Positions 1 through 64,000 of a DNA stretch of 64,000 nt are shown here, one piece after another. Each line of letters starts with the position of its first letter. Position 1 is the stretch's first letter. Source of the DNA: Clostridia bacterium (GTDB taxonomy: Bacteria; Bacillota; Clostridia; Christensenellales; UBA1242). The position numbers were made by a program, and so were the translations under genes. The notes under the pieces were generated by a model. It was not told the DNA's origin. It did not search any database and worked only from the letters and a program-made list of their open reading frames with translations. The DNA is taken from assembly GCA_045654505.1 (NCBI GenBank), contig JAZONM010000005.1, forward strand, positions 37,491 through 101,490, in the 5' to 3' direction.

Positions 1-467
1 TGAAACGAAAGCCGAATACTCATAATGCCAATCTACTCAAAGGTTTTGTAGGATTTAATATATTGGTGTACGGAGTTATTCAAGCATTCTTGGTGCTTAT
101 GGTATACTTTATTGGATATGATGTTATTGGTCTATCCACTGAGAAAGTAATTACTTTGTGTTTCGTAACACTAGTATTTATAGAAGGTTTTCATTCGTAC
201 AATGTCAAAGACGAAAGAAGAAGCGTATTTGCAAGCAATCCTTTTGATAATAGACTTCTAAATTTGGGATTCATTAGTTCGTTTGTACTTACATTCTTAT
301 TTATTGGTATACCTATCCCTGCAATACAATCTGCACTTGGTATCACAACATTGACAGCAGTAGAGTGGTTGATTTGTGCTGGAGTGGGCTTCTTAATGGT
401 GCCTATTGCCGAACTTATAAAACTTTGTATCAAATTATCAAAACCTACAAGTAAATCTAAAAAGTAA
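1..467 (+). CDS. P-type cation-transporting ATPase, C-terminal fragment (gene begins upstream of window)
   Basis: Frame 3 is open from nt 3 to the stop at 467. The translation has the TM-rich Cation_ATPase_C look (..VTLVFIEGFHSYNVKDERRSVFASNPFDNRLLN..VEWLICAGVGFLMVPIAELIK), typical of Ca2+/Mg2+ P-type ATPases. Confidence 0.7.
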   Translation, partial: KRKPNTHNANLLKGFVGFNILVYGVIQAFLVLMVYFIGYDVIGLSTEKVITLCFVTLVFIEGFHSYNVKDERRSVFASNPFDNRLLNLGFISSFVLTFLFIGIPIPAIQSALGITTLTAVEWLICAGVGFLMVPIAELIKLCIKLSKPTSKSKK

Positions 468-472
468 ATGAT

Positions 473-534
473 AAAAAATATAACCCTTTTAATACTTTTC
501 CGTCTTTAGGAATAGTTGTGGGGTTATATTTTTT
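473..534. terminator. Long-loop hairpin terminator between convergent genes
   Basis: aaaaaatataaccc (473-486) pairs perfectly with gggttatatttttt (521-534). The loop is 34 nt. A/T runs on both sides make it potentially bidirectional. Confidence 0.5.
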
Positions 535-565
535 GTAATATATAAAGTAATGTCGTAAATAAAAT

Positions 566-1375
566 TTAATTACCTAGAGTAGTAGCAAAGTTTACGCTAT
601 CACTCGCAAAACTGAAAGTAGTGTTTGTTTTGTTGCAAAAATCCGAAAGTAGATAAGAAAATGTTTTGTGACATATTTCTTCTATTTTATCGTTGGTGTT
701 TTTGCTATTCATATATGATTTGATTTCTTTGTTTTTGTCATTATTTAGTGCATTAAATGATGTCTGATAGGTGGTGCTTTGACCCTCAATCATGGCAAAA
801 CTTGTCACATATATAATATTCGGAACAGTATAACCCAATTCTTTGTACACGTCTTTTTCGGCAGAAGTTATGCCACAAAAAGTACTGAATCTGATACTTG
901 CTACATACTTAAAAGTGATTATGCCATTACTTTCACTGATATTTATTTGATTGTAGTCAAGGCTGTATTTGTTTTGTGTAATTGCCATTATTTCATTTAC
1001 AAAAAATGCACTTTCATTTGCTGTTAGAGAAAAATTATTGGCATTTCCTACATTGTCGTATTTTTCTCTTGTCATATAAGAATTTTTAAACAGGTCGATA
1101 CCAGCGTCTATTGTCTTAGTTTTTACATTTGATTTGTCATCTAATGTGATAGGTTTGTCTATCAAAGATTCTGCAGTGTATTTTTCATTCAGGTAGCCAA
1201 GCACTGCCGAATTTCCTACGGTGCTATTTTCAATATCTTTCACAGTGCTTTTTATCGTGAAAAACATACCCACGCTCAAAACAAGAATCAAAGTCACAAG
1301 ACTCCACCTTGATATCAATTGGTCGGTGCTTAGTTTTTTCTTTTTTTTCTTCTCTTTCTTATTAAATAGTCCCAT
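566..1375 (-). CDS. Hypothetical membrane-anchored protein (Lys-rich N-terminus, one TM, extracytoplasmic domain)
   Basis: 269-aa ORF with a weak AAGG RBS 8 nt upstream. The N-terminus is MGLFNKKEKKKKKKLS followed by the TM WSLVTLILVLSVGMFFTI. No family recognised. Confidence 0.5.
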   Translation of the reverse strand: MGLFNKKEKKKKKKLSTDQLISRWSLVTLILVLSVGMFFTIKSTVKDIENSTVGNSAVLGYLNEKYTAESLIDKPITLDDKSNVKTKTIDAGIDLFKNSYMTREKYDNVGNANNFSLTANESAFFVNEIMAITQNKYSLDYNQINISESNGIITFKYVASIRFSTFCGITSAEKDVYKELGYTVPNIIYVTSFAMIEGQSTTYQTSFNALNNDKNKEIKSYMNSKNTNDKIEEICHKTFSYLLSDFCNKTNTTFSFASDSVNFATTLGN

Positions 1376-1458
1376 GTTTTACCTTTTCTAAATTATATAG
1401 CTCCACTATATTTTTGTCAAACTTTCGTTTATTCTAATCCTAAATTCCTTTTTTGTGA

Positions 1459-1487
1459 TTGACAAAGTGCAAAACTTGGTGTATTAT
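1459..1487 (+). promoter_or_regulatory. Sigma-A-type promoter upstream of the tRNA-Arg region
   Basis: TTGACA (1459-1464), 17-nt spacer, TATTAT (1482-1487), with a TG at the extended -10 position. Confidence 0.6.
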
Positions 1488-1508
1488 CTATATTGCAAAT
1501 GTAATTGC

Positions 1509-1566
1509 GCGTTCTTAGCTCAGCTGGCACGACTCGTAAAGAAAAGTCACCGGTGGTTGACTTTTT
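1509..1566 (+). other. 19-nt copy of the tRNA-Arg 5' end followed by a hairpin and T-run (truncated tRNA-like unit)
   Basis: 1509-1527 gcgttcttagctcagctgg is identical to tRNA positions 1662-1680. It then diverges into the hairpin aaaagtca(1542-1549)/tgactttt(1558-1565) followed by T's. Confidence 0.5.
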
Positions 1567-1661
1567 AGACAAAGTGAGGAGGAGAGAAGAGACTGAGAGA
1601 CGACTGGGTATACTCTATCCAGCTGTTTTGTAAAAAATATATTAAATCCAAAAATATTCAT

Positions 1662-1738
1662 GCGTTCTTAGCTCAGCTGGATAGAGCGTTGGTCTACGGA
1701 ACCAAAGGTCAGGGGTTCGAATCCCTTAGGGCGCACCA
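1662..1738 (+). tRNA. tRNA-Arg (anticodon ACG)
   Basis: Cloverleaf read by hand. Acceptor GCGTTCT/AGGGCGC with two G-U pairs. D-arm tagctcagctggatagagc. Anticodon stem ttggt/accaa with loop CTACGGA. T-arm aggggTTCGAATccctt. Encoded CCA. Confidence 0.9.
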
Positions 1739-1742
1739 AAAT

Positions 1743-1769
1743 AAAGAGAGTGAAAGTACTCTCTTTTTT
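1743..1769 (+). terminator. Rho-independent terminator after tRNA-Arg
   Basis: aaagagagt / actctcttt 9-bp stem, 6-nt loop, T-run. Confidence 0.7.
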
Positions 1770-2113
1770 ATATTGCCATATTGATAAATAGTTTCTTTTT
1801 TCTTATAGCATATTGCATGGCCTTGTAGGCACCGCTGTTTTGGGTGCGAAATACAAGTAAAACAAATTGTTTCTACAGCGACACAATACTCGAAAAACAT
1901 GTTTAAGAAATATGGTTATGATATCCGCCCACTTTCAAAATTAAAATTTATTGACAATCCGCTAAATCCTAGTAGTGTCGAGGTCAAAATGACTTGTGAT
2001 AGATACAACACAATCAAATCAGACAGAGATAATGTAAAAACATGTGAAAAATAATTCAGGACATAAAAAAAAGCATAGAAAATACTATGCTCTTTTTTAT
2101 AGTGGTTTTAATA

Positions 2114-3322
2114 TTATTGATATTCGTGCCAAATATTGCAAGCGAAAGCTTTTTCATAGTTGCATTTTACTTTCTTGACTTTCTCTTTATATTTGCCTTT
2201 TTTGATGTTTGCCTTATAGTATTCAAATTTTACAAGGTCGCCGATAAATCCAAGGGTGTCTTTTTTAGCAACATATATAAATTTGTCTTCGTCGATTTCT
2301 TTTGTGTGTTTTTTATTGGTTAGGTGAAATAAGTACTCTTCGCGATTTATATTTTTCAAAACAACTTTATAGAATAAGTGAGGTTTTCCTACTTCATAAA
2401 TATCTTGGCCACAACCTAAAAATTTAATTTCTATATCTTTCTTTTTTAAAAATTCAGGGTCGATATTTAGTCTCGAAACAATCCCATCAAGTACGCAATC
2501 CTTCATTAAGTAATCGCGTGTGATATTTGAATCATTTGGGATATTAAGTCGAGTAGCTATACTAGAAGTAATTTTGTTTTTTGATATAGTTGAGTTTCCT
2601 TTTCTTCTTGGAAGTAGTAGAGTGCCATCATTTAGATAAACTAGCGCAATAATACCGATATGATTGGACATAACCGAATTTTCAAGTGGAGTGATATTTG
2701 GACCATACTCGTAATAATCTCTTAGACTAATTCCTGATTCAAGTTTGAAGTCAGCAGCTCTATTTGTTATTAAATGATTAAAGTATGTACTTCTTGATAG
2801 AATAAGTGAATATTCGTCATCAGCAGTTTTTTTGACACTGTCTAAGCGGACGGTCAACATATTTCGTATAGTGCTGTATTGGTGCGCTTTTAATAAATCA
2901 TGAAAATTGTCCATTACAAAGTCTGCTGGCTGAAATACAGTATCTTTATTATCAATTACCTTGATTTTATAATTTTTGTTTACTATTAAGTCGTTGTACA
3001 ATACAGTCGTTTTTGTACCATTAAGCTCTACTACTTTTTTGCATTTTTCATCAGTGTAGATGTTGGAAAGTTTTTTTGTGTCATTGCTTACTTTTATAGA
3101 ATCTTCAAGTTTTATAGAAACAATCTTAAATATACCAAGTGTCAAATGAGATATTATAAAACCAAAAAAGATGCTCAGTAGATTGGCGATTGTGTCTGAA
3201 GTAAACATTCCAAAAAGGAAAACAAAGAATAAGCAGAGTGCGATTGTAAATAGATACTTTGATATACTATTGGAATTGATAAAATAAATAATAGAGATAA
3301 AGAAATTTTTAATTTTTTTCAT
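2114..3322 (-). CDS. Hypothetical integral-membrane protein with a ~320-aa soluble C-terminal domain
   Basis: 402-aa ORF with RBS aggtgaggg. The N-terminal ~70 aa are hydrophobic (2-3 TM). The start overlaps the stop of the upstream Gfo/Idh/MocA gene by 14 nt, implying translational coupling. No family recognised. Confidence 0.55.
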   Translation of the reverse strand: MKKIKNFFISIIYFINSNSISKYLFTIALCLFFVFLFGMFTSDTIANLLSIFFGFIISHLTLGIFKIVSIKLEDSIKVSNDTKKLSNIYTDEKCKKVVELNGTKTTVLYNDLIVNKNYKIKVIDNKDTVFQPADFVMDNFHDLLKAHQYSTIRNMLTVRLDSVKKTADDEYSLILSRSTYFNHLITNRAADFKLESGISLRDYYEYGPNITPLENSVMSNHIGIIALVYLNDGTLLLPRRKGNSTISKNKITSSIATRLNIPNDSNITRDYLMKDCVLDGIVSRLNIDPEFLKKKDIEIKFLGCGQDIYEVGKPHLFYKVVLKNINREEYLFHLTNKKHTKEIDEDKFIYVAKKDTLGFIGDLVKFEYYKANIKKGKYKEKVKKVKCNYEKAFACNIWHEYQ

Positions 3323-4220
3323 AATAATCCCTCACCTTTAATAAAATTTCGTGAATTTTTCGTCCTGAATCCAAGTCGCTTTTTCCCTTAAATTTTGAGA
3401 AGTAGTTTTTGTAATGAGTGTTTAGTCGCACACCAGTCGAAACCACTTGCTCTTTGTCGTCTTTTATTATGCTTTGATTACTGTGATGCAAAACTATTCT
3501 TTTATCTAGGTAGACAAATTCAGTTATCTTTTGGTTTAGATTGTTTCGCCAATCGATTTTGATATCAATGTCAATGCCGTCTATAAGCAGTGACACCTCA
3601 CTTGCAATAGGAATTTGAGATTTTTCACACAAAACATTTTTTACATTCAATATTTCGTATGTTTTGAAAGGTAAAAACAACTTTAATAGACTCAAGATAT
3701 TTACTCCGCTGTCTATCCATGAGCCACCTAGTCTTACTCGGTCTACAATTGCAGTCTTGCCGTCTGTGCTATATGGGTCATTTGAAGAAATTATGATTTT
3801 CTTAAGATTTTTTGTGTCAAAATCTTTTAAAAATTTTCTTACTTCCTCTCCGTTTTGCCAATGATATACCACTTCTAGCACTAAGTGAGCTTTGTCTGCT
3901 AATTTTGTAAGATTGTCCCATTCTGTTATTTCCAATACAGCTGGTTTTTCTACAATAACATTTACACCCGCAAGCAAGCAGTTTTTGATAATATTATAGT
4001 GTGTATGAGGTGGAGTCGCAACAACAACATAATCCAAGTTTTCTTTTCGTATCATTTCAATATAATCGGTATAAAAACTCAATTCTTGGTCTTGAAACTT
4101 ATCTTTTGTTTTTTTATCAATATCTGCAAATGATGTCAATTTTAAAAATTTAGAATATTTTAATCCGTATAAAATGTGTTGGGATATTACGCCCAAACCA
4201 ATTAGTCCTGTCTTTTTCAT
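3309..4220 (-). CDS. Gfo/Idh/MocA family NAD(P)-dependent oxidoreductase
   Basis: N-terminal Rossmann GLIGLGVISQ and the family-typical VVVATPPHTHYNIIKNCLLAGVNVIVEKP motif. Confidence 0.8.
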   Translation of the reverse strand: MKKTGLIGLGVISQHILYGLKYSKFLKLTSFADIDKKTKDKFQDQELSFYTDYIEMIRKENLDYVVVATPPHTHYNIIKNCLLAGVNVIVEKPAVLEITEWDNLTKLADKAHLVLEVVYHWQNGEEVRKFLKDFDTKNLKKIIISSNDPYSTDGKTAIVDRVRLGGSWIDSGVNILSLLKLFLPFKTYEILNVKNVLCEKSQIPIASEVSLLIDGIDIDIKIDWRNNLNQKITEFVYLDKRIVLHHSNQSIIKDDKEQVVSTGVRLNTHYKNYFSKFKGKSDLDSGRKIHEILLKVRDYYEKN

Positions 4221-4350
4221 ATTTCAAATATATCAAAAGTTGTATATTAAGTCAAACTAATGAAAATATCTGGACTTTTATTTATTTGCTGTATTTAATT
4301 TTAGAAATCAAATAAAAATATGATATACTGATTATATACGGGAGATTGCT

Positions 4351-6324
4351 ATGAAGAAAATAATGTTTACTGGAGATAACCTAACCAAAGAAGAAAGACA
4401 AGCACTTGCAAAACAAGGTTATCAAATTGATGCTTATGATACCAATCTGAATACAAATAAAATAGTAGAGTTAATCAACACCAAATCGTACGACGGATAT
4501 ATTTTGGGTGGCGATGAGATATTGGATAGTGATACCATATCACAATTTGGACAAAACTTAAAAGTTATATCTTTTTACGGTGTGGGATATGAGGCATATA
4601 TAGACACTATTGCAACGTCTAATAAGGGAATTTTGGTTGCAAATACACCTAAGACCAATACCAATGCAGTAGCCGAACATACTATTGCATTGATTCTTGC
4701 AAGCACCAGAAATATTGTGCACAACAATAACAATCTAAAAATAGGTATCTGGGAAAAGGAAAAAATCAACGATTTGTGTGGTTTGACTATTGGTATTATT
4801 GGCATGGGCGCGATAGGTACTCAAGTGGCACGCACATTATATTATAGTTTTGGCGCCAACATTATCTATTATAGTAGGACACGCAAGCAAGACTTGGAAA
4901 AAGAAATAAACATGAGATACGTCTCGCTTGACGAGTTGTATGCACAAAGCGACATCATTTCTTTACATTGCTCGCTAAACAAAGAAACAGAAAATATGAT
5001 AGATAGTCGAGCATTTTCCATTATGAAAGATGGAGTGATTTTAATCAATACTTCAAGAGCAATGTTGGTTAATCCAAAAGCTTTATATGATAATTTGGAC
5101 AACAACAAAATCCGAACAGCAGCATTTGATGTTTTTTATAAAGAGCCAATCAATTTGCGCACAGATAAAGATTTTAGCCATTTTAATAAATTCAACAACA
5201 AACAATTGGTGATTAGTCCACATACGGCGTACTTTTCTCATCAGGCATTAGGTAATATGAAAAAAATGGCAATACAAAACTGTATTGACGTATTGGAAGG
5301 AAAGAAGTGTAATAATGTGGTCAATGAAATTGGTAATTTTGTAAAAACACATGATTATTTCAATTCTACATTGCTTGAAAATTACAATTTTTATATCGTA
5401 GAGCAAAGCCAATACTATCTTGATAAAATAAAAACAGCATTTACAAATTCTATCAATTCCAAAAATTTGGAGTGTTTTTACAATCTCGAAGATTTTTATA
5501 AATGCAAGTCATTATACAAGAGCGATAATAAAAAAATTATTTTAGCTTATTTTGATATATTTAAGGACTTCGAAAAAATAAAGAAAATTAAAAATCTTTC
5601 TGCAATTTGCTATGGCTGTACATATTTGTCAGATATAGATTTGGAGTATTGCAACAAAAACGACATTATAGTTACGGCACTTGGAGAATATAGGGCAGAT
5701 ATGCGTGTAGACTTGATATTCTATATAATACAATCTGTAGTCGGAAGAATGTCTGATGTGATAAAAGACAAAACCAATTTTGCCAATTTTGATATACCTA
5801 ATTATAAGGATATGAAAGTAGGCTTTTTAGGTTATACCGAACTTACTGATGCATTATCAAAAAAATGTAAAATGTACGGCATGAATGTAAGTTATTTTAG
5901 TGAGAAATATAGGCCAAAGACGCTAAATTTCAAAACAATGAAAAATATTCTTAGGGAAAGTGATATAATAATCACTGCAGGTTATACAAAGGAAGAACAA
6001 TACAAAATCGGACAAGACATGGAAAAATTGGTCAATCCTAAGTCGTATATTATTTCGTGCGAACAAGAAGCACAAAATATAAATAAAGACTTATTTATTA
6101 GACTTGCTGAGCAAAACAAAATACTCGGATATGGTTTTACGCAAGTTGCAGGCATAACACCTGCAAGCAAGGAAGAAAGCATGGATAGATTTAAGGGAAA
6201 TGTCTTTATACTGCCTGACAAGACCTGGGCAAACGAAGAAGTTTTTAATAATTTGTGCGACAAATGGGTTGAGTCTGTAAAATCAGTACTTGAGGGCAAT
6301 GCTAAAGACCTTGCAAAACTATAA
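4351..6324 (+). CDS. D-isomer-specific 2-hydroxyacid dehydrogenase fused to a second, degenerate 2-Hacid_dh-like half
   Basis: N-half has GIIGMGAIGTQVA (NAD site) and R (NTSRAML), E (DVFYKEP), H (SPHTAYFS) in catalytic spacing. C-half (from ~aa 330) repeats the fold (MKVGFLGYTELTDAL..) without an obvious GxGxxG or His. Confidence 0.75.
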   Translation: MKKIMFTGDNLTKEERQALAKQGYQIDAYDTNLNTNKIVELINTKSYDGYILGGDEILDSDTISQFGQNLKVISFYGVGYEAYIDTIATSNKGILVANTPKTNTNAVAEHTIALILASTRNIVHNNNNLKIGIWEKEKINDLCGLTIGIIGMGAIGTQVARTLYYSFGANIIYYSRTRKQDLEKEINMRYVSLDELYAQSDIISLHCSLNKETENMIDSRAFSIMKDGVILINTSRAMLVNPKALYDNLDNNKIRTAAFDVFYKEPINLRTDKDFSHFNKFNNKQLVISPHTAYFSHQALGNMKKMAIQNCIDVLEGKKCNNVVNEIGNFVKTHDYFNSTLLENYNFYIVEQSQYYLDKIKTAFTNSINSKNLECFYNLEDFYKCKSLYKSDNKKIILAYFDIFKDFEKIKKIKNLSAICYGCTYLSDIDLEYCNKNDIIVTALGEYRADMRVDLIFYIIQSVVGRMSDVIKDKTNFANFDIPNYKDMKVGFLGYTELTDALSKKCKMYGMNVSYFSEKYRPKTLNFKTMKNILRESDIIITAGYTKEEQYKIGQDMEKLVNPKSYIISCEQEAQNINKDLFIRLAEQNKILGYGFTQVAGITPASKEESMDRFKGNVFILPDKTWANEEVFNNLCDKWVESVKSVLEGNAKDLAKL

Positions 6325-6410
6325 GTTTTTTAAAGCGAGAGTTGTTTTTGAAATAAAATATATACAATATTTTTGTTGTGTGATATAATAAAAAAAGAGA
6401 GGAGGTCAAT

Positions 6411-7080
6411 ATGAAGAGAGTAATTATTACTGGTCCTAGTGGCGGACTTGCCAGCGCTTTTGCTAAAAAATGTATTAGTGAAGGCATAGAAGTGATTGGG
6501 CTTGGCAGGACACAGCCAGACTATGAGTGCAAATTTATTAAGACCGACCTTAGAAGTGAAGAGTCCATGAAGAAGGCTTGCGACGAGATAAAATCGTGGG
6601 GGGGGGGGTCGATTTGGTGCCCTAATCAACTGTGCGGGACTAATCAGTGTACAAGATGCTGACAAAATCACATATTCTGAGCTTGAGGACACTATTAAGG
6701 TCAATAATTTAGCGCCTATATTCCTTACATCACAATTGTTTAATGAGATAAAGGCAAATGGGGCGGATATAATAAATGTAGGTTCGACTGTAGGTCTAAA
6801 AGCATATACAAGCCAATGTGCATACGTTACTTCTAAATGGGGATTAAGAGGAACAAGTCTTAATTTTCAATTAGAATTGGCAAAATGTAAGTCGCGTGTA
6901 ATCCAATTAAACGTTGGTGGAATGAATACTAGATTTTGGGAAAAATATAATGGCACAAAACTGGAAAATCCCAATGAGTGGATGCAACCTCAAGATATAG
7001 CAGATATAATGATGTATATCTTAAGACTGCCAAAAAATATTGAGATAAGCGATATCACAATTAATAGAAAAAAATCCTAA
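6411..7080 (+). pseudogene. Short-chain dehydrogenase/reductase (SDR) interrupted by a +1 frameshift in a G11 tract
   Basis: ORF 6411-6662 carries TGPSGGLASAF (TGxxxGxG). The frame starting at 6601 continues RFGALINCAG..S..YVTSKWGLRG (NNAG-like and YxxxK motifs) to 7080. Removing one G restores a ~222-aa SDR. Confidence 0.8.
6598..6608 (+). repeat. Homopolymeric G11 tract inside the SDR gene
   Basis: Read directly: ..aaatcgt ggggggggggg tcgattt.. Striking in an AT-rich genome. Confidence 0.95.
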
Positions 7081-7081
7081 T

Positions 7082-7111
7082 AAAAAAGAAGCTTTTTTAG
7101 CTTCTTTTTTT
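7082..7111. terminator. Bidirectional terminator between SDR (+) and GT2 (-)
   Basis: aaaagaagc / gcttctttt stem with a 7-nt loop, flanked by A-run and T-run. Confidence 0.7.
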
Positions 7112-8165
7112 ATAAAAACTTTTCATTTTTTGTTATATTTGGGTGGGTAGGTTTTAGAGACTTGGCTTTTCTGTGATATTCCGCAAATTTTTCTTTATTG
7201 CCAATTCTATAATAAAGACAACTCAATTGGATATAGGGTATAAAGTCGTAAAAGTCTTTTTGGACAAAACCACCTTTTTCCATGTTGATGGGACAGATTG
7301 TCGAAGTGGTATACCAAAAAATCGCAGAGGAAATGTCGTTTTGGTTTTGATATATTTCGCCCAGTGCACAACATATCTCGCCATTTGGCGGAGAGAATTT
7401 CATAGAGTCAATGAGTATATTTTTCGCACTATTCAAGTCATTTTTCAAAACATAGCATTTTGATAGTGTCAGTTGTGCATCTATTATATTTGGTAGATAG
7501 CCTTTACCGTCAGTAATAAATTTATTAAATGAGCTAATTGCTTGGTCAATTTGATTATTAAAATATAGTTCGCGAGAGTAATAAAACTGCGCACGTGGGT
7601 CAAGAGTTTCGCCTTTTGCAATATGTTTTTGATAGATTTTTAGATTTCGCCCACTATCTCGTGTTGTTTCTATTTTTCTATGCTCTATTGCTATGTCAAA
7701 GTATCCGACTTTGCCTTGCAAGGCTATCGCTTCATGCACCCAGCCTCGCCATACATACCGCTTATTGTTTTTTAAAATACGCTCGCGGTAATATTCAAAA
7801 GTTGGTTGGTCATTTTCGTCAAAACCCATTTGGTATCTAAACATATATATGTCGTATTGAGGAGGGGATTTTTTTAAGTCAACAATTTTTTTTATATTCT
7901 CTTCTGTTATCACGTCGTCCGCGTCTAGCCACATAATATATTCACATGTAGCTTTAGAGAAAGAGAAGTTTCGTGCTTGTGCAAAATCATCACACCACTC
8001 AAAGTCATATATCTTGTCGGTGAATTTTGATGCAATATATTTTGTAGTATCTTTCGATCCGGTGTCTACTATTATTATCTCGTCAGCAAAGTCCTTGGCT
8101 TTAGAGAGGACGCGCTCAAGTACTTTTTCTTCATTTTTCACTATCATACAAAGACTTAGTTTCAT
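7110..8165 (-). CDS. Family 2 glycosyltransferase with C-terminal TPR repeats
   Basis: N-terminus LSLCMIVKNEEKVLERVL..IIIVDTGSKDTT..WLDADD (GT2 DxD). The C-terminal half is TPR-like (AQLTLSKCYVLKNDLNSAKNIL..ALGEIYQNQND..). RBS aaggag. Confidence 0.8.
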   Translation of the reverse strand: MKLSLCMIVKNEEKVLERVLSKAKDFADEIIIVDTGSKDTTKYIASKFTDKIYDFEWCDDFAQARNFSFSKATCEYIMWLDADDVITEENIKKIVDLKKSPPQYDIYMFRYQMGFDENDQPTFEYYRERILKNNKRYVWRGWVHEAIALQGKVGYFDIAIEHRKIETTRDSGRNLKIYQKHIAKGETLDPRAQFYYSRELYFNNQIDQAISSFNKFITDGKGYLPNIIDAQLTLSKCYVLKNDLNSAKNILIDSMKFSPPNGEICCALGEIYQNQNDISSAIFWYTTSTICPINMEKGGFVQKDFYDFIPYIQLSCLYYRIGNKEKFAEYHRKAKSLKPTHPNITKNEKFL

Positions 8166-8697
8166 TAGCGCTCCTTATCAAATACTATAAATTGTATGAT
8201 AAAGGTGTAAAATTTTGTGAAACAATTTGTATACCCAATCCCATAAAGTTTGTATTTTTCAAAACACAATGTCTCAAAATGTGGCATTTAAGAGAAATTT
8301 AGTAAAAAAATTTTTATTTAAAAAAATAAATTATTCGGAAAAAATTTATAAAAAATTATAATTATTCATTCATTATGCATAAAAGCAATAAATGGTAGTG
8401 GGACATAGTGCTCAAGACGAGTAGGTTTTATCCAAATACGACCTTTTGACAAAAAGGTAGCACTTAAAAACAAACTCCTCAATGCCTGCTTTATATTTAT
8501 AAGGATTTGTGTTTTGTCGACATTAAGAATTTTGTTCGATGGTTTTGTCTTTTTATCTTCTTGGATAAATTTTTTTTAATTTTAGAATGAATAAAGAATG
8601 CATAAATTCAAGCAAAAAAGTATAAATATTTTGTTTTGTTTGACTCAAAAATTTGTTTGACTTTAAATTTGCCTTAGTATATCCTAAAGTCAGCGAA

Positions 8698-8745
8698 ACA
8701 CAAGATATGAGGTTTTGTGAAACATTCGACCACAATATATAGTGT
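8698..8745 (+). promoter_or_regulatory. Two NrdR-box-like palindromes upstream of nrdD
   Basis: Box 2 is ccacaatatatagtgt (8730-8745), close to acaCwAtATaTwGtgt. Box 1 is acacaagatatgaggt (8698-8713) and weaker. Centre-to-centre distance is 32 bp, as is typical for tandem NrdR boxes. Confidence 0.6.
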
Positions 8746-8769
8746 TTGACTAAAGATAAGGAGTACAAT

Positions 8770-11130
8770 ATGTTTGAAAAAATTATCAAAAGAGATGGAA
8801 GAGTAGTAAACTACGACATTAGTAAAATCGAGAAGGCTATTCGCAAAGCAATGGAAAGTGTTGATGAGTCGGCAAATGCTAGCGGTGCTCTTGCAAAACT
8901 TGTAGAGGTTGAGCTTGAAAAAACATACAAGGACAATTATCCTACTGTCGAGCAAATACAAGACGTAGTCGAAAAAGTACTTATGAAAAATGAGTATGAG
9001 GCTGTTGCGAAGTCATACATTATGTATAGAAAAAATCGTGAAAATTTGCGTAATGTAAAAAGCACAATGCTAGATTACAAAGATACTGTTAATAAATATC
9101 TTAAACTTGATGACTGGAGAGTAAAAGAAAACTCTACTGTTACTTATTCAGTAGGCGGTTTGATCTTAAGCAATTCAGGTGCTATTACTGCGAATTACTG
9201 GTTGAGTGAAGTGTATGATAAAGAGATAGAACAAGCACATAGAAATTGTGATATTCATATCCATGACCTTTCAATGCTTACAGGTTATTGTGCTGGTTGG
9301 TCGCTAAAACAACTTATTAAAGAAGGACTAGGTGGAGTAACAGGAAAGATTTCTTCAACTCCTGCAAGTCACTTGTCTACACTTTGTAATCAAATGGTTA
9401 ATTTCCTAGGTATAATGCAAAATGAATGGGCAGGCGCTCAAGCATTCTCATCATTTGATACATATCTTGCACCATTTGTAAAAGTAGACAATCTATCATA
9501 TAAAGAAGTAAAACAATGTATTCAAAGTTTTATTTATGGTGTCAACACTCCATCACGCTGGGGTACTCAAGCGCCATTTACTAATATTACGCTTGACTGG
9601 GTTGTGCCAAACGATTTGGCCGAATTGAATGCGATAGTAGGCGGTGTGGAGCAAAACTTTAAATATAAAGATTGTGAAAAAGAAATGGCTATGGTAAATA
9701 AAGCCTTTATCGAACTTATGATTGAGGGTGATGCCAATGGTCGTGGTTTCCAATACCCAATCCCTACATATTCAATTACAAAAGACTTTGACTGGTCTGA
9801 TACCGAAAATAATCGTCTTCTATTTGAAATGACTGCTAAATACGGTACTCCATATTTCTCCAATTATATCAATAGTGATATGGAGCCATCAGATATTCGT
9901 AGTATGTGTTGTAGATTGCGTCTTGACTTGAGAGAGTTGAGAAAAAAATCAGGCGGATACTTCGGTTCGGGTGAGAGTACAGGTAGTGTGGGTGTTGTTA
10001 CTATCAATATGCCACGTCTTGCATATCTATCTAAGGACGAAGAAGAATTTTATCAAAGACTAGACAAAATGATGGATATCTCAGCTCGCTCACTAAAAAC
10101 AAAGAGAGAGGTTGTGTCTCAATTGCTAGAGTATGGCCTATATCCATATACAAAACGTTATCTTGGATCTTTCAATAATCACTTCTCGACAATCGGTCTT
10201 GTAGGCATGAATGAGGCTTGCTTAAATGCTAAATGGCTAGGTAAAGACCTTACACATAAAGAGTGTCAAGAGTTTACTAAAAATGTACTTAATCATATGA
10301 GAGAAAGACTTAGTGATTATCAAGAAAAGTATGGTGACCTATACAATCTTGAGGCGACTCCAGCAGAAAGTACATCTTTCCGTTTTGCAAAACACGACAA
10401 GAAAAGATATCCAGACATCATTTCTGCATCAAATAATGAAAATGTACCTTATTACACAAATAGTTCGCACTTGCCAGTAGACTTCACTTCTGATATCTTT
10501 GAGGCACTTGATATTCAAGACGAACTCCAAACCCTATATACTTCAGGTACAGTATTCCACGCATTCCTTGGTGAAAAACTTGAAAATTGGCAAACATGTA
10601 TGCAATTGGTAAGAAAGATTGCCGAAAACTACAAATTGCCATACTACACAATGTCACCTACATACTCTGTATGTCCAAAACACGGTTATTTAGCAGGTGA
10701 GCACTACACTTGTCCTGAGTGCGGAACAAAAGCTGAAGTGTATAGCCGTATTACTGGTTATTATCGACCTGTTCAAAACTGGAATGATGGTAAATCACAA
10801 GAGTTTAAGGAAAGAAAGAATTACGATATAAAGAATAGTAAATTAAAACATGAAAAATGTGAGTGTAAATGCGAAGAAAGTAAGAAAAACGAAAAAGTAG
10901 ATGCGCTTACACTATTCACTACAAAGACTTGCCCAAACTGTAAAATGGCAAAGATGTTGCTTGACAAAGCAGGTATTAAATACAATGTAATCGACGCTGA
11001 AGAAAATGCAGAGCTTACAAATAAGTTTGGTGTGAAAAAAGCACCTACATTGATTGTTCCGACTGAAGACGGTGCAAAGTATTATGACAATGCTAGTGAA
11101 ATAAAAAGATATATTGAGAGTTGTAAATAA
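8770..11130 (+). CDS. nrdD: Anaerobic (class III) ribonucleoside-triphosphate reductase with a C-terminal glutaredoxin/NrdH-like domain
   Basis: N-terminal ATP-cone (FEKIIKRDGRVVNYD). Zn ribbon CPKHG..CPECG. Glycyl-radical motif RITGYYRPV. Then a ~100-aa extension with a CPNC thioredoxin fold. Start taken at ATG 8770 (RBS aaggag) rather than TTG 8746. Confidence 0.9.
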   Translation: MFEKIIKRDGRVVNYDISKIEKAIRKAMESVDESANASGALAKLVEVELEKTYKDNYPTVEQIQDVVEKVLMKNEYEAVAKSYIMYRKNRENLRNVKSTMLDYKDTVNKYLKLDDWRVKENSTVTYSVGGLILSNSGAITANYWLSEVYDKEIEQAHRNCDIHIHDLSMLTGYCAGWSLKQLIKEGLGGVTGKISSTPASHLSTLCNQMVNFLGIMQNEWAGAQAFSSFDTYLAPFVKVDNLSYKEVKQCIQSFIYGVNTPSRWGTQAPFTNITLDWVVPNDLAELNAIVGGVEQNFKYKDCEKEMAMVNKAFIELMIEGDANGRGFQYPIPTYSITKDFDWSDTENNRLLFEMTAKYGTPYFSNYINSDMEPSDIRSMCCRLRLDLRELRKKSGGYFGSGESTGSVGVVTINMPRLAYLSKDEEEFYQRLDKMMDISARSLKTKREVVSQLLEYGLYPYTKRYLGSFNNHFSTIGLVGMNEACLNAKWLGKDLTHKECQEFTKNVLNHMRERLSDYQEKYGDLYNLEATPAESTSFRFAKHDKKRYPDIISASNNENVPYYTNSSHLPVDFTSDIFEALDIQDELQTLYTSGTVFHAFLGEKLENWQTCMQLVRKIAENYKLPYYTMSPTYSVCPKHGYLAGEHYTCPECGTKAEVYSRITGYYRPVQNWNDGKSQEFKERKNYDIKNSKLKHEKCECKCEESKKNEKVDALTLFTTKTCPNCKMAKMLLDKAGIKYNVIDAEENAELTNKFGVKKAPTLIVPTEDGAKYYDNASEIKRYIESCK

Positions 11131-11131
11131 A

Positions 11132-12043
11132 ATGTATGACATTATAATAATAGGCGGAGGTGTCGCAGGAATGACTGCGGCACTTTACGGTCTAAGAAAC
11201 AGTAAGAAAGTTATGCTAATCGAAGGTCATAGTATTGGTGGTCAAATTGCTGAAAGTCCAAAGGTAGAAAACTTTCCAAGTATAAAGAAAATTTCGGGTG
11301 AGAAATTGTCAAGCGACCTTTTCGAGCAAATAACAGACCTTGGCGTAGAATTTGAGTTTGATAATGTGGAGAGCATAAGAAAAGAAAACAATACATTCTA
11401 TGTTTCGGGTGAATTTAATACTTACGAGGGCAAATCGGTAATAATTGCGACAGGTGTAAAACATAGAAAACTTAATCTTCCAAATGAAGATAAGTATGTA
11501 GGAAAAGGTGTTTATTTCTGTGCAATATGTGACGGTCCTTTCTATGCAGGTAAAGAGGTGACTCTAATTGGTGACGGCAATACTGCATTGCAATACGCGC
11601 TTCTTCTTAGTGATATTTGTAGCAAGGTCAATTTGGTGATTATGTTTGATAAGTTTTTCGGCGATGAAGCACTTGTGAAAATCGTTGAAAAAAGAGACAA
11701 TATAAATATCATAAGAAATAGTAAAACAATCGAATTGATTGGAGATGAAAGCCTTACTGCTATAAAATTTGAGAAAAACGACAAAACAACATTCGTAATT
11801 GAGAATGAAGCGTTGTTTGTGGCAATCGGTCAAATTCCTGACAATAAACGTTTTGAAAATCTTGTCGATTTAGATAAAAATGGTTTCTTTGATGTGGACG
11901 AGAGTGCTACTACAAAGACTGAAGGTTTGTTTGTTGCAGGTGATTGTAGAAAGAAAGATGTAAGACAAGTTGCGACAGCAATTTCGGATGGCGCAAATGC
12001 TGCTACAAAAGCATGCCTTTACGTAAACAAACTAAACGTATAA
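11132..12043 (+). CDS. Thioredoxin-reductase-like flavoprotein (CAIC redox centre; NADPH-specifying HRR motif absent)
   Basis: DIIIIGGGVAGMTAA (FAD), CAICDG (11519-11530), second dinucleotide motif LIGDGNTA, C-terminal GLFVAGDC. Starts 1 nt after the nrdD stop. Confidence 0.8.
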   Translation: MYDIIIIGGGVAGMTAALYGLRNSKKVMLIEGHSIGGQIAESPKVENFPSIKKISGEKLSSDLFEQITDLGVEFEFDNVESIRKENNTFYVSGEFNTYEGKSVIIATGVKHRKLNLPNEDKYVGKGVYFCAICDGPFYAGKEVTLIGDGNTALQYALLLSDICSKVNLVIMFDKFFGDEALVKIVEKRDNINIIRNSKTIELIGDESLTAIKFEKNDKTTFVIENEALFVAIGQIPDNKRFENLVDLDKNGFFDVDESATTKTEGLFVAGDCRKKDVRQVATAISDGANAATKACLYVNKLNV

Positions 12044-12084
12044 TACAAATCAAAAAATGTTATATTTAGAATTAAGCAAAAAAT

Positions 12085-12117
12085 AAAAACTTATATCAGG
12101 CGATATAAGTTTTTTTT
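12085..12117. terminator. Bidirectional terminator between the TrxR-like gene (+) and nrdG (-)
   Basis: aaaaacttatatc / gatataagttttt 13-bp stem, loop aggc, T-run. Confidence 0.75.
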
Positions 12118-12190
12118 GTGATATTATTTATTACATTAAAGAGACAATCTTAATAAAGTCTGTATTGAATTATCTGTCCAATATTTCTGT

Positions 12191-12874
12191 CTAGTATCCG
12201 CGAAGATAAACTGCATCGACGTGATTGGAAAGGTGTTTTACAAAATCATTGGCTTTATCTTTGTTTACAGCGTGCAATCCGCTTTGGATACAACTACCGC
12301 TGTCCACAAATTTTTGCAAGTAATATCTTTTTGCGCCATCGAGTACTTGCGCCATTTTGATTATGTCTTCTTTTTTATGAAATTCGTCGATAAGGGTAGT
12401 GCGAAATTCGTAATCTATACCACACTCCTTAATATATTTTATAGACTCAAGGATTGTATCGCAGTCAGTGTCTCTGCCGGCGGTAAGTGGATATTTCTCG
12501 ATTGAGTTTTTTATATCCATTGCAATATAGTCAATAAGCTTTTCTTCCACCAGTCGTTTTATCATTTTTAGATTGGTCCCATTGGTGTCGAGTTTTACTT
12601 TGTATCCCATATTTTTTATTTTTTTTATAAAATCGGGAAGGTCGGGGTATAGAGTAGGCTCGCCACCAGACACGCATACACTGTCTAGCATATTTTTGCG
12701 CTTATCCAAATACTCAAGGACTTCACTTTCATGTATCTCGTCTTCTTCACCACTTACCAGAGAGGAGTTGTGGCAAAATGGACACGCAAAATTACAATGT
12801 CCAGCAAAAACTGTACATGTTATGTGCCCGTCCCAGTCGACAAGAGATAATTTTTGTAGTCCTAGTATTTTCAT
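12191..12874 (-). CDS. nrdG: Anaerobic ribonucleotide reductase activating protein (radical SAM)
   Basis: CNFACPFCHN cluster motif, GGEPTL. Start chosen at MKILGLQK (12874) with RBS ggagaagg, not the upstream in-frame ATG at 12916. Confidence 0.85.
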   Translation of the reverse strand: MKILGLQKLSLVDWDGHITCTVFAGHCNFACPFCHNSSLVSGEEDEIHESEVLEYLDKRKNMLDSVCVSGGEPTLYPDLPDFIKKIKNMGYKVKLDTNGTNLKMIKRLVEEKLIDYIAMDIKNSIEKYPLTAGRDTDCDTILESIKYIKECGIDYEFRTTLIDEFHKKEDIIKMAQVLDGAKRYYLQKFVDSGSCIQSGLHAVNKDKANDFVKHLSNHVDAVYLRGY

Positions 12875-12971
12875 ATCCTTCTCCACATATATTATACAAT
12901 ATATACCAATTTTCAAAAAGTGTTTTGTTTGAAAAGTTTTTGTGTTTTAAAATATGCTAAAAATGTGGTGA

Positions 12972-12999
12972 TTGACTTTGAGCGAATATCGTGTATAAT
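12972..12999 (+). promoter_or_regulatory. Sigma-A-type promoter for the 13028 gene
   Basis: TTGACT (12972-12977), 16-nt spacer, TATAAT (12994-12999). Confidence 0.55.
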
Positions 13000-13027
13000 A
13001 TTAGAGATATTAAAAAGGAGGTGTATT

Positions 13028-14134
13028 ATGGAAGATAAAAACCTAGAAGATATGACAATGGACGAAAAGGTCGAAGATTTTTATAATTACTTTAGTAATA
13101 AGAAAGAATACAACCTCCCACTTGAATTGGGTTTTGTCGTTGGACAATGGAATAATACTTACGGTGACAGAAACAAAAACGAGGATGCTGCGAACGAGTA
13201 CACAAAAACAACAAAGCTTTTAAATTATTATAGAAGTTTTGCGACAAGAGGTGAAGAAGACAACATAACAGTAATGAAAGCCTACTTGTATAGCAATGAA
13301 AATCTAAACAAACTATTTGAAAGTTCGGAAATCGACGTGAAAGATAAAAAAGTAATGTTGGTTGGTACTGGTTTGTGTCAAGCATACAATGCTATACTAA
13401 ACGGTGCAAGCGAAATTACTATATGTGATGCAAATGTAATGCTAGAACCTGCTGGAGAGTTGAAGACAGCTTTAATGTGCGTATTGAATCGTAAAGAATT
13501 TTTGGAGTTTTATAATTATGATTTTCCTGAAAATTTTTTCAAAAATCATAATGTTTATGCTAAGGTTTCACAATATCTTAGTGATGAGGCAAGGCAATTT
13601 TGGGATACTGTGGCTCTAGAAGGTGATCAAAAGATTTTAGAGGTTTTGTTTCATAGAGATTGTTGTTATCACGGTAGTAGTTTTTACAAAAAAGATTCTG
13701 AATACAATCGCTTGCAAAAACTATTATTGGCGAAAAATTTTAAAATAAATTATAAAGTGGGAAATTTTTGTGATTTTCCTACAATGCTTAATGACCAGTA
13801 TGATTTTATGTCTTTTTCCAATATTAAAGAATATTACAATAATGTAGATGATTTTTATAATGTGTTAAAAACTCTTTATGATAAAAACCTTGCATATGGT
13901 GGTGTTATGCAGACCAATTCTAGACTCTATGATTGGGATAAAATAGAAGAAGTTGAGAAATTGAATCAGCTTTTACCAAGTGCTAGAATTTTTAAAATTA
14001 AGGGAAGCGGACTTATAAGTAGAAAATTGATGAGAGATGAGAGGGATTCGCCGACAGCATGGGATTCGGTATTTGTAAAAAAGGAAAAAACCTCTACAAA
14101 ATGCGAAGAAAAAGATTGTGTACAAGGAAAATAG
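13028..14134 (+). CDS. Hypothetical protein, possibly a DUF3419/BtaA-like SAM-dependent fold
   Basis: Start at ATG 13028 behind aaaaggagg. KKVMLVGTGLCQAYNAILNGASEITICDANVMLEPAGELKTAL resembles the Rossmann/N-x-x-Q..LK signature of DUF3419. The assignment is by recollection only. Confidence 0.45.
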   Translation: MEDKNLEDMTMDEKVEDFYNYFSNKKEYNLPLELGFVVGQWNNTYGDRNKNEDAANEYTKTTKLLNYYRSFATRGEEDNITVMKAYLYSNENLNKLFESSEIDVKDKKVMLVGTGLCQAYNAILNGASEITICDANVMLEPAGELKTALMCVLNRKEFLEFYNYDFPENFFKNHNVYAKVSQYLSDEARQFWDTVALEGDQKILEVLFHRDCCYHGSSFYKKDSEYNRLQKLLLAKNFKINYKVGNFCDFPTMLNDQYDFMSFSNIKEYYNNVDDFYNVLKTLYDKNLAYGGVMQTNSRLYDWDKIEEVEKLNQLLPSARIFKIKGSGLISRKLMRDERDSPTAWDSVFVKKEKTSTKCEEKDCVQGK

Positions 14135-14176
14135 TATTGTTGATTAATAAACTGTAATGTATTAAATTTACAATTT

Positions 14177-14209
14177 AAAAAAGGACTGACATATTGTCAG
14201 CCCTTTTTT
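14177..14209. terminator. Bidirectional terminator
   Basis: aaaaaaggactgaca tat tgtcagccctttttt. Serves the + gene ending at 14134 and the minus-strand small ORF. Confidence 0.75.
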
Positions 14210-14240
14210 GAAGATAATTGAAAATTTCAAAATCCAATAA

Positions 14241-14375
14241 TTAGAAATTAAAATTATCAAAATTGTTATTAAAGTTATTGTTGCCGCAGCATCTATTGCA
14301 TCTATTAAAATAGTTTCGACAGCAACAGTTGTTTCGAGTACCACAACAAGTATTGCAACCGCAATTCCAGTTCAT
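14241..14375 (-). CDS. Unannotated 44-aa cysteine/asparagine-rich small protein
   Basis: Hand translation: MNWNCGCNTCCGTRNNCCCRNYFNRCNRCCGNNNFNNNFDNFNF (10 Cys). RBS aaaggag 8 nt upstream. TTGTCA..TATAAA promoter-like sequence upstream. Terminator downstream. Below the 60-aa ORF-track cut-off. Confidence 0.6.
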   Translation of the reverse strand: MNWNCGCNTCCGTRNNCCCRNYFNRCNRCCGNNNFNNNFDNFNF

Positions 14376-14511
14376 AATCTATTCTCCTTTAGGTGGGACA
14401 CCTACTTCATTTTATACAAAAAATTTTATTTAGGTGACAATTTTTGAGTGTGGCATGCCTTTAATACGCACAAATCGATAGTATTAAAATATTTTATGAG
14501 AGGTTTTGCTG

Positions 14512-14770
14512 TTGACAAGGGGGACTAAATTTGCTAAACTTATCGTAGTTTGATAAAGACTATGACGGTGATTAAGTAGTGGGCAGATTTCCTTACAGAG
14601 AGTTTTCGATGCTGAGATGAAAACAGGTAAAGTTTGTCTATCGAATTTCGGCACTCGAGTCGCCTTATGAAAAGTAAGGCCGTGTGATTGCGTGATAAAT
14701 CGAAATGAGAAGTAAATAGGGTGGTACCACGATGAATTCGTCCCTTGGCAAAACCAAAGGGATTTTTTGT
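14512..14770 (+). promoter_or_regulatory. Promoter plus T-box leader (Phe specifier) controlling pheS-pheT
   Basis: TTGACA-17-TAAACT (14512-14540). Stem-I elements are present (agtag, cagagag). Candidate specifier UUC/UUU in cgaatttcgg (~14643-14650). T-box tagggtggtaccacg (14717-14731). Terminator cccttgg..ccaaaggg plus T6 (14742-14768). Confidence 0.8.
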
Positions 14771-14784
14771 TTTTAGGAGGAAAT

Positions 14785-15813
14785 ATGAACAAAGACTTAC
14801 AACAAATATTACTACAATTTGCAAAGGAGTGCGAAGGGATTGAAGAAGATAAAGTGCTTAATGATATCCGCGTAAAATACCTAGGTAAAAATGGTTGTGT
14901 GACAGACGCATTGAAAAAAATCAAGGACGTGCCAAATGACCAAAAGAAAGCATATGGTGAAGAAGTAAACAATGTGAAAAAAGAGATTGAAGCAAAACTT
15001 GAAGATTTGAAAGAAGTTTTGAGAAAAAAAGAAATCGAAAAAGCATTGTATCTTACTGAGCATGTTGATCTTACTCGACCATCGACTGAGAATATTGGCA
15101 GTCTGCACCCAATCACAATACTACAAGAGCGCATAATTAAGATATTTACAAGTATGGGCTTTACGGTAGAAGATGGACATGAAGTTGAGACAGAGTACAA
15201 CAATTTTGAGGCGGTAAATGTGCCTAAAAATCATCCAGCACGTGATATGCAAGATACATTCTATCTTGAGAATGGTCAAGTATTAAAGACACATACATCT
15301 GCAAGTCAAAACCGTATTATGAGAAAGTATGGTGCGCCATTAAAGGCAATTTTCCCAGGTAGATGTTTCCGAAATGAAGAGCTTGATGCGTCTCATGAAA
15401 ACACATTCTTCCAATTGGAAGGCATGATGATAGACAAAAATATTTCTATCAGCAATTTAATTTATTTTATGAAGACTATGTTGTCTGAGGTTTTTGGAAA
15501 GGAGATGAGAGTGCGTCTTCGTCCAGGTTTCTTCCCATTTGTTGAGCCTGGATTCGAACTTGACTGCTCCTGTCCTTTCTGTGATGGCAAAGGCTGCAAA
15601 ACATGCAAGCACGGTGGTTGGATTGAACTTTGTCCTTGTGGAATGATACACCCAGAGGTGTTAAAGATGGGCGGTATCAATCCTGACGAGTATCAAGGTT
15701 TTGCATTTGGGCTTGGATTTACTCGTCTTGCAATGATGACTTTTGATGTGAATGATATAAGAGTACTGAATTCTGGAAAACTTGACAAATTGTCTCAAGC
15801 GAAGTTGAAATAG
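14785..15813 (+). CDS. pheS: Phenylalanine--tRNA ligase alpha subunit
   Basis: Class II aaRS motifs (FPGRCFRNE.., GFAFGLGFTRLAMM). Start at ATG 14785 behind aggagg. Confidence 0.95.
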   Translation: MNKDLQQILLQFAKECEGIEEDKVLNDIRVKYLGKNGCVTDALKKIKDVPNDQKKAYGEEVNNVKKEIEAKLEDLKEVLRKKEIEKALYLTEHVDLTRPSTENIGSLHPITILQERIIKIFTSMGFTVEDGHEVETEYNNFEAVNVPKNHPARDMQDTFYLENGQVLKTHTSASQNRIMRKYGAPLKAIFPGRCFRNEELDASHENTFFQLEGMMIDKNISISNLIYFMKTMLSEVFGKEMRVRLRPGFFPFVEPGFELDCSCPFCDGKGCKTCKHGGWIELCPCGMIHPEVLKMGGINPDEYQGFAFGLGFTRLAMMTFDVNDIRVLNSGKLDKLSQAKLK

Positions 15814-15822
15814 GAGAAAGAT

Positions 15823-18168
15823 ATGTATATTTCATTAAATTGGATAAATGATTTTGTAGATTTAAAAGGTGTAGATCTTGAAAAACTTATCAATCAATTT
15901 ACTCTGTCTTGTGCGGAAGTAGAAGGATACGAGAGAAAGGGTGATAAATTTAGTGGTGTTGTTGCTGGTAAGATAATCAGTGTGGAAAATCACCCAAATA
16001 GCAAGAAATTACACTTACTTAAAGTTGATGTGAAAAAAGAAGTTTTGGACATTGTGTGCGGTGCTCCAAATGTAAAAGAAGGCATTATTGTTCCTGTGGC
16101 GCTTGATGGTGCTAAGATTGGTGATATTGAAATACATCCTGCTACTGTAGGTGGTTATACTAGTTATGGTATGTGTTGTAGTGCGAAAGAACTTGACATT
16201 ACCGACGACAATTCGGGGCTTCTTGTTTTGCCAGAAGACACTCCAATCGGTGAGGATTTAAAAAAGATTTTGCCGGTAGAAGATGTTATATTCGAAATCG
16301 ACAATAAGAGTCTTACCAATCGCCCTGATATGTGGGGACATTATGGTATTGCTCGTGAGATATCTGCTCTACTTGGCAGACCTCTTAAAAATATTCCTGT
16401 TTATGACGGAGCTTGGGGTAAAAACAAGGTAAGTGTGAATGTAGACAGTAAGAATTGTTATCGCTACACAAGTGCTACTATGGACAATATTACTCGTAAT
16501 GTTTCGCCTCTTGAGATGCAAATACGACTATACTATGCGGGTATGCGTCCAATCAATTTCTTGGCGGACATAACCAATTACATTATGCTTGAGCTTGGTC
16601 AACCTATGCACAGTTTTGACAATAATGACGTACAAGAAATTGGGGTTGTTGATGTGAAAAAAGACACCCAATTTGTGACACTAGACAAAGAAACCCGCAA
16701 TCTTCCAAAGGACACAATGGTAATTACTAATGGAAAACAACCTGTTGCAATAGCGGGTGTTATGGGCGGACTTGATAGTGAGATTAAGGATGGCACAACA
16801 AGCGTGCTAATCGAAAGTGCTTGTTTTGACGGTGCGAAAGTAAGAAAAACCGCTGTTGCTCTAGGTCTTCGCACTGAGGCTAGCGCTAGATACGAGAAAA
16901 TGCTTGACCCTGAGCTTACATTGACAGCACTAAAACGTTTTGTATACATCGTAAAAGAATACGATAAAGGGGCCAATATTACAAGTGACATCACTGACGT
17001 ATACAATTACCAATACCCAGCAAAAACAATCGAAATCACTAAAGATTATATCGACAATTTTGTAGGAATGGAGATAGAAAAAACCCGAATTCTTGAGATT
17101 TTGAAAGCGCTTCAATTTAAGGTGGTCGAGAAAGGAAATACATTTGTAATAGATGTGCCTTCATTCAGAAATACAAAAGATATCAATGGAAAACAAGATA
17201 TTGTCGAGGAAATAACTCGTATTTTCGGTTATGACAATATCCAACCAAAGTCCACACTTCAAGTTGTTGCTCCACAAAAACTTGACAAGCAAATTTCTCT
17301 TGAATATGATGTAAAATATGCACTTGCAAGTAGATACAATATGCATGAAGTACATAGCTATATCTGGTACGATAGTGAGAGTAATGCGTATTTTAATATC
17401 AAACCTAAGAGTGAAATAAAGATTGTAAATGCAATAAATAAAGAAAATGACGAAATAAGAAGTACTATGCTTCCAAGCATGCTTAAAGTTGTGTATGACA
17501 ACAAAACCACATATGCCAATTTTGGTGTATTTGAAATAGGTAGGGTCGTTTCGGGACTAAATAAGGATAATCTTGTCAATGAGGAAAAATCGCTTGCCTT
17601 TGCCTTGTATGACAAACAAGGCGCAAATGGACTTCTTAAAGCAAAAGAAATAGTAGATTATGTGTTGAAATATGTAGTAAAGTGTAATGTGAAATACGTA
17701 CCTGCAAAACCAAAACACGAGTTCTTGTCACCTGCCAATTATTATGAAATTTGTGTAGACGGTAAAGTGGTCGGTCTTATTGCATCTCTTCATCCCGCCA
17801 ACAAACCAGATACAAAATGTGACATAACTTTGTGTGAAATCAATTGGGATATGTTGGTAAACGCTGAAGAAAGACAAACAAAATTCGCTCAAGTATCCAA
17901 ATTTCCTAAGAGTGAACTTGATTTCAATTTCCTTCTTCCAAAAGATACAAATTATAGTGAAATTGAGAAGATTGCATATAGTGTAAGTGCGGATTTTGAT
18001 TATACTGTCACATTGCTTGATGTGTATGAGATGGAAAATGCGAAGAGTTATACTCTTCATTACGAATTAGTATCCTTTACACGTACGCTTGTAGCGGAAG
18101 AGATAGAGGTTTTCCATAAAAAAGTAATTGGTGCTTTTGCAGAAAACAATATCAATCTAAAATTGTAG
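15823..18168 (+). CDS. pheT: Phenylalanine--tRNA ligase beta subunit
   Basis: 781 aa. N-terminal tRNA-binding domain (VVAGKIISVENHPNSKKLHLLKVD), B3/4 and B5 regions, C-terminal anticodon-binding-like domain. Immediately follows pheS. Confidence 0.95.
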   Translation: MYISLNWINDFVDLKGVDLEKLINQFTLSCAEVEGYERKGDKFSGVVAGKIISVENHPNSKKLHLLKVDVKKEVLDIVCGAPNVKEGIIVPVALDGAKIGDIEIHPATVGGYTSYGMCCSAKELDITDDNSGLLVLPEDTPIGEDLKKILPVEDVIFEIDNKSLTNRPDMWGHYGIAREISALLGRPLKNIPVYDGAWGKNKVSVNVDSKNCYRYTSATMDNITRNVSPLEMQIRLYYAGMRPINFLADITNYIMLELGQPMHSFDNNDVQEIGVVDVKKDTQFVTLDKETRNLPKDTMVITNGKQPVAIAGVMGGLDSEIKDGTTSVLIESACFDGAKVRKTAVALGLRTEASARYEKMLDPELTLTALKRFVYIVKEYDKGANITSDITDVYNYQYPAKTIEITKDYIDNFVGMEIEKTRILEILKALQFKVVEKGNTFVIDVPSFRNTKDINGKQDIVEEITRIFGYDNIQPKSTLQVVAPQKLDKQISLEYDVKYALASRYNMHEVHSYIWYDSESNAYFNIKPKSEIKIVNAINKENDEIRSTMLPSMLKVVYDNKTTYANFGVFEIGRVVSGLNKDNLVNEEKSLAFALYDKQGANGLLKAKEIVDYVLKYVVKCNVKYVPAKPKHEFLSPANYYEICVDGKVVGLIASLHPANKPDTKCDITLCEINWDMLVNAEERQTKFAQVSKFPKSELDFNFLLPKDTNYSEIEKIAYSVSADFDYTVTLLDVYEMENAKSYTLHYELVSFTRTLVAEEIEVFHKKVIGAFAENNINLKL

Positions 18169-18192
18169 AAAAAGGAGCTTTGCTCCTTTTTT
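18169..18192 (+). terminator. Rho-independent terminator after pheT
   Basis: aaaaaggagc tt tgctcctttttt. Confidence 0.75.
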
Positions 18193-18232
18193 ATTTAATA
18201 TTTTATTCACACCAAGTAAAATAAAAGCATAT

Positions 18233-19162
18233 ATGTTATGTATGGAAAGATATCTTGATATAAAATATTTGAAGGGACTTATAAATAAATATTATCCTAC
18301 AGTAATTGATCTCGATTGGATAGATAAAATAGTAAAAGACTTTAGGTGTGAGCAGGATAAACTTCTAAACTCACATAATAGGTTTGCTTATACATATGGA
18401 CAAATAGCGTTTTTGATGTATAGTCTTGAAAGATATATTTTTGAGCATGTAAAGATAGGCGATTTTAAATGGTGTAGTGATAGATTTAAAAACTACATAA
18501 TAAAAGAGTTTTCAAGTTATATTTCACCGCTCTCAAAAATAGATAAAGATGTTTGTTTTGCCGGAAACAATATTTTTATAATAGGTAGAATTCATATTTG
18601 CTCTAATTGTGTTATTTTCGGAAATGTATATATTGTCGCCGAAAACACTCGAGATACTGACAATAATATATTATTTATTGGCAAAAACACCACAATAAAC
18701 AACAATGTCAAAATAATAAATTCTAATATAGGTGAAGGTGTAATTCTGGAAAATGGAGCTGTTGTGAGGGAAAACATAGATGCTTTTTCAAGGGTGAATA
18801 TTGTAAATCAGTTGCAGGTCACAGAGCGTAAAAATGCATATATCCCTTCTCAAGAATTGGAGATATATGGACTTGTTCCTAAATACAAAAACAAACTCAC
18901 AATATATGGTGAGGGGATATACAATCCAAACATCTTGCTAAGATTGGGAGACAGAAAGTATAATATAATTGATATTGATTATTGGGATAAAAATAAAATA
19001 ATCCTTAGAATAAAGTGTGACAAAAGCATGGCTAATAAAATACTTGAAGAAGAGAAAACATGGAGACAGGGTGCTTTTGCAAAACTTATAATAATGAGCA
19101 GGGGTATTAAAACAACGGTCAATGACAATAGGGGTATTATAAAGTTATTAAAAAATATTTAA
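18233..19162 (+). CDS. Hypothetical protein with a left-handed beta-helix (hexapeptide-repeat transferase-like) core
   Basis: Central NNIFIIGRIHICSNCVIFGNVYIVAE..NILFIGKNTTINNNVKIINSNIGEGVILENGAVVRENI has hexapeptide periodicity. Start uncertain (three ATGs at 18233-18242). Confidence 0.55.
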   Translation: MLCMERYLDIKYLKGLINKYYPTVIDLDWIDKIVKDFRCEQDKLLNSHNRFAYTYGQIAFLMYSLERYIFEHVKIGDFKWCSDRFKNYIIKEFSSYISPLSKIDKDVCFAGNNIFIIGRIHICSNCVIFGNVYIVAENTRDTDNNILFIGKNTTINNNVKIINSNIGEGVILENGAVVRENIDAFSRVNIVNQLQVTERKNAYIPSQELEIYGLVPKYKNKLTIYGEGIYNPNILLRLGDRKYNIIDIDYWDKNKIILRIKCDKSMANKILEEEKTWRQGAFAKLIIMSRGIKTTVNDNRGIIKLLKNI

Positions 19163-19182
19163 AAAAATTTTAAAATTAGGTA

Positions 19183-19316
19183 TTGACAAATAACTATTTT
19201 GATGTTATTATGTAAGTGCATTTTAGAAAATAAAATGTTTTTCCATTTTTCATTCTACCTTTTATACATACACATATATCAGGTAGGGGAGAGCAAAAAA
19301 TTGCTCTCCTTTTTTT
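19183..19316 (+). ncRNA. Candidate ~100-nt small RNA or attenuator (orphan promoter plus terminator)
   Basis: TTGACA (19183-19188), 17 nt, TGtTATTAT (-10 at 19206-19211). Then ~70 nt and the terminator ggagagcaa aaaa ttgctctcc plus T7 (19288-19316). No SD-preceded ORF inside. Confidence 0.4.
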
Positions 19317-19423
19317 GTTTTCATGATGAAAAATATGTTTTTATTTCATTATAATTACGCTCTTGTATGTCTTTTTTATGCAATAACTTAATCTTTCAAA
19401 TAAAAGATTTTGGTTGTTTTTGT

Positions 19424-19452
19424 TTGTGAAATAGTAGCCTTTTGGATATAAT
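19424..19452 (+). promoter_or_regulatory. Sigma-A-type promoter for the MFS transporter gene
   Basis: TTGTGA (19424-19429), 17 nt, TATAAT (19447-19452). Confidence 0.5.
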
Positions 19453-19503
19453 TCTAAGTGAGAGTTATCTATAATAGATAAAATTTTTATTACGAAGGCT
19501 AAG

Positions 19504-20766
19504 ATGCAACTAAAACTTCTTAATTTTCATAAGTTAATATCCAATATTGCGACCAATCTTGTGGGCGCTTTTGTTCCTTTGATTATTTTAGAGGCGACGG
19601 GATCAATACCGCTTGCCGCAGCTGGACTTGCATTGCAATATATAATCCGATCTGTTACTACTCTCATTCTTCAAAAACAGATGTGTGAAAAACCCCAACT
19701 CATGCTTTTGATTCGGGTTGTGCCGATGATACTGTATTCCATTTTCATTTTTGTAATCGAAACAAATCTATGGCTGGGTGCGATTGGTCTTTGCGTTTTC
19801 TACGGGCTTAGTGATTCGTGTAAGCGTATGCCACTAGAGATTATTCTTAATTATTCGTCGACAGAAGCTAAAGAGGAGTCGACTGGACTAGGACTTACTC
19901 GTCTTGTGGAACAACTTGGAGTACTTATAGCAATACTCGTAGGTGGATTCTTACTTGATGTCAACAAAACAGTTGTTGTTGTGATTTCGATTGTGTTGTA
20001 TGTAATATCATGTGTTCCGCTTGTAATGTATTATTTGAAAAGCAGGAAAAACCCTTTGTTTAATAAAGACGTTGTGTCCAATGCTCAATTGACATTTAAA
20101 AAAGAAGAAAAAACACGTACCATCGGACAAAATATTATTCTAAAAATACTTGTTATGTACGGGCTTACTTATTTTGTATATTGTTTTGTCGATGCGCTTA
20201 CTTTCTGTTACAATATTCACTTATTTGTTGTTGATGGTTCGTATGGTACAGCGGGTGTATTTAGTGCAATTTACAATGGCGCTTTTGGGCTTGGGAGTTA
20301 TTTCTTTGGAAAACTAAACCAAAAGAAAGATTTGCAACCTATAGTCGTCGCTAGTGCAATTATTTGTGCAATTGCTGTTTTCCCAATATGGTTTGTTGAT
20401 GCACTGTGGGTCAATTATATATTGTTTGGTATCATTGGATTTATGTACGCTTCAATATGCTTATTTATGTTCCAAAGACTTATTACTAAGTCACGTATAT
20501 TGGGTGTGTCAAACAAGGCTTTATTTGTGAGAGAAATTACTAGTAATGTTTCGGTAATAGTACCTGTCCTTACAGGGTGTTTTGGTACTATGATTCCGTC
20601 TTTTATACTTATGGCTGTTTGCTTTGGCATAAGTGCTTGGTTAATACCGTATAACGAAGAAAAAACTCGTACACTTTTGGTCGACTATCTTCAGTATAAT
20701 GAAGTGGTTTATGAAAATAAAAACAAGCGTAGAAGAATGTTTACTGCTAAAAGAAAAGAAAAATAA
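19504..20766 (+). CDS. MFS-type transporter
   Basis: 420 aa with ~12 hydrophobic segments in a 6+6 arrangement and a basic central loop (KSRKNPLFNKD..KKEEKTR). Confidence 0.7.
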   Translation: MQLKLLNFHKLISNIATNLVGAFVPLIILEATGSIPLAAAGLALQYIIRSVTTLILQKQMCEKPQLMLLIRVVPMILYSIFIFVIETNLWLGAIGLCVFYGLSDSCKRMPLEIILNYSSTEAKEESTGLGLTRLVEQLGVLIAILVGGFLLDVNKTVVVVISIVLYVISCVPLVMYYLKSRKNPLFNKDVVSNAQLTFKKEEKTRTIGQNIILKILVMYGLTYFVYCFVDALTFCYNIHLFVVDGSYGTAGVFSAIYNGAFGLGSYFFGKLNQKKDLQPIVVASAIICAIAVFPIWFVDALWVNYILFGIIGFMYASICLFMFQRLITKSRILGVSNKALFVREITSNVSVIVPVLTGCFGTMIPSFILMAVCFGISAWLIPYNEEKTRTLLVDYLQYNEVVYENKNKRRRMFTAKRKEK

Positions 20767-20780
20767 AAAGGGAGAGAAAA

Positions 20781-21674
20781 ATGCGTCAATTTGAAATAAC
20801 TACTGATTCCAATTGCGACCTTTATGAAAAAGAATATGAGGTGCTTGGAGTAGAGAGAGGAAAACTAAGTTATACACTGGAAGAAAACGGAAATTTGCAA
20901 GAGTATTTGGACGAATTTTCCGAGTATTCGGAGTATGTGGAGTTTTATAACAAATTAAGAAAAGGTGGCATTGCAAAAACAACAATTCTAAATCTACAAG
21001 CACATATAGATTTGTTTGAAAAAATGGCTAAAAATGGTGTAAAAAACTTGCTTCATATTACACAAAGTTCGGGCCTTAGTCGCACAATCGATAATGCAAA
21101 TAAAGCAATTGAAACAGTGAAAGAAAATTATCCAGATATCAATTATATTGCTGTTGATAGCCTTACTACGACAGTAGGTGAGCAAATGCTTGTAAAATAT
21201 GCTTGCCAATTACGTGATAAAGGTGAAAAACTTGAAAAAGTAGTGGAAAAAATCAATGATATGAAGGGCAAAATCCAACATTATATCATTGTCGGTGACC
21301 TTATGTATCTAAAACGCGGTGGACGTATTTCTGGTGTGTCTGCGGCGATTGGTAGTATGTTGTCGATAAAACCCATAATTGAGTTTACGAAGAAAGGAAA
21401 ACTTGAAATTGTAAGAAAAGAAATGGGTGCAAAAAAAGCATATAAGAATATAATAGATGGTCTTAAAAACTTCACTCAAAACAAAGATTATTTTGACGCA
21501 ATTATCGTGCATACAGATAATGAAGAGCAAGCTAATGTCTTTGCAAAAATGGTAGAAGAAGCTACTGGCTGGCGTCCAGAGATAAGGATTATGGGTCCTA
21601 TCATTGGTGCGCACGTAGGCCCAGGTGCTGTTGCACTTGCATTTATTTCGAATGAAGAGAGAAAAGAAGATTAA
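20781..21674 (+). CDS. DegV family fatty-acid-binding protein
   Basis: ITTDSNCDL start motif, LMYLKRGGRISG, and a C-terminal GPIIGAHVGPGAVALAF signature. Confidence 0.85.
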   Translation: MRQFEITTDSNCDLYEKEYEVLGVERGKLSYTLEENGNLQEYLDEFSEYSEYVEFYNKLRKGGIAKTTILNLQAHIDLFEKMAKNGVKNLLHITQSSGLSRTIDNANKAIETVKENYPDINYIAVDSLTTTVGEQMLVKYACQLRDKGEKLEKVVEKINDMKGKIQHYIIVGDLMYLKRGGRISGVSAAIGSMLSIKPIIEFTKKGKLEIVRKEMGAKKAYKNIIDGLKNFTQNKDYFDAIIVHTDNEEQANVFAKMVEEATGWRPEIRIMGPIIGAHVGPGAVALAFISNEERKED

Positions 21675-21681
21675 GGTACTC

Positions 21682-21746
21682 AAAAACATAACCCTCACTA
21701 GGTCCTCAGCCTATTGGCTTGCGGAAATCGTTTGGGTTATGTTTTT
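21682..21746 (+). terminator. Long-loop terminator after degV carrying the conserved 33-nt motif (copy A, 21698-21730)
   Basis: aaaaacataaccc (21682-21694) pairs perfectly with gggttatgttttt (21734-21746), then T-run. The 39-nt loop contains ctaggtcctcagcctattggcttgcggaaatcg. Confidence 0.6.
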
Positions 21747-21988
21747 TTATATGAATTTAAACGGGTAGTAGTCTATTATTCACTGCTTAGATATCATGTC
21801 ATGAGAAAATATAAGTTTTTTTATTGAAATAAATGTTTTTAGAAGTAATATAAAAAAATGGCTTTATTGCGAGTAAAATCGCGCTAATATGTAAAAACTA
21901 TTACAAACATATCTATATATTATTTAATAATATAATAGATATTTGCTTTACAAAAAATTGAAAATTTTGTAAGATAAACTAAGTAATT

Positions 21989-22603
21989 ATGGGAAAAATG
22001 GAAAAAAACAAGTATTTTAATATGTTGATTGTATTATGTATTGTTTTGGTGTTACTTGCTACCACCATGCTTGTTTTGCCGACTGTTACTTGGCTTTCCA
22101 AAACCGATAATACAACAACAAATACCGGCACAAGTAAAGTAGCGACAGCCGGTCTTGCATTATACAACAATACGACTCAAATTACTGATGGGTCGTCATA
22201 TACTGTTACGCTAGGTAGTAGCGGAAGTGCTACAGCGCTTAATCTAAAGGTAAAAAATACTGGTACTGCTAGTTGTCTTTTGAGATTGTATTACAATATA
22301 AAGACTGCAGATAATCAAACATTGACTTCGGCAGATGCGAGTGTGGTGATAAATAGCAATTTTATCGCACATGAAAAACTAAGTACAGCACATTGCGGAT
22401 ATTTGTTTTACAATGCGGCACTTGATGCAAATTCGACGGTTAATGTCTTTACATCAATAACACCGACTGCAAATATGGCGGGAAAACAAGTTGTGGTTCA
22501 GCTTTCTGCTGAGAGTGTAGTTTATGCTGGTAATGCATACACCACTGGCGAGACTTCAAAATATCCTTGGAATAGTGTGCCATCCAATTGGTTTTGCTTG
22601 TAA
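21989..22603 (+). CDS. TasA/camelysin-family (SipW-type signal) secreted protein, paralog 1
   Basis: Signal-anchor then PTVTWLSKTDNTTTNTGTSKVATAGLAL, matching the TasA N-terminal pattern A-F/W-x-D..aG-L-x-L. VKNTGTASCLLRLY. C-terminal VQLSAESV strand. No SD; a TTTACA-17-TAAGAT promoter ends ~14 nt upstream, leaving a near-leaderless mRNA. Confidence 0.6.
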   Translation: MGKMEKNKYFNMLIVLCIVLVLLATTMLVLPTVTWLSKTDNTTTNTGTSKVATAGLALYNNTTQITDGSSYTVTLGSSGSATALNLKVKNTGTASCLLRLYYNIKTADNQTLTSADASVVINSNFIAHEKLSTAHCGYLFYNAALDANSTVNVFTSITPTANMAGKQVVVQLSAESVVYAGNAYTTGETSKYPWNSVPSNWFCL

Positions 22604-22618
22604 TTAAATGAGGTTTAC

Positions 22619-22697
22619 GAAGAAATTTAATTTTATTTTCGCTAGGTCCTCAGCCTTATGGCTTGCGGAAATCGCTCAAACAAAACAAAATTTCTTC
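22619..22697 (+). repeat. Conserved 33-nt motif copy B (22642-22674) inside a second long hairpin
   Basis: ctaggtcctcagccttatggcttgcggaaatcg is 31/33 identical to copy A. It is enclosed by gaagaaattt (22619-22628) / aaatttcttc (22688-22697). Confidence 0.7.
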
Positions 22698-22720
22698 TAA
22701 TAACCTATTTTAAAATACTG

Positions 22721-22775
22721 CGCTAGTTGAGAACAAGAGGTCGCTCGTCCTTATATTTGCGGGAACACTCAAAAA
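22721..22775 (+). repeat. Degenerate third copy of the intergenic motif
   Basis: cgctag..ttat..ttgcgggaa..ctcaaaaaac shares the cgctag / ttgcgg.aa / ctcaaa anchors and their order with copy B. Confidence 0.35.
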
Positions 22776-22799
22776 ACAAAATATTTAAAAGGAGGGAAT

Positions 22800-23402
22800 A
22801 TGAACAACCAAATGTCTAAGAAAAAACGTTACACACTGCTTTTTGCTTTTGTTGCAGTTGTGCTTGCGGTCATGTCTTTATTCATAACTGTTACTTATTC
22901 AATGTTTGGTGACGTAAAGAGCGGCGACTCAGGTAATATCGAGATTGCGACTCTTGACTTTGAAGTTACGTCCACAATGGCATTCCCTTCTACAATACTT
23001 CCAAATACTCAGTATACTGGTGCTGATTACAGCAATGCAATCAAAAACACTGGTAATTCGCGTGAGATTTTTGTAAGAGTAAAACTTGATTCGTCGCTTA
23101 CTGGTTATATTGAACCAATATATGATACATCAAAGTGGGCTGTAGGTGGCCAATATAAGAATGAATATTATTATTTAGGGGTTTTGGCTGAGGGCCAAAG
23201 CGTGACATTTAATACTGGTTTTAGGACCCTAAACAATTTTACAAATGACATTGCGGGAAATACTTTCAATGTGCGACTTACAGTGTATGCTTTGCAAGCA
23301 CAATATCGTGCTTTCGAGGATACTAATAATGGTTGGAAAAACACGTATACTCCAAGCGCATTTACCACTTACTACAATTCAGTAAAAGATACTTACAAAT
23401 AA
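22800..23402 (+). CDS. TasA/camelysin-family secreted protein, paralog 2
   Basis: YSMFGDVKSGDSGNIEIATLDFEV aligns with B. subtilis TasA AFNDIKSKDATFASGTLDLS. IKNTGNSREIFVRVKL. C-terminal NVRLTVYALQAQ resembles TasA KLQFSFEATQ. RBS aaaaggaggg. Confidence 0.65.
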   Translation: MNNQMSKKKRYTLLFAFVAVVLAVMSLFITVTYSMFGDVKSGDSGNIEIATLDFEVTSTMAFPSTILPNTQYTGADYSNAIKNTGNSREIFVRVKLDSSLTGYIEPIYDTSKWAVGGQYKNEYYYLGVLAEGQSVTFNTGFRTLNNFTNDIAGNTFNVRLTVYALQAQYRAFEDTNNGWKNTYTPSAFTTYYNSVKDTYK

Positions 23403-23420
23403 TATAATAAAGGAAGAAAA

Positions 23421-24095
23421 ATGGAAAAGAAGAAGATGGGCAGATTCTCAATATTCTACATCGTGTCAGCGGTTTTGGTGACACTTCTTTCCGTTGTTTC
23501 ATTCACTTTTGCGTGGTATGTAAAATCTACTACTCATTCAATCGGTATTGTATTTGCAAAACCGGTTATTTTGGAAATTGACCCAGAATTGAAGCAAGTA
23601 AATGGCGAGGTTGAGGTGAGTGATGTGTCAAAACTTCTTCCTGGCTCTAAGGTGTCGGTCAATCTTGGATTTAAATTGGGTAATGATCTCCTACAATCTT
23701 CTCCTGCGTATGTAAGAGCAAAACTTGTACTTAGATTTGACGATATTTATGACGAAAACAACAATCCAATCATTTGGAATAGTAGCAAATATATAAAGAT
23801 AGACATCGCTGAAGTTACCAATCAAGTAGGATATACTTGGGAAGAAGTTAATTTTAGCAAGAGTGGAAAAGATGACAAGTGGTGGGTATTGAAATACGAC
23901 GACTATGTAGCACTTCAAGCCCAACATGCTGAATATTATACATTCATGAAAGGTAATATCGAACTTAGTACGGCAATAACAAATGATTTTGCTGAAAAAC
24001 AAATACACGTATTATTTACTGTTGATGCGATTCAAGTAGATAACGTACAAAACCCACTTGCAGACCCGCTTAATAGTGTATGGGCTAGCGAGTAA
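23421..24095 (+). CDS. TasA/camelysin-family secreted protein, paralog 3
   Basis: Signal-anchor then FTFAWYVKSTTHSIG. PAYVRAKLVLRF. C-terminal HVLFTVDAIQVDN strand. RBS aaaggaag. Confidence 0.55.
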   Translation: MEKKKMGRFSIFYIVSAVLVTLLSVVSFTFAWYVKSTTHSIGIVFAKPVILEIDPELKQVNGEVEVSDVSKLLPGSKVSVNLGFKLGNDLLQSSPAYVRAKLVLRFDDIYDENNNPIIWNSSKYIKIDIAEVTNQVGYTWEEVNFSKSGKDDKWWVLKYDDYVALQAQHAEYYTFMKGNIELSTAITNDFAEKQIHVLFTVDAIQVDNVQNPLADPLNSVWASE

Positions 24096-24134
24096 GTATT
24101 AGAAAAACAAATGAAAAAAAGGAGGTAAAGATTT

Positions 24135-25049
24135 ATGGCTGATTATCCAAACATGCCTGGTCAAAACAACCAACAAAACAATCAAAATCAATATAATCAA
24201 CCACGTCCACAAGGCACTTCGCCTTATGGTACTCCTCCTTCGCAAAATCCACGACCTTATCCACAAGGCCAACCTACTCCAAATCCTCAAAGTCAATCGC
24301 CTAATGTGAGTTCGCAATCAAGTAAAGACGAAAGTCTTAGACGACTTGGCCAACAATTAAACAAATCACCTAAGAAAGAGCGAAAGGGTGGTAAGATATT
24401 TATAATAATCCTTGTAGTTTTCCTTGTGGCATTATTGGGTGTAGCTATATGGTACTTCTTGCAAAACAGAAGAGAAGTTGATACAGGTAATTCTATTAAA
24501 ATCTCAATGGACGTTACCGAAGAGGTGGAAGGAAGCGTGGGAGAGATTACGCTTACATCTGCGCCTATCAATCCTGGTGACCAATTTACTGTTATTTGTA
24601 AAGCACGTAATGCCAATCAATTTACTGGTGACTCTGCCGAAGACGAAACTGTACCAATTTACCTAAGATTTAGTGTAATACTTGAAGTAGATGGTGTACA
24701 ATACAATGATTTATTGCTTCCAAATCCTGCTTCGTCAAATTGGCATATCTACAATCCTGAAGAGGAAGCTGAGGGATATGTTTGGGACGGATACTATTAT
24801 TATTATGGAAAACTAAATTACAATGCGTCTGTCGAACTATTTGACACACTTACATTTGACTTTGAAAAGATACCTAATAGTTTTGGTAATAAATCAGCTG
24901 TCATAACAATTAAGATTGACGCTGTCGAAGCAAATATTGATATTATCGGAGTGAATGGTGGCGCTTGGGAGACAGCACCTCAAACATGGATTGATAATAT
25001 GAAGGCGGGACAAAATAATGATAAGCCACCTGTGAAAATAGAGGTATAA
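24135..25049 (+). CDS. TasA-like paralog 4 with a ~90-aa Pro/Gln/Asn-rich cytoplasmic tail and one TM
   Basis: MADYPNMPGQNNQQNNQNQYNQPRPQG..., basic stop-transfer KKERKGGK, TM IFIIILVVFLVALLGVAIWYFL. Ectodomain with PIYLRFSVILEV and AVITIKIDAVEAN, paralogous to genes 1-3. Confidence 0.55.
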   Translation: MADYPNMPGQNNQQNNQNQYNQPRPQGTSPYGTPPSQNPRPYPQGQPTPNPQSQSPNVSSQSSKDESLRRLGQQLNKSPKKERKGGKIFIIILVVFLVALLGVAIWYFLQNRREVDTGNSIKISMDVTEEVEGSVGEITLTSAPINPGDQFTVICKARNANQFTGDSAEDETVPIYLRFSVILEVDGVQYNDLLLPNPASSNWHIYNPEEEAEGYVWDGYYYYYGKLNYNASVELFDTLTFDFEKIPNSFGNKSAVITIKIDAVEANIDIIGVNGGAWETAPQTWIDNMKAGQNNDKPPVKIEV

Positions 25050-25050
25050 A

Positions 25051-25455
25051 ATGCTTAAAAAATATGAGAACCTTGTAGGTCTTGCTACAAAACTGATTTT
25101 AGAGAGAAAAGACGAAGGTAAGCACACGGTAGGTTGTTGTGTGCTTACGAAGTCTGGAAAATTTTTCTATGGCGTAAATATGTACATGGACGGAATGAAT
25201 TGTGTGTGTGCAGAGCAAAACGCAGTTGGCTCCGCTCTTACAGCTGGGGAAAAAGAGTTTGATGCTATAGTGTCGGTAGGACTTTTTGATGAGAACTGCC
25301 AAATACTTGCCCCATGTGGCCAATGTCGCCAATTTTTGAGCAAATATGCTCCCAATATTAAAATAATAGTGAAAGGTGAGAAAGAGACTGAGGTTTTGAC
25401 TGTCGATCAGCTTCTCCCTTATGCATACAAGTTTCACCATACAAATCATCAGTAA
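25051..25455 (+). CDS. cdd: Cytidine deaminase (small tetrameric type)
   Basis: CAEQNAV (Zn/catalytic Glu) and PCGQCRQFL motifs. 134 aa. Starts 2 nt after the preceding stop. Confidence 0.85.
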   Translation: MLKKYENLVGLATKLILERKDEGKHTVGCCVLTKSGKFFYGVNMYMDGMNCVCAEQNAVGSALTAGEKEFDAIVSVGLFDENCQILAPCGQCRQFLSKYAPNIKIIVKGEKETEVLTVDQLLPYAYKFHHTNHQ

Positions 25456-25495
25456 TTTGTATGGTGATTATTAAATAATAATATGTAAGGAAATT

Positions 25496-28171
25496 TTGAG
25501 GAAGATGAAACAAAAAACAGCAAAAATTCTTAATAGTTTTGTTTTGTTTTTAGTGGGAATATTTTTATTCACTGCTTGTAGTTTTGGCGCCTCGCTGACC
25601 TTGCGAGCTCCTGTTGTTATACATGAGCCCAATTTAACAAAAATAAGTTGGGAACAAAATGAAAAAGCGACTCGTTTTGATGTCTATATCAATAATGAAG
25701 TAGTGAAAAGTATAGACCAAGATGATAATGTAAATTTGTATACATTTAATTACTCGTCATATGTGTTAGAAGATGGTAATTATAAGATAAAAGTAAAGGC
25801 CATTGGAGATGGCGAAAAATACAAAGATAGCCGTTTTAGCAATTCTGTAGTAATATACGTCGGAGAAAACATTACCGGTGGATATGATACTTCTGGTCTT
25901 TCTATTGTGAGAGATTCGGATTATGCTCCTATCAATATAGAATATATATCAGATGGGGAAAGTATCAGATGGGATAATGTAGAAAAAAATGGCGATACTC
26001 CTGAGAAATATATTGTTCAGATTTACTGCAACAATTATACCGATGAGGGTGACAATAGAGATAAAATTCGTTCTTTCTATGTTTCGCAAAACTATTTCGT
26101 AATTTCGGATTATCTTAAAGGAAATGAAATACTTGCAATAAGCATAGGAAGTAAATACACGCAAGACGAAAACATATATGTAGGCGATGTGTTCTATTAC
26201 AATCCGCTAAACATGGGTGAATACTCCTCAATATATGTTTTTGATGGCGGAGTATATGATTATTATATAGAGGATTATGAAGAATTACAAAATCTATATT
26301 ACTACGCTTATATTACTCGTGATACAGAAGTAGAATTTTTGGTTTCGGATACTTTTTATCAAAACCATACTGAAGATTACTTTAATATGAATCAGTACAC
26401 ATATGGTGAGTATAGACCATATATTCATCAAAAATATATTAGCGGACTTGACGATAGTTATGACAAGTGGGCTTATTACGAAACATATGATTTTTCGATG
26501 GCTCCATATTTACAAGTTTCTAGCGAAGTAAATGCAAATGGAAAAATACTTACATTAAGGGCTGGTTATAAATATCCCGAAATAATGCTTTCTTATGACG
26601 GAAACAAATACACTGGTCTTAGTGAAAAGGTATTGTCGCAAGCAAATCTTGAGACACCTTATTACGAAAAAGTAGACTATACTTCGCGTGCAGAAGATTA
26701 TGATAATTTTCCAAGTGATAAAAATGTTGTTACGACTTACTGCAATTCCAGCGAAGAATTATACTGGGCTGTAGAAAACAATGTTACTCCTTTATTTAAT
26801 AGTACAAATTCGCGTGCATACCTTATATATGACGAGGCAAAAAAAGTCCTTAAGGACGTCATTTCTGATGAAATGAATGAGTATGAAAAAGTCCTTAGTA
26901 TATTTGATTGGATTGCTACTAATACTTGTTATGATAATGATGGATATGCGAAAGGTGTTTCGACCAATAATCCATGTTATTATCTTGAAGGTGTTTTCCT
27001 TGACAGTAATAGAGTGGCGGTATGTGATGGATTTAGTAAAGCGTTCTCTCTTCTTTGTAATATGGAGGGAATCGACTGTTATCGCGTAATGGGCTTGGCT
27101 GGAGCTTCTGTATCAAAAGGTGGTCATGCTTGGAATAAAGTTGCTGTAAATGGCAAGTGGTATTTAGTGGACATAACTTGGACTGAAATAAAGCAATCTG
27201 AGGCATTGAAAAATGGAGAAGATTTTGTTTATGAAGTGGATTTTGATGGTTTTTATGGATACTACAAACAACCACAATTAGTGCAAACCGAGGAATATAA
27301 TTGCCATAGTTATTTCTTGGTTAGTGATGCCTATGTTTCAAATTCGCACGTGGCATTTCCTGGAAGGGATAAAATAAGTGATGAAAATTTGCCTGCAAAT
27401 AGCATGTATGGTTATTATATTAGCACTGCCTTCATATACGATGGTGCACCATATTCGCGTGTAATTGATAGACAAAGTGATATGGAAGCAATACTCAATT
27501 ATATCTATCAAAACAATATCAAAAACTTTGAAGTTGTGTTTGATTATGATTATATCAATAGTTGGGGATTTGATTTCTCAAGCGCAATCCAAGATGGACG
27601 TGGAAACAATCTATTTATGGGTGTCTCCGTAGAGGGTTATTTAAATTCGATTATAGACAAATTGTATCCATTGGACAATGAGGAAATTATTGAGTATAAA
27701 GAAAAAGAATACAAATGCAGATATGAGAAAAAACATGGCAAATCATCAATAAAACCTATATATTATACAGAAAATAATGTAGGTTATGTGCTGTATTTAT
27801 CATGTGAGACAAATGTAATAAATGTGACTGAAGAAAATCTTGATGATGATAATCGATACAGTCAATTTATTAAGTATATTGTAGACAATGAACTTGAATT
27901 TGATGGTCCAATATCCTTTGAAGATGCTTTCCTTAGTGATGTATTAAAAATTGATTTGAGCACTGCGACTTCTGAAGAAATATCAGTAGCATTGTCCAAC
28001 TATCTAATATCAGATATAAATGAATATGCAAATGATTCCAAATACAAGATAACTAAATTTACTTTTGATAAGACTGAAAATGTGTCCAGTGCAGTATTTA
28101 ATGGAAGTGTATTTGAGGATAAAGAATACGTGGCTTATGTATTTAATATAGACATAAAATTTGATATTTAA
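25496..28171 (+). CDS. Large lipoprotein with Fn3-like N-terminal modules and a transglutaminase-like (Cys-His-Asp) core
   Basis: Signal plus lipobox-like LFTAC. AVCDGFSKAF (Cys codon 27023-27025), GGHAWNKV (His 27125-27127), LVDITW (Asp 27170-27172) in Transglut_core spacing. Start may be ATG 25505. Confidence 0.7.
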   Translation: MRKMKQKTAKILNSFVLFLVGIFLFTACSFGASLTLRAPVVIHEPNLTKISWEQNEKATRFDVYINNEVVKSIDQDDNVNLYTFNYSSYVLEDGNYKIKVKAIGDGEKYKDSRFSNSVVIYVGENITGGYDTSGLSIVRDSDYAPINIEYISDGESIRWDNVEKNGDTPEKYIVQIYCNNYTDEGDNRDKIRSFYVSQNYFVISDYLKGNEILAISIGSKYTQDENIYVGDVFYYNPLNMGEYSSIYVFDGGVYDYYIEDYEELQNLYYYAYITRDTEVEFLVSDTFYQNHTEDYFNMNQYTYGEYRPYIHQKYISGLDDSYDKWAYYETYDFSMAPYLQVSSEVNANGKILTLRAGYKYPEIMLSYDGNKYTGLSEKVLSQANLETPYYEKVDYTSRAEDYDNFPSDKNVVTTYCNSSEELYWAVENNVTPLFNSTNSRAYLIYDEAKKVLKDVISDEMNEYEKVLSIFDWIATNTCYDNDGYAKGVSTNNPCYYLEGVFLDSNRVAVCDGFSKAFSLLCNMEGIDCYRVMGLAGASVSKGGHAWNKVAVNGKWYLVDITWTEIKQSEALKNGEDFVYEVDFDGFYGYYKQPQLVQTEEYNCHSYFLVSDAYVSNSHVAFPGRDKISDENLPANSMYGYYISTAFIYDGAPYSRVIDRQSDMEAILNYIYQNNIKNFEVVFDYDYINSWGFDFSSAIQDGRGNNLFMGVSVEGYLNSIIDKLYPLDNEEIIEYKEKEYKCRYEKKHGKSSIKPIYYTENNVGYVLYLSCETNVINVTEENLDDDNRYSQFIKYIVDNELEFDGPISFEDAFLSDVLKIDLSTATSEEISVALSNYLISDINEYANDSKYKITKFTFDKTENVSSAVFNGSVFEDKEYVAYVFNIDIKFDI

Positions 28172-28250
28172 CAGGATTCTTTAGTTTGTTTTATTGTGGG
28201 TTTATAACAAAATTCACACTCTTACAGACAATCGAATACGGCTTTTTGAC

Positions 28251-28279
28251 AAAAAGACAGAATTTATCTGTCTTTTTTG
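28251..28279 (+). terminator. Rho-independent terminator
   Basis: aaaaagacaga attta tctgtcttttttg. Confidence 0.7.
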
Positions 28280-28389
28280 TTTTTTAAAAATGTTGTATGG
28301 GATTGTGAAATTCTTATGTTTAGATGCTCTTATTTTTAATATCTAATTTTATGTATTTTGTATATTAAATTACACAAAATATTTAAAAA

Positions 28390-29841
28390 ATGGTGAAAAA
28401 TATGAGAAATTTAGAAATGGAATTAGATAAAAATATTGGTCATATAAGTCGAGCATTTGAGGGTGTGAATGAATTGGTAAAGAAAGAAATAAAAGTGGGA
28501 AACAAGACACTTGTTCTTTTTTATATGCTTGGAATGAGTGATGCGCAAATGATTGCGGATTTTATTATAAAACCTTGTGTGATGTATGATGGGGTAGATG
28601 TGGGACCTGATCAATTTTTGAAAAGCGTTTTGTTTTGGGGTGAGATTGAGAAGTCTGGCGATATTGATGAGGGCATAGAAAAACTAGCTCATGGACATAG
28701 TCTTTTATTTTTTCCAGATGCAAAAGAATTTTTATATATGGCGACGGATAAGACTAAGGAAAGGGCGTTGAGCGAACCTCCGACAAGTTCGGTATTACAA
28801 GGGCCGCGTCAGGGTTTTGTTGAGAATATAAAGACTAATATTGGGCTAATTAAAAAGATACTTGCTACTCCTAGTCTAAAATCTGAAAACCTAAGCGTAG
28901 GTCGCTATACAAAGACGAGTGTGGCTATCATGTATCTTGATGGAATTTGTGATAGAAAACTTGTTGACAAGGTAAAAAAGAGGATAAAAGAGATTGATAT
29001 TGACGGTATTATAGATTCTTTTTATGTTAGTTCTTTTTTGGAAGAACACCCTGAATCTTTTTTCAAGCAGATTGGTAATGCTGAAAAACCTGATATTGTG
29101 TGTGCAAAATTGCTTGAGGGTAGGCTGGCAATAATTGTCGATGGCTCTCCTATGGTTTTGACTTTGCCTTATATGTTGTTTGAAGATTTTCAGAAAAGCG
29201 GTGATTACTACAATTCTAGTCTCAGGGCCACTATGCTTAGGTGGTTGAGATTGTTTAGTCTTGTTATTACTGTTGCTCTGCCGGGTATGTATGTTGCTAT
29301 TCAATTGTATCATTATAAGGTCTTTCCGTTGACGTTTTTGATTACGATAGTCAATTCTACCCAGGGGATACCATTGTCGCCTTTTGCTGAGATATTGTTT
29401 GTGCTGATACTATTTGAAATATTGTACGAGGCGAGTCTAAGAATGCCTAAATATCTTGGAATGGCGATGTCAATCGTGGGGGCATTGATATTGGGTGATA
29501 CGGCTGTACAGGCGGGGATAATATCTCCTCCAGCTGTAATGATTGTAGCGCTTAGTGGTATTACATTGTATACATTGCCCGAGCAAGCGAGTGTATTAAG
29601 TCTTTTAAGGCTTGCTTATACTCTTGCCGGTGGAATATTAGGTTTTTACGGGATAATCATTTTTACTCTGTATTTTATTGTCTATTTTAATGATTTTGAT
29701 AATTATGGTGTGCCGTATCTTTCGCCATTTGCGCCAAAGGTGAAAAGTGACTATAAAGACGCTATGATAAAAGCAAATATATTGGACATGAAAACACGCC
29801 CTGAAAGTATTAAAAATAAAAATAAAAGGAGGCAGAAATAA
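28390..29841 (+). CDS. Spore germination protein, GerA (A-subunit) family
   Basis: 483 aa. GPRQGFVENI, KLLEGRLAIIVDGSPMVLTLPYMLFEDFQ, and a C-terminal TM bundle, typical of GerAA/KA. Confidence 0.85.
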   Translation: MVKNMRNLEMELDKNIGHISRAFEGVNELVKKEIKVGNKTLVLFYMLGMSDAQMIADFIIKPCVMYDGVDVGPDQFLKSVLFWGEIEKSGDIDEGIEKLAHGHSLLFFPDAKEFLYMATDKTKERALSEPPTSSVLQGPRQGFVENIKTNIGLIKKILATPSLKSENLSVGRYTKTSVAIMYLDGICDRKLVDKVKKRIKEIDIDGIIDSFYVSSFLEEHPESFFKQIGNAEKPDIVCAKLLEGRLAIIVDGSPMVLTLPYMLFEDFQKSGDYYNSSLRATMLRWLRLFSLVITVALPGMYVAIQLYHYKVFPLTFLITIVNSTQGIPLSPFAEILFVLILFEILYEASLRMPKYLGMAMSIVGALILGDTAVQAGIISPPAVMIVALSGITLYTLPEQASVLSLLRLAYTLAGGILGFYGIIIFTLYFIVYFNDFDNYGVPYLSPFAPKVKSDYKDAMIKANILDMKTRPESIKNKNKRRQK

Positions 29842-30980
29842 TGTACAAGGTGACTGACAGACAAGTGGGTATTGCGATGTTTATAACAATACTTTCACTA
29901 AAATTGATTATTTATCCAGCGCTTGTGGCTCGCTTTGCTCAAAACGACTCATATATAAGTGTAATCTTGTCCATTCTAATAGATTTTATTTTTGTGGTTT
30001 TGACAATATCGATAATAAAAAAACACCCTAACAAAAACTTAAAAGAGATACTTGATGAAGGATTTGGTAAAATTTTAAGCAAAATATGTTTGTTTTTATT
30101 GTTGATTTATTTCTTGTGCAAAAGTGTTTTTGCGGTGAAGGAATGTCATGATTTTTTCTTTGTATTGTTATATGATGATTTGGACTGGCTTTACTTTTTT
30201 ATACCGATATTAGCTCTGGCGTGGTTTGTGATGAGAAAGGGTTTAAAGGCTTTTTCTAGGACGATAGAAGTGTGCTGGATTTTGATATTGTTTGGACTTA
30301 TTACTGCCGTGTTTATGTCATTAAATATGGTATCTTCTGACAATTTATTACCATTTTTAGACAATGGGTTAATGCCGATATTTGATGCGACTTTGCGCAC
30401 CAACTTCTGTTTTGGTGACTACTTTATACTTCTTTTGTTTGCTGGAAAAATAAATTTTGAAAATAAGTCTGTAAAGAAAATTTATGGTTATATCGGACTT
30501 GCTTATTTTATTGTAATTGCATTCCACATAATATTCATGGGTGTCTTTGGTAAGTCAAGTGTAATACAGACACTTGCGGTCAGTGATGTATCTTTACAGT
30601 CGCAGGTCCCTCTTACGAATGGTAGGCTCGAATGGCTTAATATTATGATTTGGACAATAACTTTAATTTTGCAGTTTTTATTGGTTATGATGTGCAGCAA
30701 ACTTTGTTTTGAGTACCTTATACCTATAAAGAAAGAAAATATCTCAATTGCTATTATTGAGGTAATTGTAATTATCGGTGCTTATGTATTGTACTTTAGT
30801 TTTGCAAAAGCGATTAGGATAATTCTGACGCCTTACTTTTATCTCACTTCACTAGCTATACAGGTGCTTGTTCCAATTTTTATTTGGATTGCGTCAAAGC
30901 GAGTGTCTAGAAAAGGTGGGAAAGGCGGTCAAACGATAAAGGAGAAAGAATATGAAAAAACTTGCGAAAGCACTCTCTAA
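29841..30980 (+). CDS. Spore germination protein, GerB (permease-like B-subunit) family
   Basis: 379 aa with ~10 TM. ATG overlaps the stop of the A-subunit gene. RBS aaaaggagg. Confidence 0.8.
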   Translation: MYKVTDRQVGIAMFITILSLKLIIYPALVARFAQNDSYISVILSILIDFIFVVLTISIIKKHPNKNLKEILDEGFGKILSKICLFLLLIYFLCKSVFAVKECHDFFFVLLYDDLDWLYFFIPILALAWFVMRKGLKAFSRTIEVCWILILFGLITAVFMSLNMVSSDNLLPFLDNGLMPIFDATLRTNFCFGDYFILLLFAGKINFENKSVKKIYGYIGLAYFIVIAFHIIFMGVFGKSSVIQTLAVSDVSLQSQVPLTNGRLEWLNIMIWTITLILQFLLVMMCSKLCFEYLIPIKKENISIAIIEVIVIIGAYVLYFSFAKAIRIILTPYFYLTSLAIQVLVPIFIWIASKRVSRKGGKGGQTIKEKEYEKTCESTL

Positions 30981-32187
30981 AAAGGGTACATTGATATTTT
31001 TTCTTGTAGTTTTGTTTGTGTTTTTGCCTACTGCTTTTAATAAAGAATCGCAGACAGATGTTAGGGCTATTATGACAGCTATTGGTATTGATAAGAGTAA
31101 TGATGAGTATGAGGTTAGTTGTCTTATGGTTATCCCCACGACTGGTACTGACCCGAATAGTGGGATACAATTGGTTTCCGCAAAAGGTGAGACTGTAAGT
31201 CAGGCGGTCAATCAATTAAGTCGAGACCTTGGAAAAGAAATTGGTTTTGCTCACTGCGACATAATTATAATGAATGATGAAGCCATAGAGGAAAATATCA
31301 CAAAAACACTCGACTACTTTATACGCGGGTACAATATAACTAAGAAAGCATATGTTGTTAATTGTCCAGAAGGTGCAAAAGAGATGCTGAAAACAACCCT
31401 TAAAGAGAAAAGTCTTCCTACACTCCTTCTTGCAAATCTTGTAAATCGTGAGGACAATGCGGTTATGGGAGTGGGAAGTGATGTCGACTTGATATACCGA
31501 AACTATTTTGAAAAAAGCGGGGTCAATTATTTAAATGTATTTGAGCTTAAAAAAGATGATTCGGAGTCAGGTGGTGATTTGCAAAACTCAGGTGAAAATG
31601 GTGGAAGTTCGTCTTCAATGGGAGGACAAGAAGAACAGAAAAAACTCACCAGCAACAATAAACTTGTTTTCTTGAAAAATGGCGTCAAATCGTGTGAAAT
31701 AGAGCAGGATGAGGGTACGTTATATTCGATTTATAAAGGGCAAATTGACCGAGGTTATCTTTATCTCGAAGATGTAGAAGAGAAGGAGAAAAGTCACGCA
31801 AAAGTAGGTGTAGATTTAGTCAAAATCAAGAGAAAAAACAAGTATGTCTTTGAAGACGGAAAACCCACTATAAAGTGTAAAATCACTTTGGTGGTGGCAC
31901 TTCACGAAATTTCGGACGAGGAATTGGATGAGACACAAGTGGATAATAGTCGTACACATATTGGCGAAGGTGTCAAAGAGGCGATAAGAGAAAAACTAAC
32001 TGAGAGTGCCAACAAAATTTTGGAAAAATCGGTGGAGCACAATACTGACATATATGAGTTTTATAATAAATTTTACAAACACAACAATAAAAAGTGGAAA
32101 GAGTATTTTGAGGGGCCGGAAAACAAAGAGGATTATCTAAATGACTGTCAAATAAAGCTTGAAATAACCATTAAAGACAAATTCTAA
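30952..32187 (+). CDS. Spore germination protein, GerC family (no lipobox cysteine)
   Basis: VRAIMTAIGIDKS start of the GerC fold and a C-terminal Spore_GerAC-like region. RBS aaaggag. Overlaps the gerB-like gene by 29 nt. Confidence 0.75.
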   Translation: MKKLAKALSKKGTLIFFLVVLFVFLPTAFNKESQTDVRAIMTAIGIDKSNDEYEVSCLMVIPTTGTDPNSGIQLVSAKGETVSQAVNQLSRDLGKEIGFAHCDIIIMNDEAIEENITKTLDYFIRGYNITKKAYVVNCPEGAKEMLKTTLKEKSLPTLLLANLVNREDNAVMGVGSDVDLIYRNYFEKSGVNYLNVFELKKDDSESGGDLQNSGENGGSSSSMGGQEEQKKLTSNNKLVFLKNGVKSCEIEQDEGTLYSIYKGQIDRGYLYLEDVEEKEKSHAKVGVDLVKIKRKNKYVFEDGKPTIKCKITLVVALHEISDEELDETQVDNSRTHIGEGVKEAIREKLTESANKILEKSVEHNTDIYEFYNKFYKHNNKKWKEYFEGPENKEDYLNDCQIKLEITIKDKF

Positions 32188-32291
32188 AATGTACAGAAAA
32201 AGTATTTTACTATAAAATAGTAAACATAGTGTATTTAATTTGACAATTTTCGCGGTATTATATATATTTATATATATAATCGGAGGAAACC

Positions 32292-35200
32292 ATGAGTAAG
32301 CGTAGAAAATTAATAATCAATATCATACTAATTTCCATTTTGATACTACTAGCCCTAGTATCTACTTTGTTGTACATCAATCTGTATCCAAGAGTATCGG
32401 TGCACCTAATCAGTGACAACGAACTTTTAGACACCATTCAAATCAAGAAAAACTCCAGCATTCCGGCATTAAAGTCGCCAGAAAAAGAGGGTTATACATT
32501 TGAAGGTTGGTATAATGACCAAGATTACACCTCACCTTTTGTGTATGGTGAAAGTCTTAGTGATGACATAGAGTTGTACGCAAAATTCACTGCCATTGAT
32601 TATACGCTTACTTTCAATTATGGTGAAATCAGTAATATTTATCCTTCGGCTATTTATCATTTCTACGACGCAGTTGCACTTCCTGATGGTACCGAGACAA
32701 TTCTTATTCAAGGAGAAGAGACCACACTTGCCACTTTAAAACAAGGTTATAAATTTGCTGGTTGGGCTCCTACTAAGAATTCGACTGTTGCTACTTATGG
32801 TAAAGGCACTACTTTCCTTATGCCTTCATCAAATGTTAATTTGTATGCGGTTTGGGAGCCTATCGCTTATTCTGTAAAATACTATATCCAAGATCTTAAT
32901 CAAGTAGATGCGGTACGAGACGTCGATGCCGATGGTTTTGTAGCATATAATGCAAATAGTCATGTAAAATATGGGGAAATCGAGTACAAATACAATACTA
33001 AAGTTGTGGCGCCAGATGCTCCTAAAAATGAGCAAGGGTATTATCAATTTGTAGGTTGGTATGAAGATCCACAATTTACAAAGCCTATCAATTTCAACCA
33101 AACATATATGGGTCTAAACCAACTTTCAAATATCAATCTTGTACCTATTTATGATACAGACAATGAAGACCAAATCTGCCTATATGGTAAATGGCAAGTT
33201 GTTAGATTTAATATTGCATTCTGCCTAAATGGATCATCTCGTGTGGGCACTAAATATGTTGTTAAAGACAGTAGCGTAATGCAAACAGACGAAAATGGTT
33301 CGTATACAAATTCAGACTTCTTCAAATATAAAGAAGACGTGTATTTCGGACTTCCACTTTCTTATCTAGATGGCGGAATCTATTCCAATGCTCTTTTAGA
33401 TGGACAAGTATATTATAGTTATGGAACACTAAGAGATACTGTTTCGCATAAATTTGTAGGCTGGTTTACAGCAAGAAATGCGAGCGAAGGTACTCAATAT
33501 AAAAATGACACTCAATTCAATCCTGAGGACTTCCCAGAGTACTATACAAATAGAGACGAAGGTTTCTCTTTCTTGGAGCCAGGTATCCGCACATACGTGC
33601 TTTATGCTGCTTGGGAAGAATTTTTACATATCGAATATAGTTATAATGGTTCTATCCTTGACCGTCAACAAGTAGAAAATGGTAAAACTGGCCAACTTAA
33701 TGACCCTGCAAAAATGGCAAATGTAAAGAAATCAGGTTATCACTTCATTGGTTGGAGCAAAACAGCTGACGCTCTAAATACTGGTGCTACTATTTATAAA
33801 TTGGGTCAAAACTACAAATTTACTACTGAGGCAAGTGAGAGTGAAGATGAAAACTGTCTATTCTTCTCGGTAGGAAATAGAAAAACAACCTTGTATCCAA
33901 TTTTCAAACCTAACAATTATGAAATCAAATATGATTTTTCTATCAATACACTTGGTAGTGATGGAAAACTTAATGTAATTAAAGACACTCAGCCAAACAA
34001 TGTAGTATTCAGCGACTACATGAAAGAAAAATTGGCGGAGACATACATTATTCGTTATAACACAACTGTAAATGGTAGACTTGAGTCGCATACAGTATTA
34101 AATAGTATCGATACAAATGGCAATTCTAATGCTACTTATAAAGATACAAGTGGTGAAACTTACTTATTGTTGAGTTGGGCAGTAGTAGACGAAGACAATA
34201 ATGTAGTAGCTACATATGCTGGAAACAATGAAATTTATGCAAACAGCACAAATAGCGTAATTTATAAATACAGCAAAGAGAAATCGACTGGAAATTATGA
34301 GTTTGTAATTAAAGCTATTTGGACTACACAAATGACAATTACTTTCGATAAAGGTTGGGACGATGTAGAGGGAGAAGTGCCAGCATCAATCACAGGCATG
34401 ACTGGTGCTACAATAAAACTTCCTACCACTCCAAGTTTGACAAGGCCTTATCATGTATTTAGAGGTTGGGTTGTTGATGCAGAGAGAATAGATGAAAATG
34501 GAAAGGAAAATTATAATCCTGCCAATGTGTATCTTTCAAACAATTCTTATTCATTCAGTGAAAACACAACACTTTATGCTCTTTGGGAGCCAATTGAATA
34601 CAAACTTGTAATCCGAAACACTACAGTAAACGGAAATGAAGGTGCGCAAATTGCCTCCATTTCTATTGGTGCAGGTGTTTATAAAAACATTGTAGCTCAA
34701 GTTACGCTTGGTGAAAATATTGTGATTGGTGATGGTGCTACCGCCACTGTAATCCCTCTATCTTCCCCTCAAGCAGGCTATTCATTGACAGGTTTTTCGA
34801 TTGTGGCTGGCGGTGATGTTGTGTTTGCAAATGGCGAAGTAATCACAATTCTTTCTGAAGCTAATAAAGAAAACATCTTTAATCCATATCCAGCAAGCAA
34901 TGCAAAAACTTTTGTTATCTATGCAAAATATGAAATAAAGAGTTATGACATTGAGATTGACAGAGACGGAGATGGTACTTACGAAACAAAAGAAGAAGAT
35001 GTTAGACATGGTTCGCTTCTTCGTGACAATATGCCAAATCCATCTCTTGCTGAGGGCTATGAAATAGCTTATTGGGAAGTAGATAATGGTGTAGAAATCG
35101 TAAAAATCGAAAATATGAATGCAAGCGATTTTAAGGTTACTTCTGATCTTAAAGTAAAACTTTACACTAAAATTCAAACCTTTACTGTTTTGATCCAACA

Positions 35201-38200
35201 AACTGATCCTGTAAGTGGAAATATAGTAAGTGAAATCAAGAAAGAAGGGGTGGAGTATAATACCACTCTTCAATTAGATCCTACTGACGATGATTATATT
35301 ACATATTTTGGATACATCTTTGATGGCTGGTATTTAGGTGAAACTAAAGTTGAGCTTGCTACACAGGTCATAACTTCAAACGCAACATACAAGACAAAAT
35401 ATGTTGCAGACAAAGTGCGCTTTGTATATCACGCAAATAAAGATGTTGACGACACAACAACAATGAACAGTAGTGCATTTGACTACGGTACAGAGTTTAC
35501 TCTTCCTACACAAGTTTTGTTGGGAAGTGGATTTACAAAATCGGGTTATGTTTTAAGCGGTTGGACTCTTGACGCTGACAATACTGAATTTGTAGGTGCT
35601 ACTAATACAATCGTAAAAGTTTCTAATGACAAATTTGACGAGAGTCTATTCGTGACAGAGTTTGGTCAAACAGGTTATGTTATTCACATTTATGCTCAAT
35701 ACTCTAGACAATTTACTGTATCATTTGAGTTCCCTGATACCGTAACTGCATCTGGAAATACAAGCATTGTGGAAAAATATATTGCTGGTAGTGAAATAAA
35801 TGTTGCTAGTTTTATAAAAAACAATAGCATATCCATTACTCCTGATGCAGGTTATGTATTCAATAATGACTGGTATGTAAAAGGATTTGAAGACGTTTTG
35901 TACAGCGAGTATGAAGTAAATGTTATTGTTGTTAATGACAATATTGTTCTTATGCCATTTGTAGAGACAATCAAATACACAGCAGTATTTAATTACAAAT
36001 ATCCAAGTCAATCTACATACACAACTCTTGAAGACTACACTCAAGAAAATATTGAGATTGACAATGAAGACACAAAAATCAATCTACCATCTGCTGAGAT
36101 GCTTAAGGATATATTGAAGAATGGTGGCACTACATATCGTGCACTTTCTTGGTATCTTCAAGGTGCAGGCGGAACATATGATTTGGGTCAATCTATCACT
36201 CTTACAAGTGATATGATACTTGCCGGAAACACAATAATCGAATTCACATTAAATTTAAGTACTGAGAAGACAGTTCGTTATAATCCAGATGATCCTGACC
36301 TATCATCTGTCGACATTAAAGTTGTTGAGAATGAAACTATATATGTAGGTTATAAAGGTGAAGTAAAAGCCGAAAATCTTATTACATTCACTCGTGAAGG
36401 ATACAATCTTGTATGCTGGATGGCTGGTGATACTGAGTATGCTATCGGTGACGAATTGGTAGTAGGAAAAGATATCGTAGTCGAAGAAGGTAGACCATTT
36501 GTATTCAAAGCTACTTGGGAGAAAAAACAAACAAATATTATTTACAATTCAAATTACCCAGTGGGTGAATTGACTAATATTACCGAGAGCACAACAGTAG
36601 GCTGGGGCACAAACTATTCGGTAGAAAGTAAAAACTGGGATTGCGAAACAGCAGAGTATTTGTATGTAATATCTGCATGGAACACTGAGAGCAATGGAAA
36701 TGGTACTACATACAATGTAGGCGAAACAATAAAAATCACCTTAGAAATGGAAGGCGATTTCAATCTTTACGCTGTGTGGACACGTGCATATAGAGTAATA
36801 TATAAAGATGGTGCAAATCAAGAAAACGGCACAGAAAATATTCTTGTAGGTGAAGAATATACATTTGTAAAAACAACAGATGTTTCATTTACAAAAGAAG
36901 GTCATTATATTGCAAAATGGGCTTACGCAGGCAATGAGTACGAACCATCTACAGACCTTAATCCAAGCAAAGCGATTGTTTTGACAAGGGAAGTACCTGG
37001 CAAAATAGTAGTATTTGAAGCGGTTTGGGCAGCAGACGAATTGACTATTACATTCGTATATACAAATGCTGACGGCACTGAGTACAGTCGTACTACTTAT
37101 GATACAAGTTATGGTGCTACATATTCACATGACTTTGATATGGACAGAGAAACTCTTACATATGATGGTCACAATTATAAATTTGTAGCTTTTGTAGACG
37201 ATAGAGGAAATCAATATACTAGAAATATTGCAAATAAAATTGTTGTTGAGCAAATTACTTACTCAATGACTCTTACTTCGCTTTATCAAAAAGAAGTAAC
37301 CCTTACTTATGTATACGCATCTGATTCAAAAGTTTTGACTTTTGCTGCAGGAACTGTAATCGGCAATGAAGAAAATCCATTCCTTGTGTTTACTGACCAA
37401 GAAATGTCTGACAATGGTGAAGGCAATGCAAAACATATAGGTTGGACTGACGACGCCAATAATTATACCTTTATCTCAAATGCTAGTGAGAGCGGTTATA
37501 ATTATGTGAGACAAAACTCATTTGCAACTACATTCACTCTAAATAATAGTGTTGTTTTGAATATTTTAAAACTTGACAAGTATGAATTATTGATTTATGA
37601 CGATATAAGTTACAATAATACTGAAAGTAAAGTTGAGTTTAGCAATAGTGATTCTGCCATAACTTTGGTTGAGGGTGACACTTATACATATAATTATAAC
37701 AATTCTGATTACAAAGGATTTGTAATTGGTGGAAGTGTATTTAGTTATGATCCAAACACTGAAAAAGATTTGGATGCGAGTGACACATTTACGCTTAATG
37801 GTACTCTTGCAAATACATATTCGAGCGATAAGAAAATATATTTGTATCCTCTACAATATATTGATGTTACTTTTGTAGGTTTGAATGGTGCAGAAAGCAC
37901 TAAGACAATTTTGGCAGGAACAAGTACTTCTCCTGATGATGTAGCAAGCGGTGACGAAAAATCATATTTTTCACACTGGGTAATTGACGCAACAGGGGAA
38001 ACAATTGACTTCGAAAATGATACTCCAATATTCTGGGAAGATACCAAAGTAATTGCTGTATACAAAAACTTCTTCTCTGTACAATATCTTGATAGCGATA
38101 TTGCAAATAGAGATGCTTTAAACAATACAAAACTTAAAGACACTGATAAAATTAAACTTGCTAAAGTCAATAATACAGTAGTCGTAAATGGCAGTACCGT

Positions 38201-41200
38201 CCAAGTAGACTACGTAAAAGCTAATATGGAGCTTATTGGCTGGTATATTTGTTATACTCCAAATGGACTTAGTGGAGATTATGATAGTAAATTGTTTGCG
38301 CTAGAAGAAGAATTTTATCCATACGCTTATGCTGTAGGTAAAGATCTTTATGATGACAATGGCGATATATGGACCAATTTCTATGTATTCCCAGTATGGG
38401 AGGCTGCTTTAATAGATATTACATTCTCTTATCCTGAGAATACAGACAATACAGAGTTTTCTCTAAATGCAAGTGGTACTTATAAAGTAGAATACAATTC
38501 TGATATAGCCATCCAAAATGTTAGCGATACAGTAATGACCATTACTTTCACTGCTGTTGAGGTGCAAGGCGACAATTCGAGAAAATATACAGAGACTACC
38601 ATCACCGCTACAGCCCTTCAAGTAAGTGCCAATAATATTTTGACTCAATGGCAATTTACTGACGGAGAAAGTAATACAAGTGAGATTGATAATACATTCA
38701 AATTTACTGAAGCAGGAAATATCTCATTCACATACACAACTTCTGCTGTAAATATCACAGTAGGTGTAAAATATGCGGGCGAAATACAAACTGAAGATAC
38801 TTATGGATATTTCTATAAGGGCACAAACAAAACAAAACATATTGTAAATTATACAGAGAAAGGCACATCTGGTGCTTATAATCTAAAATTGACTGCTGTA
38901 GAGCAAACAAGCACGGTAGCCGAATTTAAAGGTTGGTACGTATATGACGAGGCGTCTGGCGATTATATAAAAATTGAGAATGACTCAATCTTTACTGTAA
39001 ATGATAAAGTCCTAAACATAACAGGTCTTAAAGACGACGTTGTTATTTATGCCAATTTCTCTACTGGATACGTAACTGTAAACCAAACTAATACATATTT
39101 GCATGCAGACGGAAAAACTGTTGATACAAGCAAAATAACTTCACTTAGAGCTTCATTTGTAAATGTAGATGAAGTTGATGGAGTAAGTTATACTTCAGGT
39201 GAAATTGCAATTGATAGTACAAAAGCATTGTCAGTAAATCTTAATGATACTGTGACTATTACTTACGATCTTACAAGCAGTGTATATCGTGTACACGGCA
39301 TTAGAGTAAGTTATACTGTTCTTGGTGAAACCACAACAACTAATTATCTTGTCGATAATGGCAACGGAAGTGTGTCATTTGCAGTAAATCAAGTTGTGCC
39401 ATATACAATCGAAATGATTCTTGTAGAGAGCGAGATTAAAGTACACTTCAAAGGCTATGATGGTGCGACAGATTTATTTACCAAGACATATCAATACGGA
39501 GCTACTCTTGGCGAAATTGGTCTACCATCTGCAAATGGTAAAGACAATGACCACACAGAAGATGGAAAACTTTATACATTTGCTGGCTGGAATGATTTGG
39601 ATGTAAATGCAAATGTAACTCAAGATATGGACATCATGTCTTCTTGGATAAGAGTATATGACGTGGTAGTAAATAATGGTGATAGTGATACTGTTCACAA
39701 AATTATTTACACTTCAAGTGATACTGAGACTACAAGTCTTAGTGGTGAATACTCAAATTACATTTCACTTAGTGCAACATCAAAAACAAATTATAGACTT
39801 GCTAAGTACATATTTACTTACGAGATAGACGAAAATATCGTAGTTGATTTATCGGAAAATGTGTTTAGACTAAATGATGTTTTGACTCAAGCTGAAGTCG
39901 AACAAACAGTAAGAATGCGAATAGATCCAGTCTATGAAAAACTTTATGCTATAAAAGTTTATGATAAAGATGGATTTGTTAGAGATAGTATAGATCAAAT
40001 ATCTATCCATGAGACTATCAATTATTCTGTAATAGATGAAGTAGGTTATGATTTTGTAAATTGGAATGTATCCTACAATGGCAAGACCCAAACCATCACT
40101 TCACTAGAAAACTTCAAATTAGAAAGTCTTTCTATTTTGGATGATGATAGTGTACATTTGATAGAATTTGAACCTATATATCAATTAAAGACATTTACTC
40201 TTACTTTTGTTGTAAACAATTCTTCTCGCGGTAGCATAAATGCAAGCAATGAGGGTTATGAAATACACTATGGTGAGAAAATCACCTTTAGTGGAAAAGT
40301 AGCTACATTTACTGATAGTCTTGATAGACCACAAGAGATTACAGCGACAACTATCGGTGCATACCAATTCTTGGGTTATAGCACTACTAACAGCGAAAGC
40401 ATTGAGGCTTTGACTGAGTATACTATTACAGATAATATTGTAATTTATGCAATCTTTGTAAATGCTACTGTAGGTATTACTGCAGAATTGCATACTTATG
40501 TAGCTGGCACTGAAAGAAATGACATGGACGGAGGTTGGATTGTTCAGATAGTAGGACTTGATGAGATTCCTGCTACATCTTGGAATTTGACAGCATCTAC
40601 CGGAACTACAATACAATTCAACATTTCTAGCGAAGTTGGATTTAATTTGACTAGTGTTGAGGTAAAAGTAGGCAATGGAGACTACGAAACACTTATACCA
40701 GACGGTGCAATTTATTCCATACTAATAACTGATGTTACTGATATCCAAATTCGTTTTGATGCTATCGAATATGATGTGACAATTGGTATGGGAAGTGTAA
40801 CTGGATTTACTCAAACACCATGGGCTTATTACATGGATAGTGAAGACAATCCTATATCTATCACAACAAGAGAAACAAATGTATATCAAGATATCGCATA
40901 TTCACTTGAAAAGACTTTAGTGATTTATGCTGAAGAAGAATATTATGACATTGACGAAATTGTTTATACTCTAGGCACGTCAACAACAGAAAATGATATC
41001 GTAGACTATACAATCAATGCTGATGGACAATATGAAATCAAATTTGTAGTTACTAATGACGTACATATCAAGGTATATGTGAAGTTTAGAGAAATACAAG
41101 CAATTTTCCATGACTATCAAGGAAATTTGACAGGCAAAACAAAGACATTTACTTACAACCAAACAATTTCGGGCGTAGATGTTTCGGATGCTACTTACCG

Positions 41201-44200
41201 ACTTGAAAATTATTATTACAATGCAAGTGGAAATCAAGTATCAGTGGCATCAAGTGCCGTGGGTGGATACAAGCAAACAGGCTGGTATTATATTGATAGT
41301 GATGACAATCACATTCCATTTAATACCGCAAGTGACACATATACACTTGATGGAGACCTTCATTTATATCCACAATATGAAAATATATACTTTGTAAAAA
41401 CAACTATTGCAAATACTTATGTAAGTGGCGGTTATACAAACAACGAGGAAGTAACCAGCAATCTATTCTCACTATATGTGCCTTCTACTTTAATTAAAGG
41501 TTATGTATTTGTAGGATACGAATGTAAAATTGGTGAATCTTATGTTTCATTTATGTACAATGGCACTTCTTGGTCGGTTAAATTTGCTGCGTTTGATTCG
41601 GCTCAAGCCACAACTGTACTTGATCCAGTTAGTGGTGGAAAATATGATTTTGATTTATTCAAACGTAAAGGCTGGACAAGTTATACTCAATTCACAATTG
41701 AAGGCAAATTTGAATATGAAAGTTATACAATAGACTTTGACATTGCTACAGGTTCTACTCTTGGTGAGGGAAAATTATTTGTAGATGGTGAAGAGAGTAC
41801 AAGTTATGATTTGCCTGTAGAGTATGGATATACTGTTCAGTATGACAAAACAAGTGTTGCTACATATGGTGTTGTATGTTTTGTAGTTACAGTTTATGAT
41901 AGGGACAGTGAATTGCTAAAAACTCTATACTACGTACCAAATGACGCTTGTGTGGTAAATAATATGGAGTATCAATTGACTGGCGGAAGCAAGACAACAT
42001 TTAATGAAGACACTCCACTTTCTATTACTGCTAATACTACATTTACTGGTACATTTGGAAATGCAACAGCTTCAGTTGTTTTCAAATTTGTAGCTGATGC
42101 AAATCTATATACAAACAATAATTTACCAATCATAACAACAACATTTGTAAATAGTGGAATTAGTGGTGAATCTATCTCTACAATTCTTAAATATAATCAT
42201 ACTATTGCAAATCCAGAATATACTGAGGCACGTCCAACTTATATGGATTCTCTATACAACAACAATATAGCTACTACAGCATATAGGGTAGACATACCTC
42301 GTACACAATCATTTACGTACACATTGTCTGTAGGTGCCAATTACGAATTGTATGACACTATTGCATCTCAAACCCTTAAAGTAAATGGAAATATGGAAAT
42401 TGTTGTAAAACTAAAACTTAAGACAAAAACCATATCTTTCCAAAATAATTTCTATAATGGTACAGAAAATACACCTTCGACACAAAAGGGTTATGTAGTA
42501 TTGCACTACAAAGAAGCTGTGGAAAATGCTGATGGATTTATCACAAGCTTTACTGACAAAACAATGGGTGTGGCTGGTACAAACAGCTATGAAGTGATGA
42601 TTTATCATACAGATGCGCCATATTTTGAGGTGGTAGAGACTACAGGTTATCAATTGCAAGGTATTTACGAAGAAGAATATGATAAAGATGGAGATAATAC
42701 AGAAGTAGCGCCATACAATGCAGCTTCTGCACACTATATCTTGAATACAGCTTATGATACCTTCAATGCTACATTTGTTGAGAAAGAAGTTACATTCACT
42801 TTTGCAATCAGCAACGGAACAAAAAATCTTGATGTTGTTACAAAAACATATAAAGTCACTGATGTAGATACATTTGAAAATGATGTACAAAACCTAACTA
42901 CTGCTACAGTAAATGGTGATACATACACTCTAAACGAATTACTTATGCTTAATGCTAATAAAGCTGACTTTAAAAATGTATGGGTAGACACAGAGTCTGC
43001 TACTGGTATTTGGGATACTACAAATGCATATCTAAATGCTGGCATGCTAAATCTAGATTCGAATGTTGTTATTTATGCTAATGTTGTGGTTGCGCATCTT
43101 GTTGAGGTAAAAGCAGGTGATAATGGTAGCATTTCTTATGATGCAGATGACGAAAATCATGGCAAAACATGGCTTCTATATTCCAATACAGCAAGAGGTG
43201 AAAAATACTCTAATCTTGTATTTAAGGTAAGAGTGGAGCATGGTATACCTACAATCACAGCTACTCCTGATGCGGGATATAATACAGATTTCAAATTTAG
43301 TGCTGTAGACAATAAATATAAAGAAGTGTACAGCACATTGATTGGTAGTGAAGCTTTGACAATAACTTTTGAGGAAATCACTCTTGACATCAATGTCGAA
43401 ATAGTAGAGACAGAAGATAATTCGTACATTACTTTAAATGGCTCTGCACTTTCATTAAACTCGTTCAACATGGGTTCCACAACTACATTTGACGAATTGT
43501 ATGACCAAATTATTTCGCTATTGACAAGTAAATATGGTAAAGCTACTGACTATAAAATAAGCGGCAATAATCACTATATTTTCTATTCAAATACTGGCAT
43601 CTCATATTATCTATCATTAGAGGTATCAAAATTATACGATTCTTCATTCGCTGTACTTAATTTTGATGATGCGATCTACACTAAATCAGGAAATAATGAC
43701 GAATTTACTGTATATATTAGATTTGGAAGAGTAGATAAGTACGAGTTTGCAATCTATGACCTTGAGACTGAATTGGTAAAACTTTATTTAAATGAAGGTG
43801 ACGTTGTAGATCTAGCAAATCTAGAGTATCCAGGTACTGAATACACCTTCAGCGAATATGCGTCCGAGCATAATTTTGGACTTACTGGTGCTTACTATTT
43901 GCACTTGAGTCAAAATGGAAATGCTTATTCTAGATTTAGTGAAGATTTAGATAATGTTCATGGATATGCTTATCTCCAACATATAAAAATCAATCCTCTT
44001 GGAGGTGGTGTTTATGAGCGTGTTGTCAATACTTCAATCCAAAACACTACATTCACAATGGATGATCAATCTATAACTCTATATGTAGTTGCGGCAAAAG
44101 AATTATCTCTTAAAATAACCGTATGTGGAGACTCTACTTCTGCAGATGAGGAATTGGAAAAATACGGAATAGACCCTAATGGTACTCAAATATCACCTGC

Positions 44201-47200
44201 TCCTAAATATTTTGAAGGAAAACATATTAGTGAATCCGAAATAATTGCAGCTGTACAAGCATATTTTGAGTCTGCAAATATTACTATCTTTGAGATATTA
44301 GGTATAGGTGATAAAGATGGTATTGAAGAAAACTGGGAAATCATTGTTACGGAATCAACTGCAAGCGGCATAATAAATGTTGTTGTGCGTATTTGCAAAA
44401 TAACAACAACTACTAGATTGATAAATGGTTATGATGCCACTATCAATATTCCAGTAGATATACAATATGACCAAAACTATGTAAATCCAGGCTACTTCAG
44501 TGCGGCTTCAAATGACCCATTCTATGAAAGCGGAATGCCTTATATAATGGATAATGGTATGTGGGTACAAAACCCAGCACTTACTAGTGAAGAATTTGCG
44601 CCATGGGCTCCTACAGGTTGTGTGTTTGTCGGATACCTTGTGGTAGATGAAGAATATATCCTTGGCATGACAGATGGAAGATATACAGAAGCAAACGGAA
44701 CAATTTATGACATTTACGAATACAATCTTGCATCTTTCCATAATGGAATTATAAATCCAGATGACGTATATTCATTTGTGGCAATGTACTATTCTTCATA
44801 CACTCTAAACTTTGGTCGAAATGTAACCAACTATGTTAATGGAGTGAAGAGTGCAAACGAGTACTTGTATAGTGATTATGGTTATGCCTATGAAATCACA
44901 TATATGAAATGGACTGCATCCGGAGGAAATTATACTCAAGAAGAGATAACAACAACTGTATACAGTATTCAAAGTCTAAATCAAATCTCTGCTTCACTTG
45001 ACGATATTACGTTTAAAGTAATATATGCTGATTATTATACAGTTAGCATACCATCGTATACTGGTGGCACTTCAGAAGAAAAGAGTATTGACGATATTGA
45101 CATCAATGGTGGCGAATTTAAATGTATCACATTTACATTAAGTCCAAATTCGACTACTGGTAGTGTCACTATCGGTATGCGTGCTGACTATATTACTTCA
45201 TACACACCGTATGACTCTTATCGAGAAAATTACAACTCGCAAGTATACTGGTATGATATCAATGGTCAAAAGGTGTCATACGAAAATGTGTATGGCGCTA
45301 CTGATGCAAATTTATTTGCTAGACCTAATGATATTTATTATTACTTCAAGACAGAAGGCGACATAGGTGCACGTATAATTCAATATTATGAATACTATAA
45401 TGACCCAGTATTCTTTAGTGAAGGATCACATGAGTTTGCTCCAGGAAAGAGTGTTTGCGCTATGACGCTTGCTTTGGAGCCGATTAAGGACATATTGTTT
45501 ATAAATATTGAGGCGGCTGATGGCACATCAATCCCTGCTACTACAAATACAGCAGTCGGTGGCAAATATTCTAGCGATTCGACATATAGTAATAAAAGAT
45601 TCAATTTTGACATTGTTACTGCTACGACAATAAACGCAACCTTCAAAGTAAACTCAAATGAAATCTTCAATACAAGAAGTACGGGTGCATATTTGCTTTC
45701 TCATGCTGTGTATCCAACAACAAAACTTGGTATTTTGTACCAACAACAAGTCTATAGCATAACTTCAAATATAATTGACGAACTTGTAATAAATATGCAT
45801 CACGATATAATCGAAAATGATAAATACAAAGATGACTTCGAACAATATATTTTAAATAGAGTAGACTATACATTAAAGACTAGCAATACTAGCCCTACAA
45901 ATATGACATCAATTGGTATTGTTTGGGAAAACTTTGTAAGTTACTATGCTGCGAAAACTACTGTGTTTAAGACTTTGTCTGAGAGTAGTAGTACCCCAGT
46001 AATACAATTTAAGTTCTTGACAGGATACGCAAGGTACACCTTTAGGATTACGGAAAGTACTGCTGATTTCAATTTTGAGGAAGGTGATATTACTTCTTCT
46101 AATACCGATACAATAAATAGTGAGCCACTTATAAATATCGCACTTGATGAAAGTGACTCCTTCTATATTGTCTCGGGCACATTCTATCATTTGGGTAGCA
46201 TACAAATAGTGGCTACTACTTCGGGCACCATTACTATAAGTTATTTCAGTCCTGGTACTACGACTGCTTCTAGAGTGGTGAATCTTGCTCTAAATAGTGC
46301 AATAACAATCTCTACAGCTCAAGAATATACTATTTCACTAGATACAAGATATCAAAATGAAGGTGATGAGTACAATCAATTAGCACATGAATTGACAGTT
46401 AGTATATCTTCAGTGTCAGTTCCTATCTGGGCAAGAGCACTAAATTCTGCTGGTACTGCATTTGATACTGGCTTGCCTACTATATTAGGCAATATCTACA
46501 TTCGTAAAGACCTATACAATGATACATCGTATGATATTTATGCAAGTAATACTGGTGCTACTGGTGATATGAGGGCCATCAATTTCCAAGATGACTCGAC
46601 ATATGCTAGTGCATTAAGCACTCTAAATACTTCTACAAAACACGGTTATAATCTAGTAGAAAATGTTGACTATCTAAATATGACTACACTTCTTGATTTC
46701 TTTAATGCTAAGGATAAGATTGTTGCAAAACTTAGCACAAGTGTTACATTTGAAGAGAAAAATGGTGAAACATTGTGGATGTTTAATGGTACAAGCATGC
46801 CTACTGCTACTACTTCTACATGGTATACTTTGCGTGGTTTGATGCTTGCTGATATGACGGTTGTTGATACCTATACATTCAATTCAGGATATACAACAAG
46901 AATCAGAACTACAAACACCCTAAATAGCACTCAAGTAAGTGTTAAAAATACTATTCATATTGCTCTAGAGCCAGCGACAGTATATACATACGACAACAAT
47001 ATTACTAATACATCTACAAGTTATTACACTGTGCAAGAAAACTCTATGTCAGGTTCTTACTACATGCCATATGTAAAATATGACAGCACTAGTAAGACAT
47101 ATAAGACTGCGACAAGAAGTACTACTACATTTGGACAATACATTCATAGATATCCAAGTGGTATGTATACAAGCAGTGTACTAAATTTCATTACAAACAA

Positions 47201-50200
47201 AATTGCAATAACTGACACTTCAGTATCTACATATTGGGGAGACAATACTTCAAATAAGCTTACACTTGAAGGTCCTTTCGCGACTTACAATTTGGGTACT
47301 TCGTCTAATATTAAAGGACTTCATATTTATAGTAGTGGAGCAAAGAAAATTTCATTAGTATGGAATAGAATTTCTTCGACAGTTGTATTTGTTGGTGAAG
47401 CTTCTCAATTCCTTACTACAAAAACAACATCTTCACCTATATATTACTCTAATTGGGGAAGAATTAAATCCTTTATGGAAAGTGGTTCTCTTATCTATGA
47501 GACTATGGACTCCAGTAAGACGGTAACTACTCCTGATTACCATACAGTGACAGATAATAGTGCAGATAGCAATTCCATTTATCAATTACGATTTGCATTT
47601 GAAGGTCAAGATGTAAGGTATTGGACAAATACTACTAATATATACTCTGACACGACCACAACAAGTATTTATCTTACTGGAATGGGAAATGATATTACCT
47701 TTACTACAGTAAGCGACGATATAAGTTTTGTATATGCTGTGTATACACCAGCCAACAACACATACAATAATATGGCTATGTGGTCATTTCAAGCTGGCGA
47801 TCATACGGTATTGGCTGGTTATAATTTGACTGATGGTAATACTAGTCTAAAAGCATATTTCGACAATTTGGATGATGTTGAATACAAAATGTATGTACCT
47901 ACATGGCATTTCATGAAAAATAGTAGTACAGCACTTACTATTGATGAAGACGATACTCCAGGTGTAGCTACTTATGCATATCGTATTACTACTATTAGCA
48001 TCAAAGATCATGGTTATGACGAAGGATATTTTGATGATTGCGTGTATAACCCTGGCGATATAAAATACGTATACTTTGATGGTAGTGCATCTATCGGAAA
48101 TCCAGGAGCATATTCAAGCAGTAGCCAAGATTATTATTTGTCTCATGGCGGTGTAAGTGGATATCAATATAATATGGAAATGCTATGTAAAGACTATGCT
48201 ATGATATCAAAGCTTACATGGACACATAAAGGTCCTCAAAGTCTGATCGGCTATGGAGAATACGATCCAGGTACAAATTTACATTTTATTGGAGTTGTTG
48301 GTGGATCTTCAAATGCTGGGTCTATTATCGTAAATAGTACCACAAACCGTATAATTCACGCGGCACCAAATGGAACAATTGGTCTAACTTCTAATTTATT
48401 AGGTTATACTTTGATTGATGCTATGGCATTTGCTTACAATCAATCGAGCATATCCCAATTAGAGTTTAGCAATGTGACCGGTATCGGAACTGGCGCGTTC
48501 TACACAGAAAACACCAATTTCTTATCGGAAAACATTATATTTGGTAAAACACTGGCTCGAATGGGTACCAATATATTCCATGACAATCGTGTTAAAAATG
48601 GAAATTCATTAAAAATCACTTTCTATGGTACAATACCATATACTACCTACAACAACACATATGGTTATGCTAAAGGTATTCCAATGTTATTTAATGCAAA
48701 CAGTACTTCAAAATTTGAGTTGTGGTACTATGCACGAAATGATAAGTCAAATGCAGGCGGGTCTTACGGATTTAGAGGCTCATATGATAAATATCTATTT
48801 AATAATGATAATACATCTGATTATTACGATAATTATCGCTTTATAGAAGCTCCTGCATCATACTTTAGTATTTCAAGCAATGCCATAAATGGTATTACTT
48901 CTACAGGTGCAACCAATTTAATAAGCACAACAAGTGGTCACTATCAATACTTAGTATTGCCAAGTAAAGATAGTAGTGGAAATACAATCACTTGGGCAAA
49001 TTATCTTGGTCTTGTAGAGACAGGTCAAGGAAATGATTATATAGACATTATAAAGATATACTACCAAGGCACACACAATATCGGAGCATTTACACAGCTT
49101 AATGGTACAACTCGTGCTGCAGATATGGGTCATCAAGTCCAATATCTCGAGACCGCTATCAATACATTTACGACGGCAAATTGCATTATGGGAGTTGAAG
49201 GTAGTCATTCTGCTATATACATTGGTTCTTCATTGACTAATTATTTATTGGGAATAAATCTACCACATATTAAGACAGTAGCTAATACTACTTCTTCTTA
49301 CTCAGGAAAATATCAAGATAAACTGACAAGTATAAATCTCCCAAATGCAACATCTATCGGAGAGTATGCCTTTATAGATTTAGATGCGCTTGTTACCGTA
49401 AACATTCCTAAAGTAACTACAATCGGCACTTATGCCTTCGAAGATTGTGGCAAACTTACTACTGTTACTGCTGAGAAACTGACTACAGTCGGCAGTAGTG
49501 CCTTCGAAGATTGTAGCAAACTTACTACTGTTGCTACAGAAAATCTGACTACAATTGGCAATTTTGCGTTCTCTGACTGTAGTGCACTTACATCTTTAGG
49601 TAATGTTACAAGTACGTCATCTACTAAAGGTGCTTCGTCTCTTGGTACATATTTTGCTGAAAATACAAAAATATCGCATGTCAATATTACTACCACAGCT
49701 ACACTTGCAGGTACAGCAGCATCTTCTGGCGTGCCTAATTCATCCGGTGCATTCCATGGTATGACATCTCTTAAGACCTTTAACACAATCGGAACTAAGA
49801 ATGGTACTTGTTATCTAGATACATTAAATAGTGGTAAGGCATTGATATATAAGACAAAGAGTCTTACTGAAAATGGGCCAGGATACTACTATCTTATTGA
49901 ATACGGACAAGGTAATACTGGCAGTGACACAATCACAATCCCAGGTGGCGTAGTATACGACGATGCATTTGAAGACAGCAAACTTACTACTTTGACACTT
50001 GGTGCTACTGATGGTGAAAACTTATTTATGGGTAATCTACCATTTGCGGGTTCTGATATCACAAGCATAATATTGAATGCTAGTCTTAGAAATGTTGGCG
50101 TTACTAATTTATATAGTCTTTATTCACAAGTATCGTCATCAGCATTCTATTCAGGTATTACAAGAAGCGAAACAGGCGGGTCTTATATATTTGACAATGC

Positions 50201-51770
50201 ACCAAAACTTACTTCTGTTGCTTATTCTAGTACATATACTCCATCAAACAGTGATACATACGGAAGATTCTGTGGATTGTATGATGGTTGTATTTATGAT
50301 TATATAAATTGCATTACCGGTTCGTTAGAAAACGGATATTATACATTTGGATTTGCTCCAAATGCAAAATCTGGCACAATAAATGTATATTCGGCTACTA
50401 AAAATATAGGTGAATATGCCCTAAAAGACAACGGAGTGTGCACGTCATTTGTTATAAACAATCCTACTACTTCTTATGTACATCCAGAAGCTTTAAATAC
50501 TGGTATGTGTGAAAATAGAGGAGAGTCAGCAAGCTCCACCACTGATAGCAGCGGAGCGGGATTGAAAAGTATCACTACGCCGAATAATACCAAAGATGAT
50601 AATTATTTATATTATGCCTACGATGATGTATTGTATTATCATCAAATTGAAGGTATATATTATTATACTTATAGTTTCTCAGGTGCATGTAGTAAATGTA
50701 ATAACTCAACTGCTGATTATCTTTACAATGGTGAATATACTTTATTGTCTTCAGCAAAATATACTACAGGTACATTAGTATCAAATACAATATTTGCTAG
50801 AGGCCTTTATAAATGTAGTGCATGTAATACTCCATCTACAGAATATCATGCAATAAAAGCTTATACTAATGGAGCAGGTTCGCCTAAGACAACACATAAA
50901 TATACTGTAGTCACCTGTCCAAGGCAAAAGACTGGCACTGTAGATTTGTGTTCGATGGAAGACGAAAATAGTATTGTAGTAGGTATGGAGGATTATGCAT
51001 TCTATGCGTCAAATCTGAGTGTTGTACATATTAGTCAAAATGTACAAACTAGAATTAAATATAGTACATTCAATGATGCTGATGGTATGGCGTTATATAA
51101 TCATTCATTATATGACATAATTGAATATGTTCACACTTGGAATCCTGTGTGGGAATTGGCGGGATACTTTGACGAGTCTGTGTTTGGTAATTATTTTCGC
51201 AACGAACTTTTCAATGTTACAGAATATTTATGTCGTACAGACCTAAAACTATATCTTCTTCCAGTGCTATACGCTAAATACAATCCTTATATCAATAGCA
51301 GTGTAAACTTATTCGGTACAAATGCATTGTCTAAAGAAAGAGTATTTGGTTTCTACGACTACAATCCAAATGAGTTTGCAGTAGAGTCTAGAAACGAAAC
51401 TGCAAATGTATCTATAATAAATCAAACATATTCATTTACTGCACGTAATTATGGTTTTGTAAATAATTATGGAGCAGGATCAAGTTATAAATACTATTAT
51501 TGTGAAGGATGCGATTACTATCATCTTATCGGACATTCTACTACAAGTTATAATATGGGAATATATAATGCGGTATACAAAATACTTAACAATGTATACA
51601 ATGCGACATTGTATTATTGTAGAAACTGTACATTTACAGGTAATATAAGAGTAGGTGCTACAACTGGTATTGATGTTACTACGGGCAGTACTACATACGG
51701 ATATACCACTGTAAAAGCAAGACGTATAATGGCAACAAGTTATAATTTGTATTCGGCAACACTTCCTTGA
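32292..51770 (+). CDS. Giant (6,492 aa) N-terminally anchored surface protein: Listeria-Bacteroides (Flg_new-type) repeats, orphan core, BspA-type LRRs, CxxC tail
   Basis: Uninterrupted 19,479-nt ORF with RBS cggagg. N-terminal KRRK plus TM (LIINIILISILILLALVSTLLYI). At least 25 G(Y/H)xFxGW-type repeat signatures. LRR_5-like IG..AF..C..L repeats near the C-terminus. No LPXTG or C-terminal TM. Confidence 0.85.
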   Translation: MSKRRKLIINIILISILILLALVSTLLYINLYPRVSVHLISDNELLDTIQIKKNSSIPALKSPEKEGYTFEGWYNDQDYTSPFVYGESLSDDIELYAKFTAIDYTLTFNYGEISNIYPSAIYHFYDAVALPDGTETILIQGEETTLATLKQGYKFAGWAPTKNSTVATYGKGTTFLMPSSNVNLYAVWEPIAYSVKYYIQDLNQVDAVRDVDADGFVAYNANSHVKYGEIEYKYNTKVVAPDAPKNEQGYYQFVGWYEDPQFTKPINFNQTYMGLNQLSNINLVPIYDTDNEDQICLYGKWQVVRFNIAFCLNGSSRVGTKYVVKDSSVMQTDENGSYTNSDFFKYKEDVYFGLPLSYLDGGIYSNALLDGQVYYSYGTLRDTVSHKFVGWFTARNASEGTQYKNDTQFNPEDFPEYYTNRDEGFSFLEPGIRTYVLYAAWEEFLHIEYSYNGSILDRQQVENGKTGQLNDPAKMANVKKSGYHFIGWSKTADALNTGATIYKLGQNYKFTTEASESEDENCLFFSVGNRKTTLYPIFKPNNYEIKYDFSINTLGSDGKLNVIKDTQPNNVVFSDYMKEKLAETYIIRYNTTVNGRLESHTVLNSIDTNGNSNATYKDTSGETYLLLSWAVVDEDNNVVATYAGNNEIYANSTNSVIYKYSKEKSTGNYEFVIKAIWTTQMTITFDKGWDDVEGEVPASITGMTGATIKLPTTPSLTRPYHVFRGWVVDAERIDENGKENYNPANVYLSNNSYSFSENTTLYALWEPIEYKLVIRNTTVNGNEGAQIASISIGAGVYKNIVAQVTLGENIVIGDGATATVIPLSSPQAGYSLTGFSIVAGGDVVFANGEVITILSEANKENIFNPYPASNAKTFVIYAKYEIKSYDIEIDRDGDGTYETKEEDVRHGSLLRDNMPNPSLAEGYEIAYWEVDNGVEIVKIENMNASDFKVTSDLKVKLYTKIQTFTVLIQQTDPVSGNIVSEIKKEGVEYNTTLQLDPTDDDYITYFGYIFDGWYLGETKVELATQVITSNATYKTKYVADKVRFVYHANKDVDDTTTMNSSAFDYGTEFTLPTQVLLGSGFTKSGYVLSGWTLDADNTEFVGATNTIVKVSNDKFDESLFVTEFGQTGYVIHIYAQYSRQFTVSFEFPDTVTASGNTSIVEKYIAGSEINVASFIKNNSISITPDAGYVFNNDWYVKGFEDVLYSEYEVNVIVVNDNIVLMPFVETIKYTAVFNYKYPSQSTYTTLEDYTQENIEIDNEDTKINLPSAEMLKDILKNGGTTYRALSWYLQGAGGTYDLGQSITLTSDMILAGNTIIEFTLNLSTEKTVRYNPDDPDLSSVDIKVVENETIYVGYKGEVKAENLITFTREGYNLVCWMAGDTEYAIGDELVVGKDIVVEEGRPFVFKATWEKKQTNIIYNSNYPVGELTNITESTTVGWGTNYSVESKNWDCETAEYLYVISAWNTESNGNGTTYNVGETIKITLEMEGDFNLYAVWTRAYRVIYKDGANQENGTENILVGEEYTFVKTTDVSFTKEGHYIAKWAYAGNEYEPSTDLNPSKAIVLTREVPGKIVVFEAVWAADELTITFVYTNADGTEYSRTTYDTSYGATYSHDFDMDRETLTYDGHNYKFVAFVDDRGNQYTRNIANKIVVEQITYSMTLTSLYQKEVTLTYVYASDSKVLTFAAGTVIGNEENPFLVFTDQEMSDNGEGNAKHIGWTDDANNYTFISNASESGYNYVRQNSFATTFTLNNSVVLNILKLDKYELLIYDDISYNNTESKVEFSNSDSAITLVEGDTYTYNYNNSDYKGFVIGGSVFSYDPNTEKDLDASDTFTLNGTLANTYSSDKKIYLYPLQYIDVTFVGLNGAESTKTILAGTSTSPDDVASGDEKSYFSHWVIDATGETIDFENDTPIFWEDTKVIAVYKNFFSVQYLDSDIANRDALNNTKLKDTDKIKLAKVNNTVVVNGSTVQVDYVKANMELIGWYICYTPNGLSGDYDSKLFALEEEFYPYAYAVGKDLYDDNGDIWTNFYVFPVWEAALIDITFSYPENTDNTEFSLNASGTYKVEYNSDIAIQNVSDTVMTITFTAVEVQGDNSRKYTETTITATALQVSANNILTQWQFTDGESNTSEIDNTFKFTEAGNISFTYTTSAVNITVGVKYAGEIQTEDTYGYFYKGTNKTKHIVNYTEKGTSGAYNLKLTAVEQTSTVAEFKGWYVYDEASGDYIKIENDSIFTVNDKVLNITGLKDDVVIYANFSTGYVTVNQTNTYLHADGKTVDTSKITSLRASFVNVDEVDGVSYTSGEIAIDSTKALSVNLNDTVTITYDLTSSVYRVHGIRVSYTVLGETTTTNYLVDNGNGSVSFAVNQVVPYTIEMILVESEIKVHFKGYDGATDLFTKTYQYGATLGEIGLPSANGKDNDHTEDGKLYTFAGWNDLDVNANVTQDMDIMSSWIRVYDVVVNNGDSDTVHKIIYTSSDTETTSLSGEYSNYISLSATSKTNYRLAKYIFTYEIDENIVVDLSENVFRLNDVLTQAEVEQTVRMRIDPVYEKLYAIKVYDKDGFVRDSIDQISIHETINYSVIDEVGYDFVNWNVSYNGKTQTITSLENFKLESLSILDDDSVHLIEFEPIYQLKTFTLTFVVNNSSRGSINASNEGYEIHYGEKITFSGKVATFTDSLDRPQEITATTIGAYQFLGYSTTNSESIEALTEYTITDNIVIYAIFVNATVGITAELHTYVAGTERNDMDGGWIVQIVGLDEIPATSWNLTASTGTTIQFNISSEVGFNLTSVEVKVGNGDYETLIPDGAIYSILITDVTDIQIRFDAIEYDVTIGMGSVTGFTQTPWAYYMDSEDNPISITTRETNVYQDIAYSLEKTLVIYAEEEYYDIDEIVYTLGTSTTENDIVDYTINADGQYEIKFVVTNDVHIKVYVKFREIQAIFHDYQGNLTGKTKTFTYNQTISGVDVSDATYRLENYYYNASGNQVSVASSAVGGYKQTGWYYIDSDDNHIPFNTASDTYTLDGDLHLYPQYENIYFVKTTIANTYVSGGYTNNEEVTSNLFSLYVPSTLIKGYVFVGYECKIGESYVSFMYNGTSWSVKFAAFDSAQATTVLDPVSGGKYDFDLFKRKGWTSYTQFTIEGKFEYESYTIDFDIATGSTLGEGKLFVDGEESTSYDLPVEYGYTVQYDKTSVATYGVVCFVVTVYDRDSELLKTLYYVPNDACVVNNMEYQLTGGSKTTFNEDTPLSITANTTFTGTFGNATASVVFKFVADANLYTNNNLPIITTTFVNSGISGESISTILKYNHTIANPEYTEARPTYMDSLYNNNIATTAYRVDIPRTQSFTYTLSVGANYELYDTIASQTLKVNGNMEIVVKLKLKTKTISFQNNFYNGTENTPSTQKGYVVLHYKEAVENADGFITSFTDKTMGVAGTNSYEVMIYHTDAPYFEVVETTGYQLQGIYEEEYDKDGDNTEVAPYNAASAHYILNTAYDTFNATFVEKEVTFTFAISNGTKNLDVVTKTYKVTDVDTFENDVQNLTTATVNGDTYTLNELLMLNANKADFKNVWVDTESATGIWDTTNAYLNAGMLNLDSNVVIYANVVVAHLVEVKAGDNGSISYDADDENHGKTWLLYSNTARGEKYSNLVFKVRVEHGIPTITATPDAGYNTDFKFSAVDNKYKEVYSTLIGSEALTITFEEITLDINVEIVETEDNSYITLNGSALSLNSFNMGSTTTFDELYDQIISLLTSKYGKATDYKISGNNHYIFYSNTGISYYLSLEVSKLYDSSFAVLNFDDAIYTKSGNNDEFTVYIRFGRVDKYEFAIYDLETELVKLYLNEGDVVDLANLEYPGTEYTFSEYASEHNFGLTGAYYLHLSQNGNAYSRFSEDLDNVHGYAYLQHIKINPLGGGVYERVVNTSIQNTTFTMDDQSITLYVVAAKELSLKITVCGDSTSADEELEKYGIDPNGTQISPAPKYFEGKHISESEIIAAVQAYFESANITIFEILGIGDKDGIEENWEIIVTESTASGIINVVVRICKITTTTRLINGYDATINIPVDIQYDQNYVNPGYFSAASNDPFYESGMPYIMDNGMWVQNPALTSEEFAPWAPTGCVFVGYLVVDEEYILGMTDGRYTEANGTIYDIYEYNLASFHNGIINPDDVYSFVAMYYSSYTLNFGRNVTNYVNGVKSANEYLYSDYGYAYEITYMKWTASGGNYTQEEITTTVYSIQSLNQISASLDDITFKVIYADYYTVSIPSYTGGTSEEKSIDDIDINGGEFKCITFTLSPNSTTGSVTIGMRADYITSYTPYDSYRENYNSQVYWYDINGQKVSYENVYGATDANLFARPNDIYYYFKTEGDIGARIIQYYEYYNDPVFFSEGSHEFAPGKSVCAMTLALEPIKDILFINIEAADGTSIPATTNTAVGGKYSSDSTYSNKRFNFDIVTATTINATFKVNSNEIFNTRSTGAYLLSHAVYPTTKLGILYQQQVYSITSNIIDELVINMHHDIIENDKYKDDFEQYILNRVDYTLKTSNTSPTNMTSIGIVWENFVSYYAAKTTVFKTLSESSSTPVIQFKFLTGYARYTFRITESTADFNFEEGDITSSNTDTINSEPLINIALDESDSFYIVSGTFYHLGSIQIVATTSGTITISYFSPGTTTASRVVNLALNSAITISTAQEYTISLDTRYQNEGDEYNQLAHELTVSISSVSVPIWARALNSAGTAFDTGLPTILGNIYIRKDLYNDTSYDIYASNTGATGDMRAINFQDDSTYASALSTLNTSTKHGYNLVENVDYLNMTTLLDFFNAKDKIVAKLSTSVTFEEKNGETLWMFNGTSMPTATTSTWYTLRGLMLADMTVVDTYTFNSGYTTRIRTTNTLNSTQVSVKNTIHIALEPATVYTYDNNITNTSTSYYTVQENSMSGSYYMPYVKYDSTSKTYKTATRSTTTFGQYIHRYPSGMYTSSVLNFITNKIAITDTSVSTYWGDNTSNKLTLEGPFATYNLGTSSNIKGLHIYSSGAKKISLVWNRISSTVVFVGEASQFLTTKTTSSPIYYSNWGRIKSFMESGSLIYETMDSSKTVTTPDYHTVTDNSADSNSIYQLRFAFEGQDVRYWTNTTNIYSDTTTTSIYLTGMGNDITFTTVSDDISFVYAVYTPANNTYNNMAMWSFQAGDHTVLAGYNLTDGNTSLKAYFDNLDDVEYKMYVPTWHFMKNSSTALTIDEDDTPGVATYAYRITTISIKDHGYDEGYFDDCVYNPGDIKYVYFDGSASIGNPGAYSSSSQDYYLSHGGVSGYQYNMEMLCKDYAMISKLTWTHKGPQSLIGYGEYDPGTNLHFIGVVGGSSNAGSIIVNSTTNRIIHAAPNGTIGLTSNLLGYTLIDAMAFAYNQSSISQLEFSNVTGIGTGAFYTENTNFLSENIIFGKTLARMGTNIFHDNRVKNGNSLKITFYGTIPYTTYNNTYGYAKGIPMLFNANSTSKFELWYYARNDKSNAGGSYGFRGSYDKYLFNNDNTSDYYDNYRFIEAPASYFSISSNAINGITSTGATNLISTTSGHYQYLVLPSKDSSGNTITWANYLGLVETGQGNDYIDIIKIYYQGTHNIGAFTQLNGTTRAADMGHQVQYLETAINTFTTANCIMGVEGSHSAIYIGSSLTNYLLGINLPHIKTVANTTSSYSGKYQDKLTSINLPNATSIGEYAFIDLDALVTVNIPKVTTIGTYAFEDCGKLTTVTAEKLTTVGSSAFEDCSKLTTVATENLTTIGNFAFSDCSALTSLGNVTSTSSTKGASSLGTYFAENTKISHVNITTTATLAGTAASSGVPNSSGAFHGMTSLKTFNTIGTKNGTCYLDTLNSGKALIYKTKSLTENGPGYYYLIEYGQGNTGSDTITIPGGVVYDDAFEDSKLTTLTLGATDGENLFMGNLPFAGSDITSIILNASLRNVGVTNLYSLYSQVSSSAFYSGITRSETGGSYIFDNAPKLTSVAYSSTYTPSNSDTYGRFCGLYDGCIYDYINCITGSLENGYYTFGFAPNAKSGTINVYSATKNIGEYALKDNGVCTSFVINNPTTSYVHPEALNTGMCENRGESASSTTDSSGAGLKSITTPNNTKDDNYLYYAYDDVLYYHQIEGIYYYTYSFSGACSKCNNSTADYLYNGEYTLLSSAKYTTGTLVSNTIFARGLYKCSACNTPSTEYHAIKAYTNGAGSPKTTHKYTVVTCPRQKTGTVDLCSMEDENSIVVGMEDYAFYASNLSVVHISQNVQTRIKYSTFNDADGMALYNHSLYDIIEYVHTWNPVWELAGYFDESVFGNYFRNELFNVTEYLCRTDLKLYLLPVLYAKYNPYINSSVNLFGTNALSKERVFGFYDYNPNEFAVESRNETANVSIINQTYSFTARNYGFVNNYGAGSSYKYYYCEGCDYYHLIGHSTTSYNMGIYNAVYKILNNVYNATLYYCRNCTFTGNIRVGATTGIDVTTGSTTYGYTTVKARRIMATSYNLYSATLP
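32430..44700 (+). repeat. Region of Flg_new-type ~70-100-aa beta repeats within the giant ORF (dense to ~41.6 kb, sporadic after)
   Basis: Examples: EGYTFEGWYNDQDYTSPF..IELYAKF, QGYKFAGWAP..NLYAVW, YQFVGWYEDPQFTKPINF, SGYHFIGWSK, HVFRGWVVD..TLYALW, SGYVLSGWTLD, EGYNLVCWMAG, AEFKGWYVYD, YTFAGWNDL, GYVFVGYECK. Boundaries approximate. Confidence 0.7.
48400..51070 (+). repeat. BspA-type leucine-rich repeat (LRR_5-like) region of the giant ORF
   Basis: IDAMAFAYNQSSISQLEFSNVTGIGTGAFY.., IGEYAFIDLDALVTVNIP, TIGTYAFEDCGKLTTV, VGSSAFEDCSKLTTV, IGNFAFSDCSALTSL, DDAFEDSKLTTLTL, IGEYALKDNGVCTSF, MEDYAFYASNLSVVHI. Boundaries approximate. Confidence 0.7.
49344..49607 (+). repeat. Four tandem 66-nt (22-aa) LRR units; units 2 and 3 near-identical at DNA level
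   Basis: Unit 2 is 49410-49475 (KVTTIGTYAFEDCGKLTTVTAE). Unit 3 is 49476-49541 (KLTTVGSSAFEDCSKLTTVATE). gccttcgaagattgt(g/a)gcaaacttactactgtt is shared 32/33. Confidence 0.85.
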
Positions 51771-51851
51771 TTTGTAAATGGAATAGATATTTGCAAGAAG
51801 AAATATACAAATCAAAAGCAGTAAGTCTATGCAATAAAAGTAAAAACTTGT

Positions 51852-51887
51852 AAAAAAAAAGGAAAGGCGAGAGCCTTTTCTTTTTTT
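51852..51887 (+). terminator. Rho-independent terminator after the giant ORF
   Basis: aaaaaaaaaggaaaggc gaga gccttttc ttttttt. Confidence 0.7.
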
Positions 51888-51927
51888 GTCGTTTTGAGAT
51901 TGATGCTGTGTCCTTTTTCTAAATTTA

Positions 51928-52142
51928 CTTGAAATGACAGTATTTCTGCTAGATTTCTCCGCTATGGTCGAAATGACAATTATATATAGATTTCGACACT
52001 ACAGTCAAAATAGCAGGTATACATAGATTTATTGACGTAACTCGAAATAATAGTATTTTGTCTTTCTGAGATGGACCCACATGATGGACAATCTAAGAAT
52101 CTCGACAATAGTAAGTCCAGATTTCTCTACTCTGGTCGAAAT
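51928..52142 (+). repeat. Degenerate ~37-bp tandem repeat array (5-6 units) rich in GTCGAAA / TTTCGAC (Spo0A-box-like) cores
   Basis: Units start at 51928, 51967, 52004, 52041, 52101 and 52135, each (g/c)t(c/t)gaaat.aca..tagatttc... Cores: GTCGAAA 51967-51973 and 52136-52142, TTTCGACA 51991-51998, GTCAAAA 52004-52010, CTCGAAA 52041-52047, CTCGACA 52101-52107. Confidence 0.7.
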
Positions 52143-52161
52143 CACGGGTGTAAAAAAAGTG

Positions 52162-52190
52162 TTGCAATATGGAAATATATTTGGTATAAT
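52162..52190 (+). promoter_or_regulatory. Sigma-A-type promoter of the rpsF-ssb-rpsR operon
   Basis: TTGCAA (52162-52167), 17 nt, TATAAT (52185-52190). The ~70-nt leader has two small hairpins (gtgataa..ttatcac; cttcgagaaatcgaag) before RBS aaaaggagg. Confidence 0.65.
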
Positions 52191-52261
52191 ATGCGTGATA
52201 ATTAAGGTTATCACCTTGCTTCGAGAAATCGAAGCCATTAGACCAAAAGGAGGTAAAAAGA

Positions 52262-52543
52262 ATGAATAAGTACGAAATGCTTACAATTTTCAGCGCAACA
52301 CTTACTGATGAAGACAAAGAAAAAATTGTAGAAAAGTATTCAAAACTTATGGAGACCGATGGTGGAAAAGTCCTTAATGTAAATAAATGGGGTATTAAGA
52401 AATTTGCATATCCTATCAATTACAAAAAAGAAGGATTTTATGTGCTATTTGATTTTGAGTCAAAACCTGAAGTTCCTGCTAAGATTAGCGCATTGATGAA
52501 CATTGATGAAAATGTTTTGAGAAGCCTATGTTTGAAGAAATAG
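52262..52543 (+). CDS. rpsF: 30S ribosomal protein S6
   Basis: MNKYEMLTIFSATLTDEDKEKIVEKY..NKWGIKKFAYPINYKKEGFYVLFDFE is the typical S6 sequence. Operon context with ssb and rpsR. Confidence 0.95.
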   Translation: MNKYEMLTIFSATLTDEDKEKIVEKYSKLMETDGGKVLNVNKWGIKKFAYPINYKKEGFYVLFDFESKPEVPAKISALMNIDENVLRSLCLKK

Positions 52544-52573
52544 TTTAAAGTTTTCATTTATAAGGAGAAAAAA

Positions 52574-52966
52574 ATGAATAAATGTATTCTTATTGGTAAT
52601 CTTACCAAAGATCCTGAAATCAGCACAACTACCAATGGCGTATCTGTGTGCCGTTTTACCCTAGCTGTTACTCGCAGATTTGCAAACAGCGAAGGCGAAA
52701 GAGATACTGATTTTATCAATATCGTAGCTTGGCGCTCTCTTGCAGACAATTGCCATAAATTTATAAAGAAAGGTAGTAAAGTGGCTGTAGTAGGAAATAT
52801 CCAAAGCCGTAGCTACGATGCTGCTGATGGTAGCAAACGTTATGTTACTGAAATTGTAGCAGAGGAAGTTGAGTTTTTGACTACTCGCAACAATGACGGC
52901 GAAGTAAGAAAAGAAGATGAAGTATCAAAACTTCAACCTGTAGAAGACGACGGTCTTCCATTCTAA
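52574..52966 (+). CDS. ssb: Single-stranded DNA-binding protein
   Basis: OB-fold start MNKCILIGNLTKDPE..TDFINIVAWR and acidic tip DDGLPF. Confidence 0.95.
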   Translation: MNKCILIGNLTKDPEISTTTNGVSVCRFTLAVTRRFANSEGERDTDFINIVAWRSLADNCHKFIKKGSKVAVVGNIQSRSYDAADGSKRYVTEIVAEEVEFLTTRNNDGEVRKEDEVSKLQPVEDDGLPF

Positions 52967-53004
52967 TTTTAATTTAATAAAAAATATTTTAAGGAGTTTT
53001 TATA

Positions 53005-53283
53005 ATGGAGCAAATGACTATTGAAAGCGTTGCTGCAGTTGAGGAAAAAGTTGCACCAAAACGCTTTAAGAAAACTTCTAGAAAGAAAGTATGCAGTTTT
53101 TGCGTTGATAAAGTAAGTAGTATTGATTACAAAGATGTAAACAAACTAAAAAGATATATCACTGAAAAAGGTAAAATCCTTCCTAGAAGACAAACTGGCA
53201 CTTGTGCCGCTCACCAAAGAGAGCTTACAGTTGCTATCAAACGTGCTCGTTTTATGGCACTTATACCATATGTTGGTGATTAG
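53005..53283 (+). CDS. rpsR: 30S ribosomal protein S18 (with a ~20-aa N-terminal extension)
   Basis: [63 protein letters not shown]. Confidence 0.9.
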
Positions 53284-53292
53284 TATGTAATA

Positions 53293-53322
53293 AAAATGCA
53301 ACCATATTGGTTGTATTTTTTT
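53293..53322 (+). terminator. Rho-independent terminator after rpsR
   Basis: aaaatgcaacca tat tggttgtatttttt. Confidence 0.7.
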
Positions 53323-53438
53323 GTTGTTCTTTTAAAAAACATTGTTACGACATAATATTTATACCTAATACTCGGATAGGTTGTGTTTTTACAGATAAAA
53401 TGATAGAATAAATACGAAATAATATTAAGGAGGTAAAA

Positions 53439-55634
53439 ATGGTAATAAGTGGTCTTATTGAAGAAATAATATTCCGTAATGGCGAAAACAATTATACTGT
53501 TTTGCTCCTTAATTGCAATGGTGAGTTTGTAACAGCGGTCGGAAAATTCCCATTGATATCTGAGGGTGAGTATGTCGAACTTACAGGCAATTTTACAGCA
53601 CATTCTAAGTATGGTGAGCAATTTAGTGTTTCGGGGATAAAGCTAAAACCTCCTACTACAGATGAGGGTATTGTGAGGTATCTTAGTAGCGGACTTATTA
53701 AAGGTGTGGGACCAATCACCGCTGGTAATATTGTAAAGAAATTTGGCGGCAGTACATTTGATATAATGGAATTTAATCCGTCTCGTCTTGCAGAAATAAG
53801 AGGGATATCTGAGAAGAAGGCAATGGAGATTGGTGAAGCTTATAATGATGTGAAGAAAATGCAAAATGCTGTTATGCTGATGCAAAACTACAATATTTCG
53901 ACCAATCTTGCAATAAAGATATATAATTATTATGGTAGCAAAACAGAACATATTCTTAAAAATAATCCATACAAATTGGTAGAAGATGTCGACGGTATAG
54001 GTTTTTATACTGCAGACAAAATTGCAAGAAATATGGGTTTGGCTGAGGATAGTACATTTAGATTTAGAGCGGGTATATTGCACTCATTAAAAGAGTTTTG
54101 TGACAAAAACGGCAATACTTATGTCACAAAATCCAATATTATTGACAGTGTGTGCGAATTGTTGAGGCTAAACAGCGATAAATATATAGAAATAATCGAA
54201 AGAGTTGTTTCGGATCTTGCGGCAGACGATTATGTGAAAATTTTTGAAAAGGATAATGATATAGGTATTGCTCTTACTAAGTATTATAATCTTGAAAAAA
54301 TCGTGGGAGCTACATTAAAACTTTATTCTATGAACGAAATCAATCTTCCTCTCAATATAACAGAAGAGATTGATATGTATGAAAAACTAAACAAAATCTC
54401 TATGCATGAAAAACAAAAAGAGGCTATAGAAATGGCGGTGTCTTCAGGAGTGTCTGTCATTACAGGTGGTCCTGGTACAGGTAAAACAACAATTATTAAG
54501 TGTGTTTTGCAATTGTTTAAATCCTTGCATAAGAAAGTAAAATTGCTTGCTCCGACAGGTCGTGCTGCAAAACGACTAAATGAGTCGTGTGATGAAGATG
54601 CGAGCACAATCCATAGAGCATTGGAAGTGGATTTTTCCAATCCGGGACTTTTCTATTACAACAATCTTAATAAATTACCTTATGATGTTGTGATTGTGGA
54701 TGAAGTAAGTATGGTTGATATCCAATTGATGTATTACCTTATCCGTGCTCTAAAACGAGGCACTCAGATTGTGTTGGTAGGAGATAAAGACCAATTGCCA
54801 AGTGTGGGTGCGGGCAATGTGCTTAAAGACATACTTGACAGTGGCGTAATCCCGACCGTCGCGCTTACACATATATATAGACAAAACGAAGGACTTATTA
54901 TCAATAATGCCCACCTTATAAATGAAGGCAAGATGCCAATAATCAATAATGCGAGCAAGGATTTCTTTTTCGCTGAAAAGGAAGAGACTGAAGATGCTTT
55001 AAATACAATTATTTCTATGTGTATAGAGCGCATACCAAAGTTTTTAGATATTGATTCTTCTAAAGTGCAAGTTTTGGCGCCGATGAAAGCGGGGCTTTGT
55101 GGAATTGACAATCTAAATAAATCTTTGCAAGAACGTCTTAATCCACCTGGCGAGACAAAGCCGGAGATGACTACTGACCGATATACATATCGTGTGGGTG
55201 ATAGGGTTATGCAGACATCCAACAACTATGAGAGAGTGTGGGTAAAAGATGGTGCTGAGGGCTCAGGTGTATTTAATGGTGATATTGGTGTTGTTTCTCG
55301 CGTAGATTTAGGTGAAATGGAAATAACCATTGATTTTGAAGATGGTCGCATTGCACGATATAATAAGGGAGACCTTAATGAAATAACATTGAGTTATGCA
55401 ATTACAATCCACAAAAGTCAAGGTAGCGAATTTGATGTTGTTGTTATGCCTGTGCTTGGTGGACCACCAATGTTGCTTACTAAAAATCTTCTTTACACGG
55501 GTGTTACTCGTGCTAAGAAAATGGTGGTTTTAGTCGGAAATAAGCCATCAATTGCCCGTATGGTGAAAAACAATCACACACAAAAACGTTTTACCCTTTT
55601 ATATGATTTTTTGACAAATGATGAGTTGTTTTGA
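53439..55634 (+). CDS. recD2: RecD2-type SF1B ATP-dependent DNA helicase
   Basis: VITGGPGTGKTT (Walker A), VIVDEVSMVD (Walker B), LVGDKDQLPSVGAGNVL, AITIHKSQGSEF, LLYTGVTRAKK. N-terminal OB/HhH region. Confidence 0.9.
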   Translation: MVISGLIEEIIFRNGENNYTVLLLNCNGEFVTAVGKFPLISEGEYVELTGNFTAHSKYGEQFSVSGIKLKPPTTDEGIVRYLSSGLIKGVGPITAGNIVKKFGGSTFDIMEFNPSRLAEIRGISEKKAMEIGEAYNDVKKMQNAVMLMQNYNISTNLAIKIYNYYGSKTEHILKNNPYKLVEDVDGIGFYTADKIARNMGLAEDSTFRFRAGILHSLKEFCDKNGNTYVTKSNIIDSVCELLRLNSDKYIEIIERVVSDLAADDYVKIFEKDNDIGIALTKYYNLEKIVGATLKLYSMNEINLPLNITEEIDMYEKLNKISMHEKQKEAIEMAVSSGVSVITGGPGTGKTTIIKCVLQLFKSLHKKVKLLAPTGRAAKRLNESCDEDASTIHRALEVDFSNPGLFYYNNLNKLPYDVVIVDEVSMVDIQLMYYLIRALKRGTQIVLVGDKDQLPSVGAGNVLKDILDSGVIPTVALTHIYRQNEGLIINNAHLINEGKMPIINNASKDFFFAEKEETEDALNTIISMCIERIPKFLDIDSSKVQVLAPMKAGLCGIDNLNKSLQERLNPPGETKPEMTTDRYTYRVGDRVMQTSNNYERVWVKDGAEGSGVFNGDIGVVSRVDLGEMEITIDFEDGRIARYNKGDLNEITLSYAITIHKSQGSEFDVVVMPVLGGPPMLLTKNLLYTGVTRAKKMVVLVGNKPSIARMVKNNHTQKRFTLLYDFLTNDELF

Positions 55635-55636
55635 TT

Positions 55637-56386
55637 ATGAATGAGAAAACATTAAAAGAAAAGTTACTTAATATTTTATTCCCTCGTGATATCAAATGTC
55701 TTGTATGCAAGGAAGAACTTTCTCACAATACCTTATATTCGATATGTGATATCTGTATGGATGAGTTGCCTTTTATACGTGGCAAAATTTGTTTGCGATG
55801 TGGTCAGCCTCTTGCAAATGAGTCCAATTATTGTTTAAATTGTAAAAATCACAAATCGGAATTTAAAGCAAGTAGGAGCGTCTTTCTGTATCGCGGTGCA
55901 ATAAGACGTATGATTAAAAATCTCAAATATGATAATATGAAATATCTGGCAAAAACATTTGGTAATTTTATAGCGTCTGAGGTTATGAATTATAGTGTTA
56001 AGTTTGATGTGGTAATACCAGTACCTTTAAGTGAAAGAAGGAAGAAAATAAGAGGATACAATCAAGCTTATTTATTGTGCGGTGCACTTAAGGACAAACT
56101 TCATCTTGATGTAAGGGAAGAAGTTTTGTTAAAGACAAAACACACTTCAAGTCAAGCATATCTCTCAGTAGGAGAAAGGCGCAAAAATCTTGAAAACTCT
56201 TTTAAAGTGTCCGATAAGACTTTAGTAAAAGGCAAAACAATACTTCTTGTCGACGATATTTACACGACTGGTAGCACCCTAAACGAGTGTGCAAAGACCT
56301 TGAAAAAAGCGGGCGCAAAAGAAGTGTATTGTGTGACTTTGGCACATGCTGATTTTACCCATAAGGACAAGGAAAACAATAAATAA
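55637..56386 (+). CDS. comFC: ComF family protein (ComFC-like phosphoribosyltransferase fold with N-terminal 4xCxxC zinc finger)
   Basis: CLVCKEE..CDIC..CLRCGQP..CLNCK, then ILLVDDIYTTGSTLNECAKTLKKAGAKEVYCVTLA. ATG 55637 follows the recD2 stop by 3 nt. Confidence 0.85.
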   Translation: MNEKTLKEKLLNILFPRDIKCLVCKEELSHNTLYSICDICMDELPFIRGKICLRCGQPLANESNYCLNCKNHKSEFKASRSVFLYRGAIRRMIKNLKYDNMKYLAKTFGNFIASEVMNYSVKFDVVIPVPLSERRKKIRGYNQAYLLCGALKDKLHLDVREEVLLKTKHTSSQAYLSVGERRKNLENSFKVSDKTLVKGKTILLVDDIYTTGSTLNECAKTLKKAGAKEVYCVTLAHADFTHKDKENNK

Positions 56387-56409
56387 TTTATGTGTTCATA
56401 TTAAAAATA

Positions 56410-56436
56410 AAAGCCCTATAATTAGGGCTTTTTTTG
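56410..56436. terminator. Bidirectional terminator between comFC (+) and glpK (-)
   Basis: aaagcccta taat tagggcttt plus T-run. Confidence 0.75.
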
Positions 56437-56481
56437 TGTTAAGTTTTATCGACTGTTGTAAAAATTTGTTATTGTCAAAAA

Positions 56482-57933
56482 CTAATTATATTCACTTTTA
56501 TTTACTGCTTTATTCCAGCCATCGTAGTACTTGTCGGCTTGAGTTCTTTTCATTTTCGGAGTATAACAAACTTCTTCTTTATACATATTTTTAATGTCTT
56601 CAATTGTGAAAGTCTTAGTCGCAAGTCCCGCCATGTATATAGCGCCCATTGCTGTCGCTTCACTGCTTTCGCCTTTTACTATGTTTTTATTTATCATGTC
56701 TGCTTGGAATTGAAGAAGGAAAGTGTTGTTGCTGCCACCTCCGTCTACGCGCAATTCTTTTATTTTGACCTCTTTTGTCATTTCGTCTACTATAGCTCGC
56801 GTATTGTAAGCAATGCTTTCAAGCACACTTCTGCAAATATGTGCTTTGGTCGAATTAAACGACAATCCCACTATTGTGCCACGGGTGTTGTCGTTCCAAT
56901 ATGGTGCACCAAGTCCTGTAAATGCAGGTACAAAATATACACCGTCATTGTCTTTAAGGGTAAGAGCCAGACGATTGGCAGTAGCAGGGTGGTCGATAAG
57001 ACCAAGACTGTTTTGGAGCCATTCAAGTGTGCTGCAAGCAGAGTAGATGCTACCTTCAATCGCGTATGTGGTTTTGTCGCCAATAGTGTATGCTACAGTG
57101 CTTAGTAATTTATCACTAAGGTGTATCTTTTTACCTGTATTGATAAGAGTAAAACCGCCAGTTCCGTATGTGGATTTTGCCATTCCGATTGAGATACAAC
57201 TTTGTCCAAATAGACTACTTTGTTGGTCACCAATCATGCCACATAGAGGGATGTTTGCAAAGTCTTTGCAAGGACCTATTATTTTGTCACAAGCAATAAT
57301 ATTTGGTAAAATCTCGCGTGGAACTCCAAATATCTTCAATAATTCACTATCCCAATCAAGCGAATGAATATTAAACAACATTGTGCGGGAAGCATTGGTA
57401 GTATCTGTCACAAATTCGCCAGTAAGCAAATATGCAAGGTAGGTGTTGATATTTCCTACACACAAACGACGAGCATTGATAAGTTTTTTTGCGTCCTTTA
57501 CATTATCGATTATCCATTTTATTTTACTTGCGCTAAAATAAGCATCAGGGATAAGTCCTGTCTTGTCTTTTATTAGTTTTTTGGTATTATTGCTCAATTT
57601 TTCAATGTCATCACTTGTCCTTCTGCATTGCCAAACAATTGCGTTGTATATAGGTTTTCCAGTGTTTTTGTCCCATGCCACTATTGTTTCGCGTTGGTTT
57701 GTGATGCCTATACCAATGACTTCTTTTAGTGGAAGATTTTTTAGTACTTTTTTCAGAGTGGAAAATTGTGCCTTAGCAATTTCCTCGGCGTCTTGTTCTA
57801 CCCAGCCGACTTTGGGATAGATTTGGCTAAAGGTCGCTTTTTCAGTGGCGATTATTTTCTTTGTTTTTACATCAAAAACCACACTTCTTGCACTGGTTGT
57901 GCCTTCGTCAAGACCAATAATATATCTTCCCAT
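56482..57933 (-). CDS. glpK: Glycerol kinase
   Basis: YIIGLDEGTTSARSVVFD, GITNQRETIVAWDK, FHGGK family layout. RBS agaggtggg. Confidence 0.9.
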   Translation of the reverse strand: MGRYIIGLDEGTTSARSVVFDVKTKKIIATEKATFSQIYPKVGWVEQDAEEIAKAQFSTLKKVLKNLPLKEVIGIGITNQRETIVAWDKNTGKPIYNAIVWQCRRTSDDIEKLSNNTKKLIKDKTGLIPDAYFSASKIKWIIDNVKDAKKLINARRLCVGNINTYLAYLLTGEFVTDTTNASRTMLFNIHSLDWDSELLKIFGVPREILPNIIACDKIIGPCKDFANIPLCGMIGDQQSSLFGQSCISIGMAKSTYGTGGFTLINTGKKIHLSDKLLSTVAYTIGDKTTYAIEGSIYSACSTLEWLQNSLGLIDHPATANRLALTLKDNDGVYFVPAFTGLGAPYWNDNTRGTIVGLSFNSTKAHICRSVLESIAYNTRAIVDEMTKEVKIKELRVDGGGSNNTFLLQFQADMINKNIVKGESSEATAMGAIYMAGLATKTFTIEDIKNMYKEEVCYTPKMKRTQADKYYDGWNKAVNKSEYN

Positions 57934-58014
57934 TTTCCCACCTCTTTTTTAAGTATAATAACACAATCTTACAAAAACAAAAAATATTTTTACTATATAG
58001 ACTGGTATATATAT

Positions 58015-58043
58015 TTGACTATTTTACAAATAAAAAATATAAT
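58015..58043 (+). promoter_or_regulatory. Sigma-A-type promoter of the glycerol-3-phosphate dehydrogenase-like operon
   Basis: TTGACT (58015-58020), 17 nt, TATAAT (58038-58043). Divergent from glpK. Confidence 0.6.
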
Positions 58044-58062
58044 GTCAAAAATGGAGAAAAAT

Positions 58063-59496
58063 ATGGAAAACATTGTATTTGATGTTGCGGTCATAGGTGG
58101 TGGCGTAGTAGGTGCGAGCATTTTTAATGCTGTAGCAAAAAGTGGATACTCATGTGCTTTGATTGAGAAAAACACTGATGTGGCTACTGGCGCTAGTAAA
58201 GCCAATTCGGGTATAGTGCATGCGGGGTTTGATGCAAAAACAGGCACACTAAAAGCACGTTTTAATGTGGAAGGCAATAAAATGCTTCCTGAGGTATGCG
58301 AAAGACTTGGAGTACCGCTGAAAAAAATTGGTGCGTATGTGCTTGGCAATAATGTAGACTTGATAAAAGGTTTATTGAAAAGAGGCATGGATAATGGGGT
58401 ACAAAATATGCGTTTTTTGGGCAAAAACGACCTCAAAAAAGCAATCCCTAATGTAAATACCAATATCAATTTTGGATTGTTTGCAGAAGACACTTATATA
58501 GTCAATCCGTATCTTTTGACAATTTGTCTTGTCGAAGAGGGAATTGTTAATGGTGGTCAGTTGTTTTTGGAATACAAAACAAAGAAAGTATCAAAAGAAA
58601 ATGGTGTGTTTGTTTTGACTGACGGCAACAAAACTATATACGCAAAACAATTGGTGAATTCTTGCGGGGCTGGATACAATGAAATGGCAAAACTCATAGG
58701 TAGTGAAACCTATCCTATTGTATTTCGACGCGGAGAGTATTATATACTAGACAACAGTGAAAAAGACGTAGTCTCTAGCGTAATATTTCCACTTCCTGAT
58801 GCACATTCAAAGGGGGTACTTGTGACTCCTACTGTGGACGGTAATATCTTGGTCGGACCTACATCTTATGATAGCGATGACAGCACCATAACAACAGAAG
58901 ATGGACTAAATGAGATTAGAATGAAAGCCAATTCTCTTCTCAATAATATTGATTTGTCAAAAGCTATTCGAATTTTCTCGGGTGTAAGAAGTGTAGTGGG
59001 TGAAGATTTTGTGATAGAAAAAAGCAAAAAGGTGGCAGGAGTGGTCAATCTTGCAGGAATCTGCTCGCCAGGACTTACATCTGCACCTGCAATAGCTAAA
59101 TACGTCATGGGGCTTTTAGGTCAAAATTATATGCCAATGCTTCGTCAAGAAAAGATAAAACCATATTTACTTCTGCGTAATCTTGATGATAAAAAAATAA
59201 ACCAATTGATTAAAAAAGACCATAGATACGGAAAAATAGTTTGTAAGTGTGAGAGAGTGAGTGAGGGTGAGATTATTGACGCTATCAATCGACCTTTTAG
59301 ACCCACAACGACAGATGCTATAAAACGCAGAGTACGAGCAGGTATGGGGCGTTGTCAAGGTGGATTTTGCTTAGATAAAGTTGTTAAAATTTTGGCGAAA
59401 GAAAATGGTTTGAAATTAAATGACATTAGAAAAGAAAACAATAATAGCAATTGGATAGTAGGTGACGTGAAAGGAGGCTGGAATAATGAAAACTGA
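58063..59496 (+). CDS. FAD-dependent glycerol-3-phosphate dehydrogenase/oxidase-like protein with a C-terminal BFD-like [2Fe-2S] motif
   Basis: FDVAVIGGGVVGASIF..ASKANSGIVHAGFD (DAO family). C-terminal CKCERVSEGEI..RAGMGRCQGGFC. Start chosen at ATG 58063 (GGAG 6 nt upstream); the long track ORF from 57766 overlaps glpK antisense. Confidence 0.8.
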   Translation: MENIVFDVAVIGGGVVGASIFNAVAKSGYSCALIEKNTDVATGASKANSGIVHAGFDAKTGTLKARFNVEGNKMLPEVCERLGVPLKKIGAYVLGNNVDLIKGLLKRGMDNGVQNMRFLGKNDLKKAIPNVNTNINFGLFAEDTYIVNPYLLTICLVEEGIVNGGQLFLEYKTKKVSKENGVFVLTDGNKTIYAKQLVNSCGAGYNEMAKLIGSETYPIVFRRGEYYILDNSEKDVVSSVIFPLPDAHSKGVLVTPTVDGNILVGPTSYDSDDSTITTEDGLNEIRMKANSLLNNIDLSKAIRIFSGVRSVVGEDFVIEKSKKVAGVVNLAGICSPGLTSAPAIAKYVMGLLGQNYMPMLRQEKIKPYLLLRNLDDKKINQLIKKDHRYGKIVCKCERVSEGEIIDAINRPFRPTTTDAIKRRVRAGMGRCQGGFCLDKVVKILAKENGLKLNDIRKENNNSNWIVGDVKGGWNNEN

Positions 59497-60730
59497 TGTT
59501 TTGATTATTGGTGGTGGTCCAGCTGGTATGGCTGCTGCGCTTGGTTGTGCCGAAAATGGTACAAAGTGTATAATCGTCGAGCGAAACGCCTTTCTTGGTG
59601 GCATACTTAGACAGTGCATACACAATGGCTTTGGATTGCACTATTTCGGCGAAGAATATACCGGCCCTGAATATGCTCACAAATTTATTGAAAGAGTAGA
59701 AAACAACAATAAAATCAAAGTTTTGCTTAATACATTTGTTACAAAGATTGAAGGCAAAACTGTCTATGTTACTAGCGAAAAAGGTTTGGAAAAAATAAGT
59801 GCACGTGCTATTGTGCTTGCAATGGGTTGTCGTGAGCGTACCCCTGCCAATATCCTTCTTACAGGTACTAGACCAGCTGGTGTCTTGACTGCGGGTTGTG
59901 CGCAAAAACTTGTCAATATCCATGCTAAAATGCCGGGTAAAAACATTGTTATTTTGGGTAGTGGTGACATTGGTCTTATTATGGCTAGAAGACTCACTCT
60001 GCAAGGTGCGAAAGTACATGCAGTGCTTGAGATAAATCCTACACCTAGCGGTCTTAGACGCAATATCACTCAATGCCTTGACGACTTCAATATTCCGCTA
60101 TATCTAAAAACAACAGTTTTTGATGTGGTGGGAAAAGATAGAATTGAGGGTGTATATTATGGCGAGGTAGATGATAAGTATAGAAAAATCAATTCCACAC
60201 GCAAATTTTTACCGTGTGATTGTTTGATTCTTTCTGTCGGATTGACACCTGAGAGAGATTTGGTGGATTATCTACCATTTAATAAAGCGACAAAAAGCAC
60301 TTTTGTAGATGACTTACTCGAGACTAATGAAAGTGGTATTTTCGCATGTGGCAATTTTCTTCATGTGCATGACCTAGTCGATAATGTTACAATTGAATCT
60401 TTTGAAGCGGGAAAAAATGCGTCCGAATATGCAAAAAAAGACAAGGCACTTTTTGATGACGTAAAGACAAAAGTCAAAAAATACAATGTAAGCGCAGGAA
60501 ATCTTATTGGTTATGTTTTGCCCAATTTTCTAGTGAAAGGGAAAGAAAAAACAACATTGAAATTTCGTTTTAGAAGTAAAATTGTCCGACGCAATATTGT
60601 TGTAAAACAAGGTGAAAAAGAGATTTTTAGAAAATTTGTTTTGGCTGGTTTTCCGGGTGAAATGGGAATGGTCGAAATTGATAAATCGAAAGTCACTGGA
60701 GATATAATTTTGGAGGTGGAAGAACTATGA
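59486..60730 (+). CDS. NAD(P)/FAD-dependent pyridine-nucleotide-disulfide-type oxidoreductase (second subunit of the GlpA-like cluster)
   Basis: DVLIIGGGPAGMAAA and IVILGSGDIGLIMA dinucleotide motifs. Overlaps the upstream gene by 11 nt. Confidence 0.75.
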   Translation: MKTDVLIIGGGPAGMAAALGCAENGTKCIIVERNAFLGGILRQCIHNGFGLHYFGEEYTGPEYAHKFIERVENNNKIKVLLNTFVTKIEGKTVYVTSEKGLEKISARAIVLAMGCRERTPANILLTGTRPAGVLTAGCAQKLVNIHAKMPGKNIVILGSGDIGLIMARRLTLQGAKVHAVLEINPTPSGLRRNITQCLDDFNIPLYLKTTVFDVVGKDRIEGVYYGEVDDKYRKINSTRKFLPCDCLILSVGLTPERDLVDYLPFNKATKSTFVDDLLETNESGIFACGNFLHVHDLVDNVTIESFEAGKNASEYAKKDKALFDDVKTKVKKYNVSAGNLIGYVLPNFLVKGKEKTTLKFRFRSKIVRRNIVVKQGEKEIFRKFVLAGFPGEMGMVEIDKSKVTGDIILEVEEL

Positions 60731-61074
60731 AACTGACATGTATTATGTGTCCAATGGGCTGTGAAATGGATATTGTGCAAAAGGGTAATAATTTTGTGGT
60801 GTCAGGAAATCAATGTAAGAGAGGTGAGACGTACGCACTACAAGAAATAACTCACCCTGAAAGGATTGTGACTGCCATTTTAAAAACCAAAAATTCGGGT
60901 GTTTTGTCAGTCAAAACAAGTGTGCCTGTACCAAAAGAGAAAGTGCTTGATATCGTAAAGACTATCAACAAACTTAAAGTAGATACGGCTCAAATAGGTG
61001 ACGTACTTATTAAAAAAGTATTGGGTACGGACGCTGACATAATTGTTACGAGTTATGAAGTGAAAGACATTTAG
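60727..61074 (+). CDS. DUF1667 domain protein (third gene of the cluster)
   Basis: MKLTCIMCPMGCEM..SGNQCKRGETYA..ERIVTA is the DUF1667 signature as I recall it. ATGA overlap with the upstream gene. Confidence 0.7.
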   Translation: MKLTCIMCPMGCEMDIVQKGNNFVVSGNQCKRGETYALQEITHPERIVTAILKTKNSGVLSVKTSVPVPKEKVLDIVKTINKLKVDTAQIGDVLIKKVLGTDADIIVTSYEVKDI

Positions 61075-61076
61075 TA

Positions 61077-61105
61077 AGACAACATTTTTTGTTGTCTTTT
61101 TCTTT
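61077..61105 (+). terminator. Rho-independent terminator
   Basis: agacaaca ttttt tgttgtct plus T-run. Confidence 0.75.
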
Positions 61106-61198
61106 TGTTTTCAAAATAGGTCAAAAATTGTTATAAATGGTCATTTTGTACAAGTATTTTGCAAAAATATTATTGTGAAAACATAAAGTTTGTAGTAT

Positions 61199-61248
61199 TA
61201 TATATACGTATGCATATACGTGTGCTTGCATATACGTGCGCATACATG
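61199..61248. repeat. Alternating pyrimidine-purine tract with three imperfect tatacgtgygc repeats
   Basis: tatatatacgtatgcatatacgtgtgc (61199-61225, 27 nt of perfect YR alternation), one phase slip, then tgcatatacgtgcgcatacatg (61227-61248, 22 nt). Confidence 0.85.
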
Positions 61249-61302
61249 AGACTAAATTTTTTAGAAATTTTGTTATTATAGAAAGAAGGAAAAAGAGAGA
61301 AG

Positions 61303-63984
61303 ATGGGACTATTTACAAAACTTTTTGGCAGTGACAATTCACGTAATATTGCAAAACTTGAGAAAATCGCAAAGCAAGTAGAGGCTTTGGAGGAAAAATA
61401 TAAGGCTTATTCTGATGAGCAATTGAGAGCTTGTACAAATGAGTTTAAAAAGCGTATTGCAGATGGTGAAAAATTGATAAGTATTTTGCCTGAGGCGTAT
61501 GCGGTGGTGAGAGAGGCGAGTGACCGTGTTATGGGTATGCGCCACTTCCATGTGCAAATACTAGGTGGTATTGCTTTATTCCAAGGACGTATCGCTGAGA
61601 TGCGTACTGGTGAAGGTAAAACTTTGACTGAGACTCTTCCTGCATATCTTGTAGCACTTGAGGGAAAAGGTGTGCATATTGTAACTGTCAATGAATACTT
61701 GTCAGGACGTGATGCTGAGTGGATGGGTAAGATATTCAAATTCTTGGGTCTTACCGTTGGTGTTTCGCGTCACGATATGAGACCTGAAGAAAAACGCAAA
61801 GCATACGATTGTGATATTACTTATTCTACCAACAACGAACTTGGTTTTGACTATCTACGTGACAATATGGTTACTAGAAAAGAGGATAGGGTAGCGAGAG
61901 GTTATCACTTTGCAATTGTCGACGAGGTGGTCTCAATCCTTATAGACGAAGCGCGTACTCCACTTATTATTAGTGGTAGAGGTATGAAGAGTAGCGAGAC
62001 ATACAAGTCAGCTAGTCGTTTTGCGAAAAACTTGAAAAAAGACGATTATGAGATTGATGAGAAAGAAAAAGCAATCCGTCTTACCGAACACGGTGTAAAT
62101 AAAGCCGAGAGATTTTTCAATGTGGACAATCTAAGTGATATCAATAATATCGAGCTAAACCACCACATCAACAATGCTCTTAAAGCACAATATATAATGA
62201 AAAAAGATGCCAACTATATCGTAAAAGATGGCGAAATAGTAATCGTAGACGAATTTACTGGACGTCTAATGGAGGGCAGAAAATATAGTAATGGTCTTCA
62301 CCAAGCAATCGAGGCAAAAGAGGGTGTGGAGATTCGTGACGAAAACAAAACTTTGGCGACTGTTACTTTCCAAAATTTCTTCCGCCTTTATCACAAACTT
62401 AGCGGTATGACAGGTACTGCAAAGACAGAGGAAAGAGAGTTTAATAAAATTTACAATTTGGACGTTGTTACGATACCTACCAATTTGCCTACTCGTAGAA
62501 AAGATGCAGCTGACGTAATCTACATTACTGAAAAAGCAAAAATGGACGCTATTGTAGAAGAGGTAAAGAAAGTGCATGCTGCCGGAAGACCAATTCTTGT
62601 AGGTACTGTTACTATTGAAAAGAGTGAAGAGATAAGTACAGCTCTTCGTCGTGCTAAGATAAAACACAACGTGCTAAATGCTAAAAATCACTTAAGAGAA
62701 AGTGAAATTATTGCACAAGCGGGACGACTAAATGCAGTTACGATTGCGACAAACATGGCAGGTCGTGGTACCGACATTTTGCTAGGTGGAAATCCAGAGT
62801 ATCTTGCAAAACAAGAGCTTAGAAACAAAGGTTATAATGATGCTCAAATAGAATTTTGTACATCACTTCTTCCTACCGACAATGAAGAACTTCAAGCAAT
62901 AAGAGAAGAGTATAAAGGACTTTACAAAGAGTTTAAAAAGACAACAGACGAAGAAAAAGCACAAGTTATTACACTAGGTGGACTTCATATACTTGGTACA
63001 GAAAGACACGAAAGCCGTCGTATAGACAATCAGTTGCGTGGTCGTGCTGGTCGTCAAGGTGACCCAGGTAGTAGTGTGTTCTTCGTGTCAATGGAGGACG
63101 AACTTATCCGTCGTTTTGGCGGTGAGAGAATGCAAGGTATTGTGCGTTTCTTCAAGATAGAAGAGGATACGCCTTTCCAAATCGGCATGCTTTCAAAACA
63201 AATCGAAAATGCACAAAAACGAATTGAGGGCTTTAACTTTAGTGCTCGTCACAATGTATTACTATTTGATGACGTCAACAACAAACAAAGAGAACTTATC
63301 TATGGCGAGAGAAATCGTGTAATAGATGGTGACAATATCCACAATGAAGTAATAGATATGATCAATGAATTTGCTCGAAATATTGTATATGATACAGTGG
63401 ATGACAGCAAATCTTATGACGAGTGGGATTTGGAAGCACTAAACAATGCTCTAAATAATCGCGCACTAAAAGAGAATGCAAACTTCGTTACGGAGGAGAT
63501 TGTTGAGGGCTTGGATATTGACGAATTGGCTGATGTTGTGGCTCAAGAAGCAATACGAAACTACGAAGAAAAATGTCAAGAAATTGCAAAATTCAATATA
63601 GATTATCTTGTAATCGAAAGAAATATTTTGCTTAAAGTCGTAGATACTTTCTGGATGGACCACATCGACTTTTTGGAAATGCTTAGAAGCGAAATAGGTC
63701 TTCGTGCTTATGGTAATCATGACCCAATTGTAGCTTACAAACAAGAGAGTTATACCGCATTTGAAAAGATGAGTGAAGATATCCGTAAAGAAACAGCTCT
63801 TTTCCTTATCAATTACAAAGTAAATATCGAAATCAAACAACAAGAAAAACCAAAGAATTTGGTTACTAATTTGGGTGGCAATTCGAAATCTACTGCCAAG
63901 ACTGATAAAGTCGTAGGTCGCAATGATTTATGTCCTTGCGGAAGTGGTAAGAAATATAAGAGTTGTTGTATGGTGGGCAAATAA
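61303..63984 (+). CDS. secA: Preprotein translocase ATPase SecA
   Basis: MRTGEGKTL (Walker A), DEVVSILIDEARTPLIISG, TNMAGRGTDI, and a C-terminal zinc motif CPCGSGKKYKSCC. 893 aa, complete. Confidence 0.95.
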   Translation: MGLFTKLFGSDNSRNIAKLEKIAKQVEALEEKYKAYSDEQLRACTNEFKKRIADGEKLISILPEAYAVVREASDRVMGMRHFHVQILGGIALFQGRIAEMRTGEGKTLTETLPAYLVALEGKGVHIVTVNEYLSGRDAEWMGKIFKFLGLTVGVSRHDMRPEEKRKAYDCDITYSTNNELGFDYLRDNMVTRKEDRVARGYHFAIVDEVVSILIDEARTPLIISGRGMKSSETYKSASRFAKNLKKDDYEIDEKEKAIRLTEHGVNKAERFFNVDNLSDINNIELNHHINNALKAQYIMKKDANYIVKDGEIVIVDEFTGRLMEGRKYSNGLHQAIEAKEGVEIRDENKTLATVTFQNFFRLYHKLSGMTGTAKTEEREFNKIYNLDVVTIPTNLPTRRKDAADVIYITEKAKMDAIVEEVKKVHAAGRPILVGTVTIEKSEEISTALRRAKIKHNVLNAKNHLRESEIIAQAGRLNAVTIATNMAGRGTDILLGGNPEYLAKQELRNKGYNDAQIEFCTSLLPTDNEELQAIREEYKGLYKEFKKTTDEEKAQVITLGGLHILGTERHESRRIDNQLRGRAGRQGDPGSSVFFVSMEDELIRRFGGERMQGIVRFFKIEEDTPFQIGMLSKQIENAQKRIEGFNFSARHNVLLFDDVNNKQRELIYGERNRVIDGDNIHNEVIDMINEFARNIVYDTVDDSKSYDEWDLEALNNALNNRALKENANFVTEEIVEGLDIDELADVVAQEAIRNYEEKCQEIAKFNIDYLVIERNILLKVVDTFWMDHIDFLEMLRSEIGLRAYGNHDPIVAYKQESYTAFEKMSEDIRKETALFLINYKVNIEIKQQEKPKNLVTNLGGNSKSTAKTDKVVGRNDLCPCGSGKKYKSCCMVGK

Positions 63985-64000
63985 TGCTGTACAATGCGGA

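Follow-up and report, generated by a model that had tools for sequence, protein, structure and literature searches.

A single gene in the 64,000-nucleotide stretch of clostridial DNA analysed here (the window) encodes a class III ribonucleotide reductase (RNR) joined to a redoxin, and we consider it probable, on the basis of sequence comparisons, that the product is a thiol-dependent, NrdD2-type enzyme carrying its own disulfide reductant. The protein is laid out as an ATP-cone, the NrdD core, a ~20-residue linker rich in Cys and Glu, and a 77-residue thioredoxin-fold domain with a CPNC active site (Table 1). Such proteins are labelled in the databases merely as 'ribonucleoside triphosphate reductase'.

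The reading frame is open and continuous from TTG 8746 to the TAA stop codon at 11128-11130. Although the listed frame starts at TTG 8746, translation most likely begins at ATG 8770, giving a product of 786 aa, because an AAGGAG lies at 8758-8763 and homologues start at the equivalent position. Note that residue numbers throughout refer to the 794-aa reading frame counted from TTG 8746. The protein is assigned to the family well above the cut-offs of NF006126 (1143.8 bits versus 548), TIGR02487 (542.3 versus 326) and the NRDD domain PF13597 (649.4 versus 26.2, E 7e-195). It carries a glycyl-radical motif of the RxxGY type, RITGYYRP (G671, codon 10756-10758), preceded on its N-terminal side by a Zn ribbon, C643-x2-H646-x9-C656-x2-C659 (codons 10672-10722), both invariant in 117 relatives, and is followed past the glycyl-radical motif by the NWNDGK..E tail. 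All the elements that the earlier note had picked out by eye (RITGYYRP, NWNDGK..E, the linker, CPNC, KKAPTLIV and SMCCRLRLD) lie where it placed them.

Table 1. Features of the nrdD-redoxin locus (positions in the window)
Feature	Position	Strand	Basis or remark
nrdD-redoxin fusion gene	8770..11130	+	NF006126 and PF13597 matches
ATP-cone allosteric domain, residues 12-99	8779..9042	+	PF03477, E 5.5e-23
Class III RNR catalytic core, residues 128-693	9127..10824	+	Alignment to TmNrdD (4COI) and P. copri NrdD (8P23)
Flexible acidic Cys-rich linker, residues 696-717	10831..10896	+	pLDDT, Cys content
Thioredoxin-fold (glutaredoxin-like) redoxin domain, residues 718-794	10897..11127	+	PF00462, AF2, Foldseek
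TrxR-like FAD flavoprotein, 303 aa	11132..12043	+	TIGR01292, alignment to NTRs 4ZN0/5MH4
nrdG, radical-SAM activase of NrdD, probable start ATG 12874	12191..12874	-	TIGR02495
Candidate NrdR operator box CACAATATATAGTG	8731..8744	+	26 nt 5' of the ATG of nrdD

NrdD2 enzymes are marked by a third cysteine beside the thiyl cysteine (SCCR in the Thermotoga maritima enzyme, TmNrdD) and by an active-site glutamate, E495 in T. maritima and E438 in Neisseria bacilliformis (PMC4493059; PMC4390871), the glutamate being absent from NrdD3 (PMC4493059). Both are found in the fusion: Y181-C182 (C182 codon 9289-9291) aligns with T. maritima Y124-C125, C388-C389 (9907-9912), within SMCCRLRLD (residues 386-394), with C329-C330 of the SCCR motif, and E536 (10351-10353), within NLEATPAE, with E495, whereas the formate-dependent Prevotella copri NrdD (8P23) has G-C and Leu at these thiol-signature positions. 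The signature of NrdD1 (no third Cys, no Glu, a G-C thiyl loop and an N-C barrel strand) is not that of the fusion, which has CC, E and YC. Because of this alignment, the residues around SMCCRLRLD, which the earlier note had left between the thiol type and the formate type, are read as thiol type and not as those of a formate-dependent NrdD1. Like the Zn-ribbon residues and G671, C182, C388-C389 and E536 are invariant in 117/117 relatives. From these residues we infer that the core is a thiol-dependent NrdD2-type class III RNR, the electron source being protein thiols rather than formate.

A formate-dependent enzyme like the classical NrdD, with a redoxin that acts as a redox or oxygen sensor or as a general disulfide reductase fused by chance, is very unlikely in view of CC in place of (M)GC, Glu in place of Gly/Leu and YC in place of NC. 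General duties are, moreover, covered by a separate canonical WCGPC thioredoxin and a second TrxR encoded in the genome, in which a search for PFL-like genes came up empty. At 93.9% completeness, the failure to find PFL or other genes carries some uncertainty; PFL could be missing from the assembly, and formate could also come from the gut environment by uptake. In a comparison of eight genomes of the family and order, PFL is present in both genomes with an NrdD1-type NrdD (NC, CMGCRS, YGTPIES), whereas it is absent from four genomes with the fused form (G000, G113, G168 and G009) and from one with an unfused thiol-type NrdD (G083). One genome, G195, is mixed: it combines an NrdD of the unfused sister clade with another, weak NrdD match and three PFL-like genes.

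The C-terminal tail is a minimal thioredoxin-fold redoxin with a thioredoxin-like APT cis-Pro loop. It matches the Pfam models Glutaredoxin (PF00462, E 5.8e-11, 42.9 bits versus a cut-off of 22.9) and Thioredoxin (PF00085, 27.8 versus 23.5), and AlphaFold2 (AF2) predicts the order beta-alpha-beta-alpha-beta-beta-alpha for the last 80 residues at a mean pLDDT of 93.4, a model for which Foldseek returns thioredoxins and NrdH at TM 0.65-0.76. The active site CPNC (C729/C732) is at 10930-10941 and the cis-Pro loop, KKAPTLIV, has its proline, P767, at codon 11044-11046. The matches above cut-off and the confident fold thus bear out the thioredoxin fold that the earlier note had proposed; its description of the tail as 'glutaredoxin/NrdH-like' does not extend to the identity of a classical glutaredoxin or of NrdH. 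The GSH-binding elements of classical glutaredoxins are a TVP cis-Pro loop and a GG..D motif, and NrdH-redoxins have the motifs CVQC and WSGFRP. We rejected a classical GSH-dependent glutaredoxin, the tail having an APT loop, as in the IPT of thioredoxin, and no GG motif before its last helix (YYDNASEI); the NCBIfam glutaredoxin equivalogs all score far under their cut-offs (e.g. TIGR02181, 30.9 versus 90). An NrdH-redoxin was likewise rejected (TIGR02194, 29.0 bits versus 85.75; no WSGFRP-like motif; active site CPNC), as was a canonical thioredoxin with WCGPC, five strands and ~105 aa (TIGR01068, 20.9 versus 96.8), the tail being 77 aa long with four strands. Profile-versus-PDB and Foldseek searches for a subfamily gave Grx, PDO, MJ0307-type Trx, NrdH and KaiB, and since these generic thioredoxin-fold matches are all about equally distant, none can be named. 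No other glutaredoxin-type domain, and no GshA/GshF-type ligase for glutathione synthesis, was found in the genome (at 93.9% completeness).

Between core and redoxin, a Lys/Glu/Cys-rich stretch, KLKHEKCECKCEESKKNEK (residues 699-717), includes C705, C707 and C709 (CxCxC, 10858-10872). Residues 674-715 have a pLDDT below 50 in the full-length AF2 model and would form a disordered tether. This model, built from a 68-sequence alignment, does not show the redoxin docked against the core; with a mean pLDDT of 66.9 (pTM 0.57), and with active-site loops and linker below 50, it is too poor for that purpose, and only the domain boundaries and the disorder of the linker were taken from it. The linker sequence is variable, with 11.6% Cys against 1.8% elsewhere, and a CxC or CC pair occurs in 104/147 distinct linkers. 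On the redoxin side, all 117 relatives share TKTCPNCKMAK and KKAPTLxVP without change, which answers the question of whether CPNC is conserved in orthologues. Taken together, an invariant CPNC, cis-Pro loop and set of NrdD2 residues (117/117) beside a linker that is free to vary point to purifying selection on the redox site.

The survey of how widespread the fusion is, suggested in the earlier note, found the same tail on at least 1872 protein clusters of NrdD length and in at least 586 species genomes, the fused form being present in ~39 of the 200 genomes sampled from the class. Representatives of protein clusters at 50% identity gave no usable count of fusions, as the hits among them were mostly short fragments and free-standing redoxins and the full-length fusions fall into few such clusters. 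This recurrence refutes the reading of the fusion as an artefact of frameshift, mis-assembly or read-through of two genes, to which we attach a negligible probability: the frame is continuous here, in these clusters from many assemblies, in the sampled genomes and also in a phage record. The one observation in its favour is a split form (L090), in which nrdG-nrdD is followed by a free 79-aa redoxin whose ORF has a 38-nt overlap with the end of nrdD; the other free-standing redoxin homologues lie on contigs of 501-907 nt, and L090 alone is informative as to context. An unfused sister clade (48-54% identity) also has YC, SMCCRLR and NLEATPAE, from which it follows that the fusion arose inside a thiol-type lineage; this clade has no dedicated redoxin gene nearby and no tail cysteines.

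The reductase gene that the earlier note had seen directly after the fusion is a real and syntenic neighbor. Here its ATG lies 1 nt after the nrdD stop codon, and a TrxR-like gene is found directly 3' of the fusion in 78/80 loci, at a gap of 5-100 nt. It is not obligatory, as L106, L107 and L090, listed as fused relatives, have no adjacent TrxR-like gene. The flavoprotein scores 296.7 bits with TIGR01292, under the cut-off of 343.45, and has the FAD motif (GGGVAG) and redox-active CxxC (CAIC, 11519-11530) of an NTR, CAxC being invariant in 76/76 relatives. With respect to the NAD(P)H motifs GxGxxA and HRRxxxR, as defined in PMC10880999, it has GDGNTA at 11570-11587 (GDANTA in 53/76 relatives), and the segment 11627-11665 (VNLVIMFDKFFGD) stands in place of HRRxxxR: HRRD has become IMFD (consensus T-L-F-D) and no arginines are left. 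The replacement motif, (T/I)(L/M)FD(K/R)FF(G/A)D, is kept in ~71/76 relatives. Owing to the loss of HRRxxxR, the electron donor of the flavoprotein is probably not NADPH, and the 'self-contained' reducing pathway of the earlier note applies to no more than the thiol part of this chain and stops at the reductase. Reduced ferredoxin from pyruvate:ferredoxin oxidoreductase is a candidate donor; the genome encodes this enzyme, which bears on the availability of reduced ferredoxin and not on its use. Despite the missing HRRxxxR, the flavoprotein is nearer to NADPH-TrxR structures (E 5e-56) than to the FFTRs 6GNC, 6GNA and 6GND (1e-34 to 7e-31).

In the mechanism that we favor, each turnover would oxidise an active-site pair made of C182, which sits on the barrel strand, and either C388 or C389 of the finger loop, with E536 as the base that formate-type enzymes are without. 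The CPNC domain, on a ~40-residue disordered tether leaving the barrel just after the glycyl-radical loop, would then re-reduce the disulfide in the active site, either of the same subunit or of the other half of the dimer, and oxidised CPNC would be recharged by the CxxC/FAD flavoprotein encoded downstream. Electrons would thus flow from flavoprotein to CPNC to active site; NrdG would install the glycyl radical, the ATP-cone would provide allosteric control and the probable NrdR box transcriptional control. A point against this explanation is the reach that it demands of a folded redoxin, to a disulfide within the barrel.

A variant of this mechanism would have a flexible peptide, rather than the folded redoxin, enter the active site. 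In RNRs of classes I and II, reduction of the active site depends on a shuttle cysteine pair, and according to reviews class III RNRs are without an external cysteine pair (PMC4390871), so that a linker shuttle, if true, would be an independent reinvention. The linker Cys pair (C705-x-C707-x-C709), playing in class III the part of the C-terminal shuttle dithiol of classes I and II, would reduce the C182/C388-389 disulfide and be re-reduced by the adjacent CPNC domain, in a relay running from a non-NADPH donor (possibly ferredoxin) through the FAD/CxxC flavoprotein, CPNC and the linker CxC to the active site. We hold this variant to be rather doubtful: 8% of linkers have no Cys and 21% a single one, Cys-free linkers occur in divergent fused lineages (L105-L107 and P0220), and the unfused sister clade has no tail cysteines.

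The tethered redoxin might alternatively serve activation or maintenance, keeping Zn-ribbon, glycyl-radical-domain or surface thiols reduced for NrdG, while turnover electrons come from another source. Thioredoxin acts in this way for the E. coli enzyme (2001 work, as cited in a passage of PMC4390871), and the tether begins ~25 residues past the glycyl-radical loop, beside the Zn ribbon (C643/H646/C656/C659), whose cysteines are therefore the nearest to the redoxin; the unfused sister clade, moreover, manages without a dedicated redoxin gene nearby. Yet the full NrdD2 set of third Cys and Glu in the core needs a dithiol reductant anyway, no formate source (PFL) was found in the genome, and a stoichiometric fused redoxin with a private reductase seems excessive for occasional repair, which makes such a role, taken in place of turnover, improbable. 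The two roles are not mutually exclusive.

As to the surroundings of the fusion, nrdG is convergent with the operon (TIGR02495 NrdG2, 214.8 bits versus a cut-off of 131) and is found near the fusion in most loci. Upstream, CACAATATATAGTG is the sole zero-mismatch match in the 64-kb window to CACWATATATWGTG, which we take to be the NrdR-box consensus; a weaker half-match is visible by eye 32 bp further upstream, and the genome has an NrdR gene (TIGR00244, 197.8 bits). An Rfam search of 8000-13200 returned no matches, with no riboswitch in the 600-nt leader, and a simple scan gave no terminator between the convergent genes.

The fusion is both the sole NrdD and the sole RNR in this 1.0 Mb genome, and the module is accordingly the only route to dNTPs in it, through an oxygen-sensitive RNR. 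Hundreds of uncultured Clostridia and Bacilli from gut and rumen have it, which suggests that DNA synthesis in a sizeable share of the anaerobic gut microbiota depends on this module. How electrons are delivered to thiol-dependent class III RNRs is a poorly understood matter, for which the fusion offers a tractable model: covalent linkage points out the physiological redoxin and operon linkage its reductase. A flavoprotein without the NADPH motif hints that dNTP synthesis might draw on ferredoxin, or on a different low-potential donor, instead of NADPH.

Among known systems, the NrdD of N. bacilliformis is said to have been demonstrated to use thioredoxin with a heterologous partner. Passages in PMC4493059 and PMC4390871 cite it as the sole NrdD for which thiol dependence has been demonstrated, and it is a distant relative of the fusion. 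The NrdD2 enzymes of N. bacilliformis and T. maritima (4COI/4U3E; Wei et al, 2014, as cited in the same passages) are alike to the fusion in glycyl radical, Zn ribbon, NrdG, active-site Y-C, finger-loop CC, Glu base and a host without a formate source. Characterised NrdD2 enzymes, in contrast, are served by a thioredoxin supplied in trans by the housekeeping NADPH system, whereas here the redoxin is tethered and has a private reductase without the NADPH motif. The sequence is only distantly similar to that of TmNrdD (E 2e-41), and the core would belong to the NrdDd-type group rather than to NrdDh, judging from a similar fusion assigned in RNRdb in 2018. This is the Glutaredoxin:NrdD fusion of Lachnospiraceae bacterium TWA4 (WP_082039398.1, NrdDd), a single instance that is listed only, in Table S1 of a study that searched RefSeq for fusions of Grx with RNRs (Rozman Grinberg et al, 2018; PMC6187632), and is likened to ours by its combination of Grx and NrdD. 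New with respect to that study are the conserved downstream flavoprotein, the Cys-rich linker, the NrdD2 signature and the spread over at least 586 species. In the Grx::ATP-cone::NrdB of Facklamia ignava, a redoxin domain is likewise joined to an RNR component and was shown experimentally to be the physiological reductant of its own holoenzyme (PMC6187632). That enzyme, however, is of class I, with an N-terminal, GSH-dependent Grx on the radical-generating subunit that acts on the C-terminal shuttle cysteines of NrdA, while our fold is without GSH-binding motifs, in a genome in which no GSH synthesis was found. The flavoprotein resembles the FFTRs (Clostridium 6GNA-6GND, Gloeobacter 5J60; PMC8154056, PMC10880999) in TrxR fold, FAD, CxxC and absence of HRRxxxR, but is nearer to NADPH-TrxRs and has a conserved motif of its own, LFDKFFGD.

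There is also a likeness in organization to the NrdD3 of Methanosarcina barkeri, where a class III RNR, a small dedicated redoxin and a dedicated reductase are also encoded together. The reductase of that system, an Fe-S enzyme of the FTR type, reportedly uses no pyridine nucleotides. The M. barkeri components are separate polypeptides with an Fe-S, FTR-type reductase, whereas here the redoxin is fused and the reductase is a flavoprotein; its NrdD3 is also without the active-site Glu, which the fusion has as E536. The pairing of this NrdD3 with an NrdH-like redoxin and a ferredoxin:disulfide reductase is due to Wei et al (2015), as cited in a passage of PMC5704485.

Taken together, domain architecture, active-site residues, conservation, synteny and gene content suggest an electron path for a probably thiol-dependent NrdD: the tethered CPNC domain would reduce the active-site disulfide of its own enzyme and be recharged in turn by a co-transcribed flavoprotein, whose donor is probably not NADPH. 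The fusion gene encodes in Pfam an ATP-cone (residues 12-99), an NRDD domain (128-693, E 7e-195) and a Glutaredoxin domain (722-771), and every sequence element that the earlier note had named for the fusion was recovered in its place, in a single open frame. The likelier start is the ATG at 8770 (AAGGAG at 8758-8763; relatives start equivalently), giving 786 aa. The NrdD core is assigned to NF006126 (NCBIfam, 1143.8 bits), and the source databases label the fusion proteins 'ribonucleoside triphosphate reductase', nothing more.

Features of the nrdD-redoxin locus; residue numbers are those of the 794-codon ORF
Feature	Position	Strand	Remark
nrdD-redoxin ORF	8746-11130	+	794 codons open
Thiyl loop SMCCRLRLD	residues 386-394	+	
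Glycyl-radical motif RITGYYRP	10756-10758 (Gly671 codon)	+	
NWNDGK tail motif		+	follows RITGYYRP
Linker KLKHEKCECKCEESKKNEK		+	between NrdD core and redoxin domain
Redoxin active site CPNC	10930-10941	+	
cis-Pro element KKAPTLIV	11044-11046 (P767 codon)	+	
TrxR-like flavoprotein, 303 aa	ATG 11132	+	1 nt past nrdD stop; FAD motif and CAIC
nrdG activase	12191-12874	-	TIGR02495, 214.8 bits; convergent to flavoprotein gene

The tail had been described as 'glutaredoxin/NrdH-like'. Its thioredoxin fold stands: the last 100 residues alone match PF00462 (E 5.8e-11, 42.9 bits, cut-off 22.9), and AlphaFold2 models the last 80 with a pLDDT of 93.4 as a beta-alpha-beta-alpha-beta-beta-alpha fold, for which Foldseek returned NrdH, thioredoxins and the thioredoxin-like form of KaiB (TM 0.65-0.76). 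A PDB profile search returned glutaredoxin, PDO-type glutaredoxin-like proteins, an MJ0307-type thioredoxin and NrdH (E 1e-8 to 1e-5). Membership of either named family does not stand. Glutathione-binding motifs are TVP and GG, and NrdH carries WSGFRP; all of these are absent from the redoxin domain sequence, and no NCBIfam equivalog is reached (NrdH 29 vs 85.75, Grx3 30.9 vs 90, thioredoxin 20.9 vs 96.8), so that the classical glutaredoxin family was rejected on TVP/GG and the Grx3 score, and the NrdH family on WSGFRP and its own score. Since, moreover, the cis-Pro loop reads APT, like the IPT of thioredoxins, the tail appears to be a minimal thioredoxin-fold redoxin outside both families. 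In its working it would be thioredoxin/NrdH-like, that is, reduced by a flavoprotein disulfide reductase.

In the scheme of Wei et al, as relayed in PMC4493059, NrdD2 is marked by both a Glu and a third Cys in the active site, NrdD3 by this Cys without the Glu, and NrdD1 (the formate-dependent enzymes of E. coli, T4 and L. lactis) by neither. In HMMER alignments with Thermotoga maritima NrdD (4COI), Y181-C182 corresponds to Y124-C125, S-M-C388-C389-R to the SCCR motif (C329/C330), and E536 of NLEATPAE to E495, whereas the formate-type Prevotella copri NrdD (8P23) has G-C and Leu there. Because these residues match T. maritima and not P. copri, the NrdD core is by its signature of thiol type; the earlier note had proposed to look for this distinction around SMCCRLRLD, and the thiol-type Cys pair and Glu are present, the formate-type residues absent. 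The 1.01-Mb assembly (93.9% complete, 34% GC) has exactly one NrdD, and neither a class I or class II RNR nor a PFL-like enzyme (the formate source) was found in it; a pyruvate:ferredoxin oxidoreductase is encoded. A formate-dependent enzyme carrying an accessory redox domain is, alongside this signature and gene content, very unlikely. The genome further encodes one canonical WCGPC thioredoxin, and neither a glutaredoxin domain besides the fusion tail nor a GshA/GshF-type ligase was found in it.

Among genomes of 0.8-1.0 Mb from the same family, PFL is missing from two more members that carry the fused form and from one with an unfused thiol-type NrdD (YC, SSCCRL, NVEAIPAES), and is present in two with a distant NrdD of formate-type signature (N-C, CMGCRS, YGTPIES). 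On a small scale, this pattern repeats the correlation of NrdD subtype with formate metabolism from which the NrdD2 concept was developed (PMC4390871). The sole RNR differs inside one family of ~1 Mb genomes (G050, G141 and G083 vs G000, G113 and G168; loci L112-L114), the alternatives being formate-type NrdD with PFL and thiol-type NrdD, fused or unfused, without it; the whole dNTP-reduction strategy looks to have been horizontally replaced.

A search with residues 696-794, restricted to NrdD-length proteins, matched at least 1872 clusters; PF00462 and PF13597 occur in all of the best 120 of these, and PF03477 in all but three truncated proteins. Invariant in the 117 full-length relatives are C182, C388, C389, E536, the Zn-ribbon residues, G671, TKTCPNCKMAK and KKAPTLxVP, and the linker is highly variable; the CPNC, whose conservation in orthologues had been left to be checked together with the spread of the fusion, is kept in all 117. 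At least 586 fusion loci were confirmed in GTDB species representatives, mainly Christensenellales-like and other Clostridia, and also Bacilli/Erysipelotrichales-type MAGs, from gut and rumen. The reductase gene noted immediately 3' of the fusion lies 5-100 nt downstream in 78 of the 80 loci retained for synteny (the remaining two reach the contig edge), and nrdG is close by in most. That the fusion is an artefact has next to no probability: it is real, widespread and uncharacterised. One Glutaredoxin:NrdD fusion, from Lachnospiraceae bacterium TWA4 (subclass NrdDd), stands unstudied in a supplementary table (Rozman Grinberg et al, 2018, PMC6187632), and no published characterisation was found in the literature searched.

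Across 200 genomes drawn evenly from the class, the fused form occurs in ~39 (63-78% identity, aligning to residue ~784 of 786) and an unfused sister form in ~35 (48-55% identity), the latter in a plain nrdD-nrdG operon with neither redoxin nor reductase nearby. Because the sister form keeps YC, SMCCRLR and NLEATPAE, the fusion arose within a lineage already thiol-type, as would be expected of an appended domain that acts as the reductant. Locus L090 has a split form (nrdG, a 712-aa nrdD, then a free 79-aa redoxin overlapping nrdD by 38 nt), and free-standing homologues of 73-79 aa share the TKTCPNCK...QAPTL signature.

Several variants were observed besides. The unannotated bacteriophage MT835493.1 (57 kb, human faeces) encodes at 47419-48012 an NrdD C-terminus, linker and redoxin (58% identity over 186 aa). 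Among metagenomic proteins, P0266 (1314 aa), a same-clade fusion with a CxxC (SCEACS) in its linker, is interrupted by two large insertions that bear the hallmarks of inteins and HNH endonucleases; P0133 (309 aa) carries the redoxin domain twice, with many DACDGTRILGTAKAEP-like repeats before and between the copies; and P0122 (128 aa), in which a TrxR-like N-terminal FAD motif is joined straight to the redoxin domain, represents either a natural mini-fusion joining the two partners or the product of a deletion or chimeric assembly.

In the full-length model, whose quality is low (pLDDT 66.9), residues 674-715 come out as disordered. Cysteine makes up 11.6% of the ~20-residue variable linker vs 1.8% of the remaining protein; 104 of 147 distinct linkers have CxC, CC or a similar close pair, 31 a single Cys and 12 none. 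Divergent fused lineages (L105-L107 and P0220) have linkers free of Cys. Tail cysteines were not found in the unfused sister clade. The enrichment is real, yet the cysteines are not obligatory. The external C-terminal Cys pair that shuttles electrons in class I/II RNRs is said to be absent from class III (PMC4390871); that the linker cysteines might play this part here is, by analogy, a rather doubtful possibility. It is unlikely that the redoxin instead activates or maintains the cysteines of the Zn ribbon and the radical domain, a role that thioredoxin has for E. coli NrdD (as cited in PMC4390871) and that is compatible with reduction of the active site by the tethered domain.

Upstream of nrdD, an unusually long, AT-rich intergenic stretch of ~600 nt (8166-8769) has no Rfam match and no notable ORF. 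The palindromic candidate NrdR box CACAATATATAGTG (8731-8744, 26 nt 5' of the nrdD start) is the sole zero-mismatch match within the window to the NrdR-box consensus; 32 bp further upstream, near 8699-8712, is a weaker site with a 10/14 match, and the genome encodes NrdR. Past the nrdG region, an ORF at 13025-14134 (+) matches DUF3419 below threshold (27.0 bits vs 28.2).

The fusion offers RNR and redox specialists a ready-made system in which to study how electrons reach class III RNRs. Its flavoprotein scores 296.7 bits against TIGR01292, under the cut-off of 343. A second TrxR-like gene, beyond the window (contig C6:4544-5428; TIGR01292 330.5 bits, below cut-off), also lacks HRR and reads NKDD, the LINKDDRIKC segment suggesting that the donor is NADH or some other compound; an NADPH-type thioredoxin reductase may be lacking altogether from this 1 Mb genome. 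In 76 syntenic homologues of the flavoprotein, CAxC is invariant, a conserved (T/I)(L/M)FD(K/R)FF(G/A)D stands in place of HRRxxxR, and GDANTA predominates as the second Rossmann motif. By the criteria for clostridial enzymes (PMC10880999) it is a predicted non-NTR: compared with NADPH-dependent 4ZN0/5MH4, HRRD becomes IMFD and GGGNSA becomes GDGNTA, although it resembles NTR structures (5e-56) more closely than it does the solved structures of ferredoxin-dependent FFTRs (1e-34 to 7e-31).

Follow-up and report, generated by a model that had tools for sequence, protein, structure and literature searches.

The locus examined here lies within the window, by which we mean the whole 64-kb stretch of DNA analysed, and begins with four consecutive open reading frames on the forward strand (g1 to g4; 204, 200, 224 and 304 aa), whose coordinates and lengths are exactly those given in an earlier, sequence-only reading of this DNA. 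That reading had also placed cdd and then a transglutaminase-like lipoprotein directly after the four genes, and had assigned a signal anchor and then a TasA-like N-terminal strand to every product. The gene order was confirmed, each protein contains a single hydrophobic stretch ahead of a beta-rich domain, and every motif quoted at the time was found in g1–g4. The ribosome-binding sites reported for genes 2–4 are present (GGAGG-type or AGGAAG-type), with no obvious one ahead of gene 1. The features of the locus are as follows (a slash within a sequence marks a cleavage position).

21989..22603, + strand: g1, paralogue assigned to the TasA/BsaA superfamily, 204 aa (open reading frame; hhalign to the broad family)
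22604..22799, + strand: 196-bp spacer between g1 and g2 that could form a long, imperfectly paired hairpin (RNA fold −44.6 kcal/mol, z = −2.5)
22800..23402, + strand: g2, 200 aa, closest of the four to TasA (profile search, transitive matches, AF2, hhalign)
23421..24095, + strand: g3, paralogue, 224 aa, signal ending SFTFA/WYVK (hhalign to the broad family)
24135..25049, + strand: g4, paralogue, 304 aa, TM residues 88–109 and then a TasA-like ectodomain (hhalign to the broad family)
25051..25455, + strand: cdd, cytidine deaminase (PF00383, E 3e-14)
25496..28171, + strand: transglutaminase-like lipoprotein, 891 aa (PF01841, Transglut_core, E 1e-12)
28251..28277, + strand: terminator-like hairpin, 11 bp plus T-run, after the transglutaminase gene
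28390..32187, + strand: gerA/gerB/gerC germinant-receptor operon (Pfam matches)
32292..51770, + strand: giant 6492-aa surface protein with N-terminal TM, Flg_new repeats and BspA-type LRRs

Sixteen loci, retrieved from MAGs and metagenomes of independent origin, carry orthologues of g1–g4 in the same order, which indicates that all four are real genes; the hosts are uncultured gut Clostridia whose MAG records are labelled Christensenella or Christensenellales. The order g1-g2-g3-g4 is kept in loci L012–L015 and L017 (the L015 contig ends inside g4), and L016 carries g1–g3 only; g1 orthologues occur in L012–L017 and g3 orthologues in every locus. The paralogy of the four proteins, as previously proposed, is real yet very distant: pairwise blastp is weak, and in hhalign comparisons between narrow profiles g3–g4 reached 94% and g2–g4 86%, with all other pairs not significant.

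None of the four proteins gave a direct match to a TasA, BsaA or SipW-signal model of Pfam and NCBIfam at E ≤ 1, whether PF12389 (Peptidase_M73), NF046066 (TasA), TIGR04090 (BsaA; family threshold 60 bits) or TIGR04088 (SipW-type signal). A g2 profile searched against 1.8e9 proteins retrieved 67 distant representatives (E ≤ 1e-3), and 56 of these were taken into a family-model scan, in which TIGR04090 matched 18 (best E 3.4e-12), PF12389 matched 11 and TIGR04088 matched 9, two of the last being later confirmed above its cutoff of 19 (P0071, 25.2 bits; P0059, 19.3 bits). TIGR04090 was the best-scoring curated model for the g2 relatives, with scores below its 60-bit cutoff in 20 of 20 scanned individually and of 17–30 bits for the closest. 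The family-HMM comparison suggested earlier for these proteins thus finds its matches among the relatives and none for g1–g4 directly. Against an independent broad family profile, hhalign gave 96.3% for g1 (E 1.6e-9, C-terminal 69 columns), 100% for g2, 98.6% for g3 (E 1.1e-15, 167 columns) and 99.4% for g4 (E 1.4e-21). The broad profile in turn matched 111 genuine TasA/CalY sequences at 94.1% (E 1.3e-7), as did profile A3 at 91.4% (E 9e-7), the TasA match covering mainly the N-terminal ~70 columns, hydrophobic signal segment included; the narrow g1–g4 profiles alone did not reach TasA. In the PDB, TasA (8aur) was the top sequence match of the family profile, through the C-terminal h-x-h-x-A-x-Q strand.

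AF2 models g2 as an all-beta sandwich (pLDDT 89.9), for which Foldseek returned nothing from the PDB at E ≤ 1e-3. Near the top of the non-significant matches stood 9h8b (E 0.017, probability 0.99), 7ueg (E 0.033) and 7uii; TasA itself (8aur) scored E 0.03–0.09, the match at E 0.089 extending over 202 columns, and generic Ig-like folds scored equally well. SafA and CFA/I subunits were also among the weak matches. The TasA/camelysin likeness claimed for the locus holds at the profile–profile and transitive level, with no direct curated-model match and with a fold similarity that is not significant. By transitive and profile–profile evidence only, g1–g4 are placed in the TasA/BsaA (camelysin, Peptidase_M73) superfamily as four anciently diverged paralogues and predicted secreted beta-sandwich proteins, an entire branch that goes undetected by the present Pfam and NCBIfam models.

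Gene 2 had been singled out as closest to TasA, and hhalign recovers the same alignment, TYS/MFGDVKS..ATLDFEV against TWA/AFNDIKS..GTLDLSA, in a register that sets TasA A27/A28 at g2 S34/M35. Its signal/TM segment spans residues 13–34, with predicted cleavage at TYS34/M35, and its putative donor segment residues 35–53 (nt 22902–22958). The TIGR04088 signal type is a hydrophobic segment ending in T-x-A-x-F-x-D, and VTYSMFGD of g2 aligns column for column with the TIGR04088-positive relatives P0071 and P0059 and with GTWAAFND of TasA. In the hhalign register, g2 F36, V39 and I47 occupy the positions of F29, I32 and F39, the donor-strand contacts of TasA (PMC9674648), and F36 and I47 are invariant. 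The donor-equivalent segment equals the folded core in conservation and is unstructured in the AF2 monomer (residues 40–47 pLDDT <50), as residues 28–38 of BsaA are likewise reported to be (PMC11580942). Position 46 within the donor segment is N or D, and K95 and E122 are invariant within the clade (sequence positions only).

No signal peptidase was found across the 64-kb window, and no sipW in nine syntenic loci (window clade plus L012, ±10 kb). To this extent the reported lack of a SipW peptidase stands, as a local absence. The layout in L013, L014, L015 (as far as its contig reaches) and L017 is giant protein, sipW, g1, g2, g3, g4 and transglutaminase-like lipoprotein. The first gene of the cassette is SipW in L013 and L014 (TIGR02228, S26B; 56 and 68 bits, cutoff 51.85) and a peptidase homologous to it in L015 and L017. 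Compared across loci, gene order points to giant surface protein–sipW–g1–g2–g3–g4–transglutaminase-like lipoprotein as the ancestral layout, and since sipW heads the cassette in divergent relatives, the window clade appears to have lost only the linkage. Small residues are kept at −1/−3 of the TasA-equivalent cleavage site in g1–g3 (T-x-[A/T/S]/W variants in g1 and g3), and the motif is the same in sipW-linked and unlinked lineages. These observations, together with the precedent of archaeal TasA-like pili for unlinked processing (PMC9245690), leave the non-canonical maturation route that had been proposed without support.

We consider it quite improbable that maturation in the window clade is SipW-independent, whether by way of uncleaved signal anchors that leave all four proteins tethered, or of processing by the transglutaminase-like (papain-fold) lipoprotein or a general signal peptidase. 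Such a scheme would fit the missing sipW in 64 kb and nine syntenic loci, the generic peptidase thought to serve archaeal TasA-like pili (PMC9245690), and the extracytoplasmic location and intact Cys-His-Asp triad of the transglutaminase-like enzyme. The absence of sipW, however, refers to 64 kb of a 234-kb contig, itself one contig of the genome, and the cleavage-site motif is unchanged between lineages; moreover, L013, L014 and L017 carry sipW plus the same transglutaminase, which is thus no SipW replacement there.

The transglutaminase-like lipoprotein itself has a lipobox (LFTAC) and intact Cys510/His544/Asp catalytic motifs. Full-length orthologues in L012, L013, L014 and L017 share 29–37% identity over 650–810 aa, and one is present in every lineage with a complete locus; the protein is the cassette's most consistently co-conserved partner rather than an incidental downstream gene, and nowhere in the literature searched was it connected to TasA-type fibres. 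By comparison, cdd occurs in the window clade and L012 and does not lie between g4 and the transglutaminase gene in L013, L014 and L017, and is probably a passenger inserted into the cassette in the window clade. Only weak terminator candidates (5–6 bp) precede the 28251..28277 hairpin from g1 onwards, and the transcription unit likely ends at that terminator, 3' of the transglutaminase gene. The g1–g2 spacer measures 12–40 bp elsewhere in the clade, except in L009 (174 bp). Further downstream, gerABC adjoins the cassette in three lineages (window clade, L012 and L014; by synteny alone), and a giant protein recurs beside the cassette, upstream of sipW in L013, L014, L015 and L017, though the giant proteins of different loci are not clearly orthologous to each other.

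Taken together, we think it somewhat probable that this is a four-paralogue cassette, ancestrally SipW-linked, that builds a donor-strand-exchange fibre with a transglutaminase partner. Fibre formation through donor-strand exchange is inferred from sequence, and a multi-subunit fibre with specialised subunits is plausible on the same basis. Specialisation is favoured by the way the four orthologue groups keep their order and their separate N-terminal strand signatures across lineages whose g2 proteins are only 25–40% identical, by the modular build of g1, and by the cytoplasmic tail of 58–98 aa that always precedes the TM helix in g4 orthologues. In g1, the TM/signal segment (residues 12–31) is followed by a PTVTWLSK motif, and orthologues contain 0–2 copies of an unannotated ~150-aa insert. 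The tail of g4 comprises 87 Q/N/P-rich aa (nt 24135–24395) and ends in a conserved LRRLGQQLN motif and a K/R cluster; L015 and L017 g4 share the same MAD.. and Q/N/P-rich start.

In the proposed mechanism, g1–g4 would be exported by Sec, and either the general signal peptidase or a SipW-type enzyme whose gene lies elsewhere in the genome would cut g1, g2 and g3 at T-x-[A/S/T]/. In g2 this would free residues 35–53 at the N-terminus, which would complement the neighbouring subunit as a donor strand in the manner of TasA and BsaA, giving a fibre with g2 as candidate major subunit. In g4, a long conserved cytoplasmic tail and a TM helix lead straight into a donor-strand-like segment, which makes this protein a candidate membrane-anchored base or nucleator that would most likely stay in the membrane in a role analogous to that of TapA, although a possible small-residue cleavage register (G-V-A/IWYF) leaves permanent anchoring uncertain. 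The remaining two are candidate minor subunits, g1, modular and with variable inserts, and g3 acting perhaps as adaptor or tip, and the extracytoplasmic lipoprotein may act on assembly by cross-linking or proteolytic trimming.

That the proteins are instead TasA homologues which form no fibre, namely monomeric or tethered beta-sandwich surface or spore-coat proteins working with the transglutaminase-like lipoprotein, or serving as its substrates, in envelope or spore-surface remodelling, seems to us unlikely, albeit with an appreciable chance. The conserved neighbourhood of gerABC in three lineages would suit such a role, as would the generic nature of the Foldseek matches and the behaviour of BsaB, which is reported to form dimers only (PMC11580942). 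However, all superfamily members structurally characterised so far use donor-strand exchange, namely TasA, BsaA (modelled, with mutants), the archaeal ABP and the cannulae (PMC9674648, PMC9245690, PMC11580942); the donor-equivalent segment is conserved and, in the predicted monomer, unpacked; and the fixed order of four specialised paralogues suggests ordered assembly. Pilins of another kind, either type IV pilin-like proteins (or pseudopilins) or sortase-assembled ones, are scarcely credible. An N-terminal hydrophobic helix before a beta domain and a weak ComGC match of g1 (E 0.019, in the TM region only, 15 bits, cutoff 75) point that way, but g1–g4 have no class III signal (G/[F or M]-x-x-x-E), and the window has no prepilin peptidase, assembly ATPase, platform protein or pil or com assembly genes. 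Their C-termini are hydrophilic (..NWFCL, ..KDTYK, ..VWASE, ..VKIEV) with no LPXTG, the window holds no sortase, and profiles place all four in the TasA/BsaA superfamily. A type IV or sortase pilin identity is effectively refuted by these sequence features.

Among donor-strand-exchange fibres, those of the TasA type are the principal ones known in Gram-positive bacteria and archaea. To our knowledge, only single-subunit systems have been characterised so far (TasA, BsaA, AbpA and CanA), and we know of TasA-type heteropolymers solely as suggestions from operon surveys. The cassette is conserved and offers a specific candidate for a fibre of this type in which several subunits are assembled in order, with a putative membrane-anchored paralogue and an enzyme partner. 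Multi-paralogue BsaA/TasA operons have been noted before, with heteropolymers suggested (PMC11580942); as far as the sequences tell, what is new here is the fixed four-paralogue order, the co-conserved lipoprotein, catalytically intact by motif, and the g4 paralogue with its long cytoplasmic tail. The cassette also occurs in abundant uncultured gut Clostridia, near giant adhesin-like proteins and germinant receptors, and may on these grounds bear on gut attachment of the organisms or their spores.

A more ambitious proposal, which we hold to be rather doubtful, is that of an undescribed Gram-positive organelle, an ordered heteropolymeric TasA-like fibre with four dedicated subunit types (g4 as base and first donor strand, g2 as shaft, g3 as adaptor and g1 as modular tip) and the lipoprotein as dedicated maturation enzyme. 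The lipoprotein might then be an enzymatic cross-linker of subunits, corresponding to the autocatalytic isopeptide lock of BsaA, where the triad N35, E56 and K74 forms an intermolecular bond; alternatively, it might anchor the fibre, whether on the giant adhesin, in the wall or on the spore surface, and it could take over proteolytic processing in clades without linked sipW.

Among known systems, Gram-negative chaperone-usher pili offer an analogy only: they combine specialised subunits (tip adhesin, adaptor, major, terminator/anchor) with one operon and N-terminal donor strands, but are not homologous, and the locus involves no chaperone, usher or outer membrane. The bundling pili of Pyrobaculum (AbpA/AbpB) and the cannulae of Pyrodictium (CanA) resemble the cassette, known here from sequence only, in being very divergent members of the TasA superfamily, and are among the top Foldseek matches of the g2 model, a similarity that is not statistically significant. 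No dedicated peptidase is encoded close to the abp operon (PMC9245690). These archaeal fibres differ in having a single major subunit plus the TapA-like AbpB and no known transglutaminase partner. With Bacillus subtilis TasA, g2 shares the signal end and donor strand (TWA/AFNDIKS..GTLDLS against TYS/MFGDVKS..ATLDFE), and the N-x-G and C-terminal h-x-h-x-A-x-Q strands are common to TasA and the cassette proteins, which are ~60 residues shorter than TasA and have none of its helical insertions. The concept of TapA, the accessory nucleator/anchor that gives the first donor strand (PMC9674648, PMC10151520), carries over; in contrast to tapA-sipW-tasA with its linked sipW, the window has no sipW and no TapA homologue, the proposed anchor g4 being itself TasA-like with a TM helix. 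The sipW-bsaABC(RSD) operon of Clostridium perfringens is likewise clostridial and encodes at least two TasA-like paralogues (BsaA, BsaB); export relies on a SipW-type signal, the fibres are membrane-associated, and the N-terminal segment of BsaA, disordered in the monomer, is a predicted donor strand (PMC7395162, PMC11580942). Unlike Bsa, g1–g4 and their closest relatives fall below the TIGR04090 cutoff or have no match, there is no vWA protein (BsaC) or two-component system, and sipW is unlinked in the window clade; instead of two paralogue types there are four fixed ones, one with a long cytoplasmic tail, and the conserved partners are the transglutaminase-like lipoprotein and the giant protein.

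The four consecutive open reading frames described in the sequence-only reading were recovered with the same coordinates and lengths, and cdd and a gene for a transglutaminase-like lipoprotein follow directly 3', as that reading had also stated:

21989-22603, + strand: g1, 204 aa
22800-23402, + strand: g2, 200 aa
23421-24095, + strand: g3, 224 aa
24135-25049, + strand: g4, 304 aa
25051-25455: cdd, directly 3' of g4
25496-28171: Transglut_core lipoprotein, 891 aa, 3' of cdd

GGAGG-like or AGGAAG-like sequences lie 5' of g2, g3 and g4, in agreement with the ribosome-binding sites claimed for these genes, and no such sequence is present upstream of g1. All four proteins share one layout, with a single stretch of strong hydrophobicity ahead of a beta-rich domain; in g4 the stretch begins only at residue 88, behind a Q/N/P-rich tail. 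The sole strong terminator-like hairpin (28251-28277) is located just 3' of the transglutaminase gene, and a promoter scan performed at chance level (34 found versus 33.7 expected). The g1-g2 spacer (22604-22799) measures 196 bp and folds as a long, imperfectly paired hairpin (-44.6 kcal/mol, z -2.5); in most clade members it is only 12-40 bp long.

The genes g1-g4 are real: many contigs from independent metagenomes and MAGs contain orthologues of all four, arranged in the same order. Judging from HMMs of the four groups, the order g1-, g2-, g3-, g4-like is kept in L012-L015 and L017 (the L015 contig stops inside its g4-like gene), and g1-g3 could be assigned in L016. The g2 family is small, comprising 14 clusters at 90% identity of which none is annotated, and a search of the genome collection with its profile (A1) returned two MAG loci only ('uncultured Clostridia bacterium' and 'uncultured Christensenella sp.'). 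The window itself has a G+C content of ~34% and contains sporulation and germination genes. L014 carries an additional g4-like/g3-like/g4-like set (11551-14173) behind the core cassette and ahead of the transglutaminase gene, which brings its run of consecutive TasA-like paralogues to seven. All syntenic loci also keep, between pheT and the MFS-DegV genes, a 309-aa ORF (window 18233-19162) with weak hexapeptide/left-handed beta-helix signals and no confident annotation.

The check proposed in the sequence-only reading, an HMM search with Peptidase_M73/TasA and TIGR04088-04090 models, gave no direct match: PF12389 (Pfam) and NF046066 and TIGR04088-04090 (NCBIfam) did not match g1-g4 even at E ≤ 1, and phmmer and profile searches of PDB sequences with g2 or the 13-sequence A1 yielded nothing relevant. 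An exhaustive HMMER search of 1.84 billion representatives with A1 recovered 67 proteins at E ≤ 1e-3, and 56 of these were scanned individually against family models. Matches were obtained to TIGR04090 (BsaA family SipW-dependent biofilm matrix protein) for 18 of the 56 (best E 3.4e-12), to PF12389 for 11 (best E 5.9e-6) and to TIGR04088 (SipW-dependent-type signal peptide) for nine. Two relatives, P0071 and P0059, passed the curated TIGR04088 cutoff, and none of the 20 checked individually reached the 60-bit cutoff of TIGR04090.

The relatives were then used as a bridge, in the form of a broad profile of 50 sequences that leaves out the g2 clade; g1, g3 and g4 were each represented by alignments of seven orthologues from syntenic loci. 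Against this profile, g2 scored 100%, g4 99.4% (E 1.4e-21), g3 98.6% (E 1.1e-15) and g1 96.3% (E 1.6e-9, over the C-terminal 69 columns). In turn, the broad profile matched an alignment of 111 genuine PF12389 proteins (TasA/CalY) at 94.1% (E 1.3e-7), and a deeper g2-centred alignment (A3) did so at 91.4% (E 9e-7), in both cases over ~70 columns at the N-terminus; taken alone, the narrow profiles of g1-g4 gave no significant match to this alignment. The best A3 match among 177,635 PDB sequences was TasA (E 0.029; the B. subtilis reference sequence is identical to PDB 8aur_A), and it runs through the C-terminal h-x-h-x-A-x-Q strand, the very strand to which the sequence-only reading had drawn attention. 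Sequence profiles support well that g1-g4 belong to the superfamily, but not that they belong to the curated TasA/CalY or BsaA families. The original homology call was a good one.

The AF2 model of g2 (61 sequences) is confidently all-beta (pLDDT 89.9, pTM 0.73). Foldseek searches of the PDB with two g2 models (pLDDT 75.7 and 89.9) returned nothing at E ≤ 1e-3; the non-significant matches included donor-strand fibres of the TasA superfamily, namely Pyrodictium cannulae (9h8b, E 0.017, probability 0.99), bundling pili (7ueg) and, over 202 columns, the fibre of TasA itself (8aur, E 0.089), but generic Ig-like domains scored just as well. The structure therefore cannot serve as proof.

During TasA polymerisation, residues 28-38 insert into the next subunit with hydrophobic contacts at F29, I32 and F39, and the first donor strand has been proposed to come from TapA (PMC9674648). 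BsaA has been modelled with the same strand insertion plus an N-K isopeptide lock, and its oligomers are tethered to the membrane by unknown means (PMC11580942). In the hhalign register, the three TasA contacts correspond to F36, V39 and I47 of g2, with F36 and I47 being invariant. Residues 37-53 of g2 have no secondary structure in the AF2 model, and pLDDT falls below 50 at residues 40-47. Each paralogue group keeps a strand signature of its own. Across 12 lineages, identity is 0.57 in the donor segment versus 0.52 in the core; the two levels are equal, and a specially elevated conservation of the donor segment was dropped as a candidate feature.

All g4 orthologues have a cytoplasmic tail of 58-98 aa with a conserved helical motif, followed by a TM helix. 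In g1 orthologues, zero, one or two inserts of ~150 aa, weakly FN3-like and without confident annotation, separate the N-terminal strand from the conserved C-terminal domain; the window g1 has none, and that of L012 has a C-terminal extension instead. The g1 orthologues compared in this respect are:

L001:8443-9981
L003:8863-9969
L007:3961-5073
L008:372-1472
L009:3-1160
L012:8809-9984

Pfam scans of all window ORFs of at least 150 aa revealed no signal peptidase, and rpsF-ssb-rpsR, with no remnant of a peptidase, occupy the stretch that follows the giant gene. In tblastn searches of the window and loci with cassette-linked SipWs, the window, its clade and L012 were negative, and sipW is absent within ±10 kb of their cassettes. 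The reported lack of SipW is accordingly correct for the 64-kb window, but as a headline it over-interpreted a local absence. In more divergent lineages (g2 identity ~25-30%), the first cassette gene encodes a SipW-type peptidase: those at L013:8558-9142 and L014:8549-9025 score 56 and 67.9 bits, respectively, against TIGR02228 (cutoff 51.85) and match the Bacillus SipW model at E ~1e-14, and SipW homologues occupy the same position in L015 and L017, the latter locus found independently via the SipW side. A SipW-profile search of 5.8 billion proteins gave 1544 matches, and among the best 120 of these none was on a contig with a matching length, an uninformative result. The cassette-linked SipW of L015 (2818-3525) has a K/N-rich N-terminal extension of ~95 aa, unusual for S26B peptidases.

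Small residues at -1/-3 of the TasA-equivalent cleavage site (TWA|A) are kept in g1-g3, in both sipW-linked and unlinked lineages, and archaeal TasA-like pili provide a precedent for unlinked processing (PMC9245690). With these residues and the SipW-headed cassettes of the divergent relatives, the non-canonical maturation route suggested previously is not supported. Judging from those cassettes, the ancestral unit is sipW-g1-g2-g3-g4, from which the window clade would have lost only the linkage. The idea that g4 is uncleavable through an aromatic residue at -1 was discarded, as an alternative G-V-A| register exists.

The most consistent partner of the cassette is the Transglut_core lipoprotein. 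Its gene lies directly 3' of g4 in L013, L014 and L017; in the window clade and L012, cdd, apparently a passenger gene, stands between the two. These lipoproteins are orthologous over their full length, with 29-37% identity across 650-810 residues (E 1e-66 to 1e-127), and are better conserved than the TasA-like genes; the window copy carries a lipobox, and its Cys510, His544 and Asp motifs are intact.

Beyond it, gerABC adjoins the cassette in three lineages, and giant proteins (3000-6500 aa) neighbour it in every lineage examined. Their genes lie upstream of sipW in L013, L014, L015 and L017; in the window clade and L012 they are found downstream of gerABC. Giants of different lineages are not clearly orthologous to one another. 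In the 6492-aa window ORF (32292-51770), a TM segment at the N-terminus is combined with Flg_new-type repeats and, near the C-terminus, BspA-type leucine-rich repeats; no g2-like repeats were found in it. Among the distant relatives found with the g2 profile, P0022, P0048, P0069, P0073 and P0079 are giants of 1100-5800 aa that match profile positions ~15-83, the donor segment and first strands, 4-24 times each; a related half-domain may be repeated in tandem within them. In P0025, P0030 and P0045, a g2-like N-terminal TasA-type domain is fused to a BspA-type LRR_5 C-terminal region, which by its domain content would be a fibre subunit with an adhesin module.

Among known systems, C. perfringens sipW-bsaABC and B. 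subtilis tapA-sipW-tasA come closest; the archaeal AbpA/CanA fibres are related at a greater distance, and chaperone-usher pili offer an analogy only. Multi-paralogue BsaA/TasA operons have already been noted and heteropolymers suggested (PMC11580942). What sets the present cassette apart is that its paralogues are of four fixed types, that a TasA-like paralogue bearing a cytoplasmic tail (g4) takes the place of TapA, that a transglutaminase-like partner is conserved and that a giant protein is encoded nearby; it has no vWA protein, no two-component system and, in the window clade, no linked sipW. No paper joining TasA, donor strand and transglutaminase was found in the literature searched, and we regard this transglutaminase-linked four-subunit architecture as the real lead.

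Beyond the homology and synteny observed here, we infer cleavage, polymerisation, the subunit roles and the role of the enzyme. The paralogue signatures, g1 inserts, g4 tails and donor mapping favour a fibre that would be processed by a SipW-type peptidase and assembled by donor strands. In such a fibre g2 would make up the shaft, with g4 as its membrane base or nucleator, and g1 and g3 would be minor subunits. An enzymatic role in assembly, cross-linking or trimming would fall to the transglutaminase-like lipoprotein.

Elsewhere in the window (8746-12043), a 794-aa anaerobic ribonucleotide reductase NrdD carries a C-terminal glutaredoxin/thioredoxin-like domain (residues ~715-790), and its gene is adjoined and overlapped by a thioredoxin-reductase-like Pyr_redox_2 gene (11114-12043), which points to a reductant system that is fused and dedicated to the class III RNR.

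Follow-up and report, generated by a model that had tools for sequence, protein, structure and literature searches.

In the 64,000-nucleotide stretch of DNA that was analyzed as a whole (here, the window), one uninterrupted reading frame codes for a protein of 6,492 aa. It lies immediately downstream of the genes for GerA, GerB, and GerC, ahead of which is a gene for a transglutaminase-like lipoprotein, and it is followed by a terminator-like site and then by rpsF. The host belongs to the uncultured gut-type Clostridia and is related to MAGs labeled Christensenella, Clostridia, and Ca. Onthoplasma. The features of the locus are as follows:

32240 to 32268, + strand: putative sigma-70/sigma-A-like promoter, TTGACA-17 nt-TATATT (consensus match only, at 11 of 12 positions)
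32282 to 32286, + strand: Shine-Dalgarno sequence GGAGG, read directly from the sequence, with the ATG 5 nt further on
32292 to 51770, + strand: giant ORF, 6,492 aa plus stop codon
32292 to 32387, + strand: MSKRRK and hydrophobic segment (aa 1 to 32), a Sec signal anchor or long signal peptide
32397 to 41741, + strand: array of divergent InlB-B-repeat/Flg_new-like modules (aa ~36 to 3150), from Pfam and a self-profile
41742 to 48281, + strand: central region (aa ~3151 to 5330), with no recognizable domain or internal repeat
48282 to 50261, + strand: BspA-type LRR_5 region (aa ~5331 to 5990), from PF13306 and PDB matches
49416 to 49571, + strand: 66-bp tandem repeat, 2.4 copies, each copy equal to one 22-aa LRR unit and the copy number variable between strains
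50170 to 52270, + strand: strain-variable cassette (the last ~530 codons and the 0.5-kb downstream spacer), from nucleotide identity to L033
50262 to 51767, + strand: C-terminal region (aa 5991 to 6492), degenerate LRR_5-like units broken by Cys modules
50688 to 50825, + strand: module 1, CxxC-x38-CxxC (aa 6133 to 6178; Cys at 6133/6136 and 6175/6178), kept in P0001 and P0151
51501 to 51629, + strand: module 2, CxxC-x35-CxxC (aa 6404 to 6446; Cys at 6404/6407 and 6443/6446), kept in P0001, P0151, and L001
51854 to 51887, + strand: intrinsic-terminator-like stem-loop followed by a T-run

The giant gene is real and intact. The preliminary description of this DNA had reported a single giant ORF with a ribosome-binding site, a TTGACA promoter-like site, and a terminator, and each of these was located in the sequence. 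The ORF contains no ambiguous bases (N), and a stop-free run of its length would arise by chance with a probability of about 10^-229 at this base composition. Mis-assembly is common among giant repetitive genes and the source is probably metagenome derived, both of which might favor an assembly artifact or pseudogene, with the ORF being chimeric or its repeats collapsed or expanded. The probability that we assign to this is close to nil, as near-identical DNA repeats are absent from the ORF, except for the one 156-bp array formed by the 66-bp LRR unit, and the reading frame is under purifying selection (dN/dS < 1). Further, intact ORFs of 6,457 to 6,492 aa are found on three more independent contigs: the identical 6,492-aa protein (P0152, NCBI derived) is encoded on a 234-kb contig from a separate assembly, and the orthologs from other assemblies are 6,471 aa (P0001; 94.9% identical) and 6,457 aa (P0151; 91%). 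ERZ27317254, ERZ27303936, and SRR5371369 are among the samples in which the gene occurs. The artifact is thus effectively refuted by the intact orthologs, the repeat-poor DNA, and the dN/dS ratio. The identical protein and the two orthologs were recovered by an exhaustive HMMER search and a cluster look-up. Homolog searches with aa 6001 to 6492, with aa 2501 to 3700, and with the aligned C termini of the window protein and its counterpart from a sister species (L001) returned no match. These empty results are false negatives, because the HMMER search and cluster look-up found relatives in the same collection, and the protein is therefore not to be called an orphan. Scans of genome and metagenome contig collections with its own sequence retrieved no relatives, and a search of Rfam across 31.5 to 53.5 kb gave no match.

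The gene follows gerC on the same strand after a gap of 105 bp in which there is no terminator-like site. Its placement directly after a ger operon, with a transglutaminase-like lipoprotein nearby, had been recorded previously, and both were indeed found upstream; the TasA-like fiber genes said to lie in the same block did not hold up, as the ORFs at positions 21989 to 25049 matched no family in Pfam or NCBIfam. The adjacency to ger is the sole argument for a spore-surface component (of the coat, exosporium, or an appendage) that is coregulated with the upstream operon, an alternative offered in the preliminary description that we regard as very unlikely. The gene is preceded by a near-consensus sigma-A-type promoter-like site of its own, and the protein has a Sec-type N terminus, which proteins deposited on the coat or exosporium by the mother cell usually do not possess. 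It matches no known spore-surface family and displays no collagen-like or BclA-type features (BclA_C, 15.5 bits versus a cut-off of 38). Moreover, the conserved syntenic partner of the gene in relatives is rpsF-ssb-recD2. In the sister species L001, L002, and L005, the place ahead of ssb-recD2 is likewise taken by a giant ORF, in each case longer than 2,890 aa. These giant proteins are only ~22 to 24% identical to that of the window, compared with 80 to 93% for SecA and 85 to 95% for SSB. Each has an LRR_5 signal near its C terminus, which is strong in L005 and below the Pfam gathering score in L001 and L002. Exact look-ups found a record for SSB and none for RecD2, GerC, or GerA, probably because of start codon or strain differences.

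The N terminus of the giant protein begins with MSKRRK, followed by a hydrophobic segment (aa ~7 to 32), and nowhere else in the protein does a Kyte-Doolittle window exceed 1.6; this agrees with the KRRK and single N-terminal TM segment reported earlier. The sequence of the segment is identical in P0001 and P0151. As the first Cys occurs only at aa 296, a lipobox is excluded. A motif scan for LPxT[GAS], NPxTG, and LAxTG across the entire protein was negative, as was the search for a C-terminal hydrophobic window, and no Pfam tile contained SLH, choline-binding, or other anchor families. A sortase substrate is accordingly rejected, with both the LPXTG-type motif and the hydrophobic tail missing. 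The earlier statement that LPXTG, C-terminal TM, SLH, and choline-binding elements are all lacking is hence borne out, and the N-terminal hydrophobic segment stands as the only visible tether. Judging from the sequence, this segment is most likely a signal anchor that remains embedded in the cytoplasmic membrane. We also considered that it could be a cleavable long signal peptide of the Gram-positive type, in which case no visible tether would be left and the protein would be released as a matrix, biofilm, or aggregation protein, either secreted or loosely wall associated. Weak −3/−1 candidate cleavage sites (LVS|T and VST|L) inside the hydrophobic stretch and the lack of any wall anchor of a known type in the Pfam and motif scans are consistent with release, as is the report that just under half of the proteins predicted to be fibrillar-adhesin-like lack a recognizable anchor (PMC8286594). 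However, the hydrophobic run of ~25 residues (aa 7 to 32) exceeds a typical h-region, and it offers no AXA-type site. The gradient from a conserved N terminus to a variable C terminus (see below) also suits a fixed proximal and an exposed distal end, although neither of these two points is decisive. We regard release as possible but unlikely.

The signal anchor, as we prefer to read it, is followed by an array of putatively β-rich modules. Pfam searches recovered Flg_new (PF09479) at 140.9 bits against a gathering score of 27, together with PF18998 (45.3 bits) and Flg_new_2, and the related NCBIfam model TIGR02543 scored 79.1 bits against a cut-off of 20.95. While the presence of Flg_new-type repeats noted previously is well supported by these scores, the count of at least 25 proved too high: Pfam supports ~8 individual repeats, a self-derived profile yields 16 at iE ≤ 0.01 (0.02 in shuffled sequences), and looser thresholds give 18 to 22, all of them within aa 40 to 3100. 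The repeat signal in hhalign ends at about aa 3150. The modules are highly divergent from each other; a profile seeded with one repeat gave only 2 matches and phmmer searches with tiles against the whole protein gave only three weak repeat pairs. Among PDB sequences, the InlB B-repeat 2y5p comes nearest to these N-terminal repeats, in a weak match (E = 0.023). The InlB B-repeat adopts a β-grasp-like fold (PMC8900821), and Flg_new proteins are commoner in gut-associated microbes, where they are regarded as adhesin-like (PMC9723798). The tandem stalk domains by which fibrillar adhesins are recognized are thus present here as 16 Flg_new-like modules.

The long signature-free stretch of the preliminary description corresponds to a central region of ~2,200 aa, a third of the protein, that has neither a family assignment nor internal repeats. 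Searches of Pfam, NCBIfam, PHROGs, and the PDB with this region gave no match, and a single-sequence AF2 model of aa 3560 to 4260 reached a pLDDT of 28.5. Weak colinearity was seen between this region and the syntenic giant protein of L002. That aa ~3150 to 5330 continue the stalk is a guess on our part.

The region that follows is, as had been claimed, a block of BspA-type LRRs. PF13306 (LRR_5) matches at 114.8 bits against a gathering score of 27.7 around aa 5560 to 5990, with a weak extension at aa 5344 to 5433, and four canonical 22-aa units occupy aa 5689 to 5776. Its relatives in the PDB are the LRR_5 cell surface proteins 4fs7 (4e-16) and 4gt6 (1.5e-13). LRR-like units recur in the C-terminal region at aa 6039 and 6232, interspersed with the two modules of paired CxxC motifs (aa 6133 to 6178 and 6404 to 6446) that had been noticed earlier as two terminal CxxC...CxxC modules. 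The counterpart in L001 has an LRR_5 match (3.1e-08) between its Cys motifs and is without the first CxxC of module 1. Profile searches of the PDB with the C-terminal region found no match, those of PHROGs were likewise empty, and a single-sequence AF2 model of aa 5990 to 6492 gave a pLDDT of 30.7. The Cys modules may act as zinc knuckles or as disulfide staples. Orthology to BspA or HupY/LrrG is rejected: the HupY/LrrG model NF047961 reaches 23 bits where 1250 are required, and the giant protein shares no non-LRR domains or sorting signal with these proteins, the searches for a T9SS CTD and for Big or LPXTG elements all being negative.

Comparison of the alleles of three strains (the window, P0001, and P0151) revealed that the two ends of the protein evolve very differently. 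Identity to P0001 and P0151 is ~99% over aa 1 to 1500, as it is in the membrane-proximal third, 88 to 96% over aa 4250 to 5500, and 78 to 86% at aa 5501 to 5750; for P0151, it falls to 37 to 47% over aa 6001 to 6492. P0001 has one 22-aa LRR unit fewer at aa 5715, which matches the 66-bp tandem repeat. The conservation of the N-terminal part was assessed from protein identity, and dN/dS was computed on the distal half. The dN/dS values are 0.44 and 0.43 (dN, 0.039 and 0.090), compared with 0.054 and 0.075 for ten flanking genes pooled (dN, 0.003 to 0.004). A dN/dS of ~0.43 is elevated but, on average, below 1, and most of it would be accounted for by relaxed constraint and not by positive selection. 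The conserved N-terminal third and the variable distal half and tip lend indirect support to a topology in which the N terminus is proximal and the C terminus distal, as the strain comparison suggests.

At the nucleotide level, identity to L033 drops from ~96% to 43 to 64% in the cassette (50 to 64% inside the gene) and recovers to 99.7% at rpsF; the change is abrupt at both boundaries, near nt 50170 and at rpsF. The dS within the cassette ranges from 0.9 to saturated, versus about 0.05 in the flanking genes. At the level of these alignments, the strain comparison shows that the predicted tip is exchanged between strains by recombination in the form of C-terminal cassettes. Cassette-like C-terminal exchange is typical of polymorphic toxin loci, and the swapping of the C-terminal ~530 aa and the spacer, with the remaining gene and its flanks being 96 to 99% identical, could be taken to mean that a giant stalk delivers a variable C-terminal effector domain into neighboring cells on contact, in the manner of CdiA, WapA, or Rhs proteins. 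Yet the divergent allele of P0151 is colinear and retains the four CxxC motifs as well as the YNHSLY, LLP..Y..YNPY, and GFYD motifs, which indicates that the same domain has diverged and has not been replaced by another toxin. LRR_5-like units occur throughout the C-terminal region, and no toxin family or pretoxin motif was detected in Pfam or NCBIfam. In all three strains, gene calling left the spacer from the stop codon to rpsF without an ORF, and hence there is no adjacent immunity gene. In view of the colinear alleles, the missing toxin family, and the missing downstream immunity gene, we reject the polymorphic toxin, which we deem highly improbable.

On the basis of these observations, the giant protein is probably a Sec-exported giant fibrillar adhesin that is likely to be tethered by its N terminus and to bear a diversifying binding tip. 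Its positively charged N terminus and single 25-residue hydrophobic segment would direct export. The ~3,100 residues of β-grasp-type Flg_new/InlB-B-repeat modules, identified as such by HMMs, and the succeeding ~2,200 residues, to which no fold is assigned, may form a rod-like stalk that carries the C-terminal part through and past the wall. The putative tip would comprise the C-terminal ~1,150 residues, in which the LRR_5 solenoid runs into the LRR-like region with the two Cys modules, and it lies at the end opposite the hydrophobic N terminus. We infer a ligand-binding role for it from the known activities of LRR_5 proteins, with host, mucus, food particle, or other microbial surfaces as possible targets; the partners of LRR_5 domains are diverse, and the presence of LRR_5 alone is no proof of adhesion. 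The tip would diversify via relaxed or diversifying selection, changes in the copy number of LRR units, and replacement of the cassette by recombination. We also entertain, tentatively and as rather improbable, a more specific proposal: that the giant gene is the founding member of a lineage-specific family of N-anchored "recognition fibers" of gut Christensenellales-like Clostridia, encoded at a fixed site upstream of rpsF-ssb-recD2, in which the ~2,200-aa nonrepetitive middle would adopt one or more new folds and the tip, a novel type of LRR solenoid held together by a pair of four-Cys (zinc ribbon-like) modules, would be cassette swapped to alter the specificity of binding or escape (with respect to phage, antibody, or partner cell).

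The fibrillar adhesin or "periscope" stalk class was reportedly defined by Monzon, Lafita, and Bateman and is said to include SasG, Rib, Cna, SiiE, and RTX adhesins such as LapA and MpIBP. RTX adhesins have an N-terminal tether and a C-terminal ligand-binding region, an arrangement that the giant protein resembles in its putative N-terminal tether and putative C-terminal ligand-binding region. Fibrillar adhesins are rapidly evolving proteins in which a stalk presents an adhesive domain at its far end (PMC8286594, PMC9210967). Like them, the giant protein unites in one chain an extended series of small, putatively β-rich stalk domains and a putative binding domain far from the putative anchor, and it evolves rapidly, with variation in repeat number (PMC8286594, PMC9210967). 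In contrast, its stalk repeats are barely detectable and without recent tandem duplication, and a third of it is nonrepetitive and unassigned. It also differs from the usual fibrillar adhesins of Firmicutes, which have an N-terminal adhesive domain and a C-terminal LPXTG anchor (PMC8286594), in that the order is reversed and a membrane segment is the only visible tether.

Two other systems share individual modules with it. BspA-type proteins, such as Tannerella forsythia BspA and Treponema LrrA (with the structures 4fs7, 4gt6, and 6mlx), have an LRR_5 solenoid of 22- to 23-residue units like that of the giant protein and have been discussed as adhesion and coaggregation factors. BspA belongs to a diderm, where it is carried by the T9SS and has a C-terminal sorting domain (PMC8869499); in the nonorthologous giant protein, LRR_5 makes up ~10% of the length and is followed by the CxxC modules. 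Listeria InlB, too, has both an LRR binding domain and modules of the Flg_new/B-repeat type, but it possesses one B-repeat, N-terminal LRRs of the internalin type, and C-terminal GW modules, whereas the giant protein has at least 16 repeats and LRRs of the LRR_5 type in the opposite order, with no GW modules. Like the Omnitrophota-type giant proteins of West-Roberts et al. (10.1101/2023.11.21.568195), it comes from an uncultured host, is mostly extracellular, and contains large segments that cannot be annotated; those proteins, however, are longer than 30,000 aa, with numerous TM helices as well as SecA_DEAD-like domains (10.1101/2023.11.21.568195), as opposed to the single TM-like segment and the SecA-free ORF seen here.

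The preliminary description held that proteins of this size and domain order are rarely characterized, but any claim to rarity has to be softened. A search with the LRR part matches 87,230 representatives of clusters. The top LRR_5 representatives that were analyzed have a median length of 3,368 aa and a hydrophobic N terminus in 112 of 154 cases, with an LPXTG-like motif in just one of the 154. These metagenomic giants (P0002 to P0150; 1 to 8 kaa) resemble the present protein in their large size and hydrophobic N terminus, and some have a few Flg_new-like repeats, but they are dominated by tens of LRR_5 stretches, and no similarity to its aa 1 to 5500 or aa 6000 to 6492 was detectable in them beyond an occasional Flg_new repeat. 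Large even for the bacterial adhesin class to which it probably belongs, the giant protein is not without precedent and is of a known kind; it would represent a new category of biology only if the unassigned middle or the Cys-stapled tip prove to have new folds or functions. Constraint in the membrane-proximal stalk is paired with freedom to change in the LRR/CxxC tip, and the exchange of the tip by recombination singles out the C-terminal ~1,150 residues for work on ligands. Giant surface proteins are abundant in metagenomes of uncultured gut Firmicutes and almost entirely uncharacterized, and this locus, a possible determinant for strain typing and of colonization, furnishes a clean and intact example, with alleles from three strains and counterparts in three sister species.

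The giant protein of 6,492 aa is the product of an intact gene with a conserved frame, opens with an export-type N-terminal segment, and carries HMM-supported Flg_new (PF09479, InlB-B-repeat-like) and LRR_5 (PF13306, BspA-type) domains. Our analysis confirmed the single 19.5-kb ORF of the preliminary description, which is also intact in further assemblies. A stop-free run of 6,492 codons has a chance probability of about 10^-229 at the base composition of the window, and the GC content of the ORF is the same as that of its flanks. The gene and its signals are as follows.

32292..51770, + strand: giant ORF, 6,492 codons in a single frame with no N
5 nt 5' of its ATG: GGAGG, read from the sequence
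32240-32268, 5' of the ORF: sigma-A-like TTGACA-17-TATATT site
51854-51887, 3' of the ORF: stem-loop of 15 pairs with a T-run
49416-49571: 66-bp x 2.4 array, the sole DNA-level repeat in the ORF

A TA-rich short direct repeat (TTATATATAT, two copies; 32258-32277) overlaps the promoter-like -10 hexamer and extends toward the ribosome-binding site.

Queried with aa 5501-6492, an exhaustive HMMER search recovered from the protein collection P0001 (6,471 aa), an end-to-end match at 86%, whose 90% cluster includes P0151 (6,457 aa, 316-kb contig) and P0152 (6,492 aa, NCBI-derived, 234-kb contig), the latter identical to the window giant. At least three other assemblies thus contain the gene intact. 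DNA-level repetition is almost absent from the ORF, so repeat collapse or expansion is of no concern; these intact copies and the near-absence of repeats effectively exclude an assembly artifact. Word-index homolog searches with three giant-derived queries (39792-43391 and 50292-51767 among them) came back empty, but these are false negatives, since the same collection holds P0152 and two 91 to 95% identical orthologs, and hence are no evidence of orphan status.

The N terminus reads MSKRRK, followed by the sole strongly hydrophobic stretch of the protein (aa ~7-32); across the whole protein we found no lipobox cysteine, LPXTG-type motif, C-terminal TM segment, or other known wall anchor. We propose that the protein would be exported via Sec and retained by this segment, uncleaved; a less likely alternative is that the segment is a cleaved signal peptide and the giant is released. 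Pfam recovered Flg_new (140.9 bits) and Flg_new_2 (45.3 bits), both inside the first 1,400 aa, and finer tiles resolved about eight individual Flg_new repeats up to aa ~1100, with a further weak repeat around aa 2400. When a profile was built up from the F-x-G-W repeats of the protein itself, it found 16 modules at iE<=0.01 (versus 0.02 per shuffled sequence) and 18 to 22 at loose thresholds, all within aa 40-3100; in an hhalign scan, the repeat signal was absent past aa ~3150. The Flg_new-type repeats noted earlier are confirmed; the count of at least 25, though plausible, exceeds what the statistics back. Several additional degenerate motifs, such as GYNLVCW and TYRALSW, are visible by eye. 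The region from aa ~3150 to ~5330 has no match in Pfam, NCBIfam, PHROGs, or PDB sequences and no detectable internal repeats. The LRR_5 block beyond it (114.8 bits; best stretch aa 5674-5769, with weak extensions back to aa 5344) matches the surface proteins 4fs7 (4e-16) and 4gt6 (1.5e-13) in the PDB sequences. Degenerate LRR_5-like units recur in the final 500 aa (at aa 6039 and 6232), alongside two CxxC-x35-38-CxxC modules. AF2 predictions without an alignment failed on the two tiles modeled, with pLDDT values of 28.5 and 30.7.

Comparison of strains revealed that variability rises from the proximal to the distal part of the protein, with replacement of the tip cassette and a change in LRR unit copy number. 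The giant is 94.9% identical to P0001 and 91.0% identical to P0151, in both cases very unevenly: identity is ~99% at aa 1-1500, 88 to 96% at aa 4250-5500, and 78 to 86% at aa 5501-5750, and against P0151 it falls to 47% over aa 6001-6250 and 37% over aa 6251-6492. At the 66-bp tandem repeat, P0001 is shorter by exactly one LRR unit of 22 aa. The contigs encoding P0001 and P0151 (L032 and L033, respectively), obtained by an exact SSB look-up, each cover the last ~9.3 kb of the giant gene along with the genes 3' of it. At the DNA level, ten flanking genes share about 98.5% identity, with a pooled dS of ~0.05, dN of 0.003 (L032) and 0.004 (L033), and dN/dS of 0.054 and 0.075. The corresponding values for the distal half of the giant (aa ~3400-6492) are a dS of 0.088 and 0.207, dN of 0.039 and 0.090, and dN/dS of 0.44 and 0.43; dS reaches 0.24 in the LRR block against L032 and runs from 0.9 to saturation at aa 5992-6492 against L033. 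Nucleotide identity to L033 drops from ~96% to 43 to 64% between about nt 50170 and 52270 (50 to 64% inside the giant gene), a stretch that spans the stop codon and spacer, and returns to 99.7% at rpsF, whose start forms the sharp 3' boundary of the variable cassette. Judged from these alignments, this stretch is an allelic cassette that was brought in by recombination and did not diverge through in situ drift. The divergent P0151 allele is colinear with that of the window and keeps all four CxxC and several other motifs. This colinearity, the absence of any toxin family match in Pfam or NCBIfam, and the finding that no immunity gene separates the stop codon from rpsF in any of three strains lead us to disfavor a polymorphic toxin with an exchangeable C terminus. 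P0151 has a second divergent patch at ~42160-42490 (aa ~3290-3400; 80.8% in the aa 3251-3500 bin) in surroundings that are 96 to 99% identical, which suggests mosaic recombination inside the putative stalk too.

Among related loci found via RecD2, three from sister species (L001, L002, and L005; RecD2 81, 79, and 70% identical) each carry an ORF longer than 2,890 aa that ends just upstream of ssb-recD2, these lengths being lower bounds because the ORFs run off the 10-kb flank. They are only ~22 to 24% identical to the window giant where alignable, whereas SecA and SSB are 80 to 93% and 85 to 95% identical. The chromosomal site is thus conserved, and the giant gene that occupies it evolves very fast. 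No giant ORF was seen upstream of ssb in the flanks of L003 and L006; the upstream flanks of L004 and L007 are too short to show one. Near the C termini, LRR_5 is strong in L005 and below the Pfam gathering score in L002 and L001, in the last case visible only in the C-terminal tile. The L001 C terminus is colinear with that of the window giant; the second CxxC...CxxC module is retained there (YCEGC...YCRNC versus QCTGC...YCRNC), and the first CxxC is missing. In L002 (L002:6602-8734), a different C-terminal array with recurrent W..TDG..YY-like motifs takes the place of the CxxC modules; the tip thus differs between species in kind and not just in sequence.

We suggest that the Flg_new array and the middle region form a stalk and that the LRR_5/CxxC region is a tip that would bind ligands and be driven to diversify by ligands, phages, or host immunity; the four-cysteine modules would stabilize this tip via zinc or disulfides. 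Fibrillar adhesins combine a stalk with a distal adhesive domain and evolve fast (PMC8286594, PMC9210967), a definition that the proposed arrangement fits, and the repeats are in line with Flg_new proteins being seen as adhesin-like and associated with the gut (PMC9723798). The polarity of the giant is reversed relative to the usual Firmicutes fibrillar adhesins (PMC8286594) but is commonly shared by giant metagenomic LRR_5 proteins, 112 of the 154 analyzed opening with a hydrophobic segment and only 1 carrying an LPXTG-like motif. The domain types, the giant fibrillar adhesin-like class, and hypervariability at the tip are each already known, and the LRR part alone matches 87,230 cluster representatives. 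Particular to this protein are its extreme size, the ~2,200-aa nonrepetitive middle without a family match, the CxxC modules conserved within a tip of LRR-like character, and a well-resolved replacement of the cassette at one fixed position in the chromosome. A more novel reading, which we regard as unlikely, would be a lineage-specific family of recognition fibers in which the folds are new and the tip is stapled by zinc and can be swapped.

The gene neighborhood comprises the following.

21989-25049, upstream of the giant: four small consecutive ORFs (204, 200, 224, and 304 aa), all bearing a single hydrophobic segment at the N terminus
25496-28171, upstream: transglutaminase-like lipoprotein of 891 aa with a lipobox-like N terminus (..FLFTAC) and a Transglut_core domain
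52262-52543, downstream: rpsF
52262-53275, adjoining the 3' side of the giant: rpsF-ssb-rpsR operon

The four small ORFs, the last with a Q/P/N-rich N-terminal tail, had been described as TasA-like fiber genes, a label that was not reproduced: they match neither TasA/Peptidase_M73 nor any other Pfam or NCBIfam family. They are followed, still upstream of the giant, by a cytidine-deaminase-like gene, the lipoprotein gene, and gerA/gerB/gerC. The best NCBIfam match of the lipoprotein, the Mycoplasma-type MAG6410 transglutaminase-related lipoprotein, lies far below its cutoff (70 versus 450 bits). Adjacency to ger is the sole support for a spore-surface component, a role that we disfavor given the sigma-A-like promoter and the Sec-type N terminus, a feature that coat and exosporium proteins of spores usually lack. 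Downstream lie rpsF, ssb, rpsR, recD2, comF, glpK, glpA-like genes, and secA. The closest RecD2 genome matches (63 to 81%) are MAGs labeled uncultured Clostridia, Christensenella sp., and Ca. Onthoplasma (classed under Christensenellales), sampled from humans (Hadza, Nepal) and animals. The mechanical TTG start of the GlpA-like ORF (57766-59496) overlaps the opposite-strand glpK (56482-57933); orthologous called genes encode 477 to 481 aa, placing the true start ~100 codons further downstream.
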